From positions 1,104,357-1,168,356 of the forward strand of contig NZ_OZ241836.1 in NCBI RefSeq assembly GCF_965202595.1: a DNA stretch of 64,000 nucleotides. Direction: 5' to 3'. Numbering within the stretch: position 1 is the first letter of the stretch; each line of letters starts with the position of its first letter. The notes under the pieces are model-generated. The model saw only the letters and a program-made list of their open reading frames with translations, had not been told where the DNA came from and searched no databases. Positions 1 to 64,000 of this stretch are shown here, piece by piece. Source of the stretch: Candidatus Poriferisocius sp. (GTDB lineage Bacteria; Actinomycetota; Acidimicrobiia; Acidimicrobiales; Bin134). The translations under genes and the position numbers were made by a program.

Positions 1-9
1 AGGAGTCAT

Positions 10-543
10 TTACGAGGGAACTCCCAGCGAGTTCAGCAGCGTTGGCCAGAAATCGTGGGCGATCTGGCGCACGTCTGGCTCGGGGCGCGTGTCAAGTGGG
101 TAGGGCAACACACACAGTCGCAAGCCGGACCGGCCCAGGTTGCGGGCCATGATCCCGGCCAGCGGCACGAACTCCTCGGTAACGACGGCGACCGCCGTCT
201 TGCCCCTGGACGCTATCGCGACTGCGTCGTGGACGGTCCAGGAGGTGCAGCTTCCTCAATTGCCAAGGCCGACGATGGCGATGTCCACATCGGTGGCGAA
301 GTTGTCCAGCTCCACCAGAACCGCGTCCTTGAGCTTGACATCCTGGCGGGATTCTGAGCACCACGGCATCACCTCGGCACCAGCCGCGGTCAGCTTGTGG
401 GTCCACTCCTCGGTGGTCCACAAAAACGAGCGCCAGGTGAGGTCGTAGCGGATGCCCACCCGCTTACCGATCAGCGGACCGGCATCGGGGCCCCGGTCCG
501 GGTCAATAGCCTGCGGGACTGCCGTCGGATCCAGTACCAACAT
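10..543 (-). CDS. UGSC-family selenoprotein; in-frame TGA at 256-258 read as selenocysteine
   Basis: Track ORF 256..543 stops at TGA after ...DIAIVGLGN. The same frame continues GSCTSWTVHDAVAIASRGKTAVAVVTEEFVPLAG... to TAA at 10-12, giving the N-U-G-S-C motif. It is a paralog of 13710..14258, which has TGA at the same motif position. Confidence 0.8.
205..242 (-). other. candidate SECIS-like stem-loop downstream of UGA 256-258
   Basis: On the minus strand, CCTGGAC (242-236) pairs with GTCCAGG (211-205). There is an inner CGAC-GCA-GTCG hairpin. The structure begins about 14 nt after the TGA. Hand-folded only. Confidence 0.3.
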
Positions 544-579
544 GCCAGCAGATTAGCGTCTAGGAGCTGAGATGGGGTT

Positions 580-1389
580 CTACCTTCCGGTGAAGTTGGG
601 GGGTCGGCCCTGGTGGCGGGATGCGGCCCATTCCCGAAAGTCGGCCGAGCGGGATGACAACTCCATGGCGAAGGCCTCGTCGCCCAGATGAGACTCCAGG
701 CTTCTACCGGAACTGCGGCTGATGAGGGTTTTGGTCAGCCCGATGGACACGGTGGCCGAGGCCGCCAACCGGGTGGCCAGCGCCAAAGCCTCGGCATCGA
801 CGTGGTCGGCGGGAACCGCTTGATGGATAAGTCCCCAAGCAGCGGCGTCGGCTCCGGAAATCTCCTCGCCCAGCATCAACATCCGTTTGGTCCGGCTGAT
901 CCCGGCCAAACGGGGCAGGAGCCATGACATCCCACTGTCGGGGGTAATGCCCATGGAGGTGAACGGTGCCCGTAGCCGGGCATCCTCAGCAGCTACCGCG
1001 AAGTCGCAGGCCAGTACCAGGCTGAGGCCCAGACCCACAGCCCATCCCTGTATCGCGCCCACGATGGGTACCTGCACCTCCAGCATCACCGGGATGAGCC
1101 GGTTCACCAGATAGGGCATGCGGCGGGAGATGCTGCCCGGTCGGGGCCGGGGGCCACTTCCGATCCGACCGGCCAGGTCGAAGCCGCTGCAAAAGTTGTC
1201 GCCCTCGGCATTGAGTAGTACTGCCCGAACATCCTCGTCGGAGCCGGCGGCTTCCAGGGTGTCGATAAGTGTGAGAACGATGTCGTCGGTCAGTGCGTTG
1301 CGACGCTGGGGACGGTCCAGGGTGAGGATCAGCAGCGGTGGGGACGAGACCACTCTCAGTCCCTCCGGTGGGTTGGGGTAGGGCTTCAT
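580..1389 (-). CDS. enoyl-CoA hydratase/isomerase (crotonase) family protein
   Basis: The 269-aa C-terminal part of track ORF 580..2025 has crotonase-like segments LTLDRPQRRNAL, NFCSGFDL and GWAVGLGLSL. The ATG at 1387-1389 overlaps the TGA of the upstream mini-ORF (ATGA). Confidence 0.85.
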   Translation of the reverse strand: MKPYPNPPEGLRVVSSPPLLILTLDRPQRRNALTDDIVLTLIDTLEAAGSDEDVRAVLLNAEGDNFCSGFDLAGRIGSGPRPRPGSISRRMPYLVNRLIPVMLEVQVPIVGAIQGWAVGLGLSLVLACDFAVAAEDARLRAPFTSMGITPDSGMSWLLPRLAGISRTKRMLMLGEEISGADAAAWGLIHQAVPADHVDAEALALATRLAASATVSIGLTKTLISRSSGRSLESHLGDEAFAMELSSRSADFREWAASRHQGRPPNFTGR

Positions 1390-1468
1390 GATCGGTGGTG
1401 CTCCGAGCGTAGCAACCCGACCGGTTTCACCGCCGGGGGGTAGGGCTTCATGATCGGTGATGCTCCGG
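1375..1468 (-). repeat. 62-bp junction duplication (about 1.5 copies) creating a 21-aa linker ORF at 1386..1451
   Basis: GGGGTAGGGCTTCATGATCGGTG[G/A]TGCTCCG occurs at 1375-1406 and 1437-1468. Both copies carry the ATCATGA stop/start overlap. The linker ORF reads MKPYPPAVKPVGLLRSEHHRS. Confidence 0.9.
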
Positions 1469-2752
1469 TTCTGCGCCTTCGCCGGTTTCCATGGCCGCGA
1501 ACCGCTCCACCAGAGCTTCCAGCGCTTCCGCCGAAGTCGAGGCTCCGCCCGGGGCGTTGGGAAGCCGGACCGGCCCGTGCTCCCGGCTGGGCAGCAGAAC
1601 GGTGGCATGCCCCGGGGTTGTGGTCTCGCCCCGCTGGTTCTCCCCCCAGATATCCAGATCCACTGCCGGGAGGTCGCCACCGGCCAAGTACTTGCGAGCC
1701 ACCCGACCTCGCATCCAGTGGGTATCGCCCACATAGTTGAATCCTCGGAACTGGCAGTCCAACCGCCACAACCAGGCATCGTCACCCATCCAGTCGGTGC
1801 ACAGGTGAGTAAGCCAGCATTCCCGCATTCGCCCGTAGTCGTACACCGCGGGACTACCCGCTCTCTCGGCCCACTCGGGATCCCAGTGGACCCGCTGCTG
1901 CACATCGGGGACACCGAGGGCATCGGGTCGGAAAAAGCGGGGCACCCGCCGGCGCTGCTGGTACCCCAGGCGCAGGGCTTTGACCCCGTAGAGCCCCATA
2001 CCCATGCCCGCGTGCCAGCAAACAATGTCGGTCACCCGCAGTGGCCCCTTCACCAGAGGAGCAAGCTCGTCCCCCACCTCGGTGTCCTCATACCACCGGG
2101 GTTCCGCGCCCCGGCGGTTGCCGGGTTCGGCGGCGTAGGCCTCGTCAATGCGAGCCAGTTCATCGGTGCCATAGGGTTCGATCAGGCTCTCCCGCTCATG
2201 GCGGGTGGCCTGGGCCTCGGCCCGATCGGTGCGGATCATGAGCCGGTACTGGGCTGACAGCACCGGCCCTCCGCCGGCTGCGAACACCTCGGCGGTCCAT
2301 TCGTGGATCGCTCGATTAGCGAACCGGCTCCGCTTGTCGTGAACTCCGACCAGCGCGTTGCGCCGGGTAACCCGGGTACCGGGTCGCAGGGGTTGCCACC
2401 ACTCCCGGTGGCTGGCCGAGTAGTGGGCCTGCGCTCCCCTGAGTGGATCTCCCCTGAGTAGGGCGGCGGTTTTCGGATCCAGCCGCTCCACCTCGTTCTC
2501 GCCGATCAGCGTATCCCCGCCCACCATCGGCGGCGGGGCGATGGGTCCGCCCCACACGGTCCCCAACCCGTACTCGGGGTCGCACCACAGGGGATTGTCG
2601 TCACCGTAGGCTTCGGCCACCTGCCGGAAAGCATCCTCGTTGGGTACCTGGAAACGGGGTGGTTGGGGATGGGGCGTGGCTGAGCCTATGCGGCTCCGAA
2701 GCGCCGCCACCGCTTCGTCGGTTATGCCACCAGGGTGTCGTCCATCGTTCAC
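1448..2752 (-). CDS. MaoC/FAS1-like (double hotdog) acyl dehydratase family protein
   Basis: From track ORF 1448..2893. The sequence (DDNPLWCDPEYG..., a long two-lobed dehydratase-like protein) matches what I recall for the MaoC N-terminal plus MaoC dehydratase families. Start is uncertain: GTG 2752 or ATG 2836. Confidence 0.6.
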   Translation of the reverse strand: MNDGRHPGGITDEAVAALRSRIGSATPHPQPPRFQVPNEDAFRQVAEAYGDDNPLWCDPEYGLGTVWGGPIAPPPMVGGDTLIGENEVERLDPKTAALLRGDPLRGAQAHYSASHREWWQPLRPGTRVTRRNALVGVHDKRSRFANRAIHEWTAEVFAAGGGPVLSAQYRLMIRTDRAEAQATRHERESLIEPYGTDELARIDEAYAAEPGNRRGAEPRWYEDTEVGDELAPLVKGPLRVTDIVCWHAGMGMGLYGVKALRLGYQQRRRVPRFFRPDALGVPDVQQRVHWDPEWAERAGSPAVYDYGRMRECWLTHLCTDWMGDDAWLWRLDCQFRGFNYVGDTHWMRGRVARKYLAGGDLPAVDLDIWGENQRGETTTPGHATVLLPSREHGPVRLPNAPGGASTSAEALEALVERFAAMETGEGAEPEHHRS

Positions 2753-2891
2753 GAAACGAGAGTAGCCCTGAAGAGTAGCCCGCGAACCGGTTCGCGGGGG
2801 TGAGGGCGGATTCTTCGATGGCAGTGATCTCGCCATCAAGGGGTTGGCTTCGAACCGGTTCGCAGGGGTGGAGCTGAGCCAAACTGATTCC

Positions 2892-3695
2892 ATGGGCTAT
2901 GAGACACTGATCGTGGAGCGCCGCGGCCGGGTGGGGTGGTTGATCAACAACCGGCCTGACCAGCTCAACGCCATGAACTCCTTGATGCGAGATGAGTTGG
3001 CCGAGGCCTGGCTGGCGCTCGACCGGGATCCGGAAGTGCGGGTGATTGTCCACACCGGGGAGGGGCGGGCCTTCCAAACCGGGGTGGACGTGACAGAGCT
3101 GGCCACCGACGGGCAGGGCATGGAGCGTTACCGGGAGTCGGTGGAGAACTTCGATCTTCACTTCACTTCTTGGCATCAGCAAGTGCGAAAGCCGGTGATC
3201 ACCGCAATCAACGGCATCTGCTGCGGGGGTGGATTCCACTGGGTGGCCGATGCCGACATCGCCATTGCGGCATCCGATGCCCAGTTTTTCGATCCTCACG
3301 TTTCTGTGGGACAGGTAGTGGCCCTCGAAGCCATCGCGCTGCTCAAGAAGATGCCGGCCGAGGCGGTGATGCGTATGGCCCTGATGGGGGTCCACGAGCG
3401 AATGGGGGCTCAGCGGGCCCACGAGTTGGGAATGATCAGCGAGGTGGTGGATCCGCCCGAGCGGCTGCGGGAGCGAGCCGGGGAGATCGCCGAGGCCGTT
3501 GCCCGCAACTCCCCCTCGGCCATGGCGGCCACGAAAAAAGCTCTTTGGGATGCTCTGGAGCATGGCCTCACCACCGCCTGCCGGGTTGGTGCCTCCCACA
3601 TGACGGGGATGTGGGGTCATCCCGACCAGATCGAGGGGCCGGCCGCCTTTACCGAAAAACGCGAACCCGAATGGGTGCCCCTCGACCCGATTTAG
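2892..3695 (+). CDS. enoyl-CoA hydratase/isomerase family protein
   Basis: MGYETLIVERRGRVGWLINNRPDQLNAM..., CCGGGFHWVADADIAIA, and a C-terminal FTEKREPEW typical of crotonases. The internal ATG of track ORF 2844..3695 is chosen as start. Confidence 0.85.
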   Translation: MGYETLIVERRGRVGWLINNRPDQLNAMNSLMRDELAEAWLALDRDPEVRVIVHTGEGRAFQTGVDVTELATDGQGMERYRESVENFDLHFTSWHQQVRKPVITAINGICCGGGFHWVADADIAIAASDAQFFDPHVSVGQVVALEAIALLKKMPAEAVMRMALMGVHERMGAQRAHELGMISEVVDPPERLRERAGEIAEAVARNSPSAMAATKKALWDALEHGLTTACRVGASHMTGMWGHPDQIEGPAAFTEKREPEWVPLDPI

Positions 3696-3768
3696 GGTAG
3701 ATATTTGGGTGGATAAGTCCCCATGGGAACGATTATCGGCCAGGAGATTCGGTTCGGCCGGGGAAGGG

Positions 3769-5580
3769 CTACCTACCGGGTCGGCGTTTCTGGACGCGGG
3801 CCCATTCGTCGCGCAGACCTACGGTGCGGTGGAACCGATCGGGGGCCTCGGGGTCGCGGGCGAAATAGCCGAGGCGCTCGAACTGGACCACCTGGCCGGG
3901 GGCGATGTCGGCCATGGCCGGCTCGAAGCGGGCCGTCTCCACGAGGCGGATGGAGTCGGGGGCCAGCGAGTCCATCGGATCGGTGCCGTCGGCACCGGGG
4001 TAAGGGTGGGTGAACAGGTGCTGGTAGAGCAAGGCCTGGCCGCGGTGGGCGTGGGCCGCGGATACCCAGTGGATGGTGGCCCGCACCCTGCGCCCATCGG
4101 GGGCTTGGCCCGATCCGGTGTCGGGGTCGTAAACACAGCGGACCTCGGTCACCCTGCCGTCTATGTCGGTTTCCACCCCGGTGCAGGTTACGAAGTAGCC
4201 CGATCTCAGGCGGACTTCCCGGCCGGGAGCCAGCCGGTAAAATTTGGGGGGCGGATCGAGCATGAAGTCGTCCCGTTCGATGTAGAGGACTCGTGAGAAC
4301 GGGACCTGCCGGGTACCCGCCGAGGGATCCTCGGGGTTGTTGGCGGCCTCCCGCATCTCCGTTTGGCCCTCGGGATAGTTTTCGATGACCAGCCGTAGCG
4401 GGTCGAGCACCGCCATCCGGCGCAGAGCCACCGCGTTCAGCTCCCGGCGGACGAAGGATTCCAGCAGCTCCACCTCCACGGTGCCGTCCACCCGGGCCAC
4501 CCCGATGTGGCGGCAGAACTGCCGGATTGCGTTTGGCGGGTAGCCCCTCCGGCGCAGACCTTGAAGGGTGGGCATGCGGGGATCGTCCCACCCGGATACA
4601 TGGCCTTTTGACACCAGCTCCGAAAGGCGACGCTTGGACAGCACGGTGTGAGTCAGGTTCAGGCGGGCGAACTCTGTTTGCCGGGGGCGATCCCCGGGCA
4701 GGTCGAGATGTTTTAGGAACCAGTCGTACAGCGGGCGGTGGGCATCGAACTCCAGGGTGCAGATCGAGTGGGTCACACCCTCCAGGGCATCGCTCTGGCC
4801 GTGGGCCCAGTCGTAAGTGGGATAGATGCACCATCGGTCGCCGGTGCGGTGATGGGTCTGGTGGCGAATGCGGTACAACACCGGGTCGCGCATGAGCATG
4901 TTCTCATGGGCCATGTCTATTCGGGCCCGCAACACCCGCTCACCGTCGGCGAACTCGCCGGCCCGCATGCGACGGAACAGGTCCAGGTTCTCATCAACCG
5001 TCCGGTTCCGCCAGGGGCTGTGGGTGCCCGGTTCGGTGAAGCTGCCTCGGGTGGCCGAGATGGTCGCCGCGTCCTGGTCGTCCACATAGGCCAGCCCGGC
5101 CCGGATCAGGTCTTCCGCCCAGTGGTAGAGCGGCTCGAAGTAATCGGAGGCGTAAAGGGTGCCCCGATCGGATTGGTAACCCAGCCAAGCCAGGTCGTTC
5201 TCAATGGCGGCGACGAAATCGGATCTCTCGGTCTCGGGGTTGGTGTCGTCCAGGCGGAGGTTGCAAGTGCCGTTGAACTCGCCGGCCAGGTCGAAGTTCA
5301 AACAGATGGACTTGGCGTGGCCGATGTGGAGATAGCCGTTGGGTTCGGGGGGGAACCGGGTCTGCACCCGACCGGCGAAAGTTCCCTCGGCGATATTCCG
5401 GTTGACCAAGGTGCGAATGAAGTCGCTGCGTTGGCTCGACTTGCCATCAACGAAGTCGCTGCGTTGGTTCGACTTGGTATCAATGAAGTCGCTGCGTTGG
5501 CTCGACTTGGCATCAACGAAGTCGCTGCGCTCGCCCGGTTCGGCATCCCCGGTGCTCCCCGCGCGGCTCATGGGCCCCAT
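3769..5580 (-). CDS. glnS: glutamine--tRNA ligase with repeat-bearing N-terminal extension
   Basis: PEPNGYLHIGHAKS (HIGH) and VLSKRRL (KMSKS-like) class I motifs, with GlnRS-like sequence throughout. ATG at 5580 (MGPMSRAG...). The rest of track ORF 3769..6348 overlaps the divergent amidohydrolase gene. Confidence 0.9.
   Translation of the reverse strand: MGPMSRAGSTGDAEPGERSDFVDAKSSQRSDFIDTKSNQRSDFVDGKSSQRSDFIRTLVNRNIAEGTFAGRVQTRFPPEPNGYLHIGHAKSICLNFDLAGEFNGTCNLRLDDTNPETERSDFVAAIENDLAWLGYQSDRGTLYASDYFEPLYHWAEDLIRAGLAYVDDQDAATISATRGSFTEPGTHSPWRNRTVDENLDLFRRMRAGEFADGERVLRARIDMAHENMLMRDPVLYRIRHQTHHRTGDRWCIYPTYDWAHGQSDALEGVTHSICTLEFDAHRPLYDWFLKHLDLPGDRPRQTEFARLNLTHTVLSKRRLSELVSKGHVSGWDDPRMPTLQGLRRRGYPPNAIRQFCRHIGVARVDGTVEVELLESFVRRELNAVALRRMAVLDPLRLVIENYPEGQTEMREAANNPEDPSAGTRQVPFSRVLYIERDDFMLDPPPKFYRLAPGREVRLRSGYFVTCTGVETDIDGRVTEVRCVYDPDTGSGQAPDGRRVRATIHWVSAAHAHRGQALLYQHLFTHPYPGADGTDPMDSLAPDSIRLVETARFEPAMADIAPGQVVQFERLGYFARDPEAPDRFHRTVGLRDEWARVQKRRPGR
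5416..5540 (-). repeat. 33-bp in-frame tandem repeat (about 3.8 copies) in the glnS 5' coding region
   Basis: AATGAAGTCGCTGCGTTGGCTCGACTTGCCATC-type units encode (K)SSQRSDF(V/I)D four times, immediately upstream of the conserved catalytic core. Confidence 0.9.
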
Positions 5581-5652
5581 CTTTGACCGATACCGGACCG
5601 GCCGGCAAGGTGTTTTATTTCTATGAGCGGCTGATTGGTGCGAAACTTGGGT

Positions 5653-6795
5653 ATGGCCTATTCGATCATCGACGTCGACACCCACATCACCGAGCCGGCC
5701 GACACCTGGACCAGTCGAGTTGCCGCCCGCCACCGTGACCGCGTGCCTCGAGTGGAGGTGATCGATGGTCGCCAGATCTGGTTGCTGGGCGATGACCGCA
5801 TCGGGGCGGTGGGCCCGACCGCTCCGGCCGGTTGGCCCAAGCCCATGCCCGACTCGCCGGCGGGCTATCACGAGGTGCATCCGGCGGCCTACGATGCCGA
5901 CGCTCGCTTGAAGCTGATGGATCGGCGGGGGGTATGGGCCGAGGTTCTGTATCCCAATGTGGGCGGGTTCGGTGCCCAACGGTTCTTGTCGATTGCCGAG
6001 GCCGATCTGAAGCAATCGTGCGTTCGGGCCTACAACGACTTCCTGGTGGAGTGGTGCAGCGCCGATTCCCGGCGGCTCATCCCGTCGATGGCCACCCCGT
6101 TCTGGGATGTGGATGGCGCGGTGGCCGAGGTGGAGCGGTGTGCCGCTATGGGCTACCGGTCGGTGAACTTCACCGGCGAGCCCCAGGTGTTCGGGCTGCC
6201 GTACCTGGGTGAGCCCCACTGGAACCCATTCTGGTCGGCGGTGTGCGATAACGACATGGTGGTGTCCTTCCACATCGGTAGCGGTGAGTTCAACTGGGAC
6301 CACACCCGGGTGGAGCGTCGAGGTTTCGCCGAGGCCTACGCCCTGCAATCGGTGGATCTTTTCACCAAGAACGGGATCCAGGTGTGCGATCTGTTGCTAT
6401 CGGGCGTGCTGCCCCGCTTCCCGAAGCTGCGGGTGGTGTCGGTGGAGTCGGGGATCGGCTGGCTACCGTTCATGCTGGAAGCGCTGGACCACCAGTTCAT
6501 TGAGGGGGGTGGTCCGAGGGAGCGGCCCGAGTTCGACAAGCTGCCCAGCGAGTACTTCGCGGAGCAGGTGTACACAACGTTCTGGTTCGAGGAGTCGGCC
6601 CCCCAGGATTTGCTGGGAAGCAGGATCCCGCTGGACAACGTGCTGTTCGAGACCGACTTCCCCCACCCCACCTGTCTGTACGACAACGTGCAGGAGAAGA
6701 TTGCGGCCAGCATCGGCCACCTGCCCCCCGAAGCCCGCCATCAGCTTCTCTGGGGCAACGCCGAGAAGCTCTACCGGGTACAAGCACCGGCCTGA
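5653..6795 (+). CDS. amidohydrolase-2 family metal-dependent hydrolase
   Basis: MAYSIIDVDTHITEP... N-terminus and ...FETDFPHPT near the C-terminus are typical of the ACMSD-like amidohydrolase_2 fold. Confidence 0.8.
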   Translation: MAYSIIDVDTHITEPADTWTSRVAARHRDRVPRVEVIDGRQIWLLGDDRIGAVGPTAPAGWPKPMPDSPAGYHEVHPAAYDADARLKLMDRRGVWAEVLYPNVGGFGAQRFLSIAEADLKQSCVRAYNDFLVEWCSADSRRLIPSMATPFWDVDGAVAEVERCAAMGYRSVNFTGEPQVFGLPYLGEPHWNPFWSAVCDNDMVVSFHIGSGEFNWDHTRVERRGFAEAYALQSVDLFTKNGIQVCDLLLSGVLPRFPKLRVVSVESGIGWLPFMLEALDHQFIEGGGPRERPEFDKLPSEYFAEQVYTTFWFEESAPQDLLGSRIPLDNVLFETDFPHPTCLYDNVQEKIAASIGHLPPEARHQLLWGNAEKLYRVQAPA

Positions 6796-6985
6796 TAGGT
6801 GTGGCCATGAGCGATCAATGGGACATAATTTCCAGCCACTACAGCAACCAAAAGTTGCTGCCTGATAGGTGATGACCATGAACGATCAATGGGACCGGCA
6901 AGCTGGTGTGGCCATGAGCGATCAATGGGACCGGCAAGCTGGTGTGACCATGAGCGATCAATGGGACCGGCAAGCCGATGTGGTG
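6791..6985 (+). repeat. compound junction repeat: a 70/71-bp duplication plus 36-bp x3 in-frame copies of the downstream start region
   Basis: CCTGATAGGTG..CCATGA.CGATCAATGGGAC occurs at 6791 and 6861. ATGAGCGATCAATGGGACCGGCAAGC units have ATGs at 6878, 6914 and 6950. The ATG at 6807 opens a 21-aa ORF that stops at 6870-6872. Confidence 0.85.
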
Positions 6986-8386
6986 GTGCTGGGTATGGGC
7001 GCGGCCGGATGTGCCGCCGCCATCGCCGCAACCGATGCGGGAGCGTCGGTTCTCCTGCTGGAGAAGATGCCCGAGGGCCGGGAGGGAGGCAATACCCGCA
7101 TCTCCGGAGGCATCTGGTTCAATAGTCTCGACCCCGACGGGATGGCGGTCTATCTGCGGTCGTTGTGCGGCCCTTATACCTTGCCCGAGCCGGTGGTGCA
7201 GGTGTGGGCCCAGGAGACCTACAAGAACACGGAGTGGCTGGAGAGCCTGGGTGTGACCCCCGGTGTTCATGCCGACTACCAGCCCGAGTATCCCGAGATG
7301 CCCGGTGCCGAGTTCTACGGAGGTTACCTGGGGGTAAACGGGGAGATGGGTCGGCAACTGCTGTTCAAAGCACTGTCGGCCGCCGTGCGGGACCGGGGGG
7401 TGGAAGTGCTGCTGGACACCCCGGCCAAAGAGTTGGTGACCGGTGAAGACGGCTCAGTCATCGGGGTGGTGGCCTCCTCTGGGGGCGCGCCGCTACGGGT
7501 GGGGGCCCGCCGGGGGGTGGTGCTGGCCACCGGTGGCTTTGAGAACAACCCGGAGATGGTGCGCGATTACCTGCAATTGCCCGGTTCCCCGGTGTGGGGG
7601 TCACCCGCCGGCACCGGTGACGGTATCAAGATGGCCCAGAAGGTCGGTGCCGATCTGTGGCACATGGACAACATGGCGGCCACCCTCGGCCTGGCGGCCG
7701 ATGGGTTCGAGGCCGGCATGTACGTAATGTTCATCTTCTCCCAGGGTTTCATATGCGTGGGCAACGACGGGCGACGACCCCATAATGAGATCCCTCCCCA
7801 AGGGCATGGCCACGGGCTGATAAATGGTGCCTACGAGCTGTTCCAGCGACGGCCCCTACAGGTGGTGTTCGACGAAGCCACCCGGCTCGCCGGCCCCATC
7901 TCACCCCCCAGGGAGATCCTCCCGGTGGGTTGGAACCTGCTCATGGAGGGCTACGAGTGGAGTGCCGACAACTCGGCTGAGATCGACAAGGGGTGGATCC
8001 TCGCCGGCGATACCCCCGCAGAGCTGGCTGAGCGGTTGGGGGTGGATCCCGAAGGGCTGGAGGCATCGGTGGAGGCGTGGAACCAGGCCTGCGCGGCCGG
8101 CCACGACCCGCTGGGCCGTCCCCGAGCCACCCTCACCCCGCTGGAAACACCTCCGTTCTACGGGTTCACCTCGGCCCCGCTTCTGGGTTGGACCAATGGT
8201 GGCCCCCGCCGCAACGAGAAGGCCCAGGTACTCGACCCCTTCGGTGAGGTCATCGGGCGCTTGTACGCCGCGGGCACGGTCAGCTCGACCTATAGCTGGT
8301 GCAAGGATGGTGGTTTCCACATCGGGGACGCTTTGGCCTTCGGTCGGGTGGCAGGCCGCAGCGCCGCCGCCGAAACACCCCGCTGA
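6950..8386 (+). CDS. FAD-dependent oxidoreductase (fumarate reductase / 3-ketosteroid dehydrogenase-like flavoprotein)
   Basis: DVVVLGMGAAGCAAAIAATDAGASVLLLEK dinucleotide fold, GGFENN, and a C-terminal GRLYAAGT motif. The start could be any of the in-frame repeat ATGs at 6872, 6878, 6914 or 6950. Confidence 0.8.
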   Translation: MSDQWDRQADVVVLGMGAAGCAAAIAATDAGASVLLLEKMPEGREGGNTRISGGIWFNSLDPDGMAVYLRSLCGPYTLPEPVVQVWAQETYKNTEWLESLGVTPGVHADYQPEYPEMPGAEFYGGYLGVNGEMGRQLLFKALSAAVRDRGVEVLLDTPAKELVTGEDGSVIGVVASSGGAPLRVGARRGVVLATGGFENNPEMVRDYLQLPGSPVWGSPAGTGDGIKMAQKVGADLWHMDNMAATLGLAADGFEAGMYVMFIFSQGFICVGNDGRRPHNEIPPQGHGHGLINGAYELFQRRPLQVVFDEATRLAGPISPPREILPVGWNLLMEGYEWSADNSAEIDKGWILAGDTPAELAERLGVDPEGLEASVEAWNQACAAGHDPLGRPRATLTPLETPPFYGFTSAPLLGWTNGGPRRNEKAQVLDPFGEVIGRLYAAGTVSSTYSWCKDGGFHIGDALAFGRVAGRSAAAETPR

Positions 8387-8435
8387 CCCAACCCACCAAC
8401 TCTCGACCATTCCCAACCAAAAGGGCCAAATCCAC

Positions 8436-8615
8436 TCAGTTCAACACCAGGCCCTCGAGAGCACCCTCATATCAGTTCAACACCAGGCCCTCGAGAGCAC
8501 CCTCATATCAGTTCAACACCAGGCCCTCGAGAGCACCCTCATATCAGTTCAACACCAGGCCCTCGAGAGCACCCTCATATCAGCTCAGCACCAGGCCCTC
8601 GAGAGCACCCTCGTC
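8436..8615 (-). repeat. 36-bp x5 tandem copies of the BVMO 3' terminus, each including the stop codon
   Basis: TCAGTTCAACACCAGGCCCTCGAGAGCACCCTCATA occurs four times (8436, 8472, 8508, 8544), followed by the real end TCAGCTCAGCACC... at 8580. Each copy reads ...GALEGLVL(N/S)-stop on the minus strand. Confidence 0.95.
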
Positions 8616-10385
8616 GCGCCAGGTTCTCAGTAGCTTGAAGAACTCCTGGGCACCGCCGCCGTAGGTGCCACCGAACCAGCCGGGGCCTTCGTCGGGCTTG
8701 CCTTCGTTGTTGTAGTAGCCAGGGGTGCATGACTCCAGGAAACCGGCCCGGCGGTAGGCCGATTCGAGGATGAGCCGTACCCAGTCGGCCTCGGCCTGCT
8801 CGGTGGGCTCAACGGTTTCGGCACCGGACGACAGCACCTGGTTGATGATGTAGGCCACGTGTTGACTCTGCTCGTTGTAAAGCTCGGTGAAGTTGGGGGA
8901 AACCCCCGACTGGATGCCGCCCATGTGAAGCAGGTTGGGGTATCCCCGGCTGATTACACCGTGGAAGGTGGACATGCCGTCGCTCCACCGCTCGGTCAGC
9001 GTAACTCCGCCCCGGCCGTGGATGTCGCAGCCGGCCCGGTGGGAGTAGTCGGTGCCCACCTCGAACCCGGTGGCGAATATCAAGCAATCCAGCTCGTACT
9101 CCCGGCCGCCTGCCACCACCCCAAGGGGGGTGATGCGCTCAACCCCCCGGCCATCGGTGTCCACCAGCGTGACGTTGGGACGGTTGAAAGTGGGTAGGTA
9201 GTCGTCATGGAAGCAGGGGCGCTTGCAGAATTGACGGTAGTAGGGCTTGAGCGCTTCGGCGGTGGTGGGATCTTTCACCAGCTCGTCAACTCGTGACCGG
9301 ATCTGTTCCATCTTCTGGAAATCGGCCAGCTCCATGGCTTCGGCCACCTCTTCGGGGGTGCCGAGGCGCGCACTCTCCCCCAGCGCGGTGAGGTTGCGCA
9401 GGATGTCGGTCCAGCCGTCGCTGACCAGATCCTCCTCCTGCATGCTGCCGGCCACGATGTGGCCGAAGTTCTCGATACGGTGTTGTTGCCAGCCGGGTTC
9501 CAGGGTGGTGGACCACTCCGGGTCGGTGGGACGGTTGCCCCTCACGTCGATGGACGACGGGGTTCTCTGGAATACGTAAAGGTGCCGGGCGGCCTCACCC
9601 AGATGGGGGATGCACTGCACCGCGGTGGCTCCGGTGCCGATCACCCCGACCACCTTGCCGGACAGCTTGGTCAGGTTCCCGTTGGTGTTGCCCCCGGTAT
9701 AGCTGTAGTCCCACCGGCTGGTGTGGAACGAATGGCCCTCGAAAGTCCCGAGGCCGCTGATGCCCGGCAGCTTGGGCCGGCTCAGCGGACCGATGGCCAT
9801 CACCACGAACCGGGCCCGCATCCGGTCCCGGTGGTTGGTGTGCAGCACCCACCGGTTGCCGGCCTCATCCCAGTGCATCTCGTGTACGCGGGTGCCGAAG
9901 CAGGCATCCCGGTACAGGTCGAAGTGGCGGCCGAGTGATTTGCAGTGCTCCAGGATTTCGGGACCGTAGGAGTACTTCTCCTTGGGCATGTAGTCCAGTT
10001 CCTCCAGCAGGGGCAAGTAGATGTACGACTCGATATCGCATTGCACTCCGGGGTACTGGTTCCAGTACCAGGTGCCGCCGAACTCGGCTCCGGTCTCGAT
10101 CATCCGGATGCTCTCCACCCCGTGCTGGCGCAGTCGCGCTCCCGCCAGCAAACCGCTGAAACCGGTGCCGATTATGGCTACATCCACCTCATCGGTGAGC
10201 GGGGCCCTGGTGATGCCGGCATCCGCGGGATCATCCAGATAGCGGGAGAACTTCCCGTCCGTAGCTACGTACTGGTCGTTGCCGTCGGCCCGCAGGCGCT
10301 TGTCCCGTTCCTGGCGGTACTTGTCCCTGAGGGCGCTGGGATTGAAACCCATTTGAGTGGCGGTGGAGGAGAGGTCGCGGGTCAT
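8580..10385 (-). CDS. Baeyer-Villiger (flavin-containing, NADPH-dependent) monooxygenase
   Basis: Contains GTGFSG and GTGATA Rossmann motifs and the BVMO fingerprint FEGHSFHTSRWD. Confidence 0.85.
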   Translation of the reverse strand: MTRDLSSTATQMGFNPSALRDKYRQERDKRLRADGNDQYVATDGKFSRYLDDPADAGITRAPLTDEVDVAIIGTGFSGLLAGARLRQHGVESIRMIETGAEFGGTWYWNQYPGVQCDIESYIYLPLLEELDYMPKEKYSYGPEILEHCKSLGRHFDLYRDACFGTRVHEMHWDEAGNRWVLHTNHRDRMRARFVVMAIGPLSRPKLPGISGLGTFEGHSFHTSRWDYSYTGGNTNGNLTKLSGKVVGVIGTGATAVQCIPHLGEAARHLYVFQRTPSSIDVRGNRPTDPEWSTTLEPGWQQHRIENFGHIVAGSMQEEDLVSDGWTDILRNLTALGESARLGTPEEVAEAMELADFQKMEQIRSRVDELVKDPTTAEALKPYYRQFCKRPCFHDDYLPTFNRPNVTLVDTDGRGVERITPLGVVAGGREYELDCLIFATGFEVGTDYSHRAGCDIHGRGGVTLTERWSDGMSTFHGVISRGYPNLLHMGGIQSGVSPNFTELYNEQSQHVAYIINQVLSSGAETVEPTEQAEADWVRLILESAYRRAGFLESCTPGYYNNEGKPDEGPGWFGGTYGGGAQEFFKLLRTWRDEGALEGLVLS

Positions 10386-10405
10386 GGCTCACTACGATAG
10401 GGTTC

Positions 10406-10864
10406 ATGTCCTTCGAGGCCCGATTTGATCTACGAGGAGTTGACTGGACCCACATGGAGGGAGGTCCGGAGTTCGACTATCCCATCGAATACGATGTGGC
10501 TGTCCTCGGCTCGCAGCCAGATCATGGTTCACTCGACCTGCTGGTGCGGTTCGCCCCCAATTCCCACTGCCACTTCCACCGCCATGTGGCCGCCACCCGC
10601 ACCCTGGTGCTCCAGGGTGAGCATCACGTTTTCGATGTCGAGCCCGGCGGCGGGATCGTCCACAAGGTCAAGCCCGCTGGTACCTATGGCCAGAGCCCCG
10701 GTGGGGAGGTTCACATGGAGCGGGGCGGGCCCGACGGGGCCATCGTACTGTTCGCCCTGCACTCCCCCACCGGCGTGCTGTTCGAGTCGCTCGACAGCGA
10801 CCGCAACATCATGGCCGTTTCCACCATCGAGTCGATGGCCGAGGGGCCTCTCATGGGCGGCTAG
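10406..10864 (+). CDS. small cupin-like hypothetical protein
   Basis: A 152-aa ORF with an HCHFHRH...GEHH His-rich beta-barrel-like core. No confident family assignment. Confidence 0.45.
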   Translation: MSFEARFDLRGVDWTHMEGGPEFDYPIEYDVAVLGSQPDHGSLDLLVRFAPNSHCHFHRHVAATRTLVLQGEHHVFDVEPGGGIVHKVKPAGTYGQSPGGEVHMERGGPDGAIVLFALHSPTGVLFESLDSDRNIMAVSTIESMAEGPLMGG

Positions 10865-10865
10865 C

Positions 10866-10956
10866 CCGAACTTGTTGGATCGCGGACCTCATCGGATTAC
10901 CGAACTTGTTGGATCGCGGACCTCATCGGATTACCGAACTTGTTGGATCGCGGACC
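10866..10956. repeat. 34-bp tandem repeat (about 2.7 copies) starting 2 nt after the cupin stop codon
   Basis: CCGAACTTGTTGGATCGCGGACCTCATCGGATTA occurs at 10866, 10900 and 10934 (partial). It lies between convergent genes. Confidence 0.9.
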
Positions 10957-11004
10957 GGATACGAATCGCGATACCGGTGCTCGCCTGCGCTATCCGGTTC
11001 TTTC

Positions 11005-11472
11005 CTACCGCCGGGCGAAACCCGCGGTCACCGCCCTAGCTGTGGTGGCCAGCAGGGTCGGGGCAATGGGAAAGCAAGAGTTGGGGGTTCCCGCCGCGGC
11101 CCACACGGTGTCGTAGGCCAGCAGATCCTCGTCGATCCAGGTGGGCAGCGGGTTTACATGCCCGAACGGAGGGGTGCCCCCGATGGCAAAGCCGGTGGCC
11201 GACCGAACGGTTTCGGGGTCGGCCAGGCTTATCCGACCCCCGACCAGCGCTCCCAGGCGGTCGGTGTCCACCTGGTTGGTTCCCGAGGTGAGGGCCAGAA
11301 CCAACCGGGACGGAGAGGCGAACACCAGTGACTTCACGATCTGGCCCAAATCGCATCCCACGGCGGCAGCCGCATCGGCCGCCGTCCGGGTGCTCGCCGG
11401 GTACTGCACCAGTGCTACCGGAACCCCGAGTTCCCCCGCCGCCGCCCGGAACCGCTCGATTCCATCAGCCAT
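11005..11472 (-). CDS. YbaK/EbsC-type aminoacyl-tRNA editing (deacylase) domain protein
   Basis: A 155-aa protein with ...IVKSLVF...LTSG...GGTPPFGH..., typical of the YbaK/ProX fold. It overlaps the upstream MBL gene by 8 nt. Confidence 0.7.
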   Translation of the reverse strand: MADGIERFRAAAGELGVPVALVQYPASTRTAADAAAAVGCDLGQIVKSLVFASPSRLVLALTSGTNQVDTDRLGALVGGRISLADPETVRSATGFAIGGTPPFGHVNPLPTWIDEDLLAYDTVWAAAGTPNSCFPIAPTLLATTARAVTAGFARR

Positions 11473-12349
11473 GGCTGGTCACGGTTCCGGGGGAGGATCC
11501 CGGTGCGGGGGCTTGGAACACCCAACGGTTGCCGGTGCGGGACAGGTGGCCGCAACCGGGGCCGGCGAAGTGGGTGCCGAGGATGAGCACGCCGGAGTCG
11601 GCGTAGCGTTCCCGGAACTCCACCCGGGTGGCGGAGGCTCGTGACGGATCGTCGTCGGCGGTCATGATCCAATCCGGGGCGGCGAACTGCACCGGATGGT
11701 GGACCAGGTCACCGGTGATTACCGCCTCCTGGCCCCGGGATGAGATTTGGACGCTGACATGGCCAGGGGTATGGCCCGGCGTGGGCATGAGGCGGATCTC
11801 GCCGGTGACCTGGTGGTGACTGTCCACGAGGTCGGCCAAGCCGGCCTCCATTACCGGCTGCACAGCGTCGCCAAAGGTTACCGCTGCCCCCTCCGCCCCG
11901 GAGTCCCAGTAGTCGTACTCGGTGCGGTTGAACAGGTAGCGGGCGTTGGGGAAGGCCGGCACCCACTTGGCATCCACGAGGATGGTATTCCAGCCCACAT
12001 GATCAAAGTGCAGGTGGGTGCAGAGCACCACATCGATATCGGGGGGTTCATACCCGGCGGCGGCCAACTCGTCGAGGAATCCGGTGCCGAGGTGGCTCAT
12101 CTGGGGAACCATCTCGATGGGCCGGTTGCCGATGCAGGTGTCCACCATCACGGTTTGGCCCTCGGACTCCAGTACCAGGGCGTGAATGGACAGCGGCAGG
12201 TTGCCGGACTCCTCCATGAAGTGGGGTTTCAACCAGTCGGCGTTGGCCTCGAACACTGCCATGTCGGGGTTCGTGTACATGCCGGTGGCGGGGACGCTTT
12301 GCAGGGTCTCCCGTATCAGGGTGACCTTCACGTCACCGATTGGCATCAT
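11465..12349 (-). CDS. MBL-fold metallo-hydrolase (lactonase-like)
   Basis: Contains the HLHFDHVGWN zinc-binding motif and a downstream TPGHTPGH. Confidence 0.8.
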   Translation of the reverse strand: MMPIGDVKVTLIRETLQSVPATGMYTNPDMAVFEANADWLKPHFMEESGNLPLSIHALVLESEGQTVMVDTCIGNRPIEMVPQMSHLGTGFLDELAAAGYEPPDIDVVLCTHLHFDHVGWNTILVDAKWVPAFPNARYLFNRTEYDYWDSGAEGAAVTFGDAVQPVMEAGLADLVDSHHQVTGEIRLMPTPGHTPGHVSVQISSRGQEAVITGDLVHHPVQFAAPDWIMTADDDPSRASATRVEFRERYADSGVLILGTHFAGPGCGHLSRTGNRWVFQAPAPGSSPGTVTSHG

Positions 12350-12422
12350 GTCCGGGTGACCTTCACATCACCGATTGGCATCATGTCCGGGTGACCTTCA
12401 CATCATCAATTGGCATCATGTC
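12321..12422 (-). repeat. 35-bp x3 duplication of the MBL start codon region, creating two 12-aa ATGA-coupled uORFs
   Basis: ATGATGCCAAT(C/T)G(G/A)TGA(T/C)GTGAAGGTCACCC units have ATGs at 12419, 12384 and 12349. The upstream copies read MMPI(D/G)DVKVTRT-TGA, with the TGA overlapping the next ATG. Confidence 0.9.
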
Positions 12423-12525
12423 GGCCATGCTCATCCTCCAAAGATTATGCACTGGCCACCGGGGGCGAGCCATCGTGGATGGGAGGATGGGCAGGTTCGT
12501 ATGGTTATGAATGTTATGGGTATGA

Positions 12526-13599
12526 ATGGGTGAGGATGAGCCGGTGATCGCCATGCCTGCTGTTCAAACCATCGAGGAATGGGTGGAGCTGGCTCATACC
12601 GAGGGGCTGACAGACGGGTTGCCGGTGTATCCCCCCACCCGAGCCGCGGTGGATGCCCTGGTGATGGCCTCGGGCCGGGATCCCGGCCTGTTGCTGGGAG
12701 CCATCCCCCCGAGGGGCGGGGCGGCCACTGTAGAAGTATTGGCCGCCAACGCGGCCATGGCCGGATGCCGGCCCGAGCATTTCGAGGTGGTGCTGTCCGC
12801 CGTCGAGGCCATGCTGGAGGATCGTTTCAACCTGCGAGGGGTGGTCACCACTACCCACCCGTGCTGGCCGTTGATCATCGTGTCGGGACCGGTGGTCGAG
12901 CAGTTGCAAATGGCGCATGCCGAGTCGGTGTTCAGCGGTGGTGGAGCTCACGCCGGTGCGGCTATCGGCCGGGCGGTCAAGCTCATCTTGTGGAACGTGG
13001 GGGGAGCCACTCCCGGCGAGCCGGTCAAGGAGGTTTTGGGGCATCCCGGCCGTTATGCCTTCTGTGTAGCCGAGTCACCGGCCGGCCCGTGGCCTCCCTT
13101 GCACCAGGCCCGGGGGATAAAAGCCGGCAGCGGGGTAACGGTGTTCGCTTGCGAATCCCCCACCAGCGTGGCCCTGTGGGGAACGGACGACACCCCGAGC
13201 AATCGCCTGGCCCAGTTGGCCGATGCCATGGCCCTCAAGGGGGGCAACAACACCCACACCATGGGCGAGATCCTGGTGATCTTCACCCCCAACGAGGCCC
13301 GTCACCTGTTTGAGCAAGGTTATGACCGGGAGGCGGTGCAACTGGATCTGTGGCAGAGGGCCCGGCGGCGAATCGGGGATCTGCTGGCCCCGGGACTCCC
13401 TCCCTACAACTGGTGGCCGGCCTGGGTGGATGCCGGCGACCCCGACACGCTGGTTCCGGTGACCGAGCGACCCGAGGACATCCACGTGGTGGTCACCGGG
13501 GCCGAGTCCATACCCTGGATGGCGGTGTGCGCCGGCTGGGGAAACCTGGGAGGCCATGCCGTCAGCCGGGCGCTCGACGAGGGCACCGGGCAGGATTGA
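12526..13599 (+). CDS. conserved hypothetical protein (357 aa) immediately upstream of a UGSC selenoprotein gene
   Basis: A clean 357-aa ORF with high-GC third positions. I recognise no family. The ATG at 12526 is preceded by a 15-bp x2 ATG-rich repeat at 12501-12530. Confidence 0.5.
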   Translation: MGEDEPVIAMPAVQTIEEWVELAHTEGLTDGLPVYPPTRAAVDALVMASGRDPGLLLGAIPPRGGAATVEVLAANAAMAGCRPEHFEVVLSAVEAMLEDRFNLRGVVTTTHPCWPLIIVSGPVVEQLQMAHAESVFSGGGAHAGAAIGRAVKLILWNVGGATPGEPVKEVLGHPGRYAFCVAESPAGPWPPLHQARGIKAGSGVTVFACESPTSVALWGTDDTPSNRLAQLADAMALKGGNNTHTMGEILVIFTPNEARHLFEQGYDREAVQLDLWQRARRRIGDLLAPGLPPYNWWPAWVDAGDPDTLVPVTERPEDIHVVVTGAESIPWMAVCAGWGNLGGHAVSRALDEGTGQD

Positions 13600-13725
13600 A
13601 AGCAGTTGGTTGGGTGATCAACAAGGTCGGGGGGGGGGGGGCAAGTGATCGGGGCCAGAGAAGTGCAGGCGTTCTGGCGTGAATTGAAAGTGTTCGGCAA
13701 GATCGGGGGATGCAAGTGATCGGGG
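13595..13725 (+). repeat. diverged duplication of the stop/start junction between the hypothetical gene and the UGSC gene, containing a G13 tract
   Basis: ATTGAAAG...CAAGTGATCGGGG occurs at about 13595-13654 and about 13683-13725. In the upstream copy, the GGGGGATG of the real start is replaced by a G13 run at 13629-13641. Confidence 0.75.
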
Positions 13726-14258
13726 AGTTGGTGGATCCTCGAGGAGTGGTGATGATCGGCGGGGCCGGGTTGGCCGCCCGGCGGGGCCATACCCGGGGAC
13801 CGCTGATCATCGGGTTCCTGGTCAACGAGTTCAATCCCTCGTCAGGGCCCGACTTCACCCGTTATACCGAGGTGCTGGAGCAAAAGTTCCGGCATCGTCT
13901 GGACGTGACCGCGGTGATCCGCCGGCACAAGCCGCTGCTCAGTCGACCGGCGGGTGATGAGATGCTGGCCTCGTTCCGGGCCTGCGCGGGGGTGGTCAAC
14001 GGTCTGGCCAAATGAGGCTCATGCACGTCGGGCAGTGTGCTCGATGCCGTGAACCTGGAGAAGTTGGGCATCCCCACCGTAACTTTGGTCACCGAGCCGT
14101 TCACCGTGGCTGCTGGCACCGTGGCCCGATCCCTGGGCATGCCCGATGTTCCCCGGGTGGCGGTACCCCATGATTATCTCACCGAGAGCGACGGCACCAT
14201 TGCCAGAAAACTCGAGCCCCTGGTGGATCGAATCCTGGATCAACTGCTGATCCGCTGA
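13710..14258 (+). CDS. UGSC-family selenoprotein; in-frame TGA at 14013-14015 read as selenocysteine
   Basis: Track ORF 13710..14015 ends ...VVNGLAK-TGA. The same frame continues GSCTSGSVLDAVNLEKLGIPTVTLVTEPF..., which is track ORF 14037..14258. This gives K-U-G-S-C, with architecture parallel to 10..543. Confidence 0.8.
14016..14048 (+). other. candidate SECIS-like imperfect hairpin immediately 3' of UGA 14013-14015
   Basis: In GGCTCATGCACGTCGGGCAGTGTGCTCGATGCC, the core GCACGT pairs with GTGTGC (with G-U pairs) around a 6-nt G-rich loop, and the outer GGC pairs with GCC. Hand-folded only. Confidence 0.3.
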
Positions 14259-14277
14259 CCGGATTGCCCGGCGGTGC

Positions 14278-14357
14278 TGCTGTCTGGTGGTTTCGCTGTC
14301 CGGCGGTTTCGCTGTCCGGCGGTTTTGCTGTCCGGCGGTTTTGCTGTCCGGCTGGTT
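14278..14357. repeat. 16-bp x5 tandem repeat filling the convergent intergenic gap
   Basis: GCTGTC(C/T)GG(C/T)GGTTT(C/T) units lie between the UGSC stop (14258) and the dioxygenase stop (14364). Confidence 0.9.
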
Positions 14358-14363
14358 GGGCGA

Positions 14364-15572
14364 TCAGCCGTCCAGAGCCTGCATTTCCTCAGGGCTGCGG
14401 ATGCGGCCGCCGTCGCGGAAGAGGATGTCGTTGTAACCCTGGCCGGGGGGAATGAACTCGGCCCAGAGGGCCTTGTGGTAACTGATGTAGACCGTCCGGC
14501 GTCCCCCCGATTTGGGGGCAGCGGTGGGAGGAGGGGCGGCGTGCATGGTGTGGCCGAAATGGACGGTGACATCGCCGGGTGAGGCGTTGATGGCCACCGT
14601 GGGCCAGTTGTCGCGAACCTGGCGGGACCGGTTGGTGGAATTGTAGGAACCGGCCAGGAAATGAAGTCTGCCGTTGTCCTCGTTGCATTCATCGAGCTGG
14701 ATACCCACGTTGGCCGTGGGGCAGGTTATGGAGTGTCCCCCGGTGCCGCAGTCCCGGTGCCAGGGCAGGTCCGCCAGCCCCTCCACGATCCGGGGCAGCT
14801 TGATGACCACCGATACGCCATCACCCCTTTCGGGATAGGCGGCGAGATCATCCCCGGCCAGCGCGGCGATGGCATCCAGCCGACGATCGTCGGTCAACCC
14901 GAACATCAGTTCACTGCGGTCATCCATATGGGTGACCCGGCAGCACACCTCCTCACCGTCGGCGTTCACCGCCCACCAGGAACGGTGATCATCGGGGGTG
15001 GCCAGACTCCTCAGACGCTCCACCTCCTCCCGCAGATCCTCCACCTCCCCGGCGCTGAAGACCCCCCGGATGTGGAGGAATCCAGCTTCGGTTAGGAACC
15101 GGCGCATCTCCTCGGGATCATCGTCGGGAGCAAAGCTGCGGTCCAGGTCCACTGTGGGGGTCCATCCCTCATACAGGGGGCGGCCGTGGTACATGGCCAG
15201 CAGCACCGGCTCGAAGTCCTCGAACAGTCCGAAGTCGCCCCGAACCATTACTGCGGCCTCGGCATATAGCAGGCCGACCCAGGTCCACAGCTCGGCCACG
15301 TAGTTGCACCAATCCTGCTCGCTCACCTCCACCACTACATCGGCGTCGTCGCCGGGTCGGATCTCCACATCATCCTCGCCGACTATGTAGGTCACCGAAC
15401 GCCCGTCGATCAGCCGCCACGCGAAGCTCTTGGCCAGGGCCCCGGCTCCGATGCCGGCGGCCAGAGGCCCGTTGCCCGCAACCAGGCGTCGAGGCAACTC
15501 AACGGTGTGGAAGGAGTCGAAGTCCAAGGAGTCGAAAAAAGGAAGTCGAGGTGCGTGTTCCACAACAGCCAT
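14364..15572 (-). CDS. phytanoyl-CoA dioxygenase (PhyH) family Fe(II)/2-oxoglutarate oxygenase
   Basis: The C-terminal half carries a WHRD...H (LPWHRDCG ... VHFGHTMH) facial-triad-like pattern typical of PhyH. The N-terminal approximately 150-aa domain is unassigned. Confidence 0.65.
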   Translation of the reverse strand: MAVVEHAPRLPFFDSLDFDSFHTVELPRRLVAGNGPLAAGIGAGALAKSFAWRLIDGRSVTYIVGEDDVEIRPGDDADVVVEVSEQDWCNYVAELWTWVGLLYAEAAVMVRGDFGLFEDFEPVLLAMYHGRPLYEGWTPTVDLDRSFAPDDDPEEMRRFLTEAGFLHIRGVFSAGEVEDLREEVERLRSLATPDDHRSWWAVNADGEEVCCRVTHMDDRSELMFGLTDDRRLDAIAALAGDDLAAYPERGDGVSVVIKLPRIVEGLADLPWHRDCGTGGHSITCPTANVGIQLDECNEDNGRLHFLAGSYNSTNRSRQVRDNWPTVAINASPGDVTVHFGHTMHAAPPPTAAPKSGGRRTVYISYHKALWAEFIPPGQGYNDILFRDGGRIRSPEEMQALDG

Positions 15573-15682
15573 GGAGGCACTCTACCCAAAACTACCCCCT
15601 ATCCAAGCAACCCCTTGGGTAGGGCCCTGCCGGCGGGGACCATGACAGGGAGGCTAGGTCAAAAGGCCGTAGGGTGGTGGGG

Positions 15683-16405
15683 ATGGCTGAACAGGGTCAC
15701 CGGTTAACTGGCTGGGCCGGTCGAGACGAAGAGGCTCCGGCTCTGGTACCCGCGGCCACCGTGGTGCTTTTGAGAGACGCTCCTGGCGGCTTGGAGACCC
15801 TGATGATGAGGCGCAGTTCCCGGCTCAGCTTCGTCGGTGGAATGTGGGTGTTCCCCGGCGGCCGGGTGGACGACGGTGATTACCCTGCCGACCAACCCGA
15901 CGACATTTTGCGGGCCAGCCAGGCGGCCGCGGTGCGGGAGGCTGCCGAGGAGGCCGATCTGGCTGTCGCCGCCGACCAGCTTGTGCCCTATTCCCATTGG
16001 GTGCCCCCCACCACGATTCCCAAGCGATTCGCCACCTGGTTTTTTCTTGCCCCCGCACCCGCTGGTGCGGTGACCGTGGACGGGGGCGAGATAAAGGAGC
16101 ACGCCTGGTGGCATCCGGCCGAGGCCCTGGACCGCCATGCCGCCGGGGAGATCGAGATCGTTCCTCCCACCTACATCACCATCATGGAATTGGCCGAGCA
16201 CCCCACTGTCGCCGATGCCCTGGCTGCTGCTCACCGCCGGGCCGAAAACATCCCTCACTACGTTACCCACATCGCACTGGACGGAAAGGTTCCGGTGTCG
16301 TTGTGGCACGGCGATGCCGGATACGACACCCATGATCCCGGTGTTCCCGGCTCCCGTCACCGGCTCACCCTGGCGGAGGGTGGTTGGCGGTTCGAGCGGA
16401 CATGA
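15683..16405 (+). CDS. NUDIX hydrolase
   Basis: Nudix box GGRVDDGD...AAVREAAEEADL. The TGA at 16403-16405 overlaps the ATG of the next gene. Confidence 0.8.
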   Translation: MAEQGHRLTGWAGRDEEAPALVPAATVVLLRDAPGGLETLMMRRSSRLSFVGGMWVFPGGRVDDGDYPADQPDDILRASQAAAVREAAEEADLAVAADQLVPYSHWVPPTTIPKRFATWFFLAPAPAGAVTVDGGEIKEHAWWHPAEALDRHAAGEIEIVPPTYITIMELAEHPTVADALAAAHRRAENIPHYVTHIALDGKVPVSLWHGDAGYDTHDPGVPGSRHRLTLAEGGWRFERT

Positions 16406-17853
16406 GCGATTGCGTTCCCCTCCAAGCAGTGGCCCCCCGCCGGGCCGCGAAATTACGGGCAAAGCGGTGGCGTATCGCGAGTTGCGTTCCCCTCCAAGCA
16501 GTGGCCTCCCGCCGGGGGGTGGTTCTGTTCACGGCCGCCGTGGTTATGGCGATCATCGGTGCCTGCGGGTCTGGTTCCCCCGGCTCCCCCGGCTCCCCTG
16601 CCGCGGTCACACCTCCGGTAGTCTCCGAGCCCGGATTCGCGGTCACGCCGTACCCTGATCCCGGTTCGGTTGTCCATGCCGACCCGGTTTACCGGCTGGA
16701 CGGCAACCGGATAACAGAAGGCTCCGGGTTGGGTACCGGGTTCATTAACCAGGTCACTACCAAGGACTTGAGCCTGGATGATGTCCCCACCTGGATAACC
16801 GGGGCCAGTACCCCGGCAGGGGATGTCTGGGTGGTAGCCCTGGCTGACGGAACGACAGTGGGCTACCGCGTACCGGTTGGTGGGCAGCCGGTGGAGATCG
16901 ACATTGTCGGCGACCGGCTGAACCCCGGCCAACCGCCGATGCTGGCCATCCAGGGAAACTCGGTGCGCTTGGCCACCACCCCGGCCAACGCACTGTCCAG
17001 CGGTGTCCCGGTGTATCTCAACCAGGACCGCACCGCCTATGTGGACAACCTCCAGCGGTTCACCGTCCTGGAGGCCGACGGCACGCTGTGGCGCCCCGAT
17101 CTGGAAGTGCTGCCCGACACCCGGATGGTTCAGGTCAGCCCGGAGAAAGTGCTGTTACTGGCCGGACCCACCAACCGCTATCCCCATTCCGCCCTGGGTG
17201 ACAACCTGGAGGCCACTTCGGTGGTGGCGGTCACGGTTGGGGTGAACGAGCTCGAAACCATCTACCGATCCGGGGATGATGTCATCGAGACCATCGCCCC
17301 CCTGCTGGCCGATGTGGACGGGGACGGGATCGATGATGTGGTGCTCACCGTCAGCAACGATGCCGGAATCAGGATCGTGGTTGTTTCGAGCACCGGCGGA
17401 GGCGTGGTGGCAACCAGCGATCCCACCGACCGCCTGCTGGGCTGGCGGCAGCTCATCGCGGTGGGACCGCTGGGACCCGACGGGGGGACCGAGATCGCCG
17501 AGATCCTCCATCCCAGCACCGATGGCTCGGTAAGGTTCCTCAAGCGGAACGGACCCGGCCTGGATGTGGTCGCCCAGAAAGTTGGCTATCGATCCCACGA
17601 ATTCGGAACCCGCAACCTCGAGCAAGCCCTGGTTGTAGACGCCGATCGGGACGGCCATCCGGAAGTGGTCGTTCCCACCCTGGACCGGCAATCCATGGCC
17701 GGGGTGCGTCACGCCCCCGATGGGGCGGCGGAGATGTGGGTTCGCCCTCTGGGGGGGACGCTGGCCACCAACATCGCCGCTCTCACCCGTCCCGACGGTA
17801 CCTTATCCCTCGCAGCCGGAACCCGGGAAGGTTCGCTGCGTATATGGCAATGA
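16402..17853 (+). CDS. secreted lipoprotein with FG-GAP/VCBS-like repeats
   Basis: Lipobox-like ...VVMAIIGAC followed by GSGSPGSPGSP. Contains DVDGDGIDDVVL and DADRDGHPEVVV Ca-binding-like repeats. The N-terminus contains a 72-bp in-frame duplication. Confidence 0.6.
   Translation: MSDCVPLQAVAPRRAAKLRAKRWRIASCVPLQAVASRRGVVLFTAAVVMAIIGACGSGSPGSPGSPAAVTPPVVSEPGFAVTPYPDPGSVVHADPVYRLDGNRITEGSGLGTGFINQVTTKDLSLDDVPTWITGASTPAGDVWVVALADGTTVGYRVPVGGQPVEIDIVGDRLNPGQPPMLAIQGNSVRLATTPANALSSGVPVYLNQDRTAYVDNLQRFTVLEADGTLWRPDLEVLPDTRMVQVSPEKVLLLAGPTNRYPHSALGDNLEATSVVAVTVGVNELETIYRSGDDVIETIAPLLADVDGDGIDDVVLTVSNDAGIRIVVVSSTGGGVVATSDPTDRLLGWRQLIAVGPLGPDGGTEIAEILHPSTDGSVRFLKRNGPGLDVVAQKVGYRSHEFGTRNLEQALVVDADRDGHPEVVVPTLDRQSMAGVRHAPDGAAEMWVRPLGGTLATNIAALTRPDGTLSLAAGTREGSLRIWQ
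16407..16516 (+). repeat. 72-bp in-frame duplication (about 1.5 copies) of the lipoprotein 5' end
   Basis: TTGCGTTCCCCTCCAAGCAGTGGCC(C/T)CCCGCCGGG occurs at 16410 and 16482. It encodes CVPLQAVA(P/S)RR twice. Confidence 0.9.
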
Positions 17854-17981
17854 GCACCTGGCTATCCGGTAGTGCGTATATGGCAATGAGCACCTGGGTA
17901 TCCGGTAGTGCGTATATGGCAGTAAGCACCTGGGTATCCGGTAGTGCGTATATGGCAGTAAGCACCTGGCTATCGGGTAGT
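17838..17981 (+). repeat. 36-bp x4 tandem copies of the lipoprotein 3' terminus, filling the whole intergenic gap to the ATPase
   Basis: GCGTATATGGCA(A/G)T(G/A)AGCACCTGG(C/G)TATC(C/G)GGTAGT occurs at 17838, 17874, 17910 and 17946. Each copy keeps RIWQ-stop, as CAA TGA or CAG TAA. Confidence 0.95.
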
Positions 17982-17993
17982 TTCCCATCCTGA
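17850..17993 (+). other. repeat-encoded 47-aa linker ORF, overlapped at both ends with the flanking genes
   Basis: The ATG at 17850-17852 overlaps the lipoprotein TGA at 17851-17853 (ATGA). The ORF runs in frame through all four repeats (STW(L/V)SGSAYMA(M/V)). Its TGA at 17991-17993 overlaps the ATPase ATG at 17993-17995 (TGATG). Confidence 0.6.
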
Positions 17994-20401
17994 TGGCCTC
18001 TGCTACTGCCTTCGATCCGCAAGCAGGACCGGACCCTGTTCTGGGACTCACCAGCGCCCAGGTGGCGGAGCGGGTTGCTGGTGGGCGCACCAACAAGGTG
18101 CCGGACGCCCCGGTGCGCACGCTGCCTCAGATCTTGCGGGCCAACGTGTTCTCCCCCGTGAACGGCATAATGCTGGTGCTGTTCGCGGCCATTCTGGTGG
18201 CTGGTTTCCCCCGTGACGGGCTGTTCGTAGGGGTGGTGATATCCAACGCCATCATCGGAGTGGCCCAGGAGATTCGGGCGAAACGAGAGCTGGACCGCCT
18301 CGCGGTGCTCAGCGCCCCCAAGGCTCGGGTGGTACGCGACGGGGACATCCACGAGGTTGGGGTTAGCGAGGTGGTGGCCGAGGAGGTCCTGGAGTTGACC
18401 CCCGGGGACCAGGTGGTGGTGGACGGGGTCGTTCTTGCTTCCACGGGCTTGGAGGCCGACGAGTCATTGCTCACCGGTGAGGCCGATCCCATCGGCAAGG
18501 ATGTTGGTGATGAGCTGCTGTCGGGCAGCTTTGTGGCCGCCGGCCACGGGCGGTACCGGGCCACCCGCATAGGGGCCGAGTCCTATGCCAGCTCGCTGTC
18601 GGAGGAGGCCAAGCGTTTCTCACTGGTCAACAGCGAGCTGCGCCGGGGCATCGACACCGTGCTGTGCTGGCTCATAGTCATCATCCCCCCGGCCTCGGCA
18701 CTGCTGATCCTGGTACTGCTCGACACCGAGGACCGTTGGCAGAACGCCCTTCAGGGTACGGTGGCTGCCGCCGTGGCCATGGTGCCCGACGGTCTGGTGC
18801 TGCTCACCAGCCTCTCGTTCGTCGCCGGAGTGGTGGCTCTGGCCCGCCGGCGGGCGCTGGCCAAGGAGCTGGCCACCGTGGAGTTGCTGGCCCGCATCGA
18901 CATGCTGTGCCTCGACAAGACCGGCACCATCACCACCGGCCACATCAGCCTCAGCGGGGTGGAAACCCTGCCCGGCGTGGATCCGGCCGTGGTCGCCACC
19001 GCACTCGGAGCCATGGCCCATGCCGATGAGGCTCCCAACGCCACCATGCTGGCGGTTCGCGATGCTTACCCCACCCCCGATGGCGGTGGCTGGGCACCGG
19101 TGGGAACCACGCCTTTTTCCAGTTTCCGCAAGTGGTCGGCCGTTGAGTTCCGTCACAACGGTGCCTTCTACTTCGGTGCTCCCGACGTTATCGCCGGTGA
19201 CCATCCCGAGGTTATGGACCGGGTGGTTGGACACGCCGAAACGGGACGGCGCACACTTCTGCTGGCTCACGATTCCGAGCCACTCACCGGCGATGCCCTG
19301 CCCGAGAACCGGACACCTCTGGCTTTGATCCTGCTGGAGGACACCATCCGTCCCGACGCTCCCGAGATTCTGGATTTCTTCCGCGAGCAGGGGGTGAATC
19401 TCAAGGTGATCTCCGGTGACCACACCGCCACGGTGGCCGCCGTGGCCCGAAGAGCCGGCATTCCCGACTCCCACGCCTGCTTCGATGCCCGGGATCTGCC
19501 CGAGGACATCGACGAGATGGCCGGCGTGCTGGCCGGCAACACGGTTTTCGGTCGGGTCACCCCCCGCCAGAAGCAAGCCATGGTCAGGGCACTCCAGTCG
19601 AAGGGTCACACCGTGGCCATGACCGGTGACGGGGTCAACGATGTGCTGGCTCTGAAGAACGCCGACATGGGTATCTCCATGGGCAGCGGATCGGCTTCCA
19701 CCCGGGCGGTGGCCCAACTGGTGTTGCTCGACAATTCGTTCGCCACCCTGCCCGAGGTGTTGGCCCAGGGACGCAAGGTGATCAACAACGTGGAGCGGGT
19801 GGCCAACCTGTTCGTGACCAAGGCTTCCTATGCCGTGCTGCTCACGGTGCTGGTGGGGATGTTCACGGTGGAGTACCCGTTCCTGCCCCGCCACCTCACC
19901 CTGGTGGGCACGTTCTCCATCGGCGTGCCCGGCCTGTTCTTGGCCCTGGCCCCCAGCACCGAGCTGATCCGCCCCGGCTTCTTGGTCCGGGTGTTGCGGT
20001 TTTCCCTGCCGGCCGGCGGCCTGGCCGCATTCGCGTCCTTCACCGTCTATGAGATCGCCCGCCGCCACGATGAGGTCACCCTGGGTGAAGCCCGCACCGT
20101 GGCAACGTTCACCCTGCTTGGGGTGGGGCTGGTGATCCTGGTGGTGATCAGCCGCCCGCTGCAACCGTGGAAGATCGGGTTGGCCGTGGCCATGGCCGGG
20201 GCATACATGGTGGTGATGGGGTGGCCGTGGATGAGGGAGTATTTCGCGCTGCACCCTCCCCCGCTCTGGATGTGGGGACCGACCATGGCCGCGGTGGCCA
20301 TTGCCGGTGCCGGTGTGGTCACCATTCCCCGGGCCTTGAGGAGATACCAGGATCGGTTGCCGGGGCCCGGAAGAAGTAGTCGGGGTTACCAGGGGCGTTA
20401 A
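17993..20401 (+). CDS. cation-translocating P-type ATPase (HAD-IC superfamily)
   Basis: Contains the DKTGTIT phosphorylation motif, TGDGVNDVLALKNADMGISMG, TGEADP, and multiple TM segments. Confidence 0.9.
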   Translation: MASATAFDPQAGPDPVLGLTSAQVAERVAGGRTNKVPDAPVRTLPQILRANVFSPVNGIMLVLFAAILVAGFPRDGLFVGVVISNAIIGVAQEIRAKRELDRLAVLSAPKARVVRDGDIHEVGVSEVVAEEVLELTPGDQVVVDGVVLASTGLEADESLLTGEADPIGKDVGDELLSGSFVAAGHGRYRATRIGAESYASSLSEEAKRFSLVNSELRRGIDTVLCWLIVIIPPASALLILVLLDTEDRWQNALQGTVAAAVAMVPDGLVLLTSLSFVAGVVALARRRALAKELATVELLARIDMLCLDKTGTITTGHISLSGVETLPGVDPAVVATALGAMAHADEAPNATMLAVRDAYPTPDGGGWAPVGTTPFSSFRKWSAVEFRHNGAFYFGAPDVIAGDHPEVMDRVVGHAETGRRTLLLAHDSEPLTGDALPENRTPLALILLEDTIRPDAPEILDFFREQGVNLKVISGDHTATVAAVARRAGIPDSHACFDARDLPEDIDEMAGVLAGNTVFGRVTPRQKQAMVRALQSKGHTVAMTGDGVNDVLALKNADMGISMGSGSASTRAVAQLVLLDNSFATLPEVLAQGRKVINNVERVANLFVTKASYAVLLTVLVGMFTVEYPFLPRHLTLVGTFSIGVPGLFLALAPSTELIRPGFLVRVLRFSLPAGGLAAFASFTVYEIARRHDEVTLGEARTVATFTLLGVGLVILVVISRPLQPWKIGLAVAMAGAYMVVMGWPWMREYFALHPPPLWMWGPTMAAVAIAGAGVVTIPRALRRYQDRLPGPGRSSRGYQGR

Positions 20402-20471
20402 AATTGTGGCTGCGGACGAAAAGGGGCGGGTGGTTTACCGGAAGAAGTAGTCGGGGTTACCAGGGGCGTTA
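20367..20471 (+). repeat. 71-bp duplication (about 1.5 copies) of the ATPase 3' terminus
   Basis: CCGGAAGAAGTAGTCGGGGTTACCAGGGGCGTTA occurs at 20367-20400 and 20438-20471. The real stop is TAA; the copy has TAG at the same position. Confidence 0.9.
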
Positions 20472-20481
20472 GGGTCGGATC

Positions 20482-21453
20482 ATGCGTATCGGCATTTACC
20501 TGGATCTGCGGAATCCGCCGGAGTGGCGAAGGCCCTGGCCGGAGTTCTACCGGCAATCGCTGGAGCTGGTCGTCCAGGCCGAGGAGTGGGGTGCCGATTC
20601 GGTGTGGCTCAGCGAGCATCACTTCTTTGAGGACGGCTACCTGCCCCAACCGCTCACCTTTGCCGCGGCGGTGGCGGCCCGGACCCAGCGCATCCGGATC
20701 GGCACCGCGGTGCTGCTGGCCCCGCTGCGCTCGGCCCTCCGGATTGCCGAAGAAGCCGTCGTGGTGGATCAGATCAGCTCCGGCCGGCTGGATCTGGGGT
20801 TGGGCGCAGGATACGTGCACGACGAGTTCGCCGCCTACGGGGCCGACCTGTCCAAGCGCTACACCACTACCGACCAGCGGGTACGAGAGGTGAGGGAGCT
20901 ACTTGAGGATGGTGCAGTCACCCCGCCCCCGGTGCAACGCCCGCTTCCCATCTGGCTGGGTTACAACGGTCCCCAGGGGGCCCGCCGGGCCGGAAGGCTG
21001 GGCTGCGGTTTGCTGTCCATCAACCCGGCATCGCTCGAACCCTACTTGGAGGGTCTGGGCGATGCCGGCCACCACTCGACCGCTGCCCGCATGGCCGGAG
21101 TGGTCAACATGGTGGTGGCCGATGACCCCGATGAGGCTTACGAGCGCATCCTTCCCCACCTGGCTTGGCAGCTCAACACCTACCGGGCGGCGGGGGCCTC
21201 GGGAACCGGCGGGACCCCCAGCCCGCTCACGGTGGAGAAGTTGCGGGAGCGACGCAGCACCATGGGGGTTATCTCCCCGCTGGAGGTTCTGACCCCCGAC
21301 GGTGCCATCGAGCACCTACGCCGCTTGTCCGGGGGCATTCCGATGGTGGAGGCCTACTGCTGGGCCACCATCGCAGGCATGCCCGACGAGCTGGCCCACC
21401 GCCACGTCGAATTATTGTGCACGGTTGTGCGAGAAGGGGTGCTCGATCTGTGA
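20482..21453 (+). CDS. LLM-class (luciferase-like) flavin/F420-dependent oxidoreductase
   Basis: MRIGIYLDL..., WLSEHHF, and RIRIGTAVLLAPLR...GRLDLGLGAGY are typical of the LLM family. Confidence 0.8.
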   Translation: MRIGIYLDLRNPPEWRRPWPEFYRQSLELVVQAEEWGADSVWLSEHHFFEDGYLPQPLTFAAAVAARTQRIRIGTAVLLAPLRSALRIAEEAVVVDQISSGRLDLGLGAGYVHDEFAAYGADLSKRYTTTDQRVREVRELLEDGAVTPPPVQRPLPIWLGYNGPQGARRAGRLGCGLLSINPASLEPYLEGLGDAGHHSTAARMAGVVNMVVADDPDEAYERILPHLAWQLNTYRAAGASGTGGTPSPLTVEKLRERRSTMGVISPLEVLTPDGAIEHLRRLSGGIPMVEAYCWATIAGMPDELAHRHVELLCTVVREGVLDL

Positions 21454-21522
21454 AGGCTGCCCTTGGCCGGGGTAGCCGCTAGCTGGGTGAGGCTGCCTTT
21501 GGTTGGGTCAGGCGCTAGCCGA
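21451..21522. repeat. 36-bp x2 diverged duplication of a convergent stop/stop junction
   Basis: TGAAGGCTGCCCTTGGCCGGGGTAGCCGCTAGC versus GTGAGGCTGCCTTTGGTTGGGTCAGGCGCTAGC. The copies carry the LLM TGA and the peroxiredoxin TAG respectively. Confidence 0.7.
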
Positions 21523-21985
21523 GTTTTGCGACATCGTTCAGTATGTCGGCGGCGTGCTGGGCCAGGTCTTGGCTAGCCAGGTCGTAAGCCCTGGCCACTT
21601 TGCCGTCGGGGGCGATGAGGTAGCTGATGCGCCGGGGCAGGCCGTACTCGTAATACTCCTCGCCCTCGACCCGCTCGGCGTGATAGGCCCGCCCCACCGT
21701 TCGGTCGGAGTCGGAGATCAGCTTGAACGGGAAGCCCTCCCGGCCGGCGAATGCCTTCTGCTCGTCCACGGTGTCGAACGAGGCTCCCACTACCACGACG
21801 TTGGCGGCATCGAACTCCGGGGCTCGGTCACGGAACCCCTGTCCCTGGATGGTTCAACCGGGGGTGGATGCCTTCGGGTACCACCATAACGCCACCCACT
21901 TGCCCCGCAGATCCGAAAGCGACAGATCCTGACCGTCCTGGTCCGGCGCGGTGAACTCCGGCGCCATCGTTCCTACTTGTAACAT
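21515..21985 (-). CDS. Bcp-type peroxiredoxin with selenocysteine (TGA at 21854-21856) in place of the peroxidatic Cys
   Basis: My translation is MLQVGTMAPEFTAPDQDGQDLSLSDLRGKWVALWWYPKASTPG-TGA-TIQGQGFRDRAPEFDAANVVVVGASFDTVDEQKAF..., joined in frame to track ORF 21515..21796. The canonical motif is PK..TPGCT. Confidence 0.85.
21819..21839 (-). other. candidate SECIS hairpin 14 nt downstream of the peroxiredoxin UGA
   Basis: On the minus strand, GGGGTTC-CGTGACC-GAGCCCC forms a 7-bp stem (one G-U pair) with a 7-nt loop containing GU. Confidence 0.4.
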
Positions 21986-22071
21986 GGCTATGTATTCTAC
22001 CTTGACAGCCAGCTAAGCGCTTGCTTGTAACATGGCTATGTATTCTACCTTGACAGCCAGCTAAGCGCTTG
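21976..22071 (-). repeat. perfect 48-bp x2 duplication spanning the ALDH stop and the peroxiredoxin start
   Basis: CTTGTAACATGGCTATGTATTCTACCTTGACAGCCAGCTAAGCGCTTG is identical at 21976-22023 and 22024-22071. Each copy holds both the CTA stop and the CAT start. Confidence 0.95.
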
Positions 22072-23535
22072 CATCTCGCTGTAAGCGTGAAGGCCGTAGA
22101 CACCGCGGTCGCGACCGATGCCGCTCATCTTGAAGCCGCCGAAGGGGGCGTGGGTGTGGGGGGCCAGCGAGTTGAGCCCCACGTTGCCCGATTCGATGCG
22201 CCGGCCGATCTCGAAGGCCCGGGCAGTGTCGCCGGCAAACACGTAACTGAACAAGCCGTAGTCGCTGCTGTTGGCCAGCTCCACGGCGTGGTCGTCACCG
22301 TCGTGGGCCAGCACGACCACCACCGGCCCGAATATTTCCTCCCGCACCACTCGCATGCCGGGGGTGCAGTCCACCAGCAGCGTGGGGGCCACGAAGCAAC
22401 CGGGCCGGTCGGGGCGCTCACCACCGGCCAGCACCGTGGCTCCTTCGGCTCGACCGCCGGCGATGTACCCCTCCACCCGGTCGCGGTGAGCTTCGGTGAT
22501 GACCGGGCCCACCACCGTCCCCCGATCCCGGGCATCACCCACCTTCAGCATCCCGGCCACCGCGGTCAGCTTGTCAACCAGCTCGTCGTGGCGCGAGCGG
22601 TGGACGATCACCCGGGTGGGCGCGGTGCAGATCTGGCCGCTGTGGAATCCCCACACGGTAGCGATGGCCCCGATCGCGGCATCCACGTCGCAATCCTCGG
22701 TGAGAACGCAGGCCCCCTTGCCCCCCAGTTCCATGAGCAGCCGCTTCATGGTGGCCGCCCCGGCCTCCATGATCTTGACCCCTACCGCGGACGAACCGGT
22801 GAAGCTCACCATGTCCACGTCACGGGACTCCACCAGAGCGGCCCCGGTGCCGGCTCCCGGCCCGGTCACGATGTTTATCACCCCTGGCGGGAAGCCGGCC
22901 TCCTCGATAATTCCCACCGCTTTGATCATGGCCAGAGGATCCTGGGGCGCGGGCTTGATGACCACGGTGTTGCCCATGGCCAGAGCGGGGGCGACCTTGC
23001 CGGCCACGTTGACCAGCGGGAAGTTGTACGAGGTTATGCAGGCCACCACTCCTACCGGCTGGCGGATCACGTGGGCCCCGGCCAATCCGCCCGGTCCCAG
23101 CGGGTTGGCCTCCACCGGGTAGGGGGCCAGGGTCTCGTCCAGGTTCACCGGGGTTTGGTACTGGCGGAACCGCTCACCGCACGACGGCAACTGCATGCTC
23201 TCGGTCACGTTTACGGTGGCACCGGTCTCCCCCTGCACCAGACCGGCCAGGCTCCCGATCCGTTCATCCAGCAGGTCGGCGGCCCGGCCCAGCAGGGCGC
23301 ACCGGTCGGCCATCGGCATCGCCCGCCAACCCGGCAGGGCTGCTCGGGCCGCCGCGGCCGCGTCGGCCACCTGCGAGGCAGACGCTTCGGGAGCGTGACC
23401 GATCACTCCGGTGGTGTTGGGGTCCACGATCGGGTAGGTGCCCGCATCCGGGGTCACCCACTCACCCCCGATGAGCAGGCGGTACTCCTCACCGATGTCA
23501 ACCGGTGCCGGCTCGGCTGATTCCATGGGTGTCAC
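22045..23535 (-). CDS. NAD(P)+-dependent aldehyde dehydrogenase
   Basis: ELGGKG, catalytic GQICTAPTR and FTGSSAVG motifs, in a 496-aa protein. Confidence 0.9.
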   Translation of the reverse strand: MTPMESAEPAPVDIGEEYRLLIGGEWVTPDAGTYPIVDPNTTGVIGHAPEASASQVADAAAAARAALPGWRAMPMADRCALLGRAADLLDERIGSLAGLVQGETGATVNVTESMQLPSCGERFRQYQTPVNLDETLAPYPVEANPLGPGGLAGAHVIRQPVGVVACITSYNFPLVNVAGKVAPALAMGNTVVIKPAPQDPLAMIKAVGIIEEAGFPPGVINIVTGPGAGTGAALVESRDVDMVSFTGSSAVGVKIMEAGAATMKRLLMELGGKGACVLTEDCDVDAAIGAIATVWGFHSGQICTAPTRVIVHRSRHDELVDKLTAVAGMLKVGDARDRGTVVGPVITEAHRDRVEGYIAGGRAEGATVLAGGERPDRPGCFVAPTLLVDCTPGMRVVREEIFGPVVVVLAHDGDDHAVELANSSDYGLFSYVFAGDTARAFEIGRRIESGNVGLNSLAPHTHAPFGGFKMSGIGRDRGVYGLHAYSEMQALSWLSR

Positions 23536-23569
23536 CCCTTTCCTGCGAACCGCCGATTCACCGAGAACC

Positions 23570-23685
23570 CTTCGGCCCGGGGACTCTTCGGGTTACGCGG
23601 CGATACCAGAAATCCCAGAAGTGCAAATGCCAACACTGGACCTTCGGGCCGGGAAGTCTTATGGCTACGCGGCGATGCCGAACCT
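23570..23685 (-). repeat. about 72-bp diverged duplication of the amidohydrolase 3' terminus
   Basis: CTTCGG.CCGGG.A.TCTT..GG.TACGCGGCGAT.CC occurs twice. The real end reads GIAA-TAG and the copy reads GIAA-TAA. Confidence 0.7.
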
Positions 23686-24918
23686 GTCCAGCTCGTACAG
23701 ATGGATGGCGTTGCCCCGGAGCAGCTTGTAGATCTCCTCGTCATTGAGCCCGGCCTCGGTGACGATCCTGGTTGCCACCTCCTTGGTGTGGGGGAAAGTG
23801 GAGTCGGCGTGGGGGTAGTCCACCTCGAAGGTGATTTGATCCATGCCGATCAGGTCCCGGTTGCGCAGCCCCACCGCATCGTCGAACATGCAGCCCCACA
23901 CGTGGCCGGCGATGTAGGAGGATGGTGGGTTGGGCAGGTTCACCCCGAATTCGCCGTTGTCGTCATTGATCCGCTCCTCCCACAACTTGTCCATGCGCTC
24001 GATCACGTAGGGCATCCATCCCACCTGGCCCTCGCTGTAAGCCACCCGCAGGCGGGGGTAACGCTCGAACACTCCCGACAGGATGTAGTCGCACATCGAT
24101 CCCATGGCGTTGCTGAAGGTGATGGTGGAGCTGACTGCGAACGGCGCGTCCGGCGAAGTGGTGGGCATCTTGGATGATGACCCGATATGCATGTTCACCA
24201 CCGTCCCGGTTTCCTCGCAGGCGGCGAAGAACGGCTCCCAGAACCGGCTCGGATGGTGGATGGAGGGCAGTCCCAAGTGGAATGGGTTTTCCGAGAAAGC
24301 CACCGAGAAGCTGCCCTTGGCGGCGCACCGGCGGATCTCCTCGGCAGCCAGGTGGGCATCCCACAGCGGGATGATGGTCAGGGGGATCAGCCGACCCCTG
24401 CCGTCACCGGCACACCACTCGTCGATCATCCAATCGTTGTAGGCCTTGACGCACAGGAGGGCCAGCTCCTTGTCCTCACGCTCGTGGAATGTCTGCCCGC
24501 AGAACCGGGGTAGCACGTTGGGGAAGCAGATGGATGCATCCACATGGTTGGCGTCCATGTCCGCCAGGCGTTCCTTCTGCTTCCAGCACCCGGGCAGGAT
24601 CTCGTCGAAGGTCACCGGCGTGTTGGTGAGGGGTTCGAACCCGATGGCGGCCGAGAGTTTGGGGAACGGGTACACCAGATCGTCGTAGAGCCACCAGTCG
24701 CCCCACGTTCCGTCGGGGGCTCCCTTCTCGTAGCTGAACACACCACCCTCGAAGTGGAACTTGGCCTTGTCCCGCTCCACTCGGGGGCAACGGTCGTGGT
24801 ACTTGCGGGGAAGGCGCTCGGTCCACAGGTCGGGTGGTTCCACCACATGGTCATCCACGGAGATGATGCGAGGGATGTCGTGGTCGTCCACGGAGATGAT
24901 GCGAGGGATGTCTGCCAT
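23665..24918 (-). CDS. amidohydrolase-2 family metal-dependent hydrolase
   Basis: IISVDDHVVEPPDLW..., ...FEVDYPHADSTFP, in a 417-aa protein. The N-terminus carries a 33-bp in-frame duplication. Confidence 0.8.
   Translation of the reverse strand: MADIPRIISVDDHDIPRIISVDDHVVEPPDLWTERLPRKYHDRCPRVERDKAKFHFEGGVFSYEKGAPDGTWGDWWLYDDLVYPFPKLSAAIGFEPLTNTPVTFDEILPGCWKQKERLADMDANHVDASICFPNVLPRFCGQTFHEREDKELALLCVKAYNDWMIDEWCAGDGRGRLIPLTIIPLWDAHLAAEEIRRCAAKGSFSVAFSENPFHLGLPSIHHPSRFWEPFFAACEETGTVVNMHIGSSSKMPTTSPDAPFAVSSTITFSNAMGSMCDYILSGVFERYPRLRVAYSEGQVGWMPYVIERMDKLWEERINDDNGEFGVNLPNPPSSYIAGHVWGCMFDDAVGLRNRDLIGMDQITFEVDYPHADSTFPHTKEVATRIVTEAGLNDEEIYKLLRGNAIHLYELDRFGIAA
24850..24915 (-). repeat. 33-bp x2 in-frame duplication in the amidohydrolase 5' coding region
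   Basis: It encodes DIPRIISVDDH twice, immediately after the ATG at 24918. Confidence 0.9.
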
Positions 24919-25018
24919 GGCCACCCAGCTTACCGGCAATAGGGACAATTGGTAATGGGGCCAAAGGGTCAGCGCGTGGCCTAGATTGTTGGGGGGATAC
25001 CAGCAAGGGGGAAGAACC

Positions 25019-26737
25019 ATGTTCGATACCATCATCAAGGGCGGGGAGGTGGTCGATGGAACCGGCGGTTCTCGCTACCGGGCCGATGTCGGTCTGCGGG
25101 ACGGCCGCATTGCTTCCATCGGCGATCTGAGCGAGGCCCGAGCGGCCGGGGTGGTGGATGCCACCGCAAAGGTGGTGTGCCCCGGATTCGTGGATGTCCA
25201 CACCCACCTCGATGCCCAGGTGTTCTGGGACTCCACGCTCAGCCCATCCCCCCTGCACGGGGTCACCAGCGTGATCGGGGGCAACTGCGGGTTCACCATA
25301 GCCCCACTCACCGACGACCCTGCCGACGGCGAATACCTGATGCACATGCTGGCCCGGGTGGAGGGCATGCCCCTGGAGTCGCTCCGGGCCGGAGTGCCGT
25401 GGAACTGGCGCACCACCGCGGAGTACTTCGACGCTTTCGACGGCACCCTCTCCATCAACACCGCCTTCAAGGTGGGCCACTCCGCGCTGCGCCGGGTGGT
25501 CATGGGCCCGGACTGCGTCAAGCGGGAGGCCACCCCCGAGGAGTTGGCCCGGATGCAGGATCTGCTCAGGGCCGGGTTGGAGGCCGGTGCGGTGGGGTTC
25601 TCCTCCTCTTGGGCCCGAACCCACAACGATCCCTTCGGCAACATGGTGCCCAGCCGCTATGCCAGCCGTCACGAGCTGGTGGAGCTGGCCCGGGTGTGCT
25701 CGGAGTTCGAGGGCACCTCGCTGGAGCTGATCCCCTGTGTCGGCCCGTTCGACGACGATGCCGTTTCGCTGATGACCGAAATGTCGGTGGCGGCCCGGAC
25801 CCAACTCAACTGGAACGTGATGACGGTGGCCGCCGGCAACCTGGACGAGTGCTACGCCAAGCTGGAGGCCAGTGATCACGCCCGGACCCACGGTGGCAAG
25901 GTGGTCGCCCTTACCGTGCCGATGGCCTTCTCGGTGCGCCTCAGCATGGCCGGTGGTTTCGTGCTCGATGCCCTGCCCGAGTGGGAGAGCGCCATGCTCG
26001 CTCCCCCCGCCGAGAAGATGGCGCTTTTGGCCGACCAGGCCGAGCGTGACCGGCTGGCCGAGCTGGCGGCCCGGCCCGGCCCCCTTCAGGGTTTGGCCGA
26101 CTGGTCCACCAAGGTCATCTTCGACACCTTTGCCCCCGAGAACCAGCAGTACCGGGGGCAAACGGTGGGCCAGATCGCCGAGGCCGAGGGCAAGAAGCCG
26201 TTCGATGTCCTGTGCGACATTGTGGTGGCCGATGAGTTGAAGACCTCCTTCGGCACCCCACCGCCGGTTTCCTCCGATGAGGATTGGAAGGCCCGCATCG
26301 AGGTCTGGCGGGACGGCCGGGCGGTTATCGGCGCCTCCGATGCCGGTGCCCACCTGGATCTGTTCATGACCGCCAACTACACCACTTCCATGCTGGGCCA
26401 GTGCATGCGGGAGCGGGGCCTCATCTCGATCGAGGAGGCCGTGCACCTGATGACCGATGTGCAGGCCCGCCTCTACGGGTTGCGGGAGCGGGGTCGTCTC
26501 CAGGAGGGCTGGCACGGCGACGTGGTGGTGCTGGATGAGAGCTGTGTGGGCGCCCGGCCCCTCACCACCGTGGCCGACCTGCCCACCGGTGCCCCCCGCC
26601 TCTATGGGGAGGCCGACGGCATTGACCACGTGTTCTGCAACGGGGTTGAGATCGTCCGGGACGGGCAGTTCACCGATGCCCGCCCCGGCCGGCATCTCCG
26701 CAGCGGGAGCGACACCGAGCGCGTCGATCTGAGCTAG
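25019..26737 (+). CDS. N-acyl-D-amino-acid deacylase (D-aminoacylase) family amidohydrolase
   Basis: MFDTIIKGGEVVDGTG...DVGLRDGRIASIG...CPGFVDVHTHLD is characteristic of D-aminoacylases. Confidence 0.8.
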   Translation: MFDTIIKGGEVVDGTGGSRYRADVGLRDGRIASIGDLSEARAAGVVDATAKVVCPGFVDVHTHLDAQVFWDSTLSPSPLHGVTSVIGGNCGFTIAPLTDDPADGEYLMHMLARVEGMPLESLRAGVPWNWRTTAEYFDAFDGTLSINTAFKVGHSALRRVVMGPDCVKREATPEELARMQDLLRAGLEAGAVGFSSSWARTHNDPFGNMVPSRYASRHELVELARVCSEFEGTSLELIPCVGPFDDDAVSLMTEMSVAARTQLNWNVMTVAAGNLDECYAKLEASDHARTHGGKVVALTVPMAFSVRLSMAGGFVLDALPEWESAMLAPPAEKMALLADQAERDRLAELAARPGPLQGLADWSTKVIFDTFAPENQQYRGQTVGQIAEAEGKKPFDVLCDIVVADELKTSFGTPPPVSSDEDWKARIEVWRDGRAVIGASDAGAHLDLFMTANYTTSMLGQCMRERGLISIEEAVHLMTDVQARLYGLRERGRLQEGWHGDVVVLDESCVGARPLTTVADLPTGAPRLYGEADGIDHVFCNGVEIVRDGQFTDARPGRHLRSGSDTERVDLS

Positions 26738-26782
26738 GCAATCTACCCTGGAGGGGATCCGTCCCCCGGGGGACCAGTTTCA

Positions 26783-26810
26783 GCCAATCCATAAACGCCA
26801 ATCCATAAAC
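26783..26810 (+). repeat. 14-bp x2 tandem repeat just upstream of the thiolase RBS
   Basis: GCCAATCCATAAAC occurs twice, followed by AAGGAG and the ATG at 26822. The palindrome GTCCCCCGGGGGAC lies nearby at about 26761-26774. Confidence 0.85.
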
Positions 26811-26821
26811 AAGGAGCCACC

Positions 26822-28024
26822 ATGCCCGAAGCAGTCATTGTTGCCACTTCTCGCACGCCCATCGGGCGAGCCATGAAGGGGTCGCTGGTCGATGTCCGCC
26901 CCGACGACATGTCGGCGTTCATCATCGGTGACGTGCTCGGCAAGGTCCCCCAGATCGAGGGGTCCGATGTCGAGGACATCATGTGGGGCTGTGCCCAGCC
27001 CGCCGGAGAAGCCGGTTACAACATTGCTCGCCTGTCGGGGCTCCTGGCCGGCGTGGATGTGCCGGGAGTGACCGTCAACCGCTACTGCTCCTCCTCGTTG
27101 CAGACCATTCGTATGGCGGCCCACGCGGTGCGCGCCGGCGAGGGTGACGTGTTCGTTTCCGGCGGGGTGGAGTGTGTGAGTCGTTTCGGGGCCGGAGCCG
27201 CCGACCGGGGCGGCAAGAACGCCCTCTTTGCCGAAGCGGAAGCCCGATCCTTGGAGCGCAGCGAGGAGGGAACCCCGGTGTGGTCACCACCCGAGGGGCT
27301 ACCCGACATTTACATCGCCATGGGCCAGACCGCGGAGAACGTGGCCCAGTACAAGGGCGTGAGCCGCCGGCGCCAGGACGAGTTCGGTGTGATGTCCCAG
27401 AACCGGGCCGAGGCCGCCCAGGCGCGGGGGTTCTTCGAGCGAGAGATCACCCCGTACCCGCGGGCCGACGGCTCGCTGGTTAGCGCCGATGACGGCATCC
27501 GGACCGGTACGGTCATCGAGAAGGTGTCCCAGCTCAAGCCGGTTTTCCGTCCCGACGGCACTGTGACCGCGGGCAACGCCTGCCCCCTGAACGACGGTGC
27601 CGCCGCAGTGGTGGTGATGAGCGACACCAGAGCGGCTGAACTGGGCATCAAACCGCTGGCCCGGATCGTGGCCTCGGCGGTGGCGGCGGTGAACCCCGAG
27701 ATAATGGGTCTCGGCCCCATTCCCGCCATAACTCAAGTGCTGGAACGAGCTGGCATGACCATTGATGACATCGATCTGGTGGAGATAAACGAGGCTTTCG
27801 CCGCCCAGGTGATCCCCTCGGCCGATGAGCTGGGTATCGACTATGGCAAGCTGAACGTGAACGGTGGTGCCATCGCCCTGGGTCACCCCTTCGGAATGAC
27901 CGGGGCTCGTATCATGTGCACCCTGCTCAACGGCCTGGAGGATGCCGGCAAGACCTTGGGGATTGAGAGCATGTGCGTCGGTGGCGGCCAGGGCATGGCC
28001 ATGATCGTCGAGCGCCTGAACTGA
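26822..28024 (+). CDS. acetyl-CoA C-acyltransferase (thiolase)
   Basis: NRYCSSSLQ active-site Cys, NEAFAAQ, and C-terminal [14 protein letters not shown]. Confidence 0.9.
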
Positions 28025-28042
28025 GGCACCCGGCTTTTTCAG

Positions 28043-28077
28043 CCCCTGGGGTGTTCGGGCTCTCTCAGCCCCAGGGG
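28043..28077. terminator. GC-rich hairpin between convergent thiolase and SelW-like genes (possible bidirectional terminator)
   Basis: CCCCTGGGG (28043-28051) pairs with CCCCAGGGG (28069-28077) across a 17-nt loop. There is no canonical U-tract after the stem. Confidence 0.3.
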
Positions 28078-28091
28078 TTACGAGCTTGGGG

Positions 28092-28364
28092 CTATGTGCC
28101 GTAGCGGTTCACCCCGGTGGCATACCGGCTGGTGAATAGCTCCAGAATCTCACCGGGTTCGGCGTGCCGGCAGCAGCCGTCCTTGGAGAAAAGCATCTCC
28201 CCATCGACTTCCACATCGAAGATTCCCGATGTCCCCGTCACCAGGGCCAGGTTCTCGATGATGTGCTGGTAGTTACCCAGCAAGTCCTTGGCAGCGCTCA
28301 CGGCGTGCTCCGAATAGTCTCAAGGGACGCAATAGGTGATGGTGATGCGATGCTTTTGAGCCAC
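28092..28364 (-). CDS. SelW/Rdx-family selenoprotein with CxxU motif (TGA at 28320-28322)
   Basis: GTG-AQKHRITITYCVP-TGA-DYSEHAV is joined in frame to track ORF 28092..28301 (...LVTGTSGIFDVEVDGEMLFSK...EPGEILELF). There is an in-frame TAG 12 nt upstream of the GTG at 28364. Confidence 0.75.
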
Positions 28365-28448
28365 GGGAGCAGGCTACCAGCGGGTTCACACGAATGTTTC
28401 CCACCTATGGTTATTGCCCGTCCGCAAATACCTCTCACCTCCCCCGGT

Positions 28449-29213
28449 TCAGTGCAATTCGGGCCACAAATCCAGGGCGGTGCCGCCCAAGAATTGGGCT
28501 TGCTCAGGGGTTGACATGTTCGAGCAGGCCGCCCGAGCCTGGTCCACCAGTTCACGGTAGGGACGGTCGTGGGTCTGGGAGTAGTCGGACCCCCACATGA
28601 TCCGGTCGAGGCCGAACTGCTCGGCCAGCCGTTGCAGCACTGATGCCGGATCGCCCGAATCCAGCACATGAGGGGTGACTTTCAGGTACAGGTTGGGCAG
28701 GTGGGCGTAGTCGCCCATGGTCTCGGGGGCGAAACCGCAGTGATCCAGAGCGAGGGCCACATCAGGATTGGCCGCCAGGGCCTTGCCCAGCGCGGGCAGA
28801 TGATCGGGAACCGTGGCCGCGCTCACCCGCAGGCCCAGCCGCCGAGCCGCGTCCCACGTGGCCTCGTGGTGCAGCAGCCCCTCCCCACCGATGGCGAAGA
28901 GACGTACCCCACCCACTCCAGCGGCGGCCAGAGGGTCGAGTTCGGCGGGATCGTCCACGATGGCCACCGCGCCGAGAATGCCGGGGTGGGCCGACCGGGC
29001 GGCAACGATGTAGGAGTTGTCGGTGCCGTAGGCCCCCTGAGCCTGGACCAGAATCGCCCGATCCACCCCCGCGCCGCCCATCTCGACCCGCAACTCTTCC
29101 ACCGTGATCGGTGCTTCATGCACCCACTCCACCCCCGGATAGTCGCCCACCCGGAGCGGGTACCGCTGATGATCGCCAGAAATCACATGAGTATGGGTGT
29201 CCACTACCAGCAC
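28449..29213 (-). CDS. amidohydrolase family (TIM-barrel metal-dependent hydrolase) protein
   Basis: (V/M)LVVDTHTHVISGD..., ...LDHCGF..., ...MWGSDYSQTH. Confidence 0.75.
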   Translation of the reverse strand: MLVVDTHTHVISGDHQRYPLRVGDYPGVEWVHEAPITVEELRVEMGGAGVDRAILVQAQGAYGTDNSYIVAARSAHPGILGAVAIVDDPAELDPLAAAGVGGVRLFAIGGEGLLHHEATWDAARRLGLRVSAATVPDHLPALGKALAANPDVALALDHCGFAPETMGDYAHLPNLYLKVTPHVLDSGDPASVLQRLAEQFGLDRIMWGSDYSQTHDRPYRELVDQARAACSNMSTPEQAQFLGGTALDLWPELH

Positions 29214-29302
29214 CCGATCAGTCTGCCCGACATGAGGTCATCGGGTTGGGTAATCCCGAGGTCTCCGGGTGTCCACTACCAGCACCCGATCAGTCTGCCC
29301 GA
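29195..29302 (-). repeat. 72-bp duplication (about 1.5 copies) of the amidohydrolase start region
   Basis: GGGTGTCCACTACCAGCACCCGATCAGTCTGCCCGA occurs at 29195-29230 and 29267-29302. Confidence 0.9.
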
Positions 29303-29354
29303 TGCAAACTCGGTAAGAGTTGTACCTAGCTGGTGGGTTCAGCGGGAAGGGTGG

Positions 29355-30290
29355 TTAGGAGATGCGTGCCAGTTGGCGATGGAGCCAGTCCTCCTGGTCG
29401 GCGGTGTAGCGCCGGGCCACCTCGGTGCCGGCGAACAGGGCAACTCCATGGGGGGCACCGGGGTAGACGTGCAACTCGGTGGGGACGCCGGCACCGTAGA
29501 GGCGCATGGCGTAGGTGATGTCCTCGTCGCGGAAGCCGTCCGCACCCCCGACGCAGACGTAGGCCTCGGGCAGCCCTGACAGGTCGGTGGCTCGAGCCGC
29601 GGCCGCGGTGGGCGGGATGTCGTCGGTGCCGTACATAGCGCCGAGATAGCTCTGCCACCCGAATGTGTTGGATGCCTTACTCCACACCAGAAGATCCTCG
29701 AGCCGGCTGGACGGGGTCTGCTGACGATCATCGAGCATCGGGCAGTCCAGCAACTGGAACTGCACCGGCACTTCACCCCGGTCCCGAGCGAGCAGCGCCA
29801 GGGCCGCGCTCAAACCTCCCCCGGCGCTGACACCGGTGATGCCGATCTTGTCCCGGTCTATGCCGATCCCGGTTGCGTTGTCATACGTCCATCTCAAACC
29901 GGTGTAGCAGTCCTCCAGCGGCCCCGGGTACGGGGTCTCGGGAGCCAGGCGGTACTCCACCGAAACCCCGATGATGCCGTACCGCGGACACCACCGGTCG
30001 AACTTGGCATCATCCATGTCGAAGCTGCCCAGAACGTAGCCCCCGCCGTGAATCGAGTACACGCATGGTGCCGGGCCCTCCAGCCCCTTGGGCCGGTGGA
30101 CTCTCACCATCACGCCGGTGGCTTCATCGATCACATGTTCCGTGCGCTCCACCGCATCGCTGAGCTCGGCGAGCGCAAGCCTCGGTCTTTCCCGCAACTC
30201 CGGCAGGATCGCGGCGTTGATTTCCCCAAACGGCACCAAGTCCTTGAGGGGTTCGATTTCCTCGTGCAACGGGATCGTGGCCACGTACAC
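29355..30290 (-). CDS. alpha/beta hydrolase (HSL-type esterase/lipase)
   Basis: Contains the HGGGY oxyanion motif and the GVSAGG nucleophile elbow. Confidence 0.85.
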   Translation of the reverse strand: MYVATIPLHEEIEPLKDLVPFGEINAAILPELRERPRLALAELSDAVERTEHVIDEATGVMVRVHRPKGLEGPAPCVYSIHGGGYVLGSFDMDDAKFDRWCPRYGIIGVSVEYRLAPETPYPGPLEDCYTGLRWTYDNATGIGIDRDKIGITGVSAGGGLSAALALLARDRGEVPVQFQLLDCPMLDDRQQTPSSRLEDLLVWSKASNTFGWQSYLGAMYGTDDIPPTAAAARATDLSGLPEAYVCVGGADGFRDEDITYAMRLYGAGVPTELHVYPGAPHGVALFAGTEVARRYTADQEDWLHRQLARIS

Positions 30291-30316
30291 TCCTTTTTGA
30301 ATTGGGTTGAAGCCTC

Positions 30317-30407
30317 ATGGATATTTGGCCAATGGCTACTTGGCCAATGGATATTTGATCAATGGCTACTTGATCAATAAATACTTGCTCAGCGGCTGGT
30401 TGAGCAA
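30317..30407. promoter_or_regulatory. array of six 8-bp palindromes (TTGNNCAA) at exact 15-bp spacing in a divergent promoter region
   Basis: TTGGCCAA at 30325 and 30340, TTGATCAA at 30355 and 30370, TTGCTCAG at 30385, TTGAGCAA at 30400. This is an AT-rich stretch between the esterase (minus strand) and CoA-transferase (plus strand) genes. Confidence 0.55.
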
Positions 30408-30576
30408 GATAGCCCACCGGCGATCCGGCACTGGTGTGGCCAGGAAGAGCCCGGTTTTGGGTAGTCTGCCGGGCAATGTTGAGGCGTTGCTGGGCAATGG
30501 GCCGGGGCGAGGAGGCGGCATTCGTGGATGGCAGCACCCGATACCGGACAATGTACCGGGGCGACCTCTCGAGCCC

Positions 30577-32997
30577 GTGATCCTCCAGCACTGGCGCGTC
30601 ATTGAGGTGGGCGGGGGCATCGCGGCCTGCTACGCCGGCAAGCTGCTGGCCGACGCCGGAGCCGACGTGATCAAGATAGAGCCCCCCGGTGGCGAACCCC
30701 TGCGCCGGTGGTCGGCCTCGGGTGCCGACCTGGGGAATCGGGACGGTCCCCTGTTCCAGTTCCTGAACACTTCCAAGCGGTCGGTGATCGCCGACTGGGG
30801 TGACCCCGGCATCATCGGGTTGCTGAGTACCGCCGACATCGTCATCGACTCCACCGACCGGGGTTTGCCCCCATCCATCACCGGTACCGCTCGCCGTGCC
30901 AATCCCGCTCTGGTGGTGGTGTCGCTCTCGCCGTGGGGGCGCACCGGTCCCTGCGCCGGACGGCCGGCCACCGAGTTCACCCTCCAGGCCGAGTGCGGCG
31001 GTCTGGGTAAGCGGGGCAACCCGGAGCGGCCCCCGGTACAGTCCGGGGGCGCCATCGGCGAGTGGACCACCGGCATCTACGCCGGAGTGGGTGCGCTGGC
31101 GGCGGCTCGAGCTGCCGGTCGCAGTGGCCGGGGCGACCACGTGGATGTGTCCATGTTCGAGACGATGGTCATGACCATGTGCACCTACGCCTGGATAAAC
31201 AGTGCGTTCACCGGTGACCCCGACCCCGAACGGCCCGGCCGCAACGTGGAGCTACCCTCCATCGAGCCCACCGCTGATGGTCACGTGGGCTTCTGTACGG
31301 TAGCTCGCCAGCAGTTTCTGGATTTCCTGGTCATGATCGAACGCCCCGACTGGCAGGAGGATGAGGAGATGTGCAGCCATGCGGGGCGCTGGAAGCGGCG
31401 GGAGGAGTTCCGGGCCGCCATGCACGCCTGGACCACCCGGCGAACCACCGCCGAGGTCATCGCCGAGGCATCGGCCCGGCGCATCCCGGTAGCCCCCATA
31501 GGCAACGGGGCCACGGTGCCCACCCTGGAGGCGTTTTTGGGCCGGGAGGCGTTCACCGCCAATCCCTCGGGAGGTTTCACCCAGCCGACCGTGCCCTACG
31601 AACTGCACGGCACCACTCCCCGACCCTTCGCCCCGGTCCCCGCTCCTGGTGAGCACACCGGGCAGATCGAGGCTCGCGCTCCCCAACCCGGCAGGGATGA
31701 GCTCGCGTCCCTACCCCTGCACGGTGTCCGGCCGGGTTCGGATGGGATTGAAGTTCCCGGCAGGGATGAGCTCGCGTCCCTACCCCTGCACGGTGTCCGG
31801 GTAATCGACTTCACGGCCTGGTGGGCCGGGCCCATCGCCAGTCACTCCCTGGCCCTCCTCGGTGCCGATGTGGTCAAGATCGAATCCGTGTCGCGACCCG
31901 ACGGGATGCGGTTCGCCTCGGCCCGCCCCCCCACCGAGGACCAGTGGTGGGAGTGGGGCATGGTCTTCCACGGGGCCAACACCAACAAGCGGGGCATCAC
32001 CCTGGATATGCGCTCCCCCCGGGGGGTGGCAATGGCCGAGCGGCTGATCTCCGATGCCGATGTTGTGATCGAGAACTTCACCCCCCGGGTGATGGAGGAG
32101 TTCGGTCTCGACTGGGACCGCCTGTCGTCCATCAACCCGAGGGTGATAATGGCCCGGATGCCGGCCTTCGGGCTCAGCGGGGCCTGGCGCAACAACACCG
32201 GGTTCGCCCAGACCATGGAGCAGCTCACCGGCATGGCCAACATCACCGGCTATCCCGATGAGGATCCCCAGATACCCCGGGGGCCGTGCGACCCGCTGGC
32301 CGGGATGCACGCGGTTTTTGCCGTTCTGGCCGCGCTGGAGGAGCGGGATCGCACCGGTCGGGGCCGGCTGGTGGAGGTAACCATGGTATCCGCCGCCCTC
32401 AATGCCGCGGCCGAGCAGTTGGTGGAGTACTCGGCCCTCGGTCGTCAGCTTCCCCGGCAGGGCAACCGGGGGCCGCGGGCCGCCCCCCAGGGGGTCTACC
32501 CCGCGGCCGGTACCGAGCGCTGGGTGGCGGTGGCGGTGGCCGATGATGCTCAGTGGGAGGCTCTCTGCCACCTGTGCGAGCGCTCGGACTGGGCGAGGTA
32601 CAACACGGTGAGCAAGCGGCGGGCCGCGGCCGATGAGATCGATACCGGGTTGGCCGAGTGGCTGGCCGGAAAGGTTGACACCGACGCGGTAAGAGCACTG
32701 ACTGCTGTCGGGGTTCCAGCCGGCGTTGTGATGCTCCCGGCCGAGATCGGTGATCACCCCCAGCTCCGGGCTCGCTCGTTCATCGAACCCGTCCACCACC
32801 CGGTTTGCGGCGAGGTACCCGCCGCCGGCCTGCCGTTCAGGTTCGATTCGGTACCCGGTGGCTGGATCCGAAGCCCCGCTCCCACCCTGGGCCAGCACAA
32901 TTGTGAGATTCTGACCAAGGAGCTGGGCATATCCCCCTCCGAACTGGCCGATCTGGAGAGCCAGGGCGTTATCGGCACCCGTCCCGTAGGGGTCTAG
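30577..32997 (+). CDS. tandem fusion of two family III (CaiB/BaiF) CoA-transferase domains
   Basis: Domain 1 is ...WRVIEVGGGIAACYAGKLLADAGADVIKIEPPGG. Domain 2 is LHGVRVIDFTAWWAGPIASHSLALLGADVVKIES. The start is uncertain: GTG 30577 is proposed, while the track ORF starts at 30307. Confidence 0.7.
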   Translation: MILQHWRVIEVGGGIAACYAGKLLADAGADVIKIEPPGGEPLRRWSASGADLGNRDGPLFQFLNTSKRSVIADWGDPGIIGLLSTADIVIDSTDRGLPPSITGTARRANPALVVVSLSPWGRTGPCAGRPATEFTLQAECGGLGKRGNPERPPVQSGGAIGEWTTGIYAGVGALAAARAAGRSGRGDHVDVSMFETMVMTMCTYAWINSAFTGDPDPERPGRNVELPSIEPTADGHVGFCTVARQQFLDFLVMIERPDWQEDEEMCSHAGRWKRREEFRAAMHAWTTRRTTAEVIAEASARRIPVAPIGNGATVPTLEAFLGREAFTANPSGGFTQPTVPYELHGTTPRPFAPVPAPGEHTGQIEARAPQPGRDELASLPLHGVRPGSDGIEVPGRDELASLPLHGVRVIDFTAWWAGPIASHSLALLGADVVKIESVSRPDGMRFASARPPTEDQWWEWGMVFHGANTNKRGITLDMRSPRGVAMAERLISDADVVIENFTPRVMEEFGLDWDRLSSINPRVIMARMPAFGLSGAWRNNTGFAQTMEQLTGMANITGYPDEDPQIPRGPCDPLAGMHAVFAVLAALEERDRTGRGRLVEVTMVSAALNAAAEQLVEYSALGRQLPRQGNRGPRAAPQGVYPAAGTERWVAVAVADDAQWEALCHLCERSDWARYNTVSKRRAAADEIDTGLAEWLAGKVDTDAVRALTAVGVPAGVVMLPAEIGDHPQLRARSFIEPVHHPVCGEVPAAGLPFRFDSVPGGWIRSPAPTLGQHNCEILTKELGISPSELADLESQGVIGTRPVGV
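31687..31800 (+). repeat. 69-bp in-frame duplication (45 bp identical) at the inter-domain junction of the CaiB-CaiB fusion
   Basis: CCCGGCAGGGATGAGCTCGCGTCCCTACCCCTGCACGGTGTCCGG occurs at 31687-31731 and 31756-31800. It encodes PGRDELASLPLHGVR twice. Confidence 0.95.
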
Positions 32998-33040
32998 CGC
33001 CAGAAGCGTTATCGGCACCTGTCCGGTTTAGGTCTGGGGA
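32966..33040. repeat. 40-bp duplication (about 1.9 copies) of the CoA-transferase 3' terminus at a convergent junction
   Basis: GCGTTATCGGCACC(C/T)GTCC.G.TT?AGG..TCT... occurs at 32966 and 33006. It lies between the TAG at 32995-32997 and the SBP stop at 33041. Confidence 0.7.
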
Positions 33041-34567
33041 TCAGCCGCTTGCGGCCCCGGGTTTGGATGATTCGGCGGGGTCGGGGCGGCTGGGGCTGAC
33101 TCCCAGCGTGGCCGATGTGGTGAGCTCAACCAGGTTGCCGGCCTCGCAGTCCATGGTGCCCTGGGCGAGGGGGTGGCGGCGCACCCAGCCGCCCGGGGTG
33201 GGGCTCATGAGCACGAAGCACGGTGAGGGGATGCCCTCGGCGGGGTTGGTCGGGCCGTGCAGGCCGTTGCCATCCCACTCGGTGATCGTGCCGGCCGCTT
33301 CGATAACCAGGTCCCGGGTCAGCCCTCCCCCGCTGGTGAACATGGCCTGGTTGACCGCCCGCTCGAACAGCAGTGCCGATGCCCAACTGGAAAGGCCGAT
33401 CAAATCCTTCCCGGCCTCGGGGTTGGCATCGGGACCTACCTGGGTGAGGTAGAACAGGTATTCCACCAGGGCGGCGCTCTCACCGGGTTCCTCAAAGGGG
33501 AGCATCCCGATGCTTACCCATACGTTTGATCCCAGCTCCCCCACATCTTCGGCCCAACCGCGGGAGTAGCAGTCCAGTGAGCAGTGGACGAAGGCCAGCT
33601 CCGCGTCAAGCTCCTCGTCCCCTTCCGGGGGTTCCGGCCCGGGTTGTCCCGCCGGGGTTGCCCCGCCGGCCTCCGCAGGAGGAGAAAGTGGCGGGTCAAC
33701 CGGCTTCGCCCGGGCCTGGAGCAGCTCCAGGAGCCGCCGGCCACCGGCTGACCAGGAGATGGCCCGAACATCGGCCTCCTCCAGCGCGGCTGCTATGGCG
33801 GCGTAGTCCTCGTTGAGGTCAACGGTGGTCCGGAAGGAGAACTCGAATCCTGCTTTGGTGGCCGCCTCGATCTCCCGCTCGGCCCGGTAAAAGGCCACGG
33901 GCAGGTCCAGCACCACCGTGGCTACCGCGGTGGCGGCATCGGGGAAGCGCTCGCTCAGGTAGCGGGCCGGGCCGGCCTGCCCCAGATTGTTGGCGGTGGG
34001 ATTGGAAACGAATGTCACCGGTGACTCCCTCCGGGCCGGACTCAACGCGGCTGCGGGGAAGTCGGGCAGGCGGCAGGACTCTTCGTTCAGTATGTCCACC
34101 CCATCCCCATCGAACCGCGCGTAAGAGCCGACCAGGGCGAAGATGTCGCTCCGGCACGCCTCCTGAATGGCGGCCCGGTGATCGAACACGTTGGCGTTGA
34201 TCAGAACTACCTCTACATTCCGACCCCCGACCCCGCCGCTGTCGTTCACCGATTGGGCCCAGGCTCGCATGGCCAGCCAGGCCGACTCGCTGCCATCGCT
34301 GACCACGTTGCCGGTGCTGGTGTCGGCAATGACTCCAACCCGGATCACCTTATCGCTGATACCGGGGGTCACCGGTACCGCGGTCGGCCCCGGTACCACG
34401 GTGGGTACAGCCGCCGGAGTGGCGGTCGCGGTGGGGGTAACCGGGGACCTCACCACCGGTCCCTGTAGATCGGGGGTTTTGCAGGCCGGGGCCAGCAGGG
34501 CCAGGGCCGCGACCAGCACCCCCAGAACCGGGATCCTCATGAGCAGGCGACCCAACCGCACACTCAA
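33041..34567 (-). CDS. ABC transporter substrate-binding lipoprotein (type I periplasmic binding fold, Liv-like)
   Basis: Signal/lipobox ...LALLAPAC, then IRVGVIADTSTGN...; the overall layout resembles branched-chain amino acid/amide binding proteins. Confidence 0.65.
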   Translation of the reverse strand: MSVRLGRLLMRIPVLGVLVAALALLAPACKTPDLQGPVVRSPVTPTATATPAAVPTVVPGPTAVPVTPGISDKVIRVGVIADTSTGNVVSDGSESAWLAMRAWAQSVNDSGGVGGRNVEVVLINANVFDHRAAIQEACRSDIFALVGSYARFDGDGVDILNEESCRLPDFPAAALSPARRESPVTFVSNPTANNLGQAGPARYLSERFPDAATAVATVVLDLPVAFYRAEREIEAATKAGFEFSFRTTVDLNEDYAAIAAALEEADVRAISWSAGGRRLLELLQARAKPVDPPLSPPAEAGGATPAGQPGPEPPEGDEELDAELAFVHCSLDCYSRGWAEDVGELGSNVWVSIGMLPFEEPGESAALVEYLFYLTQVGPDANPEAGKDLIGLSSWASALLFERAVNQAMFTSGGGLTRDLVIEAAGTITEWDGNGLHGPTNPAEGIPSPCFVLMSPTPGGWVRRHPLAQGTMDCEAGNLVELTTSATLGVSPSRPDPAESSKPGAASG

Positions 34568-34633
34568 TGGTCGCGCGTGTGGGTATGGGTAATCACGAAT
34601 TTGGCGCGCGTGTTCAAAGGCGCCCGATGGGGG

Positions 34634-35947
34634 TCAGGACCGGGCGGCGGTGAACCCCTGATCCAGGTCGGCGATTATGTCGTCCAGCGTCTCGAGGCCC
34701 ACCGAGAGCCGGACCAGTCCGGGATACACCCCTGAGCTGATCTGCTCCTCCTCGGTGAGCTGCGAGTGGGTGGTGGACGCCGGATGGATCACCAGGCTGC
34801 GCACATCGCCGATGTTGGCCACATGGCTGTGCAGGCCGAGCGCGTTCACGAACCTCTCGCCGGCGTCGCGCCCTCCCTTGATGTGGAAGGCGGGTACCGA
34901 CCCGTAACCCTTACCACCGGTGTAGCGGTTCATGCGCTCGTGCCACGGGCTGGACGGCAAACCGCCAAACTGCACCGACTCCACCTGGTCGTGGCCATCC
35001 AGGTACTCGGCCACCGCCAGGGCGTTGGAGAGGTGCCGCTCCATGCGCACGCTGAGAGTTTCCAGGCCCTGGAGGAAGTAGAAGGCGTTCTGCGGGGAGA
35101 TGGCCGCACCGATGTCCCGCAGCAATTGCACCCGGGCCTTGATGATGTAGGAGCCGTGACCCAGTGCAGGCCAGTAGGCGAGACCGTGATAGCTGGGATC
35201 GGGCTCGGTGAAATTGGGGAAGCGGCCGCTGGCCCCGTAGTCGAAGGAGCCCCCGTCGATGATGACCCCGCCGATGGAGTTGCCGTGGCCACCGATGAAC
35301 TTTGTCATGGAATGGACCACGATGTCGGCACCGTGGGCCAGCGGCTGGATGAGGTAGGGGGTGGGCACGGTGTTGTCCACCATCAGCGGGATGCCCTCGG
35401 CGTGGCCCACCGCGGCCACGCCCTCGATGTTGAGGCAGTCGTTCTTGGGATTGCCGATGGTTTCGGCATAGAGCACCTTGGTGTTGTCCCGAATGGCGTT
35501 TCTCCAGGCCCCCAGATCGTCGGGATCCTCGACGAAGGACACCTCGATGCCCATCTTGGGCAGGGTGTAGTGCAGCAGGTTGTAGGTGCCCCCGTACAGC
35601 GATGCCGAGGACACCACGTGGTCCCCCGATTCGGCCAGGTTCAAAATGGCCAGCGTCTCCGCCGCCTGCCCCGACGCCAAAGCCAGGGCCCCGGGTATCC
35701 CTATGGCGGTCTCGGTTCCCCCCTCCAGGGCGGACAGGCGGGCCTCCAGCACCATCTGGGTTGGGTTCATGATCCGGGTGTAGATGTTGCCCACCTCGGC
35801 CAGCCCGAACAGAGCCGCGGCGTGTTCGGTGTCGCGGAACACGTAAGAGGTGGTCTGGTAGATGGGTACCGTCCGAGATCCTGTGGCCGGATCGGGTTCC
35901 TGCCCGGCGTGGATCTGCTTGGTCTCAAAACCCCAGTTATCGCTCAC
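34634..35947 (-). CDS. metY: O-acetylhomoserine aminocarboxypropyltransferase / sulfhydrylase
   Basis: SDNWGFETKQIHAGQ..., PLP-lysine motif SMTKFIGGHG, and C-terminal RLSVGLE. AAGGAG lies 5 nt upstream of the GTG at 35947. Confidence 0.85.
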   Translation of the reverse strand: MSDNWGFETKQIHAGQEPDPATGSRTVPIYQTTSYVFRDTEHAAALFGLAEVGNIYTRIMNPTQMVLEARLSALEGGTETAIGIPGALALASGQAAETLAILNLAESGDHVVSSASLYGGTYNLLHYTLPKMGIEVSFVEDPDDLGAWRNAIRDNTKVLYAETIGNPKNDCLNIEGVAAVGHAEGIPLMVDNTVPTPYLIQPLAHGADIVVHSMTKFIGGHGNSIGGVIIDGGSFDYGASGRFPNFTEPDPSYHGLAYWPALGHGSYIIKARVQLLRDIGAAISPQNAFYFLQGLETLSVRMERHLSNALAVAEYLDGHDQVESVQFGGLPSSPWHERMNRYTGGKGYGSVPAFHIKGGRDAGERFVNALGLHSHVANIGDVRSLVIHPASTTHSQLTEEEQISSGVYPGLVRLSVGLETLDDIIADLDQGFTAARS

Positions 35948-36057
35948 GGTCACTCCTTTTTCTTTTTCTTTCTGGCAACCGCTTGTGGGCAACCGCACGG
36001 ATGCTACGAATACTAACGAAATGCAACCCTCGGGCTGCTAACCGGCCACGGGGCAAA

Positions 36058-37095
36058 TCAGTTCTTTCCCTGGCCCCCGGACACGTCCTGGACGCTCCGC
36101 CGGCCCTCTGAGATCCACGGCATCATGGCTCGGAGCCTCGCACCCACCGCCTCGATGGGATGCTGCTGGCCCTCGGCCTCCATCCTCAGGAAGTTGGGGC
36201 GCCCGCCGCGGCTCTCCGCCATCCACTCCTCGGCGAAGGAACCGCTTTGGATCTCGTCCAGAATCTTCCTCATCTCGGCTCGGGTGTTCTGGTTGATGAT
36301 GCGGTCACCCCGGCTCAGGTCACCGTACTCGGCGGTGTCGGAGATGGAGTAGCGCATTCCCCCGATCCCCTCCTCGTACATGAGATCCACGATCAGCTTC
36401 AGCTCGTGCAGGCACTCGAAATAGGCCACCTCGGGCTGGTAACCGGCTTCGCACAGGGTCTCGAAGGCCGCGGCGACCAGCGAGGTGAGCCCGCCGCACA
36501 GCACCACCTGCTCACCGAACAGGTCGGTCTCGCACTCCTCGGCGAAGGTGGTCTCGATCACCCCGGCCCGGGCCCCACCAATGGCATCGGCATAGGCCAG
36601 GGCCAGTTCCCGGGCGTGGCCGCTGGCATTCTGCTCCACGGCGATGAGGCAGGGCACGCCGCCGCCCTCCACGTAGGTGCGCCGCACCAGGTGGCCGGGG
36701 CCCTTGGGGGCCACCATGGCCACATCCACGCCGCTGGGAGCCGAGATCAGGTTGAATCGCACGTTGAAGCCGTGGGCGAAGAACAGGGCATCGCCCGGCC
36801 CCAGGTGGGGCTCTATGTGGGCCTGGTAGATGTCGGCCTGCTCGGTATCGGGCAGAAGCATCATGATGATGCCGGCCTCGGCCGCCGCCTCGGCCATCGG
36901 CAGTACCCGCAACCCGGCTTCGCCGGCCTTGGCGGCCGAAGCCGATCCCTCCCGCAGGCCGACCCGGACGTCAATGCCCGAGTCCTTCAGGTTCAGGGCA
37001 TGGGCGTGGCCCTGCGACCCGTATCCCAAAATCGCCACCTTGCGGTCGGCGATGCGGGAGCGGTCGGCGTCCTTTTCGTAGAGCACGGTTGCCAT
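36058..37095 (-). CDS. ilvC: ketol-acid reductoisomerase
   Basis: [19 protein letters not shown], with IlvC-like sequence along the full length. Confidence 0.95.
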
Positions 37096-37132
37096 TGGTT
37101 GTCCTCGCAGTTGTCGGTGTTCGGAAGTGGGC

Positions 37133-37192
37133 CCCGGTCAGGGGTAAGGAGATCGGGGGATGAGCCCGGTCAGGGGGTAAGGGGGTCGGGGG
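37133..37192 (-). repeat. 32-bp x2 duplication of the ilvN 3' terminus (both copies keep TGA)
   Basis: CCCGGTCAGGGGTAAGGAGATCGGGGG versus CCCGGTCAGGGGGTAAGGGGGTCGGGGG. Confidence 0.85.
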
Positions 37193-37697
37193 CGGTCTTT
37201 ACCAGTTTGGGCAGCGCCACCTTGCCGGTTCGCTGCACATCCACAATCCCATAGGGTTGCAGAAGATTCTCGAAGTCATCCACCCGGCTGGGCGATCCGG
37301 TGAGCGACACCATGATCTCGTCGTAACCCACGTTGAGCACGGTGGCCTGGAACACCCTAACCAGGTCCAGGATCTGCCCCCGTATGGAGGGGTCGGCCCT
37401 GACGGTGACCATTGTCAGCTCCCGCTCCACGCTGACCGCAGGGTTCAGCTCCCGGATTTCCACCACGTTGATGAGCTTGTCCAGTTGCTTCACCACCTGC
37501 TCCATGGGGGCGGAGTCCACCCCCACCACTATGGTGAGCCGGCTGAACCGCTCGTCGTTGGTGGGAGCCACGGCCAGCGACTCGATGTTGAATCCCCGGC
37601 GGGCGAAAAGTCCAGCCACCCGGGCCAGCACCCCCGCCTTGTTCTCCACGTGGACCACCAGAGTGGTGGTCCCGCCACCGGTCCCGCCACCGCTCAT
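37170..37697 (-). CDS. ilvN: acetolactate synthase small (regulatory) subunit
   Basis: ACT-domain sequence LVVHVENKAGVLARVAGLFARRGFNIESLAV. The ATG at 37697 overlaps the ilvB stop. Confidence 0.9.
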   Translation of the reverse strand: MSGGGTGGGTTTLVVHVENKAGVLARVAGLFARRGFNIESLAVAPTNDERFSRLTIVVGVDSAPMEQVVKQLDKLINVVEIRELNPAVSVERELTMVTVRADPSIRGQILDLVRVFQATVLNVGYDEIMVSLTGSPSRVDDFENLLQPYGIVDVQRTGKVALPKLVKTAPDPLTP

Positions 37698-39433
37698 CGG
37701 GGACGATCCCTTTGGGAGGGATCCACCACCACGTCGCTGTTGGACATGCCGGCCGGGACCATCGGGTAGACGTTCTCGCCGGCCTCGCAGCGGAACTCGA
37801 CCACCACCGGGCGGTCGTCTATCTCGTTGGCCCGGTCGATGGCCGGGGCGACCTCCTCGGGTGATTCCACCCGCAGCCCCACGCACCCCAGGGCCTCGGC
37901 CCACAGCTTGTAGTCGGGCACGTTGCGGGTCAGGTACACCTCGGAGTACCGCTCCCGGTAGAACATCTCCTGCCATTGGCGGACCATTCCCAGGTAGGCG
38001 TTGTTGATGAGGGCGACCTTGATGGGGAACCCCTCGGTGGTCGCGGTGACCAGCTCCTGGGCGGTCATCTGGAAGCATCCGTCGCCGTCCACCGCCCACA
38101 CCATGCGATCGGGGCGGCCCGCCTTGGCCCCTATGGCCGCGGGGATGGCGAACCCCATCGTGCCCAGCCCGCCCGAGTTCACCCAGGTGTAGGGGTGGTT
38201 GAACTTCCAGTACTGGCTGGTCCACATCTGGTGCTGGCCCACTCCCGAGGCCACGATGGTGTCGTCGGGGGTGGCATCGCGCAACTGTTCCAGCACGAAC
38301 TGGGGCTTGAGCAGCTCATCGGGTCCGGACTGCTCGTAGGTAAGCGGGAACCTTTCCTGCCATCCGCTGATGCGGGACCGCCACTGGGTCCGGTCGGGCT
38401 GGCTGCTGCTCCCGCCCAACTCCCCCAAAGCCTTGACCATCTCCTCGATGACCAGCTTGCAATCGCCCTGGATGGCCACGTCGGGGCGGCGCACCTTGCC
38501 CAGCTCCGCGCTGTCGATGTCCACGTGGATGATCTTGGCCAGGGGGGCGAACCCTGCCACCTTGCCGGTGACCCGGTCGTCGAAGCGGGCCCCCAGCGCT
38601 ACGAGCAGGTCGGCCTCCTGCATGGCGGTGACGGCGGTGTAGTTGCCGTGCATACCGGGCATGCCCAGACACAGCGGGTGGTCGTCGGGGAAGCCCCCCC
38701 GGTTCATCAGCGTGGTGACCACCGGGATGCCGGTGAGCTCGGCCAGCTCCAGCAGGGCCTCGGCCGCCCGAGCCTTCAAGATGCCGCCCCCACTGTAGAT
38801 CACGGGACGCTCGGCCTCGCAGATGAGCTTGGCCGCTTGGGCGATCAGCTCGGGGTCGCCGGTGCGGTTGGGACGGTAGCCGGGCAGGTCGTGGCCGTCG
38901 GGGGTGTACCACACCATCGCGGAGCGGGGATTGTTGGGGTCGATGATGTCCTTGGGGATGTCCACCAGAACCGGTCCGGGCCGGCCGGTGGTGGCGATGT
39001 GGAAGGCATCATGGATCACCTGGGGAATGTCGGCCGCCTCGGTCACCAGGTAGTTGTGCTTGGTCACCGACATGGTGATCCCGGTGGTGTCGCATTCCTG
39101 GAAGGCATCGGTGCCGATGGCGGCGTAGGGAACCTGGCCGGTGACAACCACCATGGGGACGGAGTCCATGTAGGCATCGCACAGCGGGGTGACGATATTG
39201 GTGGCCGCCGGTCCCGAGGTGACCATGGCCACGCCGGGGTGCCCGGTGGCGTGGGCGTAGCCCTCGGCCATGTGGCCCGCGCCCTGCTCGTGGCGCACCA
39301 GCACATGGCGGATGGAGGAGTCGATCAGCGGGTCGTAGGCCGGAAGTATGGCCCCACCGGGCAGCCCGAACAAGAGGTCAACCCCCTCGTTCTCGAGGGC
39401 CTTCATCAGCGCTTGGCCACCGTTCATTTTCAT
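37694..39433 (-). CDS. ilvB: acetolactate synthase large subunit (ThDP-dependent)
   Basis: ThDP-binding GGLGTMGFAIPAAIGA...DGDGCFQM, with AHAS-like sequence along the full length. Confidence 0.95.
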   Translation of the reverse strand: MKMNGGQALMKALENEGVDLLFGLPGGAILPAYDPLIDSSIRHVLVRHEQGAGHMAEGYAHATGHPGVAMVTSGPAATNIVTPLCDAYMDSVPMVVVTGQVPYAAIGTDAFQECDTTGITMSVTKHNYLVTEAADIPQVIHDAFHIATTGRPGPVLVDIPKDIIDPNNPRSAMVWYTPDGHDLPGYRPNRTGDPELIAQAAKLICEAERPVIYSGGGILKARAAEALLELAELTGIPVVTTLMNRGGFPDDHPLCLGMPGMHGNYTAVTAMQEADLLVALGARFDDRVTGKVAGFAPLAKIIHVDIDSAELGKVRRPDVAIQGDCKLVIEEMVKALGELGGSSSQPDRTQWRSRISGWQERFPLTYEQSGPDELLKPQFVLEQLRDATPDDTIVASGVGQHQMWTSQYWKFNHPYTWVNSGGLGTMGFAIPAAIGAKAGRPDRMVWAVDGDGCFQMTAQELVTATTEGFPIKVALINNAYLGMVRQWQEMFYRERYSEVYLTRNVPDYKLWAEALGCVGLRVESPEEVAPAIDRANEIDDRPVVVEFRCEAGENVYPMVPAGMSNSDVVVDPSQRDRPR

Positions 39434-39666
39434 GTTATCGCACCAGTATGAACGTTGAGCACCGCCGGTGACAAAACGAATTGGGGTCTATCCCGGTTCG
39501 TTCAACCCACCCACCATCGGGCATCTGGCCATAGCCCGGGCCGCGCCGGCCCAGCAGGGTCTGGATCGGGTGGATCTGGCCGTGTCCCGGGTGGCGCTGG
39601 GCAAAGAACTCGTCGCCCGCCCCGCGGCCTGAACCACCCGATCCAGACCCGATTTTCACGACCGGA

Positions 39667-41343
39667 TCAAGCTTCGGTGACGGCACCTTTTTCGGCACCC
39701 TGGGCCAGGCGGGCGTACTTGGCCAGCACTCCCCGGGTATAGCGGGGTTCGGGGGGCTTCCAGCCGGCCCGGCGCTCGGCCAGCTCGGCCTCGCCGACCA
39801 TCATCTGGATCGAATGGCTGGGCACGTCGATGCAAATGGTGTCGCCCTCGGCTACCAGCGCGATGGGTCCGCCCTCGGTGGCCTCGGGGGCGACGTGGCC
39901 CACGCAGAACCCGTGAGTACCTCCGGAGAACCGCCCATCGGTCACCAGCGCGGTGTCCCCGCCGCGACCGGCCCCCTTCATTGCCCCGGTGATGGCCAGC
40001 ATCTCCCTCATGCCGGGTCCGCCCCGGGGCCCCTCGTAGCGGATCACCACGACGTCACCGGCTTCTATCCGCCCCCCGAGCACCGCGTCCATGGCCGCAT
40101 CCTCGCCGTCGAACACCCGGGCCCGACCCTCGAAGCGGTCGAAGTCGATTCCGGCCACTTTCACCACCGCCCCGTTGGGGGCCAGCGACCCGGTGAGCAC
40201 CGCGATCCCGCCGATGTCGTGAAGCGGATCGCCGAAGCGGTGAATCACCTCCCCGTCGGGGCCGGGGGGGTCGATCAGAGCCAGGTTCTCGGCCATGGTT
40301 CTACCGGTCACGGTTATCTCGTCGCCGTGCAGCAGACCCTCGTCCAGCAGCATCCGCAACACGACCGGCACGCCGCCGATGCGGTCGATGTCGGCCATGT
40401 GGTACTGGCCGTGAGGTTTGGTGTCGGCCAGGTGGGGTACCCGGGCCGCTACCCGGTTGAAGTCGTCCAGCTCCAACTCCACCCCGGCCTCCCAGGCGAT
40501 GGCCAGAAGGTGCAGCACCGCGTTGGTGGACCCGCCCAGGGCCATGGTCACCGAGATGGCGTTCTCGAACGCCGCCCTGGTCATTATCGTGCGGGGTCGG
40601 ATTCCCTGGCGCAGCAGCCCGATCACCGCGGTGCCCGCAGCGTAGCTGTAGTCGTCACGGCGGCGATCCACCGCGGCGGCCGAGGCGCTTCCCGGTAGGG
40701 ACATGCCCAGGGCTTCGCCGATCGAGGCCATGGTGTTGGCGGTGAACATGCCGGCGCACGACCCCTCGGTGGGGCAGGCGTTGCGCTCGATGGCGTCGAG
40801 TTCCTCGCTGTCGATGTCACCCACCGCGTGAGCGCCCACGGCCTCGAACACGCTCACGATGTCGAGCACCCGACCGTTGTGGTGGCCAGGGAGTATGGAG
40901 CCGCCGTAGACGAACACCGAGGGGAGGTTGATGCGGGCCGCGGCCATCAGCATGCCGGGCAGCGACTTGTCGCAACCCGCGAAGCTGACGAAGGCGTCCA
41001 ACCGCTCGGCGTGCATCATCGCCTCCACCGAGTCGGCGATTATCTCCCGGCTCACCAGCGAGGCCCGCATGCCCTCGTGGCCCATGGAGATGCCGTCGGA
41101 CACCGCAATGGTGTTGAACTCGAGGGGGAACCCACCGGCGTCCCGCACCCCCTGCTTGGCCCGTTTGGCCAGCCGATCCAGGGGCAGGTTGCAGGGGGTC
41201 ACCTCGTTCCACGACGACGCCACTCCCACCTGGGGCTTGTTCCAGTCGTCGTCGGTCATGCCCACGGCCCGAAGCATGGCCCGGGCCGGGGCCCGCCCGG
41301 ACCCGTCGGTGACTTCGTGAGACCGGGGCTTCATTTCGCTCAT
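39667..41343 (-). CDS. ilvD: dihydroxy-acid dehydratase
   Basis: [14 protein letters not shown]..., [13 protein letters not shown] 558-aa protein starting from the ATG at 41343. Confidence 0.95.
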
Positions 41344-41415
41344 GACGGCCAACCCCATCTGTCGCCAGCGGGTTGCTGCTCAGCTTCGTGAGACCGGGGC
41401 TTCATTTCGCTCATG
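41313..41415 (-). repeat. 71-bp duplication of the ilvD start region, creating a 24-aa ATGA-coupled uORF (41340..41414)
   Basis: CTTCGTGAGACCGGGGCTTCATTTCGCTCATG occurs at 41313 and 41384. The u[27 protein letters not shown] ends in a TGA that overlaps the ilvD ATG. Confidence 0.9.
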
Positions 41416-41440
41416 GCTACAGGCTAGTTACTGGAGTGGC

Positions 41441-42919
41441 TCAGCTTGGAGGGCAACGGCGGCGGGTGTTCAGAAGTTGGGTTACGGTTTTGCCGTCGGC
41501 TCGGCCTCGGGTGGCTTTCATCACTTGGCCGACGAAGAAGCCGGTGAGCTTGGTGTCACCGTCACGGAAACGGGACCACTCGTCGGGATGGTTGGCGATG
41601 AGGCCGTCCACCAGGGTCTCCAGCTCATCGTCCCCCATGGCTTCGAAACCCAGCGACCGGGCCACCTCCTCGGGTGATCCTCCCTGTTCAACCAGTACGG
41701 AAAGAACCTTCTTGGCCTGGGTTGCGGTCAGCTCCCCGGCATCCTCCATGGCCACCAGCCCGGCCAGAGCCTCGGAGGTCAGATTGCCCGAACCACCGGC
41801 CAGGTTGTGGACGATGTGGGTTATCACCCGTTCGGGTGTTGCTCCCCCGCCGATGGCACCCAGGGCCATGCCGTCCATGGATCGCTCGACGGTCAGCGCT
41901 ATGTGACCGGCATCGGCCGCAGGGACCGCCCGGGCCAGCTCGATCCGGCGGTCGCGGGGCAGGGGGGGCAACTCCCGGCGAATTCGCTCCACCCACCGGG
42001 GGTCGGGGTCGAGAGGCAGCAGGTCGGGTTCGGGGAAGTAGCGGTAGTCGTAGTCCTCCTCCTTGGAGCGCAAAGCGTGGGTGCGCCCGTCGTCCTCGTT
42101 CCAGTGCCGGGTCTGCTGTACTACTGGCCGGCCACTGGTCAGCAGATCGATCTGGCGGCGGGCCTCGTAGTCCACGGCCAGACCCAGTGAGCGCAGGGAG
42201 TTCACGTTCTTGATCTCGCACCGGGTGCCCATCCGGTTGCTGCCCGCCGGCCTGACCGACACGTTGCAGTCAACCCGCAGCGAGCCCTCCTCCATCTTGC
42301 CGTCCGATGCCCCCACCGCCACCAGAATCGAGCGCAGCTCGGCCACGTACTGGCGGGCCTCCTCGGCCGAGCGCAGATCGGGGTGTCCCACGATCTCGAT
42401 GAGCGGCACCCCGGCCCGGTTGTAATCCACCAGGGAGTAGCCGGCCTCATGGATGCGCCCGCCACCCCCGACATGGGTGGTCTTGCCGGTGTCCTCCTCC
42501 AGGTGGGCCCGTTCGATGCCTATGCGCCGCCCCGAGGGCAGCTCCAGCCAGCCATCGACGTTGATCGGTTGGTCGTACTGGCTGATCTGGAAGTCCTTGG
42601 GCATGTCGGGATAGAAGTAGTTCTTCCGGGCGAACACGGATGGTTGGATCCGGCAGTTGAGGGCCAAGCCCACCCGGATGGCCAACTCCACCGCCTTCTC
42701 GTTGAGCACGGGCAGCGAACCGGGCAGCCCCAGCGACACCGGGTCTATGTAGGTGTTGGGGTCACCGCCGAACCGGTTGGGGCTGGCGCTGAACAGCTTG
42801 GTCTCAGTGGCCAGCTCGGCGTGGACCTCCAAACCGATGACCGTCTCCCACGTCACCGGTTCGTTTTGAGTGTTGTTGCTCGTCATCGCCGGTTCGTTTT
42901 GAGTGTTGTTGCTCGTCAT
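41441..42919 (-). CDS. gatB: Asp/Glu-tRNA(Asn/Gln) amidotransferase subunit B
   Basis: [20 protein letters not shown].... The ATG at 42919 overlaps the gatA TGA. The alternative ATG at 42886 lies one repeat unit downstream. Confidence 0.9.
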
Positions 42920-42921
42920 CG
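42856..42921 (-). repeat. 33-bp x2 in-frame duplication of the gatB start ([10 protein letters not shown] twice)
   Basis: CCGGTTCGTTTTGAGTGTTGTTGCTCGTCATCG occurs at 42856 and 42889. Confidence 0.95.
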
Positions 42922-44376
42922 CCGGCTCGCTTCCAGCACGGCGGCGGCTCGGAACATGGTCGGCTCGCCCAGAGCGGGGGCCAGGATTTGTACCCCGATC
43001 GGCAATCCGTCGTCGCCGATCCCAAAGGGAACCGACATGGCGGCCTGACCGGTTAGATTCACCGGCACGGTACACACGTCACTCATGTACATGGCCATGG
43101 GGTCGGCGGTGCGCTCCCCCAGTGCGAAAGCGGTGGTGGGTGATGTGGGGCTCACCAGCAGGTCGAACCGTTCCCAGGCCGAGGCGAAATCGTTGATGAT
43201 GAGCGTGCGCACCCGCTGGGCCTTGCCGTAGTAGGCGTCGTAGTAGCCGGCCGACAGGGCGTAGGTGCCGATAATGATGCGACGCTTGACCTCGTCGCCG
43301 AACCCGGCCGATCGGGTGGCGATGTTCATGGCGGCGGTACTGGGGCCCTCCACTCGCAGGCCGTAGCGAACCCCGTCGTAGCGGGCCAGGTTGCTGGAAG
43401 CCTCAGCCGGGGCGATCAGGTAGTAGGCCGACAAGCCGTACACCGACGCGGGGACACTGGCCTCGCCCACCCGGGCCCCGGCCGATTGCAACGCCTCGAC
43501 CGCAACCCGCACTCGGGCGGCAACATCGGGGGCTATACCGTCTCCGTTCAGCTCGGTCAGAACCCCCACCCGGAGCCCCTCCACCCCGCCGTCCAGCGTG
43601 GCCGAAACCGGGGGTTGGGGCTCATCAATGCTGGTGGAGTCCCGGGGGTCGGGGCCGCTGATCGCATCCAGCACCGCAGCGGCATCGGCCACCGTGGTGG
43701 TGAGTGGGCCGATCTGGTCGAGGGACGAGGCGAAGGCCACCAAGCCGTAGCGTGACACCAGGCCATAAGTGGGTTTGACGCCGACCACGCCGCACAGCGC
43801 CGCCGGTTGGCGAATGGATCCGCCGGTGTCGCTGCCCAGAGCCACCGGGGAGAATCCGGCGGCCACCGCGGCCGCGCTGCCGCCCGACGACCCCCCCGGT
43901 ACCCGGTGAGGATTGCACGGATTACGGGTGGGACCAAAAGCCGAGTTCTCGGTGGAGCTGCCCATGGCGAACTCATCCATGTTGGTCTTGCCCAAAGCCA
44001 CCGCACCGGCTTGTTGCAGCCGCTCAACCACCGTGGCGTCGTAGGGGGGTTCCCAGCCCTCCAGGATGCGGGACGAGCAGGTGGTGGCCACTCCCCGAGT
44101 GCACAGGTTGTCCTTGAGGGCCACGGGTACTCCAGCCAGGGGGCCGGGATCCTTGCCCGCGGCCACCGCGGCATCGATCTCACCGGCCCGGGCCCGGGCC
44201 CGGGCCGCGGTCACCAGGTTGAAGGCCCCGATGTCGCCATCGCCCGCGGCAATGGCCTCCAGGTATTTGTCCACCACCGACCGGGCCGACCGCCGTCCCG
44301 ACCGGACCGCAGCGGCAATTTCTCGCGCGGTCGCGGGGCGCCCCGGTGAGGTCGGTGGGTCACCCAACCCGGTCAC
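42916..44376 (-). CDS. gatA: Asp/Glu-tRNA(Asn/Gln) amidotransferase subunit A
   Basis: Amidase signature [14 protein letters not shown]. Confidence 0.95.
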
Positions 44377-44678
44377 GGAGTCTCGCCCAGAACCGGGGGA
44401 ACTCGGAACTGGCCGCTTTCGACCAGTGGGGCCTGGGCCAGCACCTCGTCGTGATCCGACACCTCGCCCGGGGTGTCGGGACGAAGCCGGTTGGGGATGG
44501 GCAGCGGGTGCATGGTGGGGGCCAGCCCGTCGATGTCCAGGGTTTCCACCTCGGCCACATGGTCCAGCAATTCATCGAGCTGACCGGTGAAGCGGTCGAG
44601 TTCGTCCCCGGTCAGCTCCAGGCGGGCCAAAGCGGCTACTTGAGCACACTCTTTTTGGGTGATGCGTTGTTGCCCCAT
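44373..44678 (-). CDS. gatC: Asp/Glu-tRNA(Asn/Gln) amidotransferase subunit C
   Basis: A 101-aa protein ([28 protein letters not shown]) that overlaps the gatA start. Confidence 0.9.
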
Positions 44679-44785
44679 ACCGAAACGACATCGTACCGCC
44701 CTGCCTGTCCGGGCCCCGCCCCGGAGAGGGGTTAGCCCAATTTGGCTTGGTCACCCGGTTGACCAACCAGCACCAAGCGCCGAAG

Positions 44786-44866
44786 CGGGGAGGGGGAAGC
44801 CGTGATGGGAAGGGGAAACCGGGAGGGGAAGGGGAAGCGGGGAGGGGAAGGGGAAACCGGGAGGGG
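44786..44866 (+). repeat. G-rich purine repeat (about 19-20 bp x3-4; many GGGG/GGGAGG runs)
   Basis: GGGAAGGGGAAACCGGGAGG / GGAAGGGGAAGCGGGGAGG / GGAAGGGGAAACCGGGAGG lie directly upstream of the SCP2-like gene. Confidence 0.85.
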
Positions 44867-44878
44867 TATGTTGCCGGT

Positions 44879-45304
44879 GTGGGGGTGTACCGGTTCCTCG
44901 GTCCGGAGTGGATCCAGGCTGCTCTGGTGTTGCGCGAGGAGCTGGCCCCGGCCGCTCCGGCCTCCGAGCGCAGGGCCAGGGTAAATCTGGTGGTTACCGG
45001 TACCCCTTTCGGCGGCGAGGTTCGGGCCTACATCGACACCGAGGCCGGCGGGCCACTGCCCCTGCCCGGCGAGCTGGAGAATCCCGATGCCACCGTTACC
45101 CTCGACTACCGGTCGGCTCTGGCCGCGTTCGTCACCGATGATCCCGAAGGGGTTGCCCGCGGCTTTCTCACCGGCACCCTCCGGGTGGATGGCGACCTGA
45201 CTCTCGTGCTCACCCTGTTCGGTGAGGGGATGAACGACGAGCAGGCCGCCTTCGCCCGCCGGGCCCAGGCGCGGTTGCGAGCGATCACGATCCTTACTGG
45301 ATGA
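44879..45304 (+). CDS. SCP2 sterol-carrier-like domain protein
   Basis: YRFLGPEWIQAAL...VNLVVTG...ATVTLDYRSALAAF...GTLRVDGDLTL is typical of SCP2 folds. GTG start is uncertain. Confidence 0.55.
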   Translation: MGVYRFLGPEWIQAALVLREELAPAAPASERRARVNLVVTGTPFGGEVRAYIDTEAGGPLPLPGELENPDATVTLDYRSALAAFVTDDPEGVARGFLTGTLRVDGDLTLVLTLFGEGMNDEQAAFARRAQARLRAITILTG

Positions 45305-45450
45305 GTGTGATGCAGGTTCCGAAGTGCATGTTTTACTGGATGAGTGTGATGCAGGTTCCGAAGTGCATGTTTTACTGGATGAGTGTGATGCAGGTTCCGA
45401 AGTGCATGTTTTACTCGGGTCGGGTGATGAGCTTGATGCAGGTTCCGAAG
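45294..45450. repeat. 39-bp x3 copies plus the diverged original, spanning the convergent SCP2 and kinase stop codons
   Basis: TTACTGGATGAGTGTGATGCAGGTTCCGAAGTGCATGTT occurs at 45294, 45333 and 45372. The real kinase end TTACTCGGGTCGGGTGATGAGCTTGATGCAGGTTCCGAAGTCC is at 45411. Confidence 0.95.
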
Positions 45451-47378
45451 TCCACGACCGCGGCTGCGGGTGGGTTGCTGGCCAGTATCTCGGTGTCGTT
45501 CGGCCCCTCGATCTCCCCCGGACACAGCCCCAGGCCCTCCAGGATCTCCGTGGCCTCCTCCACGTTCAGGGTGGCCAGGGGGGGCACCGTAACCTGCTGG
45601 GGGCCATCCGAAACCACCACCGTCACCACCGAGTCAGCGGCCACCTCCGTTCCCGGAGGAGGTTCCACCCTCACCACGAGGCCGGAAGCCACCTGGTTGT
45701 CCTCCACCCGCCACTCCTCCACCCGCAGCCGGAGATCCTCCAGCTTCTCGACGGCCACGGCCCGCGGCGTACCGGTGTCTATTGCCGGCACCACCCGGGG
45801 CACCGGTCCGAGGGATACCACCAGGTCCACCTGGCCTCCCGGCTCGACCTCGGGGAACAGCTCGTCCACTTGGATGATGACCCCCTCGAGCACGATCTCG
45901 TCGTGGCGCTCGACCACCCCTCCCAGCGACAGACCCACCCCGGCCAGAACAGTCTCGGCATCCTGAACCGCTATTCCCACGAGACCGGCGGGGATGGCCA
46001 CCAGCTCGGGACCCAACGACACCCATACCGTTACCGTCTCGCCCCGTTTCAATCCGGTGCCCGGTTGGGGGTTCTGGCTCAGTACTTGGCCGGCCTCCGT
46101 ACCGTCCCGGCGCTGCTCACGGCGGTCGAGCACCCAGCCGAACTCGTTCTCGATACGCAGCAGCCCGGCCTCACCGGTACCAGCCAGATCGGGTACCGGC
46201 CGGGTCTCGGTACTGAACCAGTTGTCCCACGTCATGTAACCCCCGAACCCCACCGCCCCCACGAGCAGCACCATGAGCAGCAGCAGCCTCCGAAACCCCG
46301 CGGGTTCGATCCGGTGGGGGCTGCCGTCCTGCGGTCTCGTTGCCGAAACCGGATCATCAGGGGTGGCAGGCGCGGGTTCGATCCGGTGGGGGCTGCCGTC
46401 CTGCGGGAGCATCACCGCGGTCGGGGTGCCGGTCGTATCCTGGACGATGCTGGAGGCGGTGAAGGCTTCGGCATCAGATCCGGGCAACCCCGGTTCGGGC
46501 ATGTCCGGCAGGGCCCTGGACAGCGGAAGCGGTTCGGGGCGGTGCAGCGATTCCGCCGCTTCCAGAAGTCCGGTGGCCAGCTCGCCGGCGCTGGGACGTT
46601 CGTTGCGGTCCGGCTGCCCGGCCTCCTCCAGGACTCGACCCAGACGGCCGAACTGGCCGCCAAGATCGAGCTGTCGCCCCATCTTGGCCATCTGGGTGTA
46701 TTCGGGATCGTCGGAGTCGAACGGAACCTGCCCCGACAGGACCTCGGTGAGCACCAGCACCAGGGAGTACACGTCGCTCTTGTGGTCCGGGGTCAGGCCT
46801 TGAGTCTGCTCGGGCGGGGCGTAGCGAACCGCGTCCACCCTGGTGAAAACCGATCTCTCCGCCAACATCCCTGCCGTCTCCAGCATCACCCGGGACAGGC
46901 CCAGATCCGCCAGATGAGCCTGGCCTTGGTTGTCGAACAGGATATTGGAGGGTCGGATGTTTTGATGGATGAGCCCTAGCCGGTGTATGTGCTCCAGCCC
47001 GCGGGCAACCTCCAAGCCGACCATCAGGGTTTGGGAGGGCGACAGCAGGTGCCCGGATTCCAGTATTCCCAGCAGGCTTCCACCCTCCAGGTAGTCGGTC
47101 ACCACGTGGAAGCCATAATCGGATTTCCCCCAATCCCGGGTGGCCACGATGTTGGGGTGGGCCACCGAGGCGGTCTCCCGGGCTGCCTCGACAAAGCGGT
47201 CGGCAAGGTTCGGGTCGGTGGCCCATCCTGCGGGCAGAACCTCCGCCGGCAGCAGCTTGACGGCTACCCAGCAGGATTGCGACAGGTCGTGGGCCAGGAA
47301 CACATTGGTGAACCGGCCCGAGCCGATGAACGACACGAGCCGGTAGCGCTTGCCCAGAACTCGACCGATCTCCTTCAT
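45411..47378 (-). CDS. PASTA-domain Ser/Thr kinase homolog (PknB-like) with a degenerate catalytic loop
   Basis: Contains the GSGRFTNV G-loop, VAVK, DLG and APPE, a TM segment, and four PASTA-like units each ending ...SLGP/SDGP. The catalytic loop reads IHQNIRPSN instead of HRDxKxxN. Confidence 0.85.
   Translation of the reverse strand: MKEIGRVLGKRYRLVSFIGSGRFTNVFLAHDLSQSCWVAVKLLPAEVLPAGWATDPNLADRFVEAARETASVAHPNIVATRDWGKSDYGFHVVTDYLEGGSLLGILESGHLLSPSQTLMVGLEVARGLEHIHRLGLIHQNIRPSNILFDNQGQAHLADLGLSRVMLETAGMLAERSVFTRVDAVRYAPPEQTQGLTPDHKSDVYSLVLVLTEVLSGQVPFDSDDPEYTQMAKMGRQLDLGGQFGRLGRVLEEAGQPDRNERPSAGELATGLLEAAESLHRPEPLPLSRALPDMPEPGLPGSDAEAFTASSIVQDTTGTPTAVMLPQDGSPHRIEPAPATPDDPVSATRPQDGSPHRIEPAGFRRLLLLMVLLVGAVGFGGYMTWDNWFSTETRPVPDLAGTGEAGLLRIENEFGWVLDRREQRRDGTEAGQVLSQNPQPGTGLKRGETVTVWVSLGPELVAIPAGLVGIAVQDAETVLAGVGLSLGGVVERHDEIVLEGVIIQVDELFPEVEPGGQVDLVVSLGPVPRVVPAIDTGTPRAVAVEKLEDLRLRVEEWRVEDNQVASGLVVRVEPPPGTEVAADSVVTVVVSDGPQQVTVPPLATLNVEEATEILEGLGLCPGEIEGPNDTEILASNPPAAAVVDFGTCIKLITRPE
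46300..46405 (-). repeat. 72-bp in-frame duplication in the kinase juxtamembrane linker
   Basis: CGGGTTCGATCCGGTGGGGGCTGCCGTCCTGCGG occurs at 46301 and 46373. It encodes PQDGSPHRIEPA twice. Confidence 0.9.
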
Positions 47379-47434
47379 TTCGGGCACGCTTTGAGGGTAC
47401 CGATCTCCTTCATTTCGGGCACGCTTTGAGGGTA
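47365..47434 (-). repeat. perfect 35-bp x2 duplication of the kinase start, creating a 12-aa ATGA-coupled uORF (47375..47413)
   Basis: CCGATCTCCTTCATTTCGGGCACGCTTTGAGGGTA occurs twice. The uORF MKEIGTLKACPK ends in a TGA that overlaps the ATG at 47378. Confidence 0.95.
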
Positions 47435-47521
47435 CTGCCTGCTCGGAGTGGTTCCTGTGACTCGCCCAATCCAAAGTCATCCGGGGTGTATCTCGCCATC
47501 GGTAGCGGGCACACTGAGAAA

Positions 47522-47941
47522 GTGCGGAACTTCAACTTGTTGCGACGGCTACTTCTGGGAGCCGCAGCCCTGGTGGGCATAGCCGCCATCCTGCTGGCGC
47601 TGTTCCTGGCCGACACCGACGACATTGACGTGACCATCTCCGGCAACGCTGCGGTGGACGCGCTCATTCCCCCTCGCAACGCCGAGGTCCTCTCGCAAGA
47701 GACAGTGGGGGTGGATCTCGCCACCGGCTACGATGCCCGCCTGGCGCTCAACGGTGTGAACATTCCCCCGGAGCAGGTACGCCACATGCCCAATATCAAC
47801 CGGTTCACCTTCCGCCCCGATGAGGGGAAGGTGATCGAGAGGCTTCAGGCCGAGCGGAACTGTGTTGAGGTCACCTACTGGCCCCTCGCCGCCGGTCCCG
47901 AGCAGGCCGACACCATCAGTTGGTGCTTCAACGCTTCCTAG
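47522..47941 (+). CDS. hypothetical membrane-anchored protein
   Basis: N-terminal TM segment LLLGAAALVGIAAILLALFLA followed by a soluble domain of about 110 aa. The start is uncertain; the track ORF begins at TTG 47426. Confidence 0.4.
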   Translation: MRNFNLLRRLLLGAAALVGIAAILLALFLADTDDIDVTISGNAAVDALIPPRNAEVLSQETVGVDLATGYDARLALNGVNIPPEQVRHMPNINRFTFRPDEGKVIERLQAERNCVEVTYWPLAAGPEQADTISWCFNAS

Positions 47942-48050
47942 CCGGTTAGGTGTTTGTTTGTCCTCGGGGCTGGTGCTTCAACGCTTCCTAGCCGGTTAGG
48001 TGTTTGTTTGTCCTCGGGGCTGGTGCTTCAACGCTTCCTAGCCGGTTAGG
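47921..48050. repeat. perfect 50-bp repeat (2.6 copies) spanning a convergent stop/stop CTAG junction
   Basis: TGGTGCTTCAACGCTTCCTAGCCGGTTAGGTGTTTGTTTGTCCTCGGGGC occurs at 47921, 47971 and 48021. The plus-strand gene stops in copy 1 (TAG 47939-47941) and the minus-strand gene stops in copy 3 (CTA 48038-48040). Confidence 0.95.
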
Positions 48051-49168
48051 CGCTGGCGGGCAAGGGTGGTGGCCAGGCCGGGGCGGGAGGGGGCGATCAG
48101 AACCGCGGTTGTCTTGATGTCACCGGTACTCGTGTCGCCGGTGGCGCGATTCGCCCGACGGGTGGGTGGGGTCAGGGTGATCGGCTGGGTCATGGCCAGC
48201 TCCAGGATCAAGCCGGCCGCCCCCATGCTCAGGTCCACCGTGTCTGATTCTTGTGGGGCCGCCCCCGTGCTCAGGTCAACTGTGTCTGATCCTTGATCTG
48301 ATCCTTGCGGGGCAGGGCCGAGGACGGCCACCACCCGGCGGCGCAAGAGCAGTGGATCCTGCACCGCGAGATGATCGTGGATCACCACCCCGGCGGGAAC
48401 GAAAACCAGCCATCGCCGGGTTAGTGAGTAGAGGGAACGGGCCCCTACTACTGCCAAAAGCCCGCCCACCACCGTGATTACCACCCCTGCCACCCAGTGC
48501 TCGGCGGCCAGAAGCAGGGGTCCGCTGAGCAAGCCGCCCACGGTGATGGCCGCCGCGGCCGGCACGGGTCCGGCCACCAGCATCGCCGGGGGTCGCAGCA
48601 GCAGCCTGATCTCATCGCCGTAGGAGATCCCGTTCACGAGCACCTGGCCCACCGGAGCGCTGAGCGAGGCTGCGGCCACCGCGGCGGTGATCGCTGCCAC
48701 CAGGGCAACCTCATCCCAGCCGGCCCCGCCCAGTCCGGCCCACACCAGCGCGGCCACCGCCGAGGGCAGCGCCAACCGAACCAGGACCAGCGTCACCGGA
48801 TGAGCCAGCAGGATGCCCACCAGTACCAGTGCCCACAGTACCCATAATCCCAGCGACGAGGTCGATCTCCACGACGGCGATGTTTCGTGCAGGGCATCGG
48901 CCAGAACCGGCCCGGCAGTGAACGGCAACGCCGCCCACCACCCCCGCACCCCCCACACCCACAATCGATCTCCCCGAAGACCCCTCACGGCCCCCACTAC
49001 AGCACCTCCCCCACCCCAGCCCAAACCATCCACACTGCACTCCGTATCAGTAGAGCTCGCCGTTTTGCCGCCGAAGTTGGTAGGTCGGCAGGTGTCGCCG
49101 GTGGTTGCGAGTTGTACTTGAACTGCGATTCGCAGTGCGCTATGTTTGACCCATGAGATTGAAAGCAA
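48038..49168 (-). CDS. hypothetical polytopic membrane protein
   Basis: Track ORF with several hydrophobic helices (LWVLWALVLVGILLA, VALVAAITAAVAAA, VVITVVGGLLAVVGA). The true start is probably downstream of 49168. Confidence 0.4.
   Translation of the reverse strand: MLSISWVKHSALRIAVQVQLATTGDTCRPTNFGGKTASSTDTECSVDGLGWGGGGAVVGAVRGLRGDRLWVWGVRGWWAALPFTAGPVLADALHETSPSWRSTSSLGLWVLWALVLVGILLAHPVTLVLVRLALPSAVAALVWAGLGGAGWDEVALVAAITAAVAAASLSAPVGQVLVNGISYGDEIRLLLRPPAMLVAGPVPAAAAITVGGLLSGPLLLAAEHWVAGVVITVVGGLLAVVGARSLYSLTRRWLVFVPAGVVIHDHLAVQDPLLLRRRVVAVLGPAPQGSDQGSDTVDLSTGAAPQESDTVDLSMGAAGLILELAMTQPITLTPPTRRANRATGDTSTGDIKTTAVLIAPSRPGLATTLARQRLTG
48215..48310 (-). repeat. 42-bp x2 plus 12-bp x2 in-frame duplications near the 3' end of the membrane protein gene
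   Basis: GGCCGCCCCC(A/G)TGCTCAGGTC(C/A)AC(C/T)GTGTCTGAT occurs twice and CTGATCCTTG occurs twice. Together they encode ...SDTVDLS(T/M)GAA... twice and QGSD twice. Confidence 0.85.
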
Positions 49169-49201
49169 CCTTCAAGTCGTTTGGGCGTGACCGCTCCAGC
49201 G

Positions 49202-49224
49202 ACACACACACACACACACACACA
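49202..49224. repeat. (AC)11.5 dinucleotide microsatellite
   Basis: ACACACACACACACACACACACA lies 18 nt upstream of the ATG at 49242. Confidence 0.95.
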
Positions 49225-49241
49225 GCGCGGGGGGAACAGCA

Positions 49242-49658
49242 ATGGCTGACACCTCTCGTGTCTCACTGCGTAGTCCCCGCAGGGTCTTCGCCCTAGCGCT
49301 TACTGCCGCGGTTCTGACTGCCGCTCTCACGGTGGTACCGATCTCCAGCAGTGTTCCCCTGCTTGGCAACTCGGATGATCAGGCTCTGGCCCAATGTTGG
49401 GGGCTTCCCAGTTGGGCGTGTGGAGGGCATGATTTTAGAGACTCCGTGGATTTAGCCAACAAGGTGTTGGATCCCGTTTATGATGCCACTTCCGCGGCTC
49501 GGATGGGGACGTGGCAAACGGTGTGCACGCCACCGGTATCTTTAGGCACTCTGGTAGCTGCCAGCCAGACTGGTTTCCCGAGAATCGCTCAAGGGGCTGT
49601 TCGGTTTGCACCTGCCGCCGCTGTTGTCTGTACAACAATTTGGATATCGTTCTACTGA
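49242..49658 (+). CDS. small secreted Cys-containing hypothetical protein (Tat-like signal)
   Basis: SLRSPRRVFALALTAAVLTAALT resembles a twin-arginine signal. The mature part has 5 Cys. The region has visibly lower GC. Confidence 0.4.
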   Translation: MADTSRVSLRSPRRVFALALTAAVLTAALTVVPISSSVPLLGNSDDQALAQCWGLPSWACGGHDFRDSVDLANKVLDPVYDATSAARMGTWQTVCTPPVSLGTLVAASQTGFPRIAQGAVRFAPAAAVVCTTIWISFY

Positions 49659-49674
49659 ATCAAGGAGAAAGCAC

Positions 49675-49809
49675 ATGACACTGATGCACCATTGGCTGAG
49701 TTGTGTAGCCAGGTTCATCACGCAACCGAGTCATGCCCGCCGAGTGGTGTTCACGGCGGTTTTTGCAGGCGTGATCATCCTGCTGCGGATGATTGGGTTG
49801 CCGAACTAG
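49675..49809 (+). CDS. small (44 aa) single-TM hypothetical protein
   Basis: AAGGAG lies 8 nt upstream of the ATG. Sequence is MTLMHHWLSCVARFITQPSHARRVVFTAVFAGVIILLRMIGLPN. An overlapping frame continues to 49970, so a frameshifted longer gene is possible. Confidence 0.3.
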   Translation: MTLMHHWLSCVARFITQPSHARRVVFTAVFAGVIILLRMIGLPN

Positions 49810-49933
49810 GGTACGTATCCGGCATCTTGGCGAAGGCCGCTGCGTATGCAGGAGCGGTTTTCGCCGAGTTCCGGTGCTTTGTCCGTGAACGCCCCCGTTT
49901 CTTTGCCGAGGCCCGCCCCGACTTCTTCCCTAA

Positions 49934-52813
<2,880 letters not shown>

Positions 52814-53215
52814 TCATGCCCCGATAACGGTCAACCCCAATGATCTGGCGGCTTGTGCTTGGCGATTGTCGAAGGTCAACAGGGTGGTTGCTGGTCCGGT
52901 ACGAAAAGCGGAGGCAAGATGCAGCGCGTCCAGCGATCGGCAAAGGGTTTGCTCTGCGATCCTGGCTGCCTCACTGACGATTACGACATCCAGGCTTACC
53001 ATATGTAATGCATCCAAGTCCTTGAGAAACTGGCTCTTGGCTCTGGCTGCTTCGTCCGGGTGGAGGAGGCGAGTGAGGTTTTGCCTGATCTCTATTTCGG
53101 TCAATCTGGATGTGACCAACACCGGGTCTGCTGCCATCAACTCTTCGGCCAGGTCAGAGTCGTGTTCGGCCACATAGCGCTTCAGCAGAGCGCTTGTGTC
53201 AACATACAAACTCAC
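52814..53215 (-). CDS. vapC: type II toxin, PIN-domain ribonuclease VapC
   Basis: MSLYVDTSALLKRY...DALHLASA.... A 133-aa protein that overlaps the antitoxin by 4 nt. Confidence 0.85.
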   Translation of the reverse strand: MSLYVDTSALLKRYVAEHDSDLAEELMAADPVLVTSRLTEIEIRQNLTRLLHPDEAARAKSQFLKDLDALHMVSLDVVIVSEAARIAEQTLCRSLDALHLASAFRTGPATTLLTFDNRQAQAARSLGLTVIGA

Positions 53216-53466
53216 CCGCGATCCTCATCGAGAACTTCAAGCACCCCTTTTCTGGCAAAAAAGCGCTGTGTCGACTCCAACCCGGAGCGTTTCGAGGGCT
53301 CGATCCAGCCTTCCCGTATCCCTCGTTCTATGGCCGAATAGCCTGGTAGAGGTCCTAGCTGGGCTACCGGGCGGCCTCGATCGGTTATAAACACCGGTTC
53401 ACCCTCGGAAGCAATCCCGATGAACTCGGACAGCTTTGCCTTCAATTCCCTTATACCAACTTCCAT
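53212..53466 (-). CDS. type II antitoxin (Phd/YefM-like)
   Basis: MEVGIRELKAKLSEFI...GEPVFITDRGRPVAQL.... An 84-aa protein immediately upstream of vapC. Confidence 0.8.
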   Translation of the reverse strand: MEVGIRELKAKLSEFIGIASEGEPVFITDRGRPVAQLGPLPGYSAIERGIREGWIEPSKRSGLESTQRFFARKGVLEVLDEDRG

Positions 53467-53550
53467 GTAGTCACATTACAAGAATAACGTGACTACCGCA
53501 ATTTGCAGGCCAATAACCCCCCCTACCCCAGGACTGTTGGTTTCAACAGG

Positions 53551-54660
53551 TCACGCTGCCACCCCGCCGCCTATAACCAGATCACCCTGGTAGAACACCA
53601 GGGCTTGGCCGGGGGCTACTCGCCGCTGCGGCTCAACCCAACGGATCTCGCAACTGCCCCCTCCTCTGCTGGCGGTAACGGTGCCGACCATGGGGGCGGG
53701 GTGCGGGCCGCCTGGTTCGCCCTCCCTTGCTCTGCTTTCCGTAACCGTGCCGACCATGGGGGTACCGTGGGCGCTGGCCTGGATGTCCACCGGGCCGTTT
53801 ACCGCCTCGCCGGTCCACTGGATGCCAATCACGTCCTGGGTGTCGGTGTAGAGATCCTCCCGCCGGCCCAGGGTGATCCGGGCCGAGGCGATGTCCACGC
53901 CGGTCACGTACCGGGGTTCATCGTTTCCGCCCAGGTTCAGCCCCCGGCGCTGTCCGATGGTCACCGCCGGCACCGACTCCACCGAGCCCAGCACCGTTCC
54001 GTCGGCATCGACCACGGTTCCCGGCATCTCGCCCAACCGCCGGGCCAGAAAGCCGCGCCTGCCCCCCGACCGGTTGGCAATGAAACACACATCCTGACTG
54101 TCGGGCTTGGCCGAGTTGCGCAGGCCCAGATCGGCAGCCCGCTCGCGGACCTCGGCCTTGGTCAGGTGACCGATCGGCAGCATCAGCCGGGCCATCTGCT
54201 GCTGGCTCAACATGTATAGCACGTAGGACTGATCCTTGGCCGTGTCCACCCCCCGCTGCACACGGGGCCCGCCGCCGGTGTCCAGCAGGCGAGCATGATG
54301 GCCGGTGGCCACCGCGTCAAAGCCCAGGGCCTCGGCCCGCACCATCAGCTTGTCGAACTTGATGTGCCGGTTGCACTCGATGCAGGGGTTGGGGGTAAGC
54401 CCGCCGGCGTGGCCATCCACATAGGGGGTTACCACCCGCTGCTCGAAGGCATCGCCGAAGTTGAACACGTGATGCTCCAGACCCAGCCGGTCGGCCACCC
54501 GGCGGGCATCCTGCACATCTGACACCGAGCAGCAGCCGGTGTCCGACTCCCCTCCCCACAGCTTGAGGGTGACCCCCACCACATCGTGACCCTGCTCGGC
54601 CAGCAGCCCCGCAGCCACCGACGAGTCCACTCCTCCCGACATGGCGGCCAGAACCCTCAT
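53551..54660 (-). CDS. mnmA: tRNA 2-thiouridine(34) synthase
   Basis: MRVLAAMSGGVDSSVAA PP-loop, and CIECNRHIKF. Confidence 0.9.
   Translation of the reverse strand: MRVLAAMSGGVDSSVAAGLLAEQGHDVVGVTLKLWGGESDTGCCSVSDVQDARRVADRLGLEHHVFNFGDAFEQRVVTPYVDGHAGGLTPNPCIECNRHIKFDKLMVRAEALGFDAVATGHHARLLDTGGGPRVQRGVDTAKDQSYVLYMLSQQQMARLMLPIGHLTKAEVRERAADLGLRNSAKPDSQDVCFIANRSGGRRGFLARRLGEMPGTVVDADGTVLGSVESVPAVTIGQRRGLNLGGNDEPRYVTGVDIASARITLGRREDLYTDTQDVIGIQWTGEAVNGPVDIQASAHGTPMVGTVTESRAREGEPGGPHPAPMVGTVTASRGGGSCEIRWVEPQRRVAPGQALVFYQGDLVIGGGVAA
53675..53762 (-). repeat. 66-bp in-frame duplication inside the mnmA C-terminal domain
   Basis: GTAAC(G/C)GTGCCGACCATGGGGG occurs at 53675 and 53741. It encodes PMVGTVT(E/A)SR... 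twice. Confidence 0.8.
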
Positions 54661-54728
54661 TTCGTCACCTCCGGTACTGGGTGGTGGCTGGGGGTTGCTC
54701 CCTTCGACATGGCAGCCAGAACTCTCAT
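54635..54728 (-). repeat. 68-bp duplication of the mnmA start, creating a 23-aa ATGA-coupled uORF (54657..54728)
   Basis: CGACATGGC(G/A)GCCAGAAC(C/T)CTCAT occurs at 54637 and 54705. The uORF MRVLAAMSKGATPSHHPVPEVTK ends in a TGA that overlaps the mnmA ATG at 54660. Confidence 0.9.
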
Positions 54729-54732
54729 GGCT

Positions 54733-55887
54733 TCAGCCCGGGCCGTGGGCGCGGAGGCGGGCGACCGCGGTGGGGATGGCGGCCAGCGCCCGGTCGATGT
54801 CGCTCTCGGTGGTCTCGTAGCCCAGCGACAGGCGCAGCGATCCCCCGGCCAGCCCCCGGTCGTAGCCCATGGCCGCCAGGACATGCGACGGATCCTGAGC
54901 GCCGCTGGAGCACGACGAGGCGGCCGACGCGTACACCCCGGCATCCTCCAGCAAGAACAGCAGGGCCTCCGACTCAATGCCCTCGAAACACAAATGGACC
55001 GACCCGGCCACCTTGGCCGACCGGTCTCCGGTTTCCACCACCCCTTCCACCGTACCCAGCACCCCGCCGGCCAGCCGATCCCGCAGCCGGGCCAGTCGGA
55101 CCACCTGGTCGTCCCGGTTCTTCACCACGACCTCGGCGGCGGCGGCCATGCCCACGATGCCGGCCGCGTTGTGGGTGCCCGAGCGCAGCCCCCACTCCTG
55201 GCCGCCCCCCAGCAGCAGCGGGGACAGTTCCACCCCGGCGCGCACCACCAACGCCCCTACCCCCTTGGGCCCCCCGAACTTGTGAGCACTCACCGAGATC
55301 ATGCCGGCTCCGGCGGCGGCGGTGGCCACGTCCAGCCAGGGAAAGGCCTGCACCGCGTCGGTGTGCAGCACGGCCCGGGGAGCAGCCGAGCGCACCACCT
55401 CGGCCACCCGGCTCAGAGGCTGCACCATGCCGGTCTCGTTGTTGGCCAGCATCACCGATACCACGGTCACGTCCTCGTCCAGGGCCGCGGCCAGGGCCTC
55501 GCAATCAATGACCCCGGTGCTGTCCACCGCCACCACCCGGCCCCCCAGGTGCTCCACCGGCTCCAGCACCGCGTGATGCTCGATGGCCGAGCACACCGGC
55601 ACCCCGCCCGCTCGCCGGTAACGGCCGACCACGGCCAGGTTGTCGCTCTCGGTGCCCCCGCCGGTGAACACGATCTCACCGGGTTCGGCCCCGAGGGCCT
55701 CGGCCATCAGGTCACGGGCATCGTCAATCCGCCGCCGGGTGGCCCGGGCCAAGCAGTGCGCTCCGGTCGGGTTGGCGTAAAGCTCCCGGTGCAGCGGAGC
55801 CATCGCCTCAGCCGCCTCCCGGCACAGCGGGGTGGAGGCGGCATTATCCAGGTAGGCAACCTCGTCAGGCCCTGCGGATGCATTCAT
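54733..55887 (-). CDS. cysteine desulfurase (IscS/NifS-type, PLP-dependent)
   Basis: SAHKFGGPKGVG PLP-lysine motif and SSCSSG active-site Cys loop. It lies upstream of mnmA. Confidence 0.9.
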   Translation of the reverse strand: MNASAGPDEVAYLDNAASTPLCREAAEAMAPLHRELYANPTGAHCLARATRRRIDDARDLMAEALGAEPGEIVFTGGGTESDNLAVVGRYRRAGGVPVCSAIEHHAVLEPVEHLGGRVVAVDSTGVIDCEALAAALDEDVTVVSVMLANNETGMVQPLSRVAEVVRSAAPRAVLHTDAVQAFPWLDVATAAAGAGMISVSAHKFGGPKGVGALVVRAGVELSPLLLGGGQEWGLRSGTHNAAGIVGMAAAAEVVVKNRDDQVVRLARLRDRLAGGVLGTVEGVVETGDRSAKVAGSVHLCFEGIESEALLFLLEDAGVYASAASSCSSGAQDPSHVLAAMGYDRGLAGGSLRLSLGYETTESDIDRALAAIPTAVARLRAHGPG

Positions 55888-55902
55888 TGGGGGTTCGCTT
55901 TC

Positions 55903-56010
55903 ATACCGGCACCTGCTGAGGTCGCGTAGAAGAGCAGTTCATGTCGGCACTCGTCTAGGTCGAGGAGAAGAGCAGTGTTCGTACCGGCACCCGCTTAGAT
56001 CGCGGGGAAG
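55903..56010 (-). repeat. about 39-bp x3 (two degenerate copies) of the DsbA-like gene 3' terminus
   Basis: ATACCGGCACCTGCTGAGGTCGCG..AGAAGAGCAGT / ATGTCGGCACTCGTCTAGGTCGAGGAGAAGAGCAGT / GTACCGGCACCCGCTTAGATCGCGGGGAAGACCAG (the real end). Confidence 0.65.
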
Positions 56011-56657
56011 ACCAGATCGTCGCGCTGGGAGCGTTTCAGCTCGGCGAATGACGGCCATGAGGCCAGGGTCACCACCGCGTCCCACAGGCGCACCGAATCC
56101 TCCGGCGGCGGGAGTTGACTCACCACCGGTCCGAAGAACGAGGTGGTCCCCCGATCATGGTGAAACGTGATGATCGGGGTGCCCACATCCGGCCCCGTGC
56201 GCCTCAGCGCCTCCTGGGTGGAGTCCCGCAGGGCATCGTCCAACGACTCGTCCCCGGCCCGGCCGGCCAGCTCCCGGGCCACGCCGATTCGCTCCAGCGC
56301 GGCGGCCAGGTGCTCTTCGGAGGCCACCTTGTCCATTGATGAGCGGATGTTGGGGTCGGGGTTCCAGATGGTGTGCCCGTAGGCGGTGTACAGCGGGCCG
56401 ACCGCCGCTGGTCCGTGCTCCTGGCGCACCGCTTGAGCCACCCGCAGCATCCGCCGACCCTTGTGGTGCAGCTCCCGGTAGCCGTCGGGAAAGCCGTCGT
56501 AGTCGCTGTTCTCGTTCAGGATCGACAAGCAGATAAACCGCCAGTCCACCGAATAGTCCCGCTGGCGAACCACCTCGGTCACCCATCGAGAGGTGATCCA
56601 GGCAAACGGGCAGATGGGATCCCAGAAGAACTCGATGTCGGTATCGGCCATGCCCAT
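55995..56657 (-). CDS. DsbA-family thioredoxin-fold protein
   Basis: IEFFWDPICPFAW, with the CPFA motif at the usual CxxC position. A 220-aa protein. Confidence 0.65.
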   Translation of the reverse strand: MGMADTDIEFFWDPICPFAWITSRWVTEVVRQRDYSVDWRFICLSILNENSDYDGFPDGYRELHHKGRRMLRVAQAVRQEHGPAAVGPLYTAYGHTIWNPDPNIRSSMDKVASEEHLAAALERIGVARELAGRAGDESLDDALRDSTQEALRRTGPDVGTPIITFHHDRGTTSFFGPVVSQLPPPEDSVRLWDAVVTLASWPSFAELKRSQRDDLVFPAI

Positions 56658-56680
56658 GATCCTACGGCTCGTGCCGCCAC

Positions 56681-56785
56681 AAACCGGCCATCAAAACCGA
56701 TCCGGCGATCCAGCTAAACCGGCCATCCAGCTAAACCGGCCATCAAAACCGATCCGGTGATCCAGCTAAACCGGCCATAAACTTG
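56681..56785. repeat. 35-bp/17-bp tandem repeats in the divergent intergenic region
   Basis: AAACCGGCCATCAAAACCGATCCGG(C/T)GATCCAGCT occurs twice, interleaved with AAACCGGCCATCCAGCT and AAACCGGCCATAAAC. Confidence 0.85.
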
Positions 56786-56789
56786 GGGG

Positions 56790-57221
56790 GTGGCCAGAAT
56801 CCGGGTATCCACAACCATCGAGGCCCCCCTGGATGCGGTCTGGGAGTATGTGCGTCGCATCGACCGCCATACGGAGTGGATGGCCGACGCCCGGTCGATC
56901 GCCTTCAGCAGCCCTCAAACCGAGGGGGTGGGCACGGCCTTCGAGTGCCTCACCCAAATAGGCCCCTTCCGGCTCACCGACACCATGGTGGTTACCGAGT
57001 GGATCGAAGGGGCCGCCATCGGTGTACGCCACACCGGTCTGGTTGCCGGCGAGGGCCGCTTCACCCTGAGGGCCGCCGGAACCAATCGCACCGAGTTCTG
57101 CTGGGCCGAGGAGTTGCGCTTTCCCTGGTGGATGGGAGGCCCGCTGGGCGACATAATCGGGGCCCGCATCCTCGAATGGGTGTGGCGGCGCAACCTCAAG
57201 ACCCTGCGCAACCAATTCTGA
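56790..57221 (+). CDS. SRPBCC (START/polyketide cyclase-like) family protein
   Basis: (V/M)ARIRVSTTIEAPLDAVWEYVRRIDRHTEWM... is a typical SRPBCC N-terminus. A 143-aa protein. Confidence 0.7.
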   Translation: MARIRVSTTIEAPLDAVWEYVRRIDRHTEWMADARSIAFSSPQTEGVGTAFECLTQIGPFRLTDTMVVTEWIEGAAIGVRHTGLVAGEGRFTLRAAGTNRTEFCWAEELRFPWWMGGPLGDIIGARILEWVWRRNLKTLRNQF

Positions 57222-57239
57222 ACCCACCCCCGCCGGCCC

Positions 57240-57971
57240 TCATGCCCAGCGGGTGGCGGCCCAGAGGGCACCGGCGAAGGAACCGGCAGCGACGACGACC
57301 GCAACCAGCAGGATGATCGCGATGGGGTGGTACTGCCGCCGGAAGGCCTGAGCCGTGGCCATCCCCACGATGAACCCGCCGAGGAGTCCACCGATGTGGC
57401 CACCCAGCGAGATCGACCGAACGAAGAGGCTGATCGCCAGGTTGATGATCAGGATCATCCCCAGCGGGGTCCGGAACAAGCTCACCCCCTGGTTCAGGGA
57501 CAGAGCTGCGTAAGCACCCAGCAGCCCGAAGATGGCTCCCGATGCCCCAGCCACCAGCGCGTCGGGAGTTTCCAGGAGGGCTCCGAACGACCCGCTCACC
57601 AGCGACGAGAAATACACCGCAGCAAACGGGATCCGGCCCAGGGACTGCTCCAGTATCAACCCCAATATGAAGAGCGAGTACATGTTGACCGCCAGATGAA
57701 ACAGTCCATGGTGCAGGAACCCGCCGGTGAACACCCTCCACCACTCGTTGAGCACATCGATGGCTACTCCCCGAGTGGCGGCCTCGAGGATCAGACCATT
57801 TTCGCTTGGTGTGCCGGTAAGGCTGTCCCCCAAGGCCACGCTCGCAATGAACACAGCCACATTGGTGGCAATAAGCATCTGGGTGACGATCACATGGCTG
57901 CTGAACCATGTACCCGTTTGCTGTGGAACCATACCGAAGCAGAGGCTACAGCCCCACCAGCGAGCCACCAC
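57240..57971 (-). CDS. rhomboid family intramembrane serine protease
   Basis: HHGLFHLAVNM, GASGAIFGLLG (GxSG) and GHIGGLLGG. Start is uncertain. Confidence 0.8.
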   Translation of the reverse strand: MVARWWGCSLCFGMVPQQTGTWFSSHVIVTQMLIATNVAVFIASVALGDSLTGTPSENGLILEAATRGVAIDVLNEWWRVFTGGFLHHGLFHLAVNMYSLFILGLILEQSLGRIPFAAVYFSSLVSGSFGALLETPDALVAGASGAIFGLLGAYAALSLNQGVSLFRTPLGMILIINLAISLFVRSISLGGHIGGLLGGFIVGMATAQAFRRQYHPIAIILLVAVVVAAGSFAGALWAATRWA

Positions 57972-58000
57972 TCACCAGATCTAGAGCCACGACCACCCCT

Positions 58001-60082
58001 TTACACAATGCGGAGGTTGTGTCTGCCCCAGCAGGTTATGGTGCCATCGGTGCGTATCCCGCAGGTGTGGACATTGCTGGTGGTGATGGCGGTGAATCGT
58101 CCCTTTGGGGCTTTCGTCTGACCGTATTCGTTGTCTCCCCAGCAGGTGATGGTGTTGTCGGTATGCAACCCGCACGAGTGAGATGAGCCGGCGGTGATGG
58201 CGGTGAATTGTCCCTCCGGCGCTTCGGTCTGACCGTATTCGTTGTCTCCCCAGCAGGTGATGGTGTTGTTGGTGCGCAACCCGCAGGCATGCCACCCACC
58301 GGCGGTGATGGCGGTGAATTGTCCCTCCGGCGCTTCCGTCTGACCGTATTCGTTGTCTCCCCAGCAGGTGATGGTGTTGTTGGTGCGCAACCCGCACGAG
58401 TGCGATGAGCCGGTGGTGATGGCGGTGAATCGTCCCTTTGGGGCTTCCGTCTGACCGTATTCGTTGTCTCCCCAGCAGGTGATGGTGTTGTTGGTGCGCA
58501 ACCCGCACGAGTGCGATGAGCCGGTGGTGATGGCGGTGAATTGTCCCTCCGGCGCTTCGGTCTGACCGTATTCGTTGTCTCCCCAGCAGGTGATGGTGTT
58601 GTTGGTGCGCAACCCGCACGAGTGCGATGAGCCGGTGGTGATGGCGGTGAATTGTCCCTCCGGCGCTTCGGTCTGACCGTATTCGTTGTCTCCCCAGCAG
58701 GTGATGGTGTTGTTGGTGCGCAACCCGCAGGCATGCCACCCACTGGCGGTGATGGCAGTGAATCGTCCAGCCGGGGCCACTGCTTGGCCGGTGTCGTTAT
58801 TGCCCCAGCATTCGATGGTTCTGTTGGTGCGTATCCCGCACGAGTGGTAGCTGCCGGCGGTGATGGCAGTGAATTGTCCTGCCGGTGCTACTGCTTGACC
58901 GGTGTAGTTGTCGTCCAGGTCGCTGTTGCTGCCCCAGCAAGTGATGGTTTTGTCGGTGCGTATTGCGCATGAGTGGTCCCAGCCGGCGGTGACAGCTGTG
59001 AATTGTCCTTCAGGTGCTTCTGCCCGACCACTTAGGTTGCTGCCCCAGCAGGTGATGGTGTTGTTGGTACGCAAGCCGCACGAGTGCAATAAGCTGGCGG
59101 TGATAGCTGTGAATTGTCCCCTTGGTGCTTTTGTTTGGCCAAACTCGTTGCTGCCCCAGCAGGTGATGGTGTTGTTGGTGCGTATCCCGCACGAGTGGTA
59201 GCTGCCGGCGGTGATGGCAGTGAATTGTCCTGCCGGTGCTACTGCTTGACCGGTGTAGTTGTCGTCCAGGTTGCTGTTGCTGCCCCAGCAAGTGATGGTT
59301 TTGTCGGTGCGTATTGCGCATGAGTGTGACGAGCCGGCGGTGATGGCTGTGAATTGTCCCCTTGGTGCTTTTGTTTCGCCAAACTCGTTATCGCCCCAGC
59401 AGGTGATGGTCTTGTTGGTGCGCAACCCGCATGAGTGTAACGAGCCGGTGGTGATGGCGGTGAATTGTCCTGCCGGGGCTACTGCTTGACCGGTGTAGTT
59501 GGAACCCCAGCAAGTGATGGTTTTGTCGGTGCGTATTGCGCACGAGTAGGCCCAGCCAGCAGTGATAGCGGTAAATTGGTTTGATTTAGAAAATTGAAGT
59601 GTGAGTGGGGAGCTGGCTAGCCAGCGGTTGGTGGGGGCGTTAGGGGGGAAGTAGCGGGTTTGGGGTAGCAGGCGCTCACCCCATGTGCCGTCGGGTTGGG
59701 CGGGTTGGAGGGCGAATTCAACTTTGCTGTTTTCCAGCTTGCGGGCAACGATGCGGACCTTTGCAATTCCCACAAGCAGCGAGGAGCTGGCTAGCCAGCG
59801 GTTGGTGGGGGCAGCAGGGGGGAAGTAGCGGGTTTGGGGTAGGAGGCGCTCGCCCCATGTGCCGTCGGTTTCTGCGGGTTGGAGGGCGAATTCAACTTTG
59901 CTGTTTTCCAGCTTGCGAGCGACGATGCGCACCTGTGTCGTGGTGTCATCGTTGGTGGGGTTTTGCGCTGCTGCTGAGGATGGGGCGATTGCCATAACTG
60001 CGGTCAACGACAACGCGGCGACGCAGGCAGCCGCCAACTGCTTCCCCAACACGGTGGGAACTCCGATTTGCCTCTTTGCCAT
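58001..60082 (-). CDS. secreted RCC1-like repeat (beta-propeller) protein
   Basis: Signal peptide, two copies of a module of about 52 aa (VRIVARKLENSKVEFALQPA..DGTWGERLLPQTRYFPP), then about 14-15 units of FTAIT.G..HSCGLRTNNTITCWGDNEYGQTEAPEGQ. Confidence 0.8.
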   Translation of the reverse strand: MAKRQIGVPTVLGKQLAAACVAALSLTAVMAIAPSSAAAQNPTNDDTTTQVRIVARKLENSKVEFALQPAETDGTWGERLLPQTRYFPPAAPTNRWLASSSLLVGIAKVRIVARKLENSKVEFALQPAQPDGTWGERLLPQTRYFPPNAPTNRWLASSPLTLQFSKSNQFTAITAGWAYSCAIRTDKTITCWGSNYTGQAVAPAGQFTAITTGSLHSCGLRTNKTITCWGDNEFGETKAPRGQFTAITAGSSHSCAIRTDKTITCWGSNSNLDDNYTGQAVAPAGQFTAITAGSYHSCGIRTNNTITCWGSNEFGQTKAPRGQFTAITASLLHSCGLRTNNTITCWGSNLSGRAEAPEGQFTAVTAGWDHSCAIRTDKTITCWGSNSDLDDNYTGQAVAPAGQFTAITAGSYHSCGIRTNRTIECWGNNDTGQAVAPAGRFTAITASGWHACGLRTNNTITCWGDNEYGQTEAPEGQFTAITTGSSHSCGLRTNNTITCWGDNEYGQTEAPEGQFTAITTGSSHSCGLRTNNTITCWGDNEYGQTEAPKGRFTAITTGSSHSCGLRTNNTITCWGDNEYGQTEAPEGQFTAITAGGWHACGLRTNNTITCWGDNEYGQTEAPEGQFTAITAGSSHSCGLHTDNTITCWGDNEYGQTKAPKGRFTAITTSNVHTCGIRTDGTITCWGRHNLRIV
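58020..59570 (-). repeat. 111-bp coding tandem repeats (RCC1-like blades), several nearly identical at the DNA level
   Basis: Units such as CCAGCAGGTGATGGTGTTGTTGGTGCGCAACCCGCA... recur between about 58130 and 58740 with very few differences. Confidence 0.85.
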
Positions 60083-60151
60083 GGATCTTCCTCTTTCCTG
60101 GCCATACCGCAGAGCGGCCCAAGTCTAAAGCGTTTTCGATCGGTGTGGAGG

Positions 60152-60415
60152 CTACAGACCTACCGGTGAGCCGTCGCTCAGCAGGGTTTGGCCGATGTTC
60201 ACCACCTCGGTGATCCCTTCCACCCGGTCCTTGAGGATTCGTTCCACCCCGGCTTTCAGGGTGACGGTTGAGGCGGGACAGCTCACGCAGGCTCCCACCA
60301 GCTCTACGGTGACCACGCCGGTGGTCTCGTTCACCTCTCGCAAGTAGATGTCCCCGTTGTCGGCCTGCACCGCGGGGCGGATGGCTTCGATCACCTTGGC
60401 AACGGCCTCCTGCAC
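60152..60415 (-). CDS. NifU C-terminal-like (Nfu-type) Fe-S cluster scaffold domain protein
   Basis: IRPAVQADNGDIYL...GACVSCPASTVTLK, with the CxxC motif. An 87-aa protein. Confidence 0.8.
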   Translation of the reverse strand: MQEAVAKVIEAIRPAVQADNGDIYLREVNETTGVVTVELVGACVSCPASTVTLKAGVERILKDRVEGITEVVNIGQTLLSDGSPVGL

Positions 60416-60620
60416 TCCCCCATTGTCTCAACCAGGGATCGCTTCGCCAACCTCGCCGTCAAACTCCTCAACTATGAGGGCTCCCACCCGCCGAGTCGGG
60501 ACCACCCCTACCCACAGCGTAGAGAATCATACATAGTGCTAGCTATATACCCTCTGACATGGGGTTTTAGCCCTGCGAAAGTGGATGAGGGTGTCTGCGG
60601 GCTGTAGCCGCGCTGCTGTC

Positions 60621-60649
60621 ACACACAAGCTCCGCTACAAATTGTGTGT
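60621..60649 (+). promoter_or_regulatory. inverted repeat upstream of abiEi (candidate autoregulatory operator)
   Basis: ACACACAA (60621-60628) and TTGTGTGT (60642-60649) are separated by 13 nt and lie about 20 nt upstream of the ATG at 60670, in an AT-richer stretch. Confidence 0.35.
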
Positions 60650-60669
60650 CGATATAGTAGTCTGTACGT

Positions 60670-61548
60670 ATGGGTTTGGTCGCTGCGCGTGAACTCTCGG
60701 AGTGGATGATCAGTCAGGAACGCACTTTCGCTTCCGCGGGTGAGATCGCCCGCTGGCTCGGCTGCTCTCAACTTCAGGTTCCGCACCGTCTCCGAGGGGC
60801 GCGACAGGCAGGTGAAATGGTTTGCGTAACCACCGGAGGCTGGGTGCCTGCCCGCAATCATCGAATCTGGGTGGATTCGTTCCTCGACGAAATGATGCGT
60901 TACCTCGGTCACCCCTACTATGTGGGATACCTCACCGCTGCCAGCATTTACGGGGTGACGCATCAAGCGATCCAAACCACCACCCTGGCTACCACCGCTG
61001 CCTTGCGGACACGTAGCATCGGGGTCCACGGAATGCGATTCGCCCGTAAAAATGACTTGGCACGGTTCCCAACCCGGAAGCGTCAGATGGTAACAGGGTG
61101 GGGAAACTCCAAGAAGGCCTTACTGTTATCTACCCCGGAGGTGACCCTGCTGGATTTGATGGAACGTCCAAAACGGCGCGGTGGGCACATTTACTTGAAC
61201 GTGGTGGCCGAGATGCTGGACTCCAGGGAGACCATAGTTCCAGCACCCACCGACCCTGATGCTCCCAAGCTACGCCAAGTGTCCATGGTTGACCCCTACG
61301 AACTGGCAGACGCAGCATATCTGTACGGTCACAGCACACGGCAAAGAGCCGGATACGTGCTAGACGCAATGGCGGATTACATGGGTGTTGAGTTCGACAC
61401 CGACCCGTTGCGATCCACTCTTCCGGTCAACCCACGCCGTGTTCACTATGATACCAATATCGATGAATATGACCGTGAAGAAGGCTGGGTGAAAATAGAC
61501 GACCGTTGGAATGTCACCCAGTGGCGCGAATTCGACCCCGATGTCTGA
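60670..61548 (+). CDS. type IV toxin-antitoxin / abortive infection AbiEi-family antitoxin
   Basis: N-terminal wHTH-like segment plus ...YYVGYLTAASIYGVTHQ.... The stop overlaps the start of the AbiEii gene (TGATG). Confidence 0.65.
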   Translation: MGLVAARELSEWMISQERTFASAGEIARWLGCSQLQVPHRLRGARQAGEMVCVTTGGWVPARNHRIWVDSFLDEMMRYLGHPYYVGYLTAASIYGVTHQAIQTTTLATTAALRTRSIGVHGMRFARKNDLARFPTRKRQMVTGWGNSKKALLLSTPEVTLLDLMERPKRRGGHIYLNVVAEMLDSRETIVPAPTDPDAPKLRQVSMVDPYELADAAYLYGHSTRQRAGYVLDAMADYMGVEFDTDPLRSTLPVNPRRVHYDTNIDEYDREEGWVKIDDRWNVTQWREFDPDV

Positions 61549-62366
61549 TGCTCAACCGTGAGACTATTAAGCAATGGAGGCAGCAGGTTCCCTGGCGTGA
61601 GGCTCAGCAGGTCGAGCAGGATTTGCTACTCGAAGCGGTTTTACATACTTGGGTAAAAGCGGAAGAGGCATTAGACAATTTTGTTCTGATCGGCGGTACT
61701 TGTCTTCACAAATTCCATATAGATAAGCAGCAAGGACGCTACTCTGAGGACATTGATGTCACATACACGGGCGATATCAAGAGGCTATGGGATGTGCTTC
61801 ACTCAATAAGAGATTGTCTGGGCGATCTTGATTTTGAGGAGATTGAAGTGATCCCACCAGATTCAGCGAGGTTCCCGAAGCTGCTGCTTTACTTCACGAA
61901 TATCAATGGAGGTAAGAGGAAGATCAAGTTTGAGATAAACACTGGCTTAGCCGATGTTTTGAGAGGCGAGCAGGTGATGTTGCCGTTATACACCGACTCC
62001 GATTGGATGCGGCAACAGTCATTAATACCGTGCGCTCCACTGCCTTCCATAGCTGCGATGAAAGTCCTTGCTTTAGGCGACCGTGTGAAGCCTCGCGATT
62101 TTTATGATCTTTGGGTCATGCGAGAACAGCTCGGAGTCCTTCACTCCGACCTGGAATGGTGGTTCAGACGAATGAGCCCCTCGGACCTGAAGTTACCTCG
62201 TCGCCATCGTGCTGTGAAACGCAGATTACATAAAGGTGTCGATTGGGGGGAACTGGAGAACACTTTGCCTCAAGGCACCATGCTGGACAAAACCATCAAG
62301 GCCGATATGGGTAACCTGGCTTTGAACACTCTGCACCGGCTACAACCTCAAAACACAGCACAGTAA
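61548..62366 (+). CDS. AbiEii/AbiGii-family nucleotidyltransferase toxin
   Basis: ...FVLIGGTCLHKF...RYSEDIDV...KVLALGDRVKPRDFYDLW... are characteristic nucleotidyltransferase motifs. GC is markedly lower than in the flanks. Confidence 0.8.
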   Translation: MLNRETIKQWRQQVPWREAQQVEQDLLLEAVLHTWVKAEEALDNFVLIGGTCLHKFHIDKQQGRYSEDIDVTYTGDIKRLWDVLHSIRDCLGDLDFEEIEVIPPDSARFPKLLLYFTNINGGKRKIKFEINTGLADVLRGEQVMLPLYTDSDWMRQQSLIPCAPLPSIAAMKVLALGDRVKPRDFYDLWVMREQLGVLHSDLEWWFRRMSPSDLKLPRRHRAVKRRLHKGVDWGELENTLPQGTMLDKTIKADMGNLALNTLHRLQPQNTAQ

Positions 62367-62446
62367 AGATCCCCCAATCCACCGTGCAGAGACTACAAGC
62401 CCACTGGTGAGCCGTTGTTCAGCAGGTCTTTGAGTTAGGACCACCC

Positions 62447-63706
62447 CTACCTGATGCGTAGGTTGGAGATGCCCCAGCATTCGATGGTTTTGTCGGTGAG
62501 CAACCCGCACGAGTAGAACAAGCCGGCGGTGATGGCGGTGAACTCTCCCTCTGGGGCCACTGTCTGGCCGTAGCTGTTGTCGCCCCAGCAGGTGACAGTG
62601 CGGTTAGCGCGCAACCCGCAGGTATGCCCACTGCTGGTGGCTATGGCGGTGAACTGCCCTTGCGGGGCCTCCGTCTGCCCGGACGAGTTGCCTCCCCAGC
62701 AGGCGATGGTGTTGTTGGTTCGCAACCCGCAGGAGTGGTACTCGCCGGTGGCTATGGCGGTGAACTCTCCCTCTGGGGCCACTGCTCGGCCGTATTCGTC
62801 GTCGCCCCAGCAGGCGATGGTGCTATCGGCACGCAATCCGCAGGAGTGGTGCCAGCCGGTGGCTATGGCGGTGAACTCTCCCTCTGGGGCCACTGCTCGG
62901 CCGTATTCGTTGTCGCCCCAGCAGGTGATGGTGTTGTTGGTTCGCAATCCGCAGGCATGCAAATGGCCGGCGGCGATGGCAGTGAATTGTCCTTGTGGAG
63001 CCTCCGTCTGGCCGTATCTGTTGTCGCCCCAGCATTCGATGGTGCTGTTGTGGCGCAAACCGCAGGAGTAATACGGGCCGGCGGCGATGGCGGTGAATTG
63101 TCCTTGCGGGGCCTCCGCCTCGCCGTAGCCGTTGAGGCCCCAGCAGGCCGCGGTGCTGCCGGTGTGCAACCCGCACAAGTGGAACAATCCGGAGCTGATG
63201 GCGGTGAATTGGTTTTGCGGGAGGGTGAGGGGGGAGCTGACCAGCCAGCGGCCGGTGGGGGCACTAGGGGGGAAGTAGCGGGTTCGGGGCAGAAGGCGCT
63301 CACCCCATGTGCCGTCGGGCTGGGCGGGTTGAAGGGCGAACTCAACCCGGCCACTTTCCAGCTTGCGGGCAACGATGCGGGCCGTTGTGATTCCTACGGT
63401 GAGTGGGGAGCTGGCCAGCCAGCGGTTGGTGGGGGCACCGGGGGGGAAGTAGCGGGTTTGGGGCAGAAGGCGCTCACCCCATGTGCCGTCGGGTTGGGCG
63501 GGTTGGAGGGCGAATTCGATTTTGCTGTTTTCCAGCTTGCGGGCAACGATCCGCACCTGTGTCGTGGTGCCATCGCTGGTGGAGCTCTGCGCGGCGGCTG
63601 AGGATGAGGCTATTGCCATAACCACGGCCAACGACAATGCCACCATGCCGGCACCCGCCAACTGCTTCCACAGCACGGTGGGAACCCCGAATCGACTCCT
63701 TACCAT
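62447..63706 (-). CDS. secreted RCC1-like repeat protein (paralog of 58001..60082)
   Basis: Start MVRSRFGVPTVLWKQLAG... with GGAGGAAG 5-6 nt upstream of the ATG at 63706. It has the same two N-terminal modules and about 9 RCC1-like units. Confidence 0.8.
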   Translation of the reverse strand: MVRSRFGVPTVLWKQLAGAGMVALSLAVVMAIASSSAAAQSSTSDGTTTQVRIVARKLENSKIEFALQPAQPDGTWGERLLPQTRYFPPGAPTNRWLASSPLTVGITTARIVARKLESGRVEFALQPAQPDGTWGERLLPRTRYFPPSAPTGRWLVSSPLTLPQNQFTAISSGLFHLCGLHTGSTAACWGLNGYGEAEAPQGQFTAIAAGPYYSCGLRHNSTIECWGDNRYGQTEAPQGQFTAIAAGHLHACGLRTNNTITCWGDNEYGRAVAPEGEFTAIATGWHHSCGLRADSTIACWGDDEYGRAVAPEGEFTAIATGEYHSCGLRTNNTIACWGGNSSGQTEAPQGQFTAIATSSGHTCGLRANRTVTCWGDNSYGQTVAPEGEFTAITAGLFYSCGLLTDKTIECWGISNLRIR

Positions 63707-63908
63707 CAATCTTCCTCCAAATGGCGGTAGCGCAGAGCAGTCTAAATGTAGAACCCCCGGTAGGGAAGCCAGGGAGGGCTCAGTTGGGTGGGGGTCCGGG
63801 GGTCTGGCAGACTCGGAGGTGTGGAAGTGCTGGCCCACCAGGGGGGATGGGACGAGATTCTCCTGCTTGCCGTTCCGCTGGTTCTGCTGGGTGGGCTCTT
63901 GTTCTTGG

Positions 63909-64000
63909 CTAACCGTCGGGCTTCTCGCGGCGGACGTCGGCCCCAAGGTCGCTGAGCTTGCCGACCAGGTTCTCGTAGCCCCGATCGATGTGGTGGGGGT
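63909..64000 (-). CDS. murA: UDP-N-acetylglucosamine 1-carboxyvinyltransferase, 3' end only (runs off the window)
   Basis: The minus-strand frame reads ...HHIDRGYENLVGKLSDLGADVRREKPDG-TAG, which resembles the conserved MurA C-terminus. Confidence 0.55.
   Translation of the reverse strand, partial: PHHIDRGYENLVGKLSDLGADVRREKPDG

Follow-up and report, generated by a model that had tools for sequence, protein, structure and literature searches.

Of the systems described so far, the mycobacterial MIRU is the closest precedent for the start-codon duplications reported here: as far as PMC12548453 summarises them (after Supply et al. 1997), these are units of 40–100 bp, often tandem, that occupy gene starts or the junctions between cistrons, each with a small ORF coupled downstream at a −4 nt (ATGA) spacing and read as a minimal-effect insertion. 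The actinobacterial host, the unit size, the sites and the ATGA-coupled small ORF are common to that description and to the present case; MIRU, however, appear there as a dispersed, presumably mobile family whose members share a consensus, whereas the units here are locus-specific, each locus having duplicated its own sequence, and the frame rule would arise from the filtering of a frame-blind process that also makes stop-spanning, intergenic and in-gene events. Gene pairs overlapping at ATGA or TAATG are coupled translationally by termination-reinitiation (Huber et al. 2019, 2023, as cited in PMC12548453), and, to the extent that these are outlined there, the present loci share both the 4-nt stop/start overlap and the mechanism proposed for it, but with an upstream partner that is a junk ORF made by duplication instead of a gene, and that can be chained (up to about 9 links in L097). 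Leader-peptide/uORF re-initiation and leaderless translation are likewise described for Actinobacteria (PMC4833913; Shell et al. 2015, cited in PMC12548453), the likeness, within what these sources outline, lying in short non-functional ORFs that bring ribosomes to a main start (cf. the native uORF of the kinase and the leaderless geometry of ilvD below); unlike conserved leaders, the decoy ORFs here are recent, lineage-specific duplication products. De novo short duplications seeding expanding arrays are, finally, known from microhomology-mediated tandem duplication and VNTR/contingency loci (bioRxiv 10.64898/2026.02.28.708716) and are seen here too, but with only 0–4 nt of microhomology at the junctions of two-copy events, with unrelated filler in about half of the events and at a density far above that of relatives.

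Short local duplications in the window

The window, i.e., the whole stretch of 64,000 nt that was analysed, comes from Candidatus Poriferisocius sp. (contig NZ_OZ241836.1, positions 1,104,357–1,168,356), an uncultured sponge-associated actinobacterium in whose genome short local duplications are abundant (about 5 events per 10 kb, far more than in close relatives). They are 30–75 bp long and either purely tandem or built as two copies separated by about 36 nt of unrelated filler, with periods peaking at 33–36 and 66–73 (Table 1). Copy numbers of the two-copy events are 1.97–2.12, neither copies nor fillers are related between loci, and the fillers, each unique and of non-local sequence, have a lower GC (0.58 vs. 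0.655). The filler-bearing events have the dimensions of repeat–spacer–repeat units (modal 36 + 36 + 36 nt), which invites comparison with the off-target (“neo-CRISPR”) spacer integration by Cas1-Cas2 that Nivala et al. reportedly described in 2018; the copies here, however, are 27–45 nt long, there are no multi-spacer arrays, and the pure tandem events would be left unexplained. No cas genes or CRISPR arrays were present in the ~145 kb examined, and protospacer matches were not found.

The four repeats of window positions 15717–24385, including the P-type ATPase control of Table 1, recur in L084, which was assembled independently from a different sample, so these are not assembly artefacts, and the exact ilvD protein, filler-encoded residues included, is present on other contigs of >1 Mb. 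The duplications avoid coding interiors, and those within genes are in frame, which reads as a signature of selection, not of an artefact.

Table 1. Duplications in the window, with positions numbered from its first nucleotide
Feature	Position	Strand	Details
Crotonase (ECH) start / upstream 434-aa gene stop	1375..1467	-	31-nt copies 1375-1405, 1437-1467; 31 nt unrelated filler; period 62
FAD oxidoreductase start	6791..6982	+	copy 1 6791-6824, filler 36-37 nt, copy 2 ~6861-6895, then in-frame 36-nt units; period 71
Metallo-beta-lactamase-fold (MBL) gene	12316..12430	-	three 35-nt units inside ORF; period 35 twice
ilvD start	41313..41426	-	32-nt copies 41313-41344, 41384-41415; 39 nt filler; period 71
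PASTA Ser/Thr kinase start	47364..47499	-	35-nt tandem duplication 47364-47435
mnmA start	54637..54735	-	24-nt copies 54637-54660, 54705-54728, ~92% identical; 44 nt filler; period 68
Aminotran_5 start / Rv2466c-like stop	55884..56015	-	older 38-40-nt array, 3 units, 73-80% identical
Control, 34-nt x2.7 tandem repeat (1 mod 3)	10866..10956		100% identical; begins 1 nt past Cupin_7 stop; no start codon
Control, 34-nt copies + 37 nt filler (period 71)	20367..20471	+	spans P-type ATPase stop; no start codon
Control, 50-nt x2.6 repeat	47921..48050		between two convergent gene ends
Control, 52-nt (1 mod 3) composite repeat	56681..56778		divergent intergenic region
Stop-spanning 36-nt x4.9 array	8436..8612	-	unit is last 11 codons + TGA of flavin monooxygenase gene
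Stop-spanning 36-nt x4 array	17837..17981	+	LRIWQ and stop of 489-aa gene; real ATPase start 17993 outside array
In-frame 33-nt x2.1 duplication	42856..42925	-	gatA-stop/gatB-start ATGA junction
In-frame 72-nt event (36-nt copies, 36-nt filler)	29195..29302	-	carries GTG start of Amidohydro_2 gene
In-frame 72-nt event (36 + 36 + 36)	46299..46406	-	kinase linker: PQDGSPHRIEPA-PATPDDPVSATR-PQDGSPHRIEPA
In-frame 69-nt event (45-nt copies, 24-nt filler)	31687..31800	+	CoA-transferase inter-domain linker

Start codons copied out of frame

The six out-of-frame start duplications listed by the sequence-only reading are present where it had placed them or 1–3 nt away, all 2 mod 3 in length and all with ATGA at the real start; the upstream copy is a decoy ORF of 12–24 codons whose TGA, as had been claimed, overlaps the next ATG at five loci, the FAD oxidoreductase decoy (ATG 6807 to TGA 6870–6872) ending 5 nt before the start ATG 6878 (ATGA). 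At the crotonase gene, the upstream gene's TGA (1450–1448) overlaps the decoy ATG 1451, and the decoy MKPYPPAVKPVGLLRSEHHRS has its stop end at 1386, on the real ATG 1389; the sister genome (OZ220474.1) has an independent 53-nt tandem duplication at this junction, and the rule is obeyed by the 62-nt, filler-bearing event of one lineage as well as by the 53-nt event of the other. Copy 1 at the FAD gene includes the upstream gene's stop (TGATAG), further in-frame ATGs follow at 6914 and 6950, and copy 2 alone has a 1-nt insertion (from GGTGTGGCC to GGTGATGACC) by which a spacing of 70 nt becomes one of 71 nt and a TGATGA is formed, apparently a compensatory change; in the sister genome only one copy is present here, ATGAGTGATCGATGGGAT.

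The 35-nt units described for the MBL gene are real, but what had been taken for its start is an internal Met-Met, the native start being ATG 12428, behind GGAGGA (conserved GGAGG). From there a chain leads through MADMMPIDDVKVTRT (stop ending at 12381) to ATG 12384 and MMPIGDVKVTRT (ending at 12346), and on to ATG 12349 of the 294-aa protein; the duplication is a frameshift within the ORF, the downstream 294-aa ORF is intact and 82% identical to its orthologues, and relatives (L086, L087, L125) have one copy, with the Shine-Dalgarno and N-terminus as in the window. The ilvD decoy (24 protein letters) runs from ATG 41414 to 41340, on the real ATG 41343, and has a −10-like TAGCCT (41426–41421) 6 nt upstream, a leaderless geometry; about eight relatives keep a TANNNT 6–7 nt ahead of their ilvD ATG, and in the window the element now precedes the decoy. 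The kinase has a native uORF (ATG 47499, ending in AGSTLKACPK) with its stop at 47410 on the decoy ATG 47413, and the decoy MKEIGTLKACPK in turn stops at 47375 on the real ATG 47378; the uORF, with its (A/G)TGA overlap end, is kept in L091 and L097 (three genomes in all). Gene-caller starts of ilvD (41358) and the kinase (47480) were rejected as artefacts of the insertions.

At mnmA, the TGA (54735–54733) of an upstream cysteine-desulfurase-like gene lies 4 nt before the decoy ATG 54728, and the decoy MRVLAAMSKGATPSHHPVPEVTK ends at 54657 on the real ATG 54660; its filler carries a strong GGAGGTGA ahead of the real start, so coupling would not be strictly needed there. Relatives have a single copy, ATGC(GA/GG), with the ATG 4 nt after the upstream stop, and the window has an AGR Arg codon in both copies. 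A seventh window locus, missed earlier, is the Aminotran_5 array, in which the decoy MNCSSTRPQQVPV (ATG 55942) stops on ATG 55904 and MKANPQ on the real ATG 55887 (links of 38 + 17 nt, both 2 mod 3), the ATG of the first unit having been lost (ACG).

Frame census in two genomes

A census covering ~145 kb of two repeat-rich genomes (the window's contig and the sister OZ220474.1), by unbiased scan and hand check, left the claimed frame bias standing: the 14 start-carrying out-of-frame duplications all have lengths of 2 mod 3 and none of 1 mod 3 (binomial P of 6e-5, by hand; an earlier 13/13 gave 1.2e-4). Seven of them lie in the window (62, 71, 35, 71, 35, 68 and 38 nt), an eighth (32 nt) on the same contig just beyond it, and six in the sister genome, namely a 17-nt chain (successive links of 17, 17, 17, 17, 35, 17 and 32) and events of 59, 53, 50, 50 and 41 nt. 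The decoy stop overlaps the next start as (A/G)TGA at 13 of the 14 loci, whereas NTGA occurs at 16/50 non-duplicated starts (32%), and among in-frame duplications of starts or N-termini ATGA is no commoner than about this base rate. That the remaining start duplications are in frame, as had also been claimed, holds for the 33-bp gatA/gatB and 72-bp Amidohydro_2 events (the latter's upstream copy, VLVVDTRRPRDYPTR, stops within the filler), but the arrays at 17837 (36 bp) and 21976 (48 bp) span stops instead of starts.

Start-less out-of-frame duplications in both genomes, on the other hand, are 1 mod 3 in ten cases (34, 52, 73, 34, 34, 37, 67, 64, 64 and 58 bp) and 2 mod 3 in four (71, 50, 38 and 65 bp), the hypergeometric P for 14:0 vs. 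4:10 being ~8e-5 (by hand; 4e-4 for an earlier split of 13:0 vs. 6:10). The generator thus shows no aversion to 1 mod 3, and the bias at starts would be a survivorship filter. In window genes, the median distance to a stop is 15 nt in the 2 mod 3 decoy frame and 136 nt in the 1 mod 3 frame.

Proposed re-initiation and competing explanations

The best explanation, and one that we hold to be likely, is that start duplications survive when their frame preserves re-initiation. Frequent local duplications of 30–75 bp, tandem or with filler, arise in any frame; once a start is copied out of frame, ribosomes supplied by a leaderless 5' end, an upstream gene's stop codon or a uORF would load at the upstream copy, the real start now being 17–71 nt downstream and usually without a Shine-Dalgarno of its own, and expression would be kept only if the decoy ended on or just before it, letting the terminating ribosome re-initiate. 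A length of 2 mod 3 combined with an ATGA start would place a TGA of the decoy frame over the real ATG (in the classic 4-nt overlap of stop and start), while with 1 mod 3 the decoy would enter a frame that is almost without stops in this GC-rich genome, run far into the gene and block the real start, such events being presumably purged by selection. As relatives show, the affected starts rely natively on ribosomes delivered from upstream: ilvD is leaderless, the crotonase, kinase, mnmA and FAD starts are each coupled to a preceding gene or uORF, and the MBL start lies within the ORF, so the real start should be reachable only by termination-reinitiation. These native starts, together with the start-less 1 mod 3 events and the base-rate ATGA at in-frame start events, favour the selection for reinitiation-competent layouts that the sequence-only reading had put forward; its other suggestion, a mechanism tied to the ATGA context, is unnecessary.

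Whether the decoy chains are themselves adaptive, with copy number tuning downstream translation (through ribosome loss at each re-initiation) or the mini-ORFs serving as regulatory leader peptides, is the rival that fares best, though we find it unlikely. Multi-copy arrays at ~100% identity (MBL x3, L119 x2.75, L124 x2.3 and x2.8, and about 10 links ahead of the L097 HAD gene) imply recent expansion, the same junctions are hit recurrently, and the window has 7 out-of-frame vs. ~6 in-frame start events where a simple filter predicts roughly 1:3, an excess that may mean either positive selection of arrays or that ATGA junctions are also mutational hot spots. The same process, however, also leaves its copies at stop codons, in intergenic DNA and in protein linkers, sites to which such functions do not apply; the decoy peptides are chimeras of N-termini and filler that are not conserved between lineages, and the two available assemblies showed no difference in copy number.

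A mutational bias towards certain lengths (35 and 71, near the modes 36 and 72) or towards 2 mod 3, with frame irrelevant, seems very improbable: the period peaks would make 35 and 71 common, and the L125 locus (41 nt x4, start ATGG), the only one at which frame should not matter, is 2 mod 3 as well, its decoy stopping 9 nt before the real start only through three extra copies (+123 nt), but a bias of this kind is at odds with the mostly 1 mod 3 start-less events, with conforming start events of 17–71 nt, and with an ATGA association that length does not explain. DNA-level targeting of ATGA or of the palindrome TCATGA (e.g., by a nicking or restriction activity) is very improbable too. It would fit the TCATGA at the crotonase, downstream ilvD copy and L119 ABC_tran junctions, the repeated hits in two lineages and the out-of-frame excess; the ATG, however, varies in place within the duplicated segment from position 1 to the centre, stop-spanning and in-gene events have no ATGA or CATG, kinase, mnmA and FAD have AATGA or CCATGA, and site targeting alone would not set a length of 2 mod 3. 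Chance, a biased ascertainment of cases first picked by eye, or artefacts of a long-read assembly at about 3x coverage (per contig name) can practically be set aside, as the repeats recur in an independent assembly and in the ilvD protein elsewhere, the unbiased scan returns the same set (P ~1e-4), and coding interiors are avoided, in-gene events being in frame.

The anatomy of the duplications, their frame statistics and the ancestral states at these loci are shown; with survival through a re-initiation-preserving frame as the preferred reading, we infer that re-initiation takes place, and is required, at the affected starts. The duplication process, which is confined to two sister lineages (the window genome and that of OZ220474.1), is itself a more unusual feature than the frame rule, and the frame rule in turn suggests that genes with out-of-frame start duplications depend on ribosome re-initiation.

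Local duplications in the window and their spread

The window (GC content 65%) is a stretch of a 99.8-kb contig in a long-read metagenome assembly (ENA ERZ26693861), and its proteins are found on a 3.04-Mb contig too. Gene content and the closest genomes put it with the sponge- and marine-associated Acidimicrobiia, close to Candidatus Poriferisocius and the Sva0996 group, with 70-91% identity between orthologues. Within its first 58 kb (1-57900) it carries ~28 local duplications, of which two classes can be told apart. In the pure tandem class, a unit is present in 2-5 copies at a period mostly of 32-39 nt and sometimes of 42-54 nt, and many of the repeats are 100% identical; in the "copy, filler, copy" class, the period is 62-73 nt, and ~31-38-nt copies surround ~31-39 nt of unrelated sequence, most commonly in the window as 36 + 36 + 36 nt. 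Events lying within genes are in frame and placed in linkers, and the remaining ones lie across a stop or start codon or in intergenic DNA.

Such a density (4.6 events per 10 kb in the window, where 80 other loci from Acidimicrobiia have 0-2) is seen again in a sister genome, OZ220474.1, which is just as rich in duplications (loci L097, L124 and L125), with period modes that are broader (30-67 nt) than the 33-36 and 66-73 nt of the window. Most of 31 Poriferisocius-type loci have no such duplications, and in the closest relatives listed in the species collection (Ca. Poriferisocius and others) the repeats are mostly absent. As essentially no individual events are common to the window lineage and OZ220474.1, the duplication process appears to be recent and ongoing in each.

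The repeats are real: across 8.7 kb, the four repeats found there recur in a separate assembly made from a different sample, and the events bear marks of selection. Tandem copies at gene junctions number 2-4 or more, and are identical in this second assembly, the only one for comparison. The same species was not found in JGI metagenomes, and longer homologues of a 319-aa protein led to one contig with just two 72-nt events and to another with none. A more distant marine relative (L121) carries two 72-nt events, so the 36 + 36 + 36 type is not limited to the two repeat-rich genomes. In a 371-aa protein with orthologues in L119 (window lineage) and L125, one N-terminal stretch carries independent 66-nt events in the two lineages, offset by ~20 nt and with differing fillers; this pairing points to repeated hits on tolerant sites.

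Coordinates and layout of start-carrying duplications outside the window and of other features discussed in the text
Feature	Sequence	Coordinates	Period or units	Particulars
ABC_tran start	Window contig outside the window		32 nt x2.75	chain MIGPERVFPMS (stop) / MTASERVFPMS (stop)
ligA-stop/HAD-start junction	OZ220474.1		~10 units of 15-18 nt	links used 17, 17, 17, 17, 35, 17, 32 nt
445-aa ORF start	OZ220474.1		59 nt	
Crotonase junction	OZ220474.1		53 nt	separate in origin from the window's 62-nt event here
Two CoA-transferase subunit starts	OZ220474.1		50 nt each	
adh_short start	OZ220474.1 (L125)		41 nt x4	start ATGG
Start-proximal fillers sharing AGCAACC(C)	Window	1406-1436; 6825-6861; 41345-41383; 54661-54704 (mnmA)		7-mer 5-6 nt from filler edge in 3 of 4; mnmA filler with strong GGAGGTGA 5 nt before real ATG
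mnmA, codons ~15-20	Window	54602-54619		16/18 inverted match to mnmA filler, not significant after multiple testing
FAD oxidoreductase, copy 2	Window	6861-6878		1-nt insertion plus substitutions, GGTGTGGCC to GGTGATGACC
ilvD as called in the assembly	Window	39667-41358		lengthened by 5 filler-encoded residues (MGLAV)
Kinase as called in the assembly	Window	45411-47480		34 extra residues, translated across both copies of the repeat
RCC1-repeat (PF13540) proteins	Window	58001-60082; 62447-63706 (-)	111 nt (37 aa)	common 174-nt duplicated segment at 59609-59934 and 63224-63550
Palindromic units	Window	30317-30391	15 nt x5	TTGGCCAA and TTGATCAA; between divergent Abhydrolase_3 and CoA-transferase genes
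Palindrome-containing pair	Window	2783-2870	two copies, 68 nt apart	CGAACCGGTTCGC(G/A)GGGGTG; divergent promoter region
Intergenic array	Window	14265-14373	16 nt x5	TGTCCGGCGGTTTCGC
Intergenic array	Window	44787-44866	19 nt x4	GGGGAAGGGGAAACCGGGA
AhpC/TSA peroxiredoxin	Window	21515-21967 (-)		split into 37-aa and 93-aa ORFs
PIN/PhdYeFM pair	Window	52814-53466		toxin-antitoxin type
AbiEi/AbiEii pair	Window	60670-62366		toxin-antitoxin type
72-nt events	L121 (TARA scaffold)	10114-10221; 20207-20317	36-39-nt copies, 33-36-nt filler	one at a GTGA gene junction
66-nt events, 371-aa protein	L119; L125	11402-11503; 20127-20225	"copy, filler, copy"	

Repeats of other kinds occur in the window as well. 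The intergenic 16-nt and 19-nt arrays are a class apart from the 30-75 nt events; the five 15-nt units look like iterated operator sites or iterons, distinct from the duplication events, and the pair in the divergent promoter region at 2783 probably represents paired regulator binding sites (putative operators). The RCC1-repeat family is very large in sponge-associated genomes, and a search of the 3.04-Mb contig for paralogues of the two RCC1-repeat proteins of the window returned none. At the syntenic site of the sister genome the PIN/PhdYeFM pair is missing, and ligA is followed by a HAD hydrolase. The peroxiredoxin, split in the gene calls of the second assembly too, has either decayed into a frameshifted pseudogene or been broken by an indel error in the low-coverage assembly.

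Reading frame of the duplications that carry a start codon

The sequence-only reading had described six start duplications in the window whose upstream copy (the decoy) opens an ORF of 12-24 codons, and this description stands: the decoy TGA forms bases 2-4 of the next ATGA at five of the six sites, and at the FAD oxidoreductase lies 5 nt before the start. Some of the accompanying details had to be corrected, since the 36-nt array at 17837 and the 48-nt array at 21976, both taken for start duplications, span stop codons, the 33-nt duplication at 24848 covers codons 3-13 of its gene, and the true MBL (metallo-beta-lactamase-fold) start is the ATG at 12428. A seventh locus had been overlooked at the Aminotran_5 start, where an older array of 38-40-nt units holds the successive mini-ORFs MNCSSTRPQQVPV and MKANPQ, either one ending on the next ATGA. 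Shine-Dalgarno (SD) sequences are weak or absent at 6/8 real starts of the window contig.

The wider census that the same reading had called for was run on ~145 kb from the two repeat-rich genomes (81 kb of the window contig and three OZ220474.1 loci), using a frame-blind scan that required a start codon in both copies and, from the downstream copy, a long ORF whose GC profile resembled that of coding sequence; neither the 68-bp pair at 2783 nor the 15-nt repeats at 30317 were counted. Every scan match has a primary period of 2 mod 3 (14/14 start-carrying loci, seven of them in the window), whereas the out-of-frame duplications lacking a start codon are mostly 1 mod 3 (n = 10: 34, 52, 73, 34, 34, 37, 67, 64, 64 and 58 nt), with four at 2 mod 3 (71, 50, 38 and 65 nt) and two more events ambiguous. 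The contrast of 14:0 at starts vs. 4:10 elsewhere, in line with the proposed frame rule, has a hypergeometric P of ~8e-5 (calculated by hand; a slightly earlier split gave P = 4e-4). In distant relatives, candidate 1 mod 3 counter-examples, of 85 and 49 bp in L005 and of 61 bp in L030, turned out to be intergenic arrays whose ORFs are spurious.

An (A/G)TGA overlap is found at 13/14 start loci, the exception given being the 41-nt adh_short array, while among other starts NTGA accounts for 16/50 and ATGA for 8/50. In 13 loci the decoy stop has its final base on +3 of the real start; in the FAD oxidoreductase and L125 adh_short that base falls 5-9 nt upstream of the start. At adh_short, the 123 nt contributed by three extra copies bring the stop of the first decoy to 9 nt ahead of the real start.

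Reinitiation as a probable filter on duplicated starts

Why would only one of the two out-of-frame periods persist at starts? A 2 mod 3 decoy frame reads xxA-TGN across the real ATG, so ATGA, TAATG and TGATG overlaps all belong to this frame, and with a 1 mod 3 period a stop overlapping the start is impossible. In this GC-rich genome, the median distance to a stop into the gene is 15 nt in the 2 mod 3 frame vs. 136 nt in the 1 mod 3 frame, and a decoy in the latter would, given so late a stop, usually be translated far past the real initiation site. Duplication would thus strike gene starts blindly with regard to frame, and only the layouts allowing termination-reinitiation would survive, the ribosome that translates the decoy terminating on or near the real start and reinitiating there. 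The geometry expected for termination-reinitiation (same-strand ORFs, with a stop overlapping the downstream start or a few nt from it) is what is found at these loci.

Comparison with relatives shows the affected genes to be, as far as sequence can tell, without independent initiation sites. For ilvD, a -10-like TANNNT (TAGCCT or TACGCT) lies 6-7 nt upstream of the ATG with no SD, a spacing found in the window (before the decoy copy), in L097 and in ~8 other relatives, and the predicted geometry corresponds to that of a leaderless start; a promoter scan with an E. coli-type model found nothing, as expected of such a model. The PASTA Ser/Thr kinase has a uORF that ends in an (A/G)TGA overlap and is kept in three genomes, the crotonase ATG overlaps the TGA of the upstream gene, and mnmA in relatives is single-copy and starts 4 nt past the upstream stop, which proves an insertion of 68 nt in the window, made up of filler and one copy. 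The MBL duplication shifts the frame inside the ORF, downstream of a conserved SD, and an internal ATGATG apparently rescues it. Changes confined to copy 2 of the FAD oxidoreductase shift the spacing from 70 to 71 nt and create two TGA codons and TGATGA; they are suggestive, the 1-nt insertion possibly being a compensatory change.

Selection for reinitiation-competent layouts, one of the two explanations offered by the sequence-only reading, is thus borne out by the frame contrast and by the starts seen in relatives, and we regard such a survivorship filter as probably the correct reading. The other, a duplication mechanism tied to ATGA, is unneeded, and explains neither the length rule nor the variable position of the ATG in the duplicated segment. 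Under the survivorship filter, the 14:0 vs. 4:10 contrast suggests that many of this lineage's starts depend entirely on handed-on ribosomes, which would come from the 5' end, an upstream gene or a uORF, and the all-or-none frame rule suggests that reinitiation at 4-nt overlaps is efficient enough to be chained several times.

Both termination-reinitiation at 4-nt overlaps (PMC12548453) and leader-ORF reinitiation in Actinobacteria (PMC4833913) are established. The closest precedent, sharing the logic of the start duplications, is the mycobacterial MIRU, which, according to a recent review (PMC12548453, citing Supply et al. 1997), inserts at start codons with its unit ORF coupled to the gene at -4 nt, a coupling said to minimise the effect on expression. 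The small ORF whose stop overlaps the downstream start (-4) is present here at 13/14 loci; unlike MIRUs, which form a dispersed family with a common consensus, the copies and fillers of different loci resemble each other hardly more than random genomic segments do, and each unit copies its own locus, made there by a duplication process that acts generally. Junk ORFs coupled to gene starts are of an already known kind, of which these duplications give a new version. No match at the Rfam gathering threshold was obtained for structured RNA leaders over the whole window, and no description of this duplication-rich state in Acidimicrobiia was found in the literature.

Filler sequence and the source of the duplications

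Comparison with relatives identifies the filler as newly inserted sequence. Its GC (0.578 vs. 0.655 for the genome, P = 0.0006) is like that of intergenic DNA, and neither the window, ~2 Mb of related loci nor the surrounding +/-150 nt of both strands yielded a source for it. The AGCAACC 7-mer of the four start-proximal fillers, which occurs in ~4% of permutation controls, may be due to chance, and the inverted match of the mnmA filler, the one hint of a source, could reflect a hairpin enclosing SD and start, or a trace of template switching.

The dimensions of the "copy, filler, copy" events, modally 36/36 nt in the window, resemble repeat-spacer-repeat units, which brought to mind off-target Cas1-Cas2 (neo-CRISPR) integration as their source; copy length is, however, variable (27 to 45 nt, with filler of 24 to 49 nt), multi-spacer arrays are absent, no cas Pfam domains occur among the called genes of the loci examined, and the pure tandem class would be left unaccounted for. 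Searches with exact 26-mers, of limited power, gave no protospacer matches in the ~2 Mb of loci, four viral-collection scans and one metagenome scan, and for the L097 filler no further exact copy (26-mers again) turned up, either elsewhere in the complete genome that carries it or among 185,579 species genomes. Typical microhomology-mediated duplication is unlike the two-copy tandem events, whose junctions have just 0-4 nt of microhomology, and a single element family is rejected, as similarity among the fillers hardly exceeds that among random genomic segments (P = 0.05).

Taken jointly, these data allow a speculative picture, which we consider rather unlikely as a whole, of an active generator in the two sister sponge-associated Acidimicrobiia lineages that would duplicate a 30-40 bp target, with or without ~36 bp of non-local, lower-GC filler, and leave ~5 surviving events per 10 kb, almost none of them shared. 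Such a generator might be a promiscuous CRISPR-integrase-like insertion or a new template-switching/repair defect, with ATGA-coupled and leaderless starts serving as "safe harbours", where array copy number could act as a heritable translation dial.

On the practical side, start annotation is wrong at such loci (ilvD, kinase and MBL), and gene callers are systematically misled in such genomes. For this uncultured actinobacterium, the duplications amount to a mutational scan of translation initiation carried out by nature, and the surviving events reveal what the ribosome needs; their main value lies in this natural experiment on reinitiation dependence, and in the pointer they provide to a hyper-duplication process confined to the lineage.

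Follow-up and report, generated by a model that had tools for sequence, protein, structure and literature searches.

The window analysed here is a 64-kb stretch of a GC-rich (65%) bacterial chromosome that carries housekeeping genes and is Acidimicrobiales/Poriferisocius-like. Its relatives are labelled Candidatus Poriferisocius. A gene for a Baeyer-Villiger-type flavin monooxygenase, identified from Pfam families and the names of homologues, ends in ...EGALEGLVLS-TGA in the window and in ...EGSLEGLELS in its orthologues. The initial annotation had described four extra copies of the last 36 nt of this gene past the true stop, each with its own TGA, and these were confirmed both by TRF (8436–8612, period 36, 4.9 copies, 98% matches, score 340) and by the minus-strand translation, which reads ...WRDEGALEGLVLS and then YEGALEGLVLN four times. 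Each decoy unit shows 4 differences from the native unit over its 36 positions, the outer boundary of the array falls immediately past a TGA, and the unitig spanning the unit junction was recovered in four independent runs. A relative about 92% identical (X8), for which all comparisons rest on alignment joints against the window, has no such decoys, its alignment picking up again exactly at 8580; they are likewise missing from the relative locus L001. No promoter consensus was found near the array, and no terminator within 8000–9000.

Table 1. Repeat features of the window in coordinate order. A denotes a repeated arm and B the segment between two arms, with lengths in nt.
Position	Strand	Feature	Basis or remark
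1375–1467	-	A(31)-B(31)-A(31) over ATGA stop/start overlap of genes 1448–2752 and 580–1389	
5419–5517	-	three in-frame 33-nt units (FVDAKSSQRSD-like) near N-terminus of Glu/Gln-tRNA synthetase gene (3769–5580)	Pfam
6798–6975	+	three to four copies, start region of FAD-dependent oxidoreductase gene (MSDQWDRQA...)	Pfam
8436–8579	-	four identical 36-nt decoy units, YEGALEGLVLN-TGA each	TRF, translation, relatives
8580–8615	-	native last 36 nt of monooxygenase gene (8580–10385)	DEGALEGLVLS-TGA; stop at 8580–8582
10866–10956	.	2.7 copies of 34-nt unit between convergent genes, beginning 1 nt past TAG of cupin gene (10406–10864)	
12319–12422	-	three 35-nt units with start of metallo-beta-lactamase-fold gene 11465–12349	TRF, Pfam
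14268–14357	.	intergenic array, period 16, 5.6 copies, two convergent stops on either side	
16410–16516	+	A(35)-B(37)-A(35), in frame, right after ATGA junction of NUDIX gene and FG-GAP-like gene	
17837–17981	+	four 36-nt units across stop (17851–17853) of FG-GAP-like gene 16402/16501–17853	TRF; relatives
20367–20471	+	A(34)-B(37)-A(34), end of P-type ATPase gene (17993–20401)	stop straddles arm edge
21976–22072	-	two identical 48-nt units, each with aldehyde dehydrogenase stop (CTA) and peroxiredoxin-like gene start (CAT)	
23571–23680	-	older A(38)-B(34)-A(38), arms 82% alike, at stop of amidohydrolase gene 23665–24939	
24848–24912	-	two 33-nt in-frame units near N-terminus of amidohydrolase gene 23665–24939	
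29195–29302	-	A(36)-B(36)-A(36), start of amidohydrolase gene 28449–29213	
31687–31800	+	A(45)-B(24)-A(45), in frame (69 nt), interdomain linker of double CoA-transferase gene 30307–32997	
37133–37183	-	weak 17-nt imperfect repeat, ~34 nt apart, at stop of ilvN-like gene 37170–37697	
41313–41415	-	A(32)-B(39)-A(32), start of ilvD (39667–41358)	
42856–42925	-	two 33-nt units over gatA/gatB ATGA junction	
45294–45410	-	three identical 39-nt decoys (NMHFGTCITLIQ-TAA) of PknB-like kinase end	TRF
46299–46406	-	A(36)-B(36)-A(36), in frame, juxtamembrane linker of PknB-like kinase gene	
46760–46796	-	single copy in window; A(37)-B(35)-A(37) in X8, its own 72-nt event	
47364–47435	-	two identical 35-nt units at kinase gene start	
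47921–48050	.	(A30+B20) x2 plus A at two convergent genes, stops overlapping ancestrally (CTAG)	
48215–48295	-	two 42-nt units (89% alike) within unannotated gene 48038–48958	
55900–56016	-	old array, three units (38–40 nt, about 75% alike), stop-to-start junction	
56681–56778	.	intergenic array, period 17/52, divergent genes on either side	

Placement and lineage spread of the repeats

About 25 local repeats lie in the window (Table 1). Those with a period of 25–100 number 22 in 64 kb, or 0.34 per kb, against a background of 0.007 per kb across 79 unrelated loci (1.35 Mb); the sister genome has 0.22–0.37 local repeats per kb, and among other relatives three have none and a fourth has one repeat in 22 kb. 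A gene start or stop is touched by 17 of the 25 repeats, compared with 3.9 ± 1.8 under random placement (p < 5e-5), and repeats account for 23% of the intergenic DNA of the window. Random 36-nt segments fall within a gene 88% of the time; the observed in-gene repeats are only five, all located in linkers or N-terminal extensions and all with periods divisible by three (33, 33, 42, 69 and 72 nt). Starts are touched as often as stops, with start-associated arrays at 5419, 6798–6975, 12319, 16410, 24848, 29195, 41313, 42856 and 47364, and a stop and a start are found together in the units at 1375, 21976, 42856 and 55900. The description of the copies as decoy 3' ends is thus too narrow.

X8, the ~92% relative, has none of the extra units at 5419, 6798, 8436, 24848, 37133 and 47921. 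At 5419 a 33-aa insert is missing from both L001 and X8, in which 99 nt are skipped, and X8 has 16 nt where the window has 6798–6944, the native start of the oxidoreductase being the last ATG of the repeats (6950). The same relative is one unit short at 24848, with 1 nt of microhomology, and has one A and no B at 47921. At 16410 a second relative locus, L082, has no B and one A fewer. The sister genome carries a clean 53-nt duplication at the junction that bears the 1375 event, and its own arrays are mostly at different junctions from those of the window. The event specific to X8 at 46760 was recognised from its contig, which on reaching 46796 runs through 35 unmatched letters and then matches again back at 46760. 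The arrays are therefore lineage-specific and of independent origin, and they are nearly absent from more distant relatives. A long form of LigA (934 aa, with a duplicated HhH domain) was considered as a cause and set aside, since it is also present in array-poor relatives.

The junctions are reproducible, identical unitigs being present in at least five independent runs, with a word depth that reaches about 5000x, which makes an assembly or sequencing artefact exceedingly improbable even though the contig name points to low coverage in one assembly. The same low standing is given to variable and template repeat pairs of a diversity-generating retroelement. A near-copy of a gene 3' end just downstream does resemble their layout, but the scan of 40 proteins gave no reverse transcriptase, and the differences are C/T, G/A and G/T substitutions plus indels, not adenine-specific changes. 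It also counts against these explanations that the loci run to dozens, that every one has a unit of its own and that many lie at 5' ends. Word-depth ratios at the arrays vary between runs, though not decisively; within-strain copy-number variants were not seen among the identical runs X1, X3, X4, X5 and X13, in which unitigs break at the arrays.

Anatomy of the repeats

The repeats take two forms, namely tandem arrays with periods of 33–50 and A-B-A repeats, and an (A B)n A layout is present at 8436, 10866, 47921 and 5419. Ten tandem arrays have periods of 33–39, and A and B sum to 71–72 nt in seven A-B-A events (each part about 36 nt), six of them in the window and one in X8. Other A-B-A events in the window depart from this sum (45+24, 31+31, 30+20 and 23+11; 34–69 nt), as do those of the sister genome (30+34, 34+26, 33+33, 28+10 and 31+5; 36–66 nt), where periods are 41–58. 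The copies are 100% identical in ten arrays and 89–98% alike in others. Clean events show a microhomology of 0–2 nt.

The B segments are novel. They are missing from the outgroup in the three polarisable cases, and 48 + 2 alignment and shuffle tests gave no homology of B to the flanks, to A or to their reverse complements (lowest p about 0.05). Within the window and 86 fetched loci only chance matches of 14–20 nt to B were obtained. The B of 29195 is single-copy in two metagenomes, the two deepest, where no second copy was detected, and exact 26-mers of four B segments had no match in IMG/VR in a search of limited sensitivity that accepts exact matches only. The units themselves are equally featureless: no motif common to 24 units, gapped or ungapped, exceeded chance, ten units gave no hairpins (fold z-scores of -0.5 to +1.3), and Rfam families and tRNAs were not matched. 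Excision of 32–36-bp fragments by a type IIB-like restriction enzyme was rejected because the best motif occurred in 5 of 24 units, with 4–6 under the null. An origin resembling ribosome footprints with a fixed codon register was also rejected, the stop and start positions being scattered from about the third to the last base of the unit, which indicates a process without codon register. The A content of the sense strand is 0.25 in units and 0.17 in the window, a comparison with an unmatched control, as gene borders are AT-richer anyway.

A ruler-type integrase, either an ectopic Cas1-Cas2 acting as in CRISPR adaptation or a relative not yet described, is one candidate source of the recurrent lengths, with selection then leaving its products at gene borders. 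A staggered attack on both strands, some 36 bp apart, together with insertion of a processed fragment of about 36 nt, would give A-B-A, and the same reaction with no insert would give a 33–39-nt tandem. The seven events of 71–72 nt, one of them independent in X8, and the ten tandem periods fit this geometry, as do the minimal microhomology and a B that is novel, unlike local sequence and, in the one case examined in metagenomes, single-copy. Non-canonical spacer integration outside CRISPR arrays is a topic treated in PMC6698737 and PMC7054753. Against such an integrase, each locus has its own A, and the units share no motif and are unstructured; there is never more than one kind of spacer per locus, multi-copy arrays repeating the same B; and several events in the window and the sister genome lie off the ruler. 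Duplication of a repeat with no spacer is, to our knowledge, not a product of Cas1-Cas2. Among the 40 window proteins scanned, which represent 64 kb of a 3.04-Mb genome, no cas gene was found, and the cores of four B segments lacked an exact match in IMG/VR. We regard this explanation as unlikely. The broader proposal that a lineage-specific enzyme with a ruler of about 36 nt writes 36-nt target duplications chromosome-wide, with or without novel inserts of about 36 nt, is rated a little higher and is still doubtful.

Stop retention and turnover of units

Several contrasts between real and copied stops that the initial annotation had listed are present in the sequence. The array at 17837 consists of two units ending CAA-TGA followed by two ending CAG-TAA, matching the reported exchange of TGA for TAA together with CAA for CAG at 17838–17981, and the orthologue of this gene in L082 ends CAG-TGA. 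The contrast reported at 23570–23685 corresponds to a true end GGC..GCG-TAG (GIAA-TAG) and a decoy GGT..GCG-TAA (GIAA-TAA) 72 nt apart; the X8 alignment crosses this event with only small gaps. The three copies said to keep TAA at 45294 were found as three identical decoys; the native end of the PknB-like kinase is VVDFGTCIKLITRPE-TAA (45411–45458), and the decoys provide a new stop for the convergent gene 44879–45304. The exception noted at 55903–56010, where the stop is not always kept, also stands, the stops of the 55900 array being TAA (real), TAG and TCA (lost). Two other cases fared less well. A repeat is indeed present in the interval 37133–37192, but it is only 17 nt long and imperfect, with a 1-nt indel. 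The TAA to TAG substitution proposed at 20367–20471 is a boundary effect, as the arm ends after TA and the third stop base lies outside it, A coming from the filler and G from the flank.

The inference drawn from these contrasts, that the copies retain their stops through silent change, was not evident after polarisation with outgroups, although the arrays themselves lie far beyond chance. In the young stop-bearing arrays 7 of 8 differences are silent before polarisation, which is suggestive of a conceivable weak constraint in a small sample. With L082 and L084 as outgroups, about half of the silent differences fall on the branch of the real copy (CAG>CAA at 17837, TAA>TAG at 23571 and CAC>CAT at 1375), a branch on which no other kind of change can pass. 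The changes left to decoy lineages in young arrays are 3 silent and 1–3 non-silent. Among the changes on decoy branches are S>N and D>Y in the monooxygenase array; those at 45294 include K>T, VVD>NMH and the loss of 9 nt. Older decoys are heavily changed and have lost the frame or the stop, and decoys with no differences keep the stop trivially. A stop that lies inside the duplicated unit would be kept by descent, and the copied stops are most simply read, from these alignments, as kept mostly in this way, with no sign of protection in a small sample.

Selection for a function of the decoy ends, as back-up terminators, as read-through or alternative C-termini, or as spacers uncoupling overlapping genes, appears very improbable. 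The excess of silent differences before polarisation would suit it, and so would the in-frame periods at 8436, 17837, 21976, 23571 and 45294 (36, 36, 48, 72 and 39 nt), the five arrays that part genes which overlapped ancestrally (1375, 16410, 42856, 45294 and 47921), and an ATPase that now uses its extended end. About half of the silent changes belong to the real copy, however, the peptides change freely at 8436 and 45294, the 55900 array has lost a stop, terminator-like or conserved RNA features are lacking, and relatives lack the repeats at the orthologous sites and show no sign of cost. Moreover, the same duplications occur at starts, in linkers and between genes, so the process is not about stop codons. 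RNA runs were searched for the organism, and none contained it.

The further suggestion that units are exchanged or turned over is supported. At 17837 the ~92% relative is 72 nt shorter, which equals two units, and at the six positions listed above it has no extra units. At 21976 the units match at 48 of 48 positions; the X8 alignment runs through both unit positions with small insertions only and no 48-nt skip, and a more distant genome has a much diverged stretch of equal length. Judged from the alignment joints of X8, this suggests that the two units have been homogenised. The P-type ATPase now uses a 14-aa C-terminal extension that is found in no relative, which indicates that gene ends are being reset. 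Elsewhere, extra units that are mutually identical differ from the native unit by 11–27% and are absent from the ~92% relative, which would require rapid decay and then a recent amplification, or else a founding copy that was inaccurate.

A rival reading calls on nothing beyond replication slippage and unequal crossing-over, as in ordinary VNTRs, in a symbiont under weak selection and with no special founding event. Arrays of 3–5 near-identical units exist, their copy number at 17837 differs between relatives, and the units stay identical within an array while departing from the native one; the genome, at 3.04 Mb, is also smaller than most large contigs of the clade among the matches listed (3.1–4.6 Mb, with one of 2.93 Mb), which fits erosion. 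Slippage needs a repeat to slip on, however, and the founding duplications show 0–2 nt of microhomology. It cannot make unrelated B segments, the periods cluster at 33–39 and 69–72 instead of spreading broadly, and close relatives of similar lifestyle are almost array-free. As a sufficient explanation it is quite improbable.

We favour, with a probability of about 0.6, the interpretation that a process acting on the DNA itself, in one subclade of sponge-associated Acidimicrobiia, leaves the decoy 3' ends as by-products. The process would generate many short local duplications, with a segment typically of 33–39 nt and sometimes up to about 50, the copies lying next to each other or with novel filler of up to about 39 nt in between. 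Purifying selection would purge nearly all in-gene events, leaving those that straddle a stop or start and so preserve one intact end, those that are intergenic, and those that are in frame in a disordered linker. A unit that includes the stop codon would transmit it to every copy. Arrays would then grow, shrink and homogenise by unequal recombination or conversion, and extra units would otherwise decay with a GC-to-AT bias. The founding event may be the repair of a staggered or resected break, in which both overhangs are filled and the ends joined, sometimes with filler, and we favour such repair over slippage between pre-existing repeats. Several observations count against this account. Plain break repair predicts no ruler such as the common A+B of 71–72 nt in seven events. 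Gene-end-spanning events outnumber wholly intergenic ones by 17 to 3–4, about half being expected (p about 0.002 by a binomial estimate that weakens if two 1-kb gaps hide genes), an excess beyond a simple filter by which anything outside genes is tolerated. Several array edges also lie within 0–2 nt of a stop or start codon. The 11–27% divergence of mutually identical extra units from the native unit, and the 7 of 8 silent differences before polarisation, weigh on the same side.

Comparison with known repeat systems

Literature searches on tandem duplications at the borders of genes, in bacteria or sponge symbionts, turned up nothing specific. The MIRU-type VNTRs of Mycobacterium tuberculosis, reportedly described by Supply and colleagues in 1997, are said to be 40–100-bp elements in the intergenic junctions of operons, with reading frames that run over the stop codon of the preceding gene and the start codon of the next, and with a copy number that varies with lineage. 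They thus resemble the present arrays as actinobacterial junction repeats that overlap the stop or start of their neighbours and vary in copy number, here between ~92% relatives. MIRUs are one dispersed family with a consensus, whereas here each locus duplicates local sequence and 24 units share no motif. Ectopic CRISPR spacer integration, which reportedly yields the "neo-CRISPR" loci attributed to Nivala and co-workers in 2018, is alike in its repeat-spacer-repeat structure; in such integration a target duplication of fixed length surrounds a novel insert of fixed length, with little need for target homology. It differs in that many events here are off one ruler, spacer-less tandems occur, and no protospacer was found among exact 26-mers in IMG/VR or in the metagenomes; a CRISPR array, moreover, has the same repeat with varied spacers, and each A-B-A here has one spacer and its own A.

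In eukaryotes, small tandem duplications arise when staggered or resected breaks are filled in and the ends are then joined, as seen with paired nicks, and Pol alpha-primase is said, in work of Schimmel and colleagues from 2021, to carry out the fill-in. Bacterial Ku/LigD end joining includes a primase-type polymerase. The products are comparable in being duplications of tens of bp with no microhomology and with optional filler between copies; a fixed 36+36 length is not predicted by fill-in, and we know of no demonstration of such duplications at this density or in this lineage.

The closest analogue appears to be the pervasive tandem direct repeats of the Borg extrachromosomal elements of Methanoperedens (Schoelmerich et al. 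2023, PMC9879509). As far as the available text of that report goes, the arrays of both systems consist of locus-specific head-to-tail units that are perfect or near-perfect, are recent, fast-evolving, independent and nearly absent from close relatives, and may begin inside the end of an ORF or sit intergenically. Partial repeats flank Borg arrays, and a unit centre with no visible source poses the same puzzle as B does here. Units within ORFs are all divisible by three in Borgs, as are five of five here, and Borg units are A-enriched (PMC9879509); the higher A content of the units here may be a further likeness or may reflect the AT-richness of gene borders. The differences are also clear within the same portion of that report: Borgs are archaeal linear extrachromosomal elements and the window is a bacterial chromosome; about half of the Borg arrays are in ORFs, compared with about 20% here; copy number here is low (2–5) and many extra units are unlike the native unit; and the single-spacer A-B-A class with its 71–72-nt sum is not among the forms described there for Borgs (PMC9879509).

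If the pattern holds genome-wide, about a third of the gene junctions of this symbiont would carry fresh duplications of 33–72 nt, roughly 50 times background, a natural experiment that would show cleanly what kinds of insertion can be tolerated in a compact genome. The duplications would be a source of new N- and C-terminal sequence and of separated overlapping genes. They also cause annotation errors, as gene callers choose a decoy ATG for the oxidoreductase and make other genes too long, and they caution that conserved-looking decoy stops alone do not imply function. Should the ruler enzyme be real, it would be integrase-like, perhaps related to CRISPR adaptation, or of an undescribed kind; selection would leave its marks mainly at gene ends, where termini would be remodelled, overlaps uncoupled and back-up stops and starts laid down, and it would give bacteria an equivalent of the unexplained process that forms Borg repeats, with which it could share a mechanism. 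Comparison of array-rich with array-poor sister genomes would allow the origin of Borg-type repeats, and of the unit centre with no source, to be attacked in bacteria.

Location of the repeats and their density among relatives

The monooxygenase gene ends in a native last 36 nt encoding DEGALEGLVLS-TGA, and directly 3' of this stop stand four identical 36-nt units, each encoding YEGALEGLVLN-TGA, as the initial annotation had recorded. TRF returned 4.9 copies with 98% matches and a score of 340, and the extra (decoy) unit differs from the native one at 4 of 36 positions (GAC>TAT, CTG>TTG and AGC>AAC). The array is genuine. A unitig spanning a unit junction occurs in four independent public runs, where its word depth is raised. 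Observed decoy gene ends are real, and the sequence at 17837, 45294, 23571 and 55900 is as first described; at 37133 a repeat is present but is merely 17 nt long and imperfect.

Genes were mapped by codon usage (54 genes, 89% coding) and checked against Pfam for 40 proteins. The window holds about 25 local repeats; 17 of the 25 touch the start or stop of a gene, where random placement would give 3.9 ± 1.8 (p < 5e-5). Random 36-nt segments fall inside genes in 88% of cases and surviving events in 20%, and 23% of the intergenic DNA is made of repeats. Although the phenomenon had been tied to 3' ends, starts and stops are affected equally, and stop/start junctions (ancestral ATGA overlaps among them), gene interiors and intergenic DNA also carry repeats. 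The periods of the five in-gene repeats (33, 33, 42, 69 and 72 nt) are all multiples of three, and those repeats of known context occupy linkers or terminal extensions, namely the N-termini of a Glu/Gln-tRNA synthetase and an amidohydrolase, the linker between the domains of a CoA-transferase and the juxtamembrane linker of a kinase. Affected genes include gatA/gatB, ilvD and an aminoacyl-tRNA synthetase gene. Arrays also lie at several junctions whose gene content differs among relatives (8391-8580, 11433-12409 and 5615-6949).

Repeats and genes of the window, with the state of the repeats in the relative from runs X8/X9
Position	Strand	Feature	Real versus decoy unit	X8/X9 relative	Outgroup lacking filler
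1375		repeat, stop/start junction	1 difference, silent
5419		array		extra units absent (99 nt skipped)
6798-6975		repeat, start		16 nt versus 147 in window
6878-8386	+	FAD oxidoreductase
8436-8615		array, stop	1 silent, 1 non-synonymous, plus changed boundary codon	units absent; alignment resumes exactly at native stop
10385 to 8580	-	flavin (Baeyer-Villiger-type) monooxygenase; homologues named cyclohexanone or flavin-containing monooxygenase
10866, 14268, 56681		repeats between genes
12319, 29195, 41313, 47364		repeats, starts
16410		repeat, stop/start junction			L082
17837		array, stop	2 differences, both silent	two units shorter
17993-20401	+	P-type ATPase
20367		repeat, stop	1 difference, silent (boundary effect)
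21515-21985	-	peroxiredoxin (AhpC/TSA-like)
21976		repeat, stop		alignable across both unit positions
23571		A-B-A repeat, stop	2 differences, both silent	alignable across repeat
24848		repeat		extra unit absent (33 nt skipped)
37133		repeat		extra copy absent
42856		repeat, stop/start junction
45294		array, overlapping convergent stops	heavily changed: K>T, VVD>NMH, 9-nt deletion
46760-46796		site of X8 event		A-B-A of its own	window
47921		repeat, overlapping convergent stops		7 nt versus 107 in window	X8
48958-50009		1 kb without confident gene
49202-49224		(AC)11.5 microsatellite
50009-52813	+	NAD-dependent DNA ligase LigA
55900		repeat, stop/start junction	one decoy stop TAG, other lost (TCA)
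58001-60082, 62447-63709	-	RCC1-repeat proteins
59609-59934, 63224-63550		174-nt repeat pairs
60817-61548		AbiEi antitoxin

The organism is an Acidimicrobiales bacterium that occurs in runs including sponge metagenomes, with relatives labelled Candidatus Poriferisocius. Scanning for local direct repeats with periods from 25 to 100 gave 0.34 per kb in the window, 0.22-0.37 in the sister genome L082/L084 (about 86-89% nucleotide identity), none in the relatives L001, L083 and L085, one in 22 kb of L086, and 0.007 per kb in 79 unrelated loci (1.35 Mb). Sister-genome arrays sit mostly at other junctions than those of the window (period 41 × 4 at L082 16217, period 37 × 3.8 at L084 18902); three occupy junctions also hit in the window, downstream of the monooxygenase, at the ECH junction and at an FG-GAP-like gene. 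The X8/X9 relative is syntenic at about 92% nucleotide identity. The events are thus of mixed age and independent origin, and are ongoing in three or more related genomes. The window strain itself recurs in runs X1-X5 and X13, which come from three studies and name three different host organisms, with zero base differences over about 23 kb examined (X13 partly covered). In the sister genome, an insert of 4.3 kb (L084 5796-9740) with genes for a methyltransferase-HNH fusion and a DUF222-HNH endonuclease occupies the junction that carries the 17837 array in the window; other relatives have only about 50 nt there.

Substitution and probable exchange at gene ends

Real and decoy units were compared in the frame of the real gene. 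Before polarisation, 7 of 8 differences in young arrays were silent (rough p about 0.001, if about 30% of random changes are silent). At 17837 the orthologue reads CAG-TGA, which places the synonymous change on the real copy and one G>A (TGA>TAA) on the decoys. At 23571 (orthologue GGC...TGA) GGC>GGT falls on the decoy and TAA>TAG most likely on the real copy, and at 1375 (orthologue CAC) the real copy became CAT. The apparent bias towards silent change thus comes in part from the real-copy branch, where changes must be silent. Polarised decoy branches of young arrays carry 3 silent and 1-3 non-silent changes, and those of old arrays many non-silent ones. One to two of the three possible transitions in a stop codon yield another stop. 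The proposal that selection holds decoy stops and codons lost its support on polarisation, as decoy changes cannot be told from neutral decay with transition bias; these sequence comparisons do not support a functional reading of decoy stops. The TAA to TAG change reported at 20367 is no substitution, since the arm ends after TA and unlike bases follow the two arms.

Exchange of copies with the real terminus, also put forward initially, is better supported than constraint: copy number varies among relatives, the ATPase end is extended, and the two 21976 units are identical (48/48) although the X8/X9 relative aligns through both positions, which suggests homogenisation. The ATPase extension comprises 14 C-terminal residues, RLPGPGRSSRGYQGR, absent from all relatives. 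An enoyl-CoA hydratase gene lies 3' of the ATPase in L084, L085 and L086 and is missing in the window (20401-20482).

The peroxiredoxin gene has an in-frame TGA exactly at the expected peroxidatic cysteine (..YPKASTPG*TIQG..) and probably encodes a selenocysteine peroxiredoxin; gene callers split its L084 orthologue (15511-15792 and 15850-15981). The two RCC1-repeat proteins, built of 111-nt (37-aa) repeats and each accompanied by a 174-nt repeat pair, look eukaryote-like. Their genes lie in a stretch of lower GC (56-62%), with the AbiEi antitoxin gene, and are possibly on an island. ORF 49242-49658 had no Pfam match.

Anatomy and possible origin

The repeats take two forms. Tandem arrays have periods of 33, 33, 33, 34, 35, 35, 36, 36, 36 and 39, plus 42, 48 and 50. 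In A-B-A repeats, arms (A) of 31-45 nt that are 97-100% identical (82% in an old one) surround 24-39 nt of unrelated filler (B); in seven events A+B is 71-72 nt, about 36 nt each. Filler was missing from the outgroup in 3 of 3 polarisable cases, and has 59% GC against 65% for the window. It showed no significant similarity to flanks, arms or their reverse complements, and no source was found in the window and fetched loci. No second copy of the one filler so searched (from 29195..29302) was found in two deep metagenomes, and no exact 26-mer match to four filler cores in IMG/VR. Neither a shared motif nor folding was found among units, and the stop or start codon may lie almost anywhere within them. 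In the multi-copy arrays at 8436, 45294 and 5419 extra units are often mutually identical, yet 11-27% off the native unit, with mostly GC>AT differences.

We propose that frequent, lineage-specific local duplications, some with filler, would pass a strong selection filter, which would account for the gene-border location, the in-frame rule and the harmlessness of copied stops and starts; arrays would then expand and homogenise by recombination, and extra units decay. Microhomology at clean duplications is 0-2 nt. This, with the presence of filler, disfavours slippage and favours, as founding step, staggered or resected breaks that are filled in and joined. This scheme does not explain the 36+36 regularity, a mild excess of gene-end-spanning over wholly intergenic events, or the several array edges that abut codons; these leave some probability to an integrase of the ruler type writing the events, an enzyme that we consider unlikely. 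LigA is of a long form (934 aa, two HhH domains) and only 75% identical to that of the sister genome, against about 91% for the monooxygenase and ATPase. Long LigA was rejected as the cause, being unassociated with arrays and present in array-poor relatives.

On the features compared, the repeats belong neither to a MIRU-like family nor to a diversity-generating retroelement, and do not form a CRISPR array or a structured REP/terminator element. No description of such repeats was found in literature searches on sponge symbionts or Acidimicrobiia. The closest described phenomenon is found in Borg elements, whose pervasive tandem repeats (PMC9879509) share with the window repeats a locus-specific, near-perfect, recent and independent character, units divisible by three in ORFs, and partial flanking repeats around a sourceless centre. 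Relative to that account, the window differs in host, base composition, low copy number, strong border bias and the A-B-A class.

The public call (L081) of the FAD oxidoreductase begins at the first decoy ATG, triplicating the N-terminus, and orthologues begin at the third (6950). Arrays like this one will systematically mislead start-site annotation, and what underlies them is an unusual, probably genome-wide phenomenon that merits whole-genome attention.

Follow-up and report, generated by a model that had tools for sequence, protein, structure and literature searches.

A conserved in-frame TGA in a SelW-like gene of Candidatus Poriferisocius is very probably a selenocysteine codon overlooked by public annotation

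Gene finders place an open reading frame of 69 codons on the minus strand of the 64,000-nucleotide stretch of DNA analysed here (the window), and the GTG at which this frame is made to start lies 18 nt past a TGA. The question that this locus raises is whether the TGA is a stop codon or is instead decoded as selenocysteine (Sec) within a longer gene. On the minus strand, the frame can be followed from a TAG (28376-28374) through a GTG (28364-28362), the residues AQKHRITITY and the codons TGC, GTC, CCT and TGA, after which it continues as DYSEHAV-SAAKDLLGNYQH... (residue by residue D-Y-S-E-H-A-V-S-A-A-K-D-L-L-G-N-Y-Q-H...) up to a TAG at 28094-28092. The 90-codon product begins with MAQKHRITITY-C12-V-P-[TGA]. 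A sequence-only reading of this DNA had proposed the frame, the CxxU site, the upstream TAG and the length of 90 codons, and each of these proved accurate to the base on the minus strand in both sequence and translation. That reading had also stated that ORF calling missed the gene, and indeed the listed ORF is of 69 aa only, as is the public call for the locus. The features of the coding region are given below.

28092 to 28364, minus strand: coding sequence of the Rdx/SelW-like selenoprotein, 90 sense codons plus a TAG stop, with the motif Cys12-Val-Pro-Sec15 (Sec proposed)
28362 to 28364, minus strand: GTG start codon; no other start codon occurs from the in-frame TAG to the motif
28329 to 28331, minus strand: TGC codon of Cys12, residue 1 of CxxU; TGC or TGT in 61 of the sequences compared and TGA in 20
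28320 to 28322, minus strand: in-frame TGA, proposed Sec15; TGA in 81/81 sequences, aligned with the second Cys of CxxC
28092 to 28301, minus strand: 69-aa ORF of the gene finders, whose GTG start (28301-28299) is the G-U-G of a SECIS-like apical loop

Elsewhere in the window TGA is a normal stop, with both flanking genes terminating in it. We conclude that the locus is a real 90-codon gene for a small redox protein of the SelW/Rdx type and that its in-frame TGA very probably encodes selenocysteine. The probability that this is a genuine predicted gene for a Sec-containing Rdx protein is put at about 0.88.

Family membership was assessed with the TGA written as Cys in profile and structure-sequence searches. 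The 90-aa product scores 53.1 bits against the Pfam Rdx family (PF10262; cut-off 22.6), with its residues 6-76 covering profile positions 1-71 of 74, whereas the 69-aa ORF scores 27.7 bits and covers positions 20-71 of 74 only. The sequence-only reading had regarded the 69-aa ORF as the C-terminal part of an Rdx fold, which these profile positions bear out, and it had proposed a profile search of the longer product with U replaced by Cys. This search recovers the Rdx and SelT/SelW/SelH families above their curated cut-offs, and it is only the extended product that covers the CxxC/CxxU part of the profile. The NCBIfam model for SelT/SelW/SelH (TIGR02174) is passed at 40.8 bits against a cut-off of 34.2. 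The NCBIfam equivalog NF041051 (SelTWH_Campy) gives 63 bits against a cut-off of 88, so the product is related to the Campylobacter-type equivalog group without being a member of it. Among solved structures, the product matches 3DEX, 2FA8, 2OJL, 2OKA, 2OBK, 2P0G and human MIEN1, with the Y-C-T-Q-C of 3DEX, 2FA8 and 2OJL aligning on Y-C-V-P-U of the window protein.

The fold was modelled on a proxy, the full-length Cys-containing relative P0021 (49% identity with the window product). The AF2 model of this relative has a pLDDT of 89.6 and the order beta-alpha-beta-beta-beta-alpha, with the first Cys closing beta-1 (residues 15-22) and the second Cys located in a 5-residue loop that precedes alpha-1 (28-45). 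The top 21 Foldseek matches of the model are all bacterial SelW-related chains (target TM 0.80-0.91, rmsd 1.3-1.8 A); the best of these are 2FA8, 2OBK, 3DEX and 2P0G (target TM 0.85-0.91), and the 21 chains are followed by MIEN1, mouse SelW and thioredoxins. The window product is predicted to adopt the thioredoxin-like beta-alpha-beta-beta-beta-alpha fold of the Rdx family, and both the CxxC alignment with 3DEX, 2FA8 and 2OJL and the P0021 model position C12-V-P-U15 at the junction of beta-1 and alpha-1.

These comparisons bear on the possibility that the TGA is a true stop, in which case the functional product would be the 69 residues that start at GTG 28301 and the 14 codons upstream would form a leader peptide or a regulatory uORF. 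Every public gene call treats the locus in this manner, and in the window a GGAG is present 6 nt upstream of GTG 28301. However, a product of 69 aa would be without strand beta-1 and without the CxxC/CxxU motif, both of which are kept in the solved Rdx relatives, and the upstream 14 codons align residue by residue with N-termini in both the solved Rdx proteins and the full-length Cys forms. Moreover, the GGAG is not conserved, with close relatives having CGAG instead, and the GTG is accounted for by the loop of the hairpin described below. Termination at the TGA is accordingly regarded as very unlikely.

Conservation of the TGA was followed in loci retrieved from species-representative genomes using the C-terminal 69 residues only, so that the retrieval did not select for TGA. 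The 80 loci obtained in this way make 81 sequences together with the window. Their source genomes belong to the Acidimicrobiia, among them several MAGs with the label Ca. Poriferisocius, and to Chloroflexota of the Promineifilaceae, Ardenticatenaceae and Caldilineales. All of the loci have a common architecture in which a start codon is followed by about 10 residues and then by Y-C/U-V-P-TGA as an in-frame upstream extension. The fourth codon of the motif is TGA in all 81 sequences, and the first is TGC in 50, TGT in 11 and TGA in 20. Among 80 distinct sequences, the entropy of the TGA is zero at all three of its positions, with neighbouring third positions having 1.0-1.9 bits. This conservation, which extends across two phyla, is far more than expected by chance.

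Codons on both sides of the TGA are conserved in the manner of coding sequence. Upstream of the TGA, first and second positions hardly vary in the codons that specify I, I, Y, C, V and P, and codon differences that involve a single nucleotide have a synonymous to non-synonymous ratio of 7582:1804 in the 9 upstream codons and of 26083:12914 downstream. By this comparison of sequences, the N-terminal extension is evidently translated and under purifying selection that is at least as strong as that on the remainder of the protein. The sequence-only reading had named a non-conserved extension as grounds for abandoning its proposal; the extension is in fact kept in 80/80 relatives and evolves as coding sequence. 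The same data address the idea that the gene is a pseudogene that arose by nonsense mutation of a Cys codon. A single change of TGC to TGA would give the observed sequence, but that same change would have to be fixed in 81 genomes from two phyla in which purifying selection acts on both flanks and a structured element persists downstream. The pseudogene reading is effectively refuted by these comparative data.

Comparison with Cys-containing orthologs, which the sequence-only reading had also recommended, supplied P0021 and P0026 with cysteine codons at the U position. There are two true Cys forms, with motif codons TGT..TGC and TGC..TGT; at the U position P0021 has TGC and P0026 has TGT, and the Cys-form loci L082 and L083 have TGC and TGT. 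A protein search yielded 95 relatives, most of which are 69 aa in length and begin at the same place, and many have been given the JGI names 'predicted Rdx family selenoprotein' or 'selenoprotein W-related'. One database protein reads 'CVPW' at the motif. The DNA that encodes it has TGA, so this entry was translated with a Trp-reading code.

If the TGA encodes Sec, a recoding signal is expected downstream, and the sequence-only reading had suggested that a SECIS be predicted in 28260-28320. A SECIS-like hairpin is located inside this range.

28285 to 28314, minus strand: SECIS-like stem-loop recognised by folding and comparison, apical loop CGUGA at +21 to +25 (28302-28298)

Numbering the U of UGA as +1, the upper stem pairs +15 to +20 with +26 to +32 (G15-C32, C16-G31, A17-U30, C18-G28, G19-C27 and C20-G26, with C29 bulged), and an optional lower stem of 3 bp can form between +9 to +11 and +36 to +38. 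The hairpin has an energy of -6.0 kcal/mol when only the upper stem is counted, and adding the lower stem brings it to -6.9 kcal/mol; upper-stem pairs have probabilities of about 0.8. The published bSECIS model describes a loop of 3-9 nt with a G in its first two positions that is usually followed by G or U, a UGA-loop spacing of 16-37 nt, an upper stem of 4-16 bp and an MFE <= -7.5 kcal/mol (PMC13188914). The window hairpin has this geometry, given its 5-nt CGUGA loop with G-U at loop positions 2-3, its spacing of 17 nt and its 6-bp stem with a bulged C, and at -6.9 kcal/mol it is short of the -7.5 cut-off by 0.6. The bSECIS test is permissive, being passed by 59/81 of the real sequences and also by 57/243 shuffled ones. 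As a single sequence, a 61-nt fold of the region past the TGA does no better than shuffles (z = -0.24; other folds +1.3 to +1.5), which explains why the sequence-only reading could not fold a convincing stem by hand. On the window alone, with -6.9 kcal/mol and shuffle-level stability, the hairpin is indeed weak and it becomes convincing only across relatives.

Among relatives, the same hairpin is present at the same distance from the TGA in 41 distinct sequences of what we term the type-A set, which is composed of all Acidimicrobiia, other Actinomycetota loci and two Chloroflexota. Most type-A stems are perfect helices of 5-6 bp, examples being CCGCGC/GCGCGG, CCGUGC/GCACGG and CCGCAC/GUGCGG. 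In most Chloroflexota (29 sequences) the corresponding hairpin has a CGUGU loop and is displaced by 4 nt in the downstream direction, and its stems include CUGCC/GGCAG, CUGUC/GACAG, CCGUC/GACGG, CCGCC/GGCGG and CCAUC/GGUGG. Exchanges in the stem among relatives are of the kinds C-G to U-A and G-C to A-U. The CCAUC/GGUGG stem involves two non-synonymous changes that compensate each other, and in L065 and L077 a change of Val to Ile is paired with one of Ala to Val. Independently of these assignments, RNAalifold finds these hairpins to be the only consensus structure in both alignments. In the set of 29 Chloroflexota sequences five pairs are 100% paired with 8 double changes. For type-A sequences, pairing reaches 98-100% at the three inner pairs, which account for 4 of the 8 double changes of the six-pair stem. 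Both the number of double-change cells and the covariation score exceed those of all 500 column shuffles in each set, a result that related sequences can also give without any structure. The covariation is modest, with 3 and 2 pairs having double changes in the two sets, and part of it could stem from protein constraint and shared ancestry as these are coding sequences of related genes. Additionally, among the 23 species that make up the clade of the window gene, there is hardly any synonymous variation in the seven codons of the hairpin (+4 to +10). Six of these codons are identical throughout and the remaining one is GCT in 21 species and GCG in 2, with several flanking codons varying more. 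The Cys forms have Leu codons in place of the Val codon from which the loop takes its G-U. The G-U-G of the hairpin loop also explains the GTG at which the 69-aa ORF has been annotated to start.

A second hairpin, at +41 to +59 (28282-28264, minus strand; GCUGGG/CCAGC with loop GUAACUA, -9.7 kcal/mol), was considered as the SECIS and rejected. It is 43 nt from the UGA, and a similar one occurs only in the CxxU relatives L003 and L007, being absent from the clade with a UxxU motif discussed below and from the rest of the family. A search with Rfam gave nothing at the gathering threshold in the window, and around the gene it gave only a chance miRNA match (E = 3.8). This null result is expected, since bacterial SECIS elements are poorly represented in Rfam, which offers no usable model.

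The start of the gene is marked by a second conserved element. In the window and the 22 closest relatives (L001-L024 minus L017 and L022), a start codon is located at -11 from the Cys codon, this being ATG in 21/22 of the relatives and GTG in L003, and in all 81 sequences a start codon occurs 9-18 codons 5' of the first codon of the motif. In the window and each of these 22 relatives the hexamer TAGCCT, which is TAGTCT in L001, ends 6 nt 5' of the start, and upstream of it the sequences of this group diverge. The in-frame TAG pointed out by the sequence-only reading is part of this hexamer. Two noncoding elements flank the gene.

28371 to 28376, minus strand: TAGCCT hexamer, a candidate -10 element of a leaderless transcript, recognised by its conservation
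28043 to 28077, no strand assigned: 9-bp GC-rich inverted repeat (CCCCTGGGG / CCCCAGGGG), -26.2 kcal/mol, z = -2.13

Scans for a consensus sigma-70 promoter and for a consensus terminator found no match. The conserved TAGCCT together with the lack of a Shine-Dalgarno sequence points to a transcript that is probably leaderless, with translation from GTG 28364. The inverted repeat falls within the 67 nt that separate the Rdx gene from the convergent thiolase gene, where it is probably a terminator without a U-tract that would serve both.

These elements suggest how the gene would be expressed. Translation would begin at GTG 28364, probably on a leaderless mRNA, and when the ribosome arrives at the UGA (28322-28320) it would have ahead of it, 17 nt downstream, the hairpin with G-U in its apical loop. 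From its conservation and from the general bacterial mechanism, this hairpin is presumed to hold SelB-GTP-Sec-tRNA(Sec), such that Sec is inserted and termination avoided. In the finished protein Cys12 would close strand beta-1 and Sec15 would stand where helix alpha-1 begins, and the protein may cycle between a reduced selenol/thiol form and a selenenylsulfide as a small thiol-dependent oxidoreductase.

The trans-acting machinery that this requires was sought in the window and in the loci of relatives. ARAGORN found no tRNA genes in the 64-kb window, hence no tRNA-Sec, and in the 80 loci of 6 kb each it found no tRNA-Sec either, only ordinary tRNA-Ala, tRNA-Asp and tRNA-Gly. An E. coli SelD probe, itself checked against PDB 3U0O (767 bits), had no real tblastn match in the window or the 80 loci, and overall none of SelA, SelB and SelD was found in the 64-kb window or the 80 loci. 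Sec machinery has been reported in both lineages: for Acidimicrobiia in the Actinomarinales (bioRxiv 10.64898/2026.04.03.716425) and likewise for Chloroflexota (PMC13582414). On the basis of these lineage-level reports we infer that selA, selB, selC and selD are present in the source organism. A scan of the window for other in-frame TGA codons accompanied by a redox motif returned only low-complexity frames typical of high-GC DNA.

The identity of the tRNA bears on a further explanation, in which recoding of the UGA also depends on this hairpin and on SelB but Cys is supplied, by a tRNA of the tRNA(ReC)/SelC* type, so that the product is a CxxC Rdx protein. Transfer RNAs of the tRNA(ReC) type do decode UGA as Cys with a SECIS and have been reported as enriched in genomes with UxxU motifs (PMC13582414), and the sister clade of the window gene is UxxU. 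Nevertheless, no such tRNA is present in the window or beside the gene in the 80 loci. Furthermore, TGC would suffice to encode Cys without a recoding apparatus, yet 81/81 sequences keep TGA, and true TGC/TGT forms do exist in other lineages. Insertion of Cys at this codon is consequently considered very unlikely, and insertion of Sec remains the preferred reading.

The genomic neighbourhood of the gene was also compared. Neighbours in the window encode an Amidohydro_2 protein, a thiolase, an Amidohydro_3 protein, an esterase and a double CoA-transferase. Synteny, with Amidohydro_2 upstream and the thiolase and Amidohydro_3 downstream, does not extend beyond the 23 closest genomes, and the 80 loci compared have no partner gene that is common to the whole family. 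In most Chloroflexota loci (L037, L042, L048, L049, L051, L053, L054, L060, L064, L068-L072, L074, L075, L078 and L080) the gene adjoins a divergent pair of tRNA-Ala genes with GGC and CGC anticodons that lies a few hundred nt upstream, and in Actinomycetota loci there is no tRNA near the gene. Two repeats were observed on the upstream side of the window locus. A 31-nt direct repeat occupies 29200-29230 and 29273-29303; the Amidohydro_2 gene (28449-29213, minus strand) has its start and its first codons in the first copy, and the second copy is intergenic, 73 nt upstream of the first, so the 5' end of the Amidohydro_2 gene has been duplicated. A 15-nt tandem repeat at 30317-30387 (consensus ATGGATACTTGGCCA, 4.7 copies, 80% matches) is located between the divergent esterase gene (29355-30290, minus strand) and the double CoA-transferase gene. 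The ORF at 30307-32997 encodes a product of 896 residues that combines two CoA-transferase family III domains (573.9 bits, matched in two stretches), and its TTG start at 30307 runs through the tandem repeat and is probably too far upstream.

Bacterial SelW-like proteins are the best-known bacterial selenoprotein family, and in this respect the find, while correct, is an ordinary one. For these proteins, 427 Sec forms and 56 Cys forms were counted in the GOS study (PMC2398784), and current reviews describe the family as PF10262 with a CxxU motif and one Sec (PMC9312934, PMC13188914). The window gene agrees with this description in its domain, in a CxxU with Sec second, in its single Sec, in a SECIS within the coding region just past the UGA, in having Cys homologues and in a length of ~90 aa. 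It differs from other bacterial SelW-like genes in that its clade has motifs of its own, L-L-x-N-Y-Q-H and R-H-A-E-P-G-E, and in that its hosts are Acidimicrobiia (several labelled Ca. Poriferisocius, a sponge-derived name) and Chloroflexota. It also differs in that the public records of its clade are only 69-aa truncations, and its sub-clade has an extra Cys-Cys pair at residues 64-65. This Cys64-Cys65 pair (28170-28175, minus strand) occurs just before R-H-A-E-P-G-E, as K-D-G-C-C-R-H-A-E in the window protein and its closest relatives; the site is C-M or D-C in other sub-clades and is without Cys in most of the family. The pair could be a second redox site or a resolving site.

The solved Cys-type Rdx proteins (Atu0228 2FA8, SAV_2001 3DEX, 2OBK, 2OKA, 2OJL and 2P0G) resemble the window gene product at E = 1e-7 to 2e-2, and the P0021 model superposes on them at an rmsd of 1.3-1.8 A, but they have Cys rather than Sec, C-T-Q-C rather than C-V-P-U and an identity of ~17-33%. 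Eukaryotic SELENOW (mouse SelW, 2NPB) shares the fold class and the CxxU position (Foldseek query TM of 0.58 with the P0021 model). However, it utilizes a 3'-UTR SECIS with SBP2/eEFSec and its similarity is distant, such that the window gene is a family relative and not an orthologue.

Among the closest relatives of the window gene is a clade with TGA at both motif positions. Twenty species of Acidimicrobiia read TAT-TGA-GTT-CCT-TGA (UxxU) with one unchanged hairpin downstream, the site being L001:2971-2982 and the same position in L002, L004-L006, L008-L016, L018-L021, L023 and L024. These species include Ca. Poriferisocius and Sva0996-group MAGs, and they derive from independent Illumina- and long-read-based assemblies. 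In a neighbor-joining gene tree calculated with the first motif codon masked, the UxxU sequences form one clade that has the CxxU genes of the window and L003 as its sister, with L007 placed just outside. The two UGA codons of this clade are 9 nt apart, with spacings of 17 and 26 nt to the hairpin. Amphioxus and Ostreococcus have a SELENOW of the UxxU type (PMC7539508), and in bacteria UxxU proteins include Prx-like and FmdB-like proteins and Group 4 [NiFeSe] hydrogenases (PMC13188914, PMC13582414); their likeness is to the double TGA of the sister clade, the window gene itself being CxxU. The UxxU form is absent from the bacterial SelW-like entries of the reviews consulted, which give only CxxU with one Sec. 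We lean towards the view that in the sister clade of the window gene and L003 the first motif codon became TGA, which would make its product a diselenide SelW-like protein if both codons are read as Sec. In that event, the window gene would be a natural one-Sec comparator for studying how one SECIS serves two UGA codons. The UxxU sister clade is more unusual than the window gene, but it lies outside the window.

The window gene genuinely adds a new member to the bacterial SelW-like CxxU family, which is already known, and this member has been mis-called in public annotation. It is worth recording as a case of systematic mis-annotation and not as a new kind of protein, and it leaves the understanding of how selenoproteins work unchanged. 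Public calls in this lineage give a 69-residue truncation in which the active site is lost and the start codon is placed inside the recoding signal. Consequently, catalogues based on such calls undercount selenoproteins in Acidimicrobiia and Chloroflexota. The find adds a well-supported SelW-like clade with its own conserved motifs in >80 species, and it indicates that predicted selenium-dependent redox proteins are maintained in these symbiont-rich lineages.
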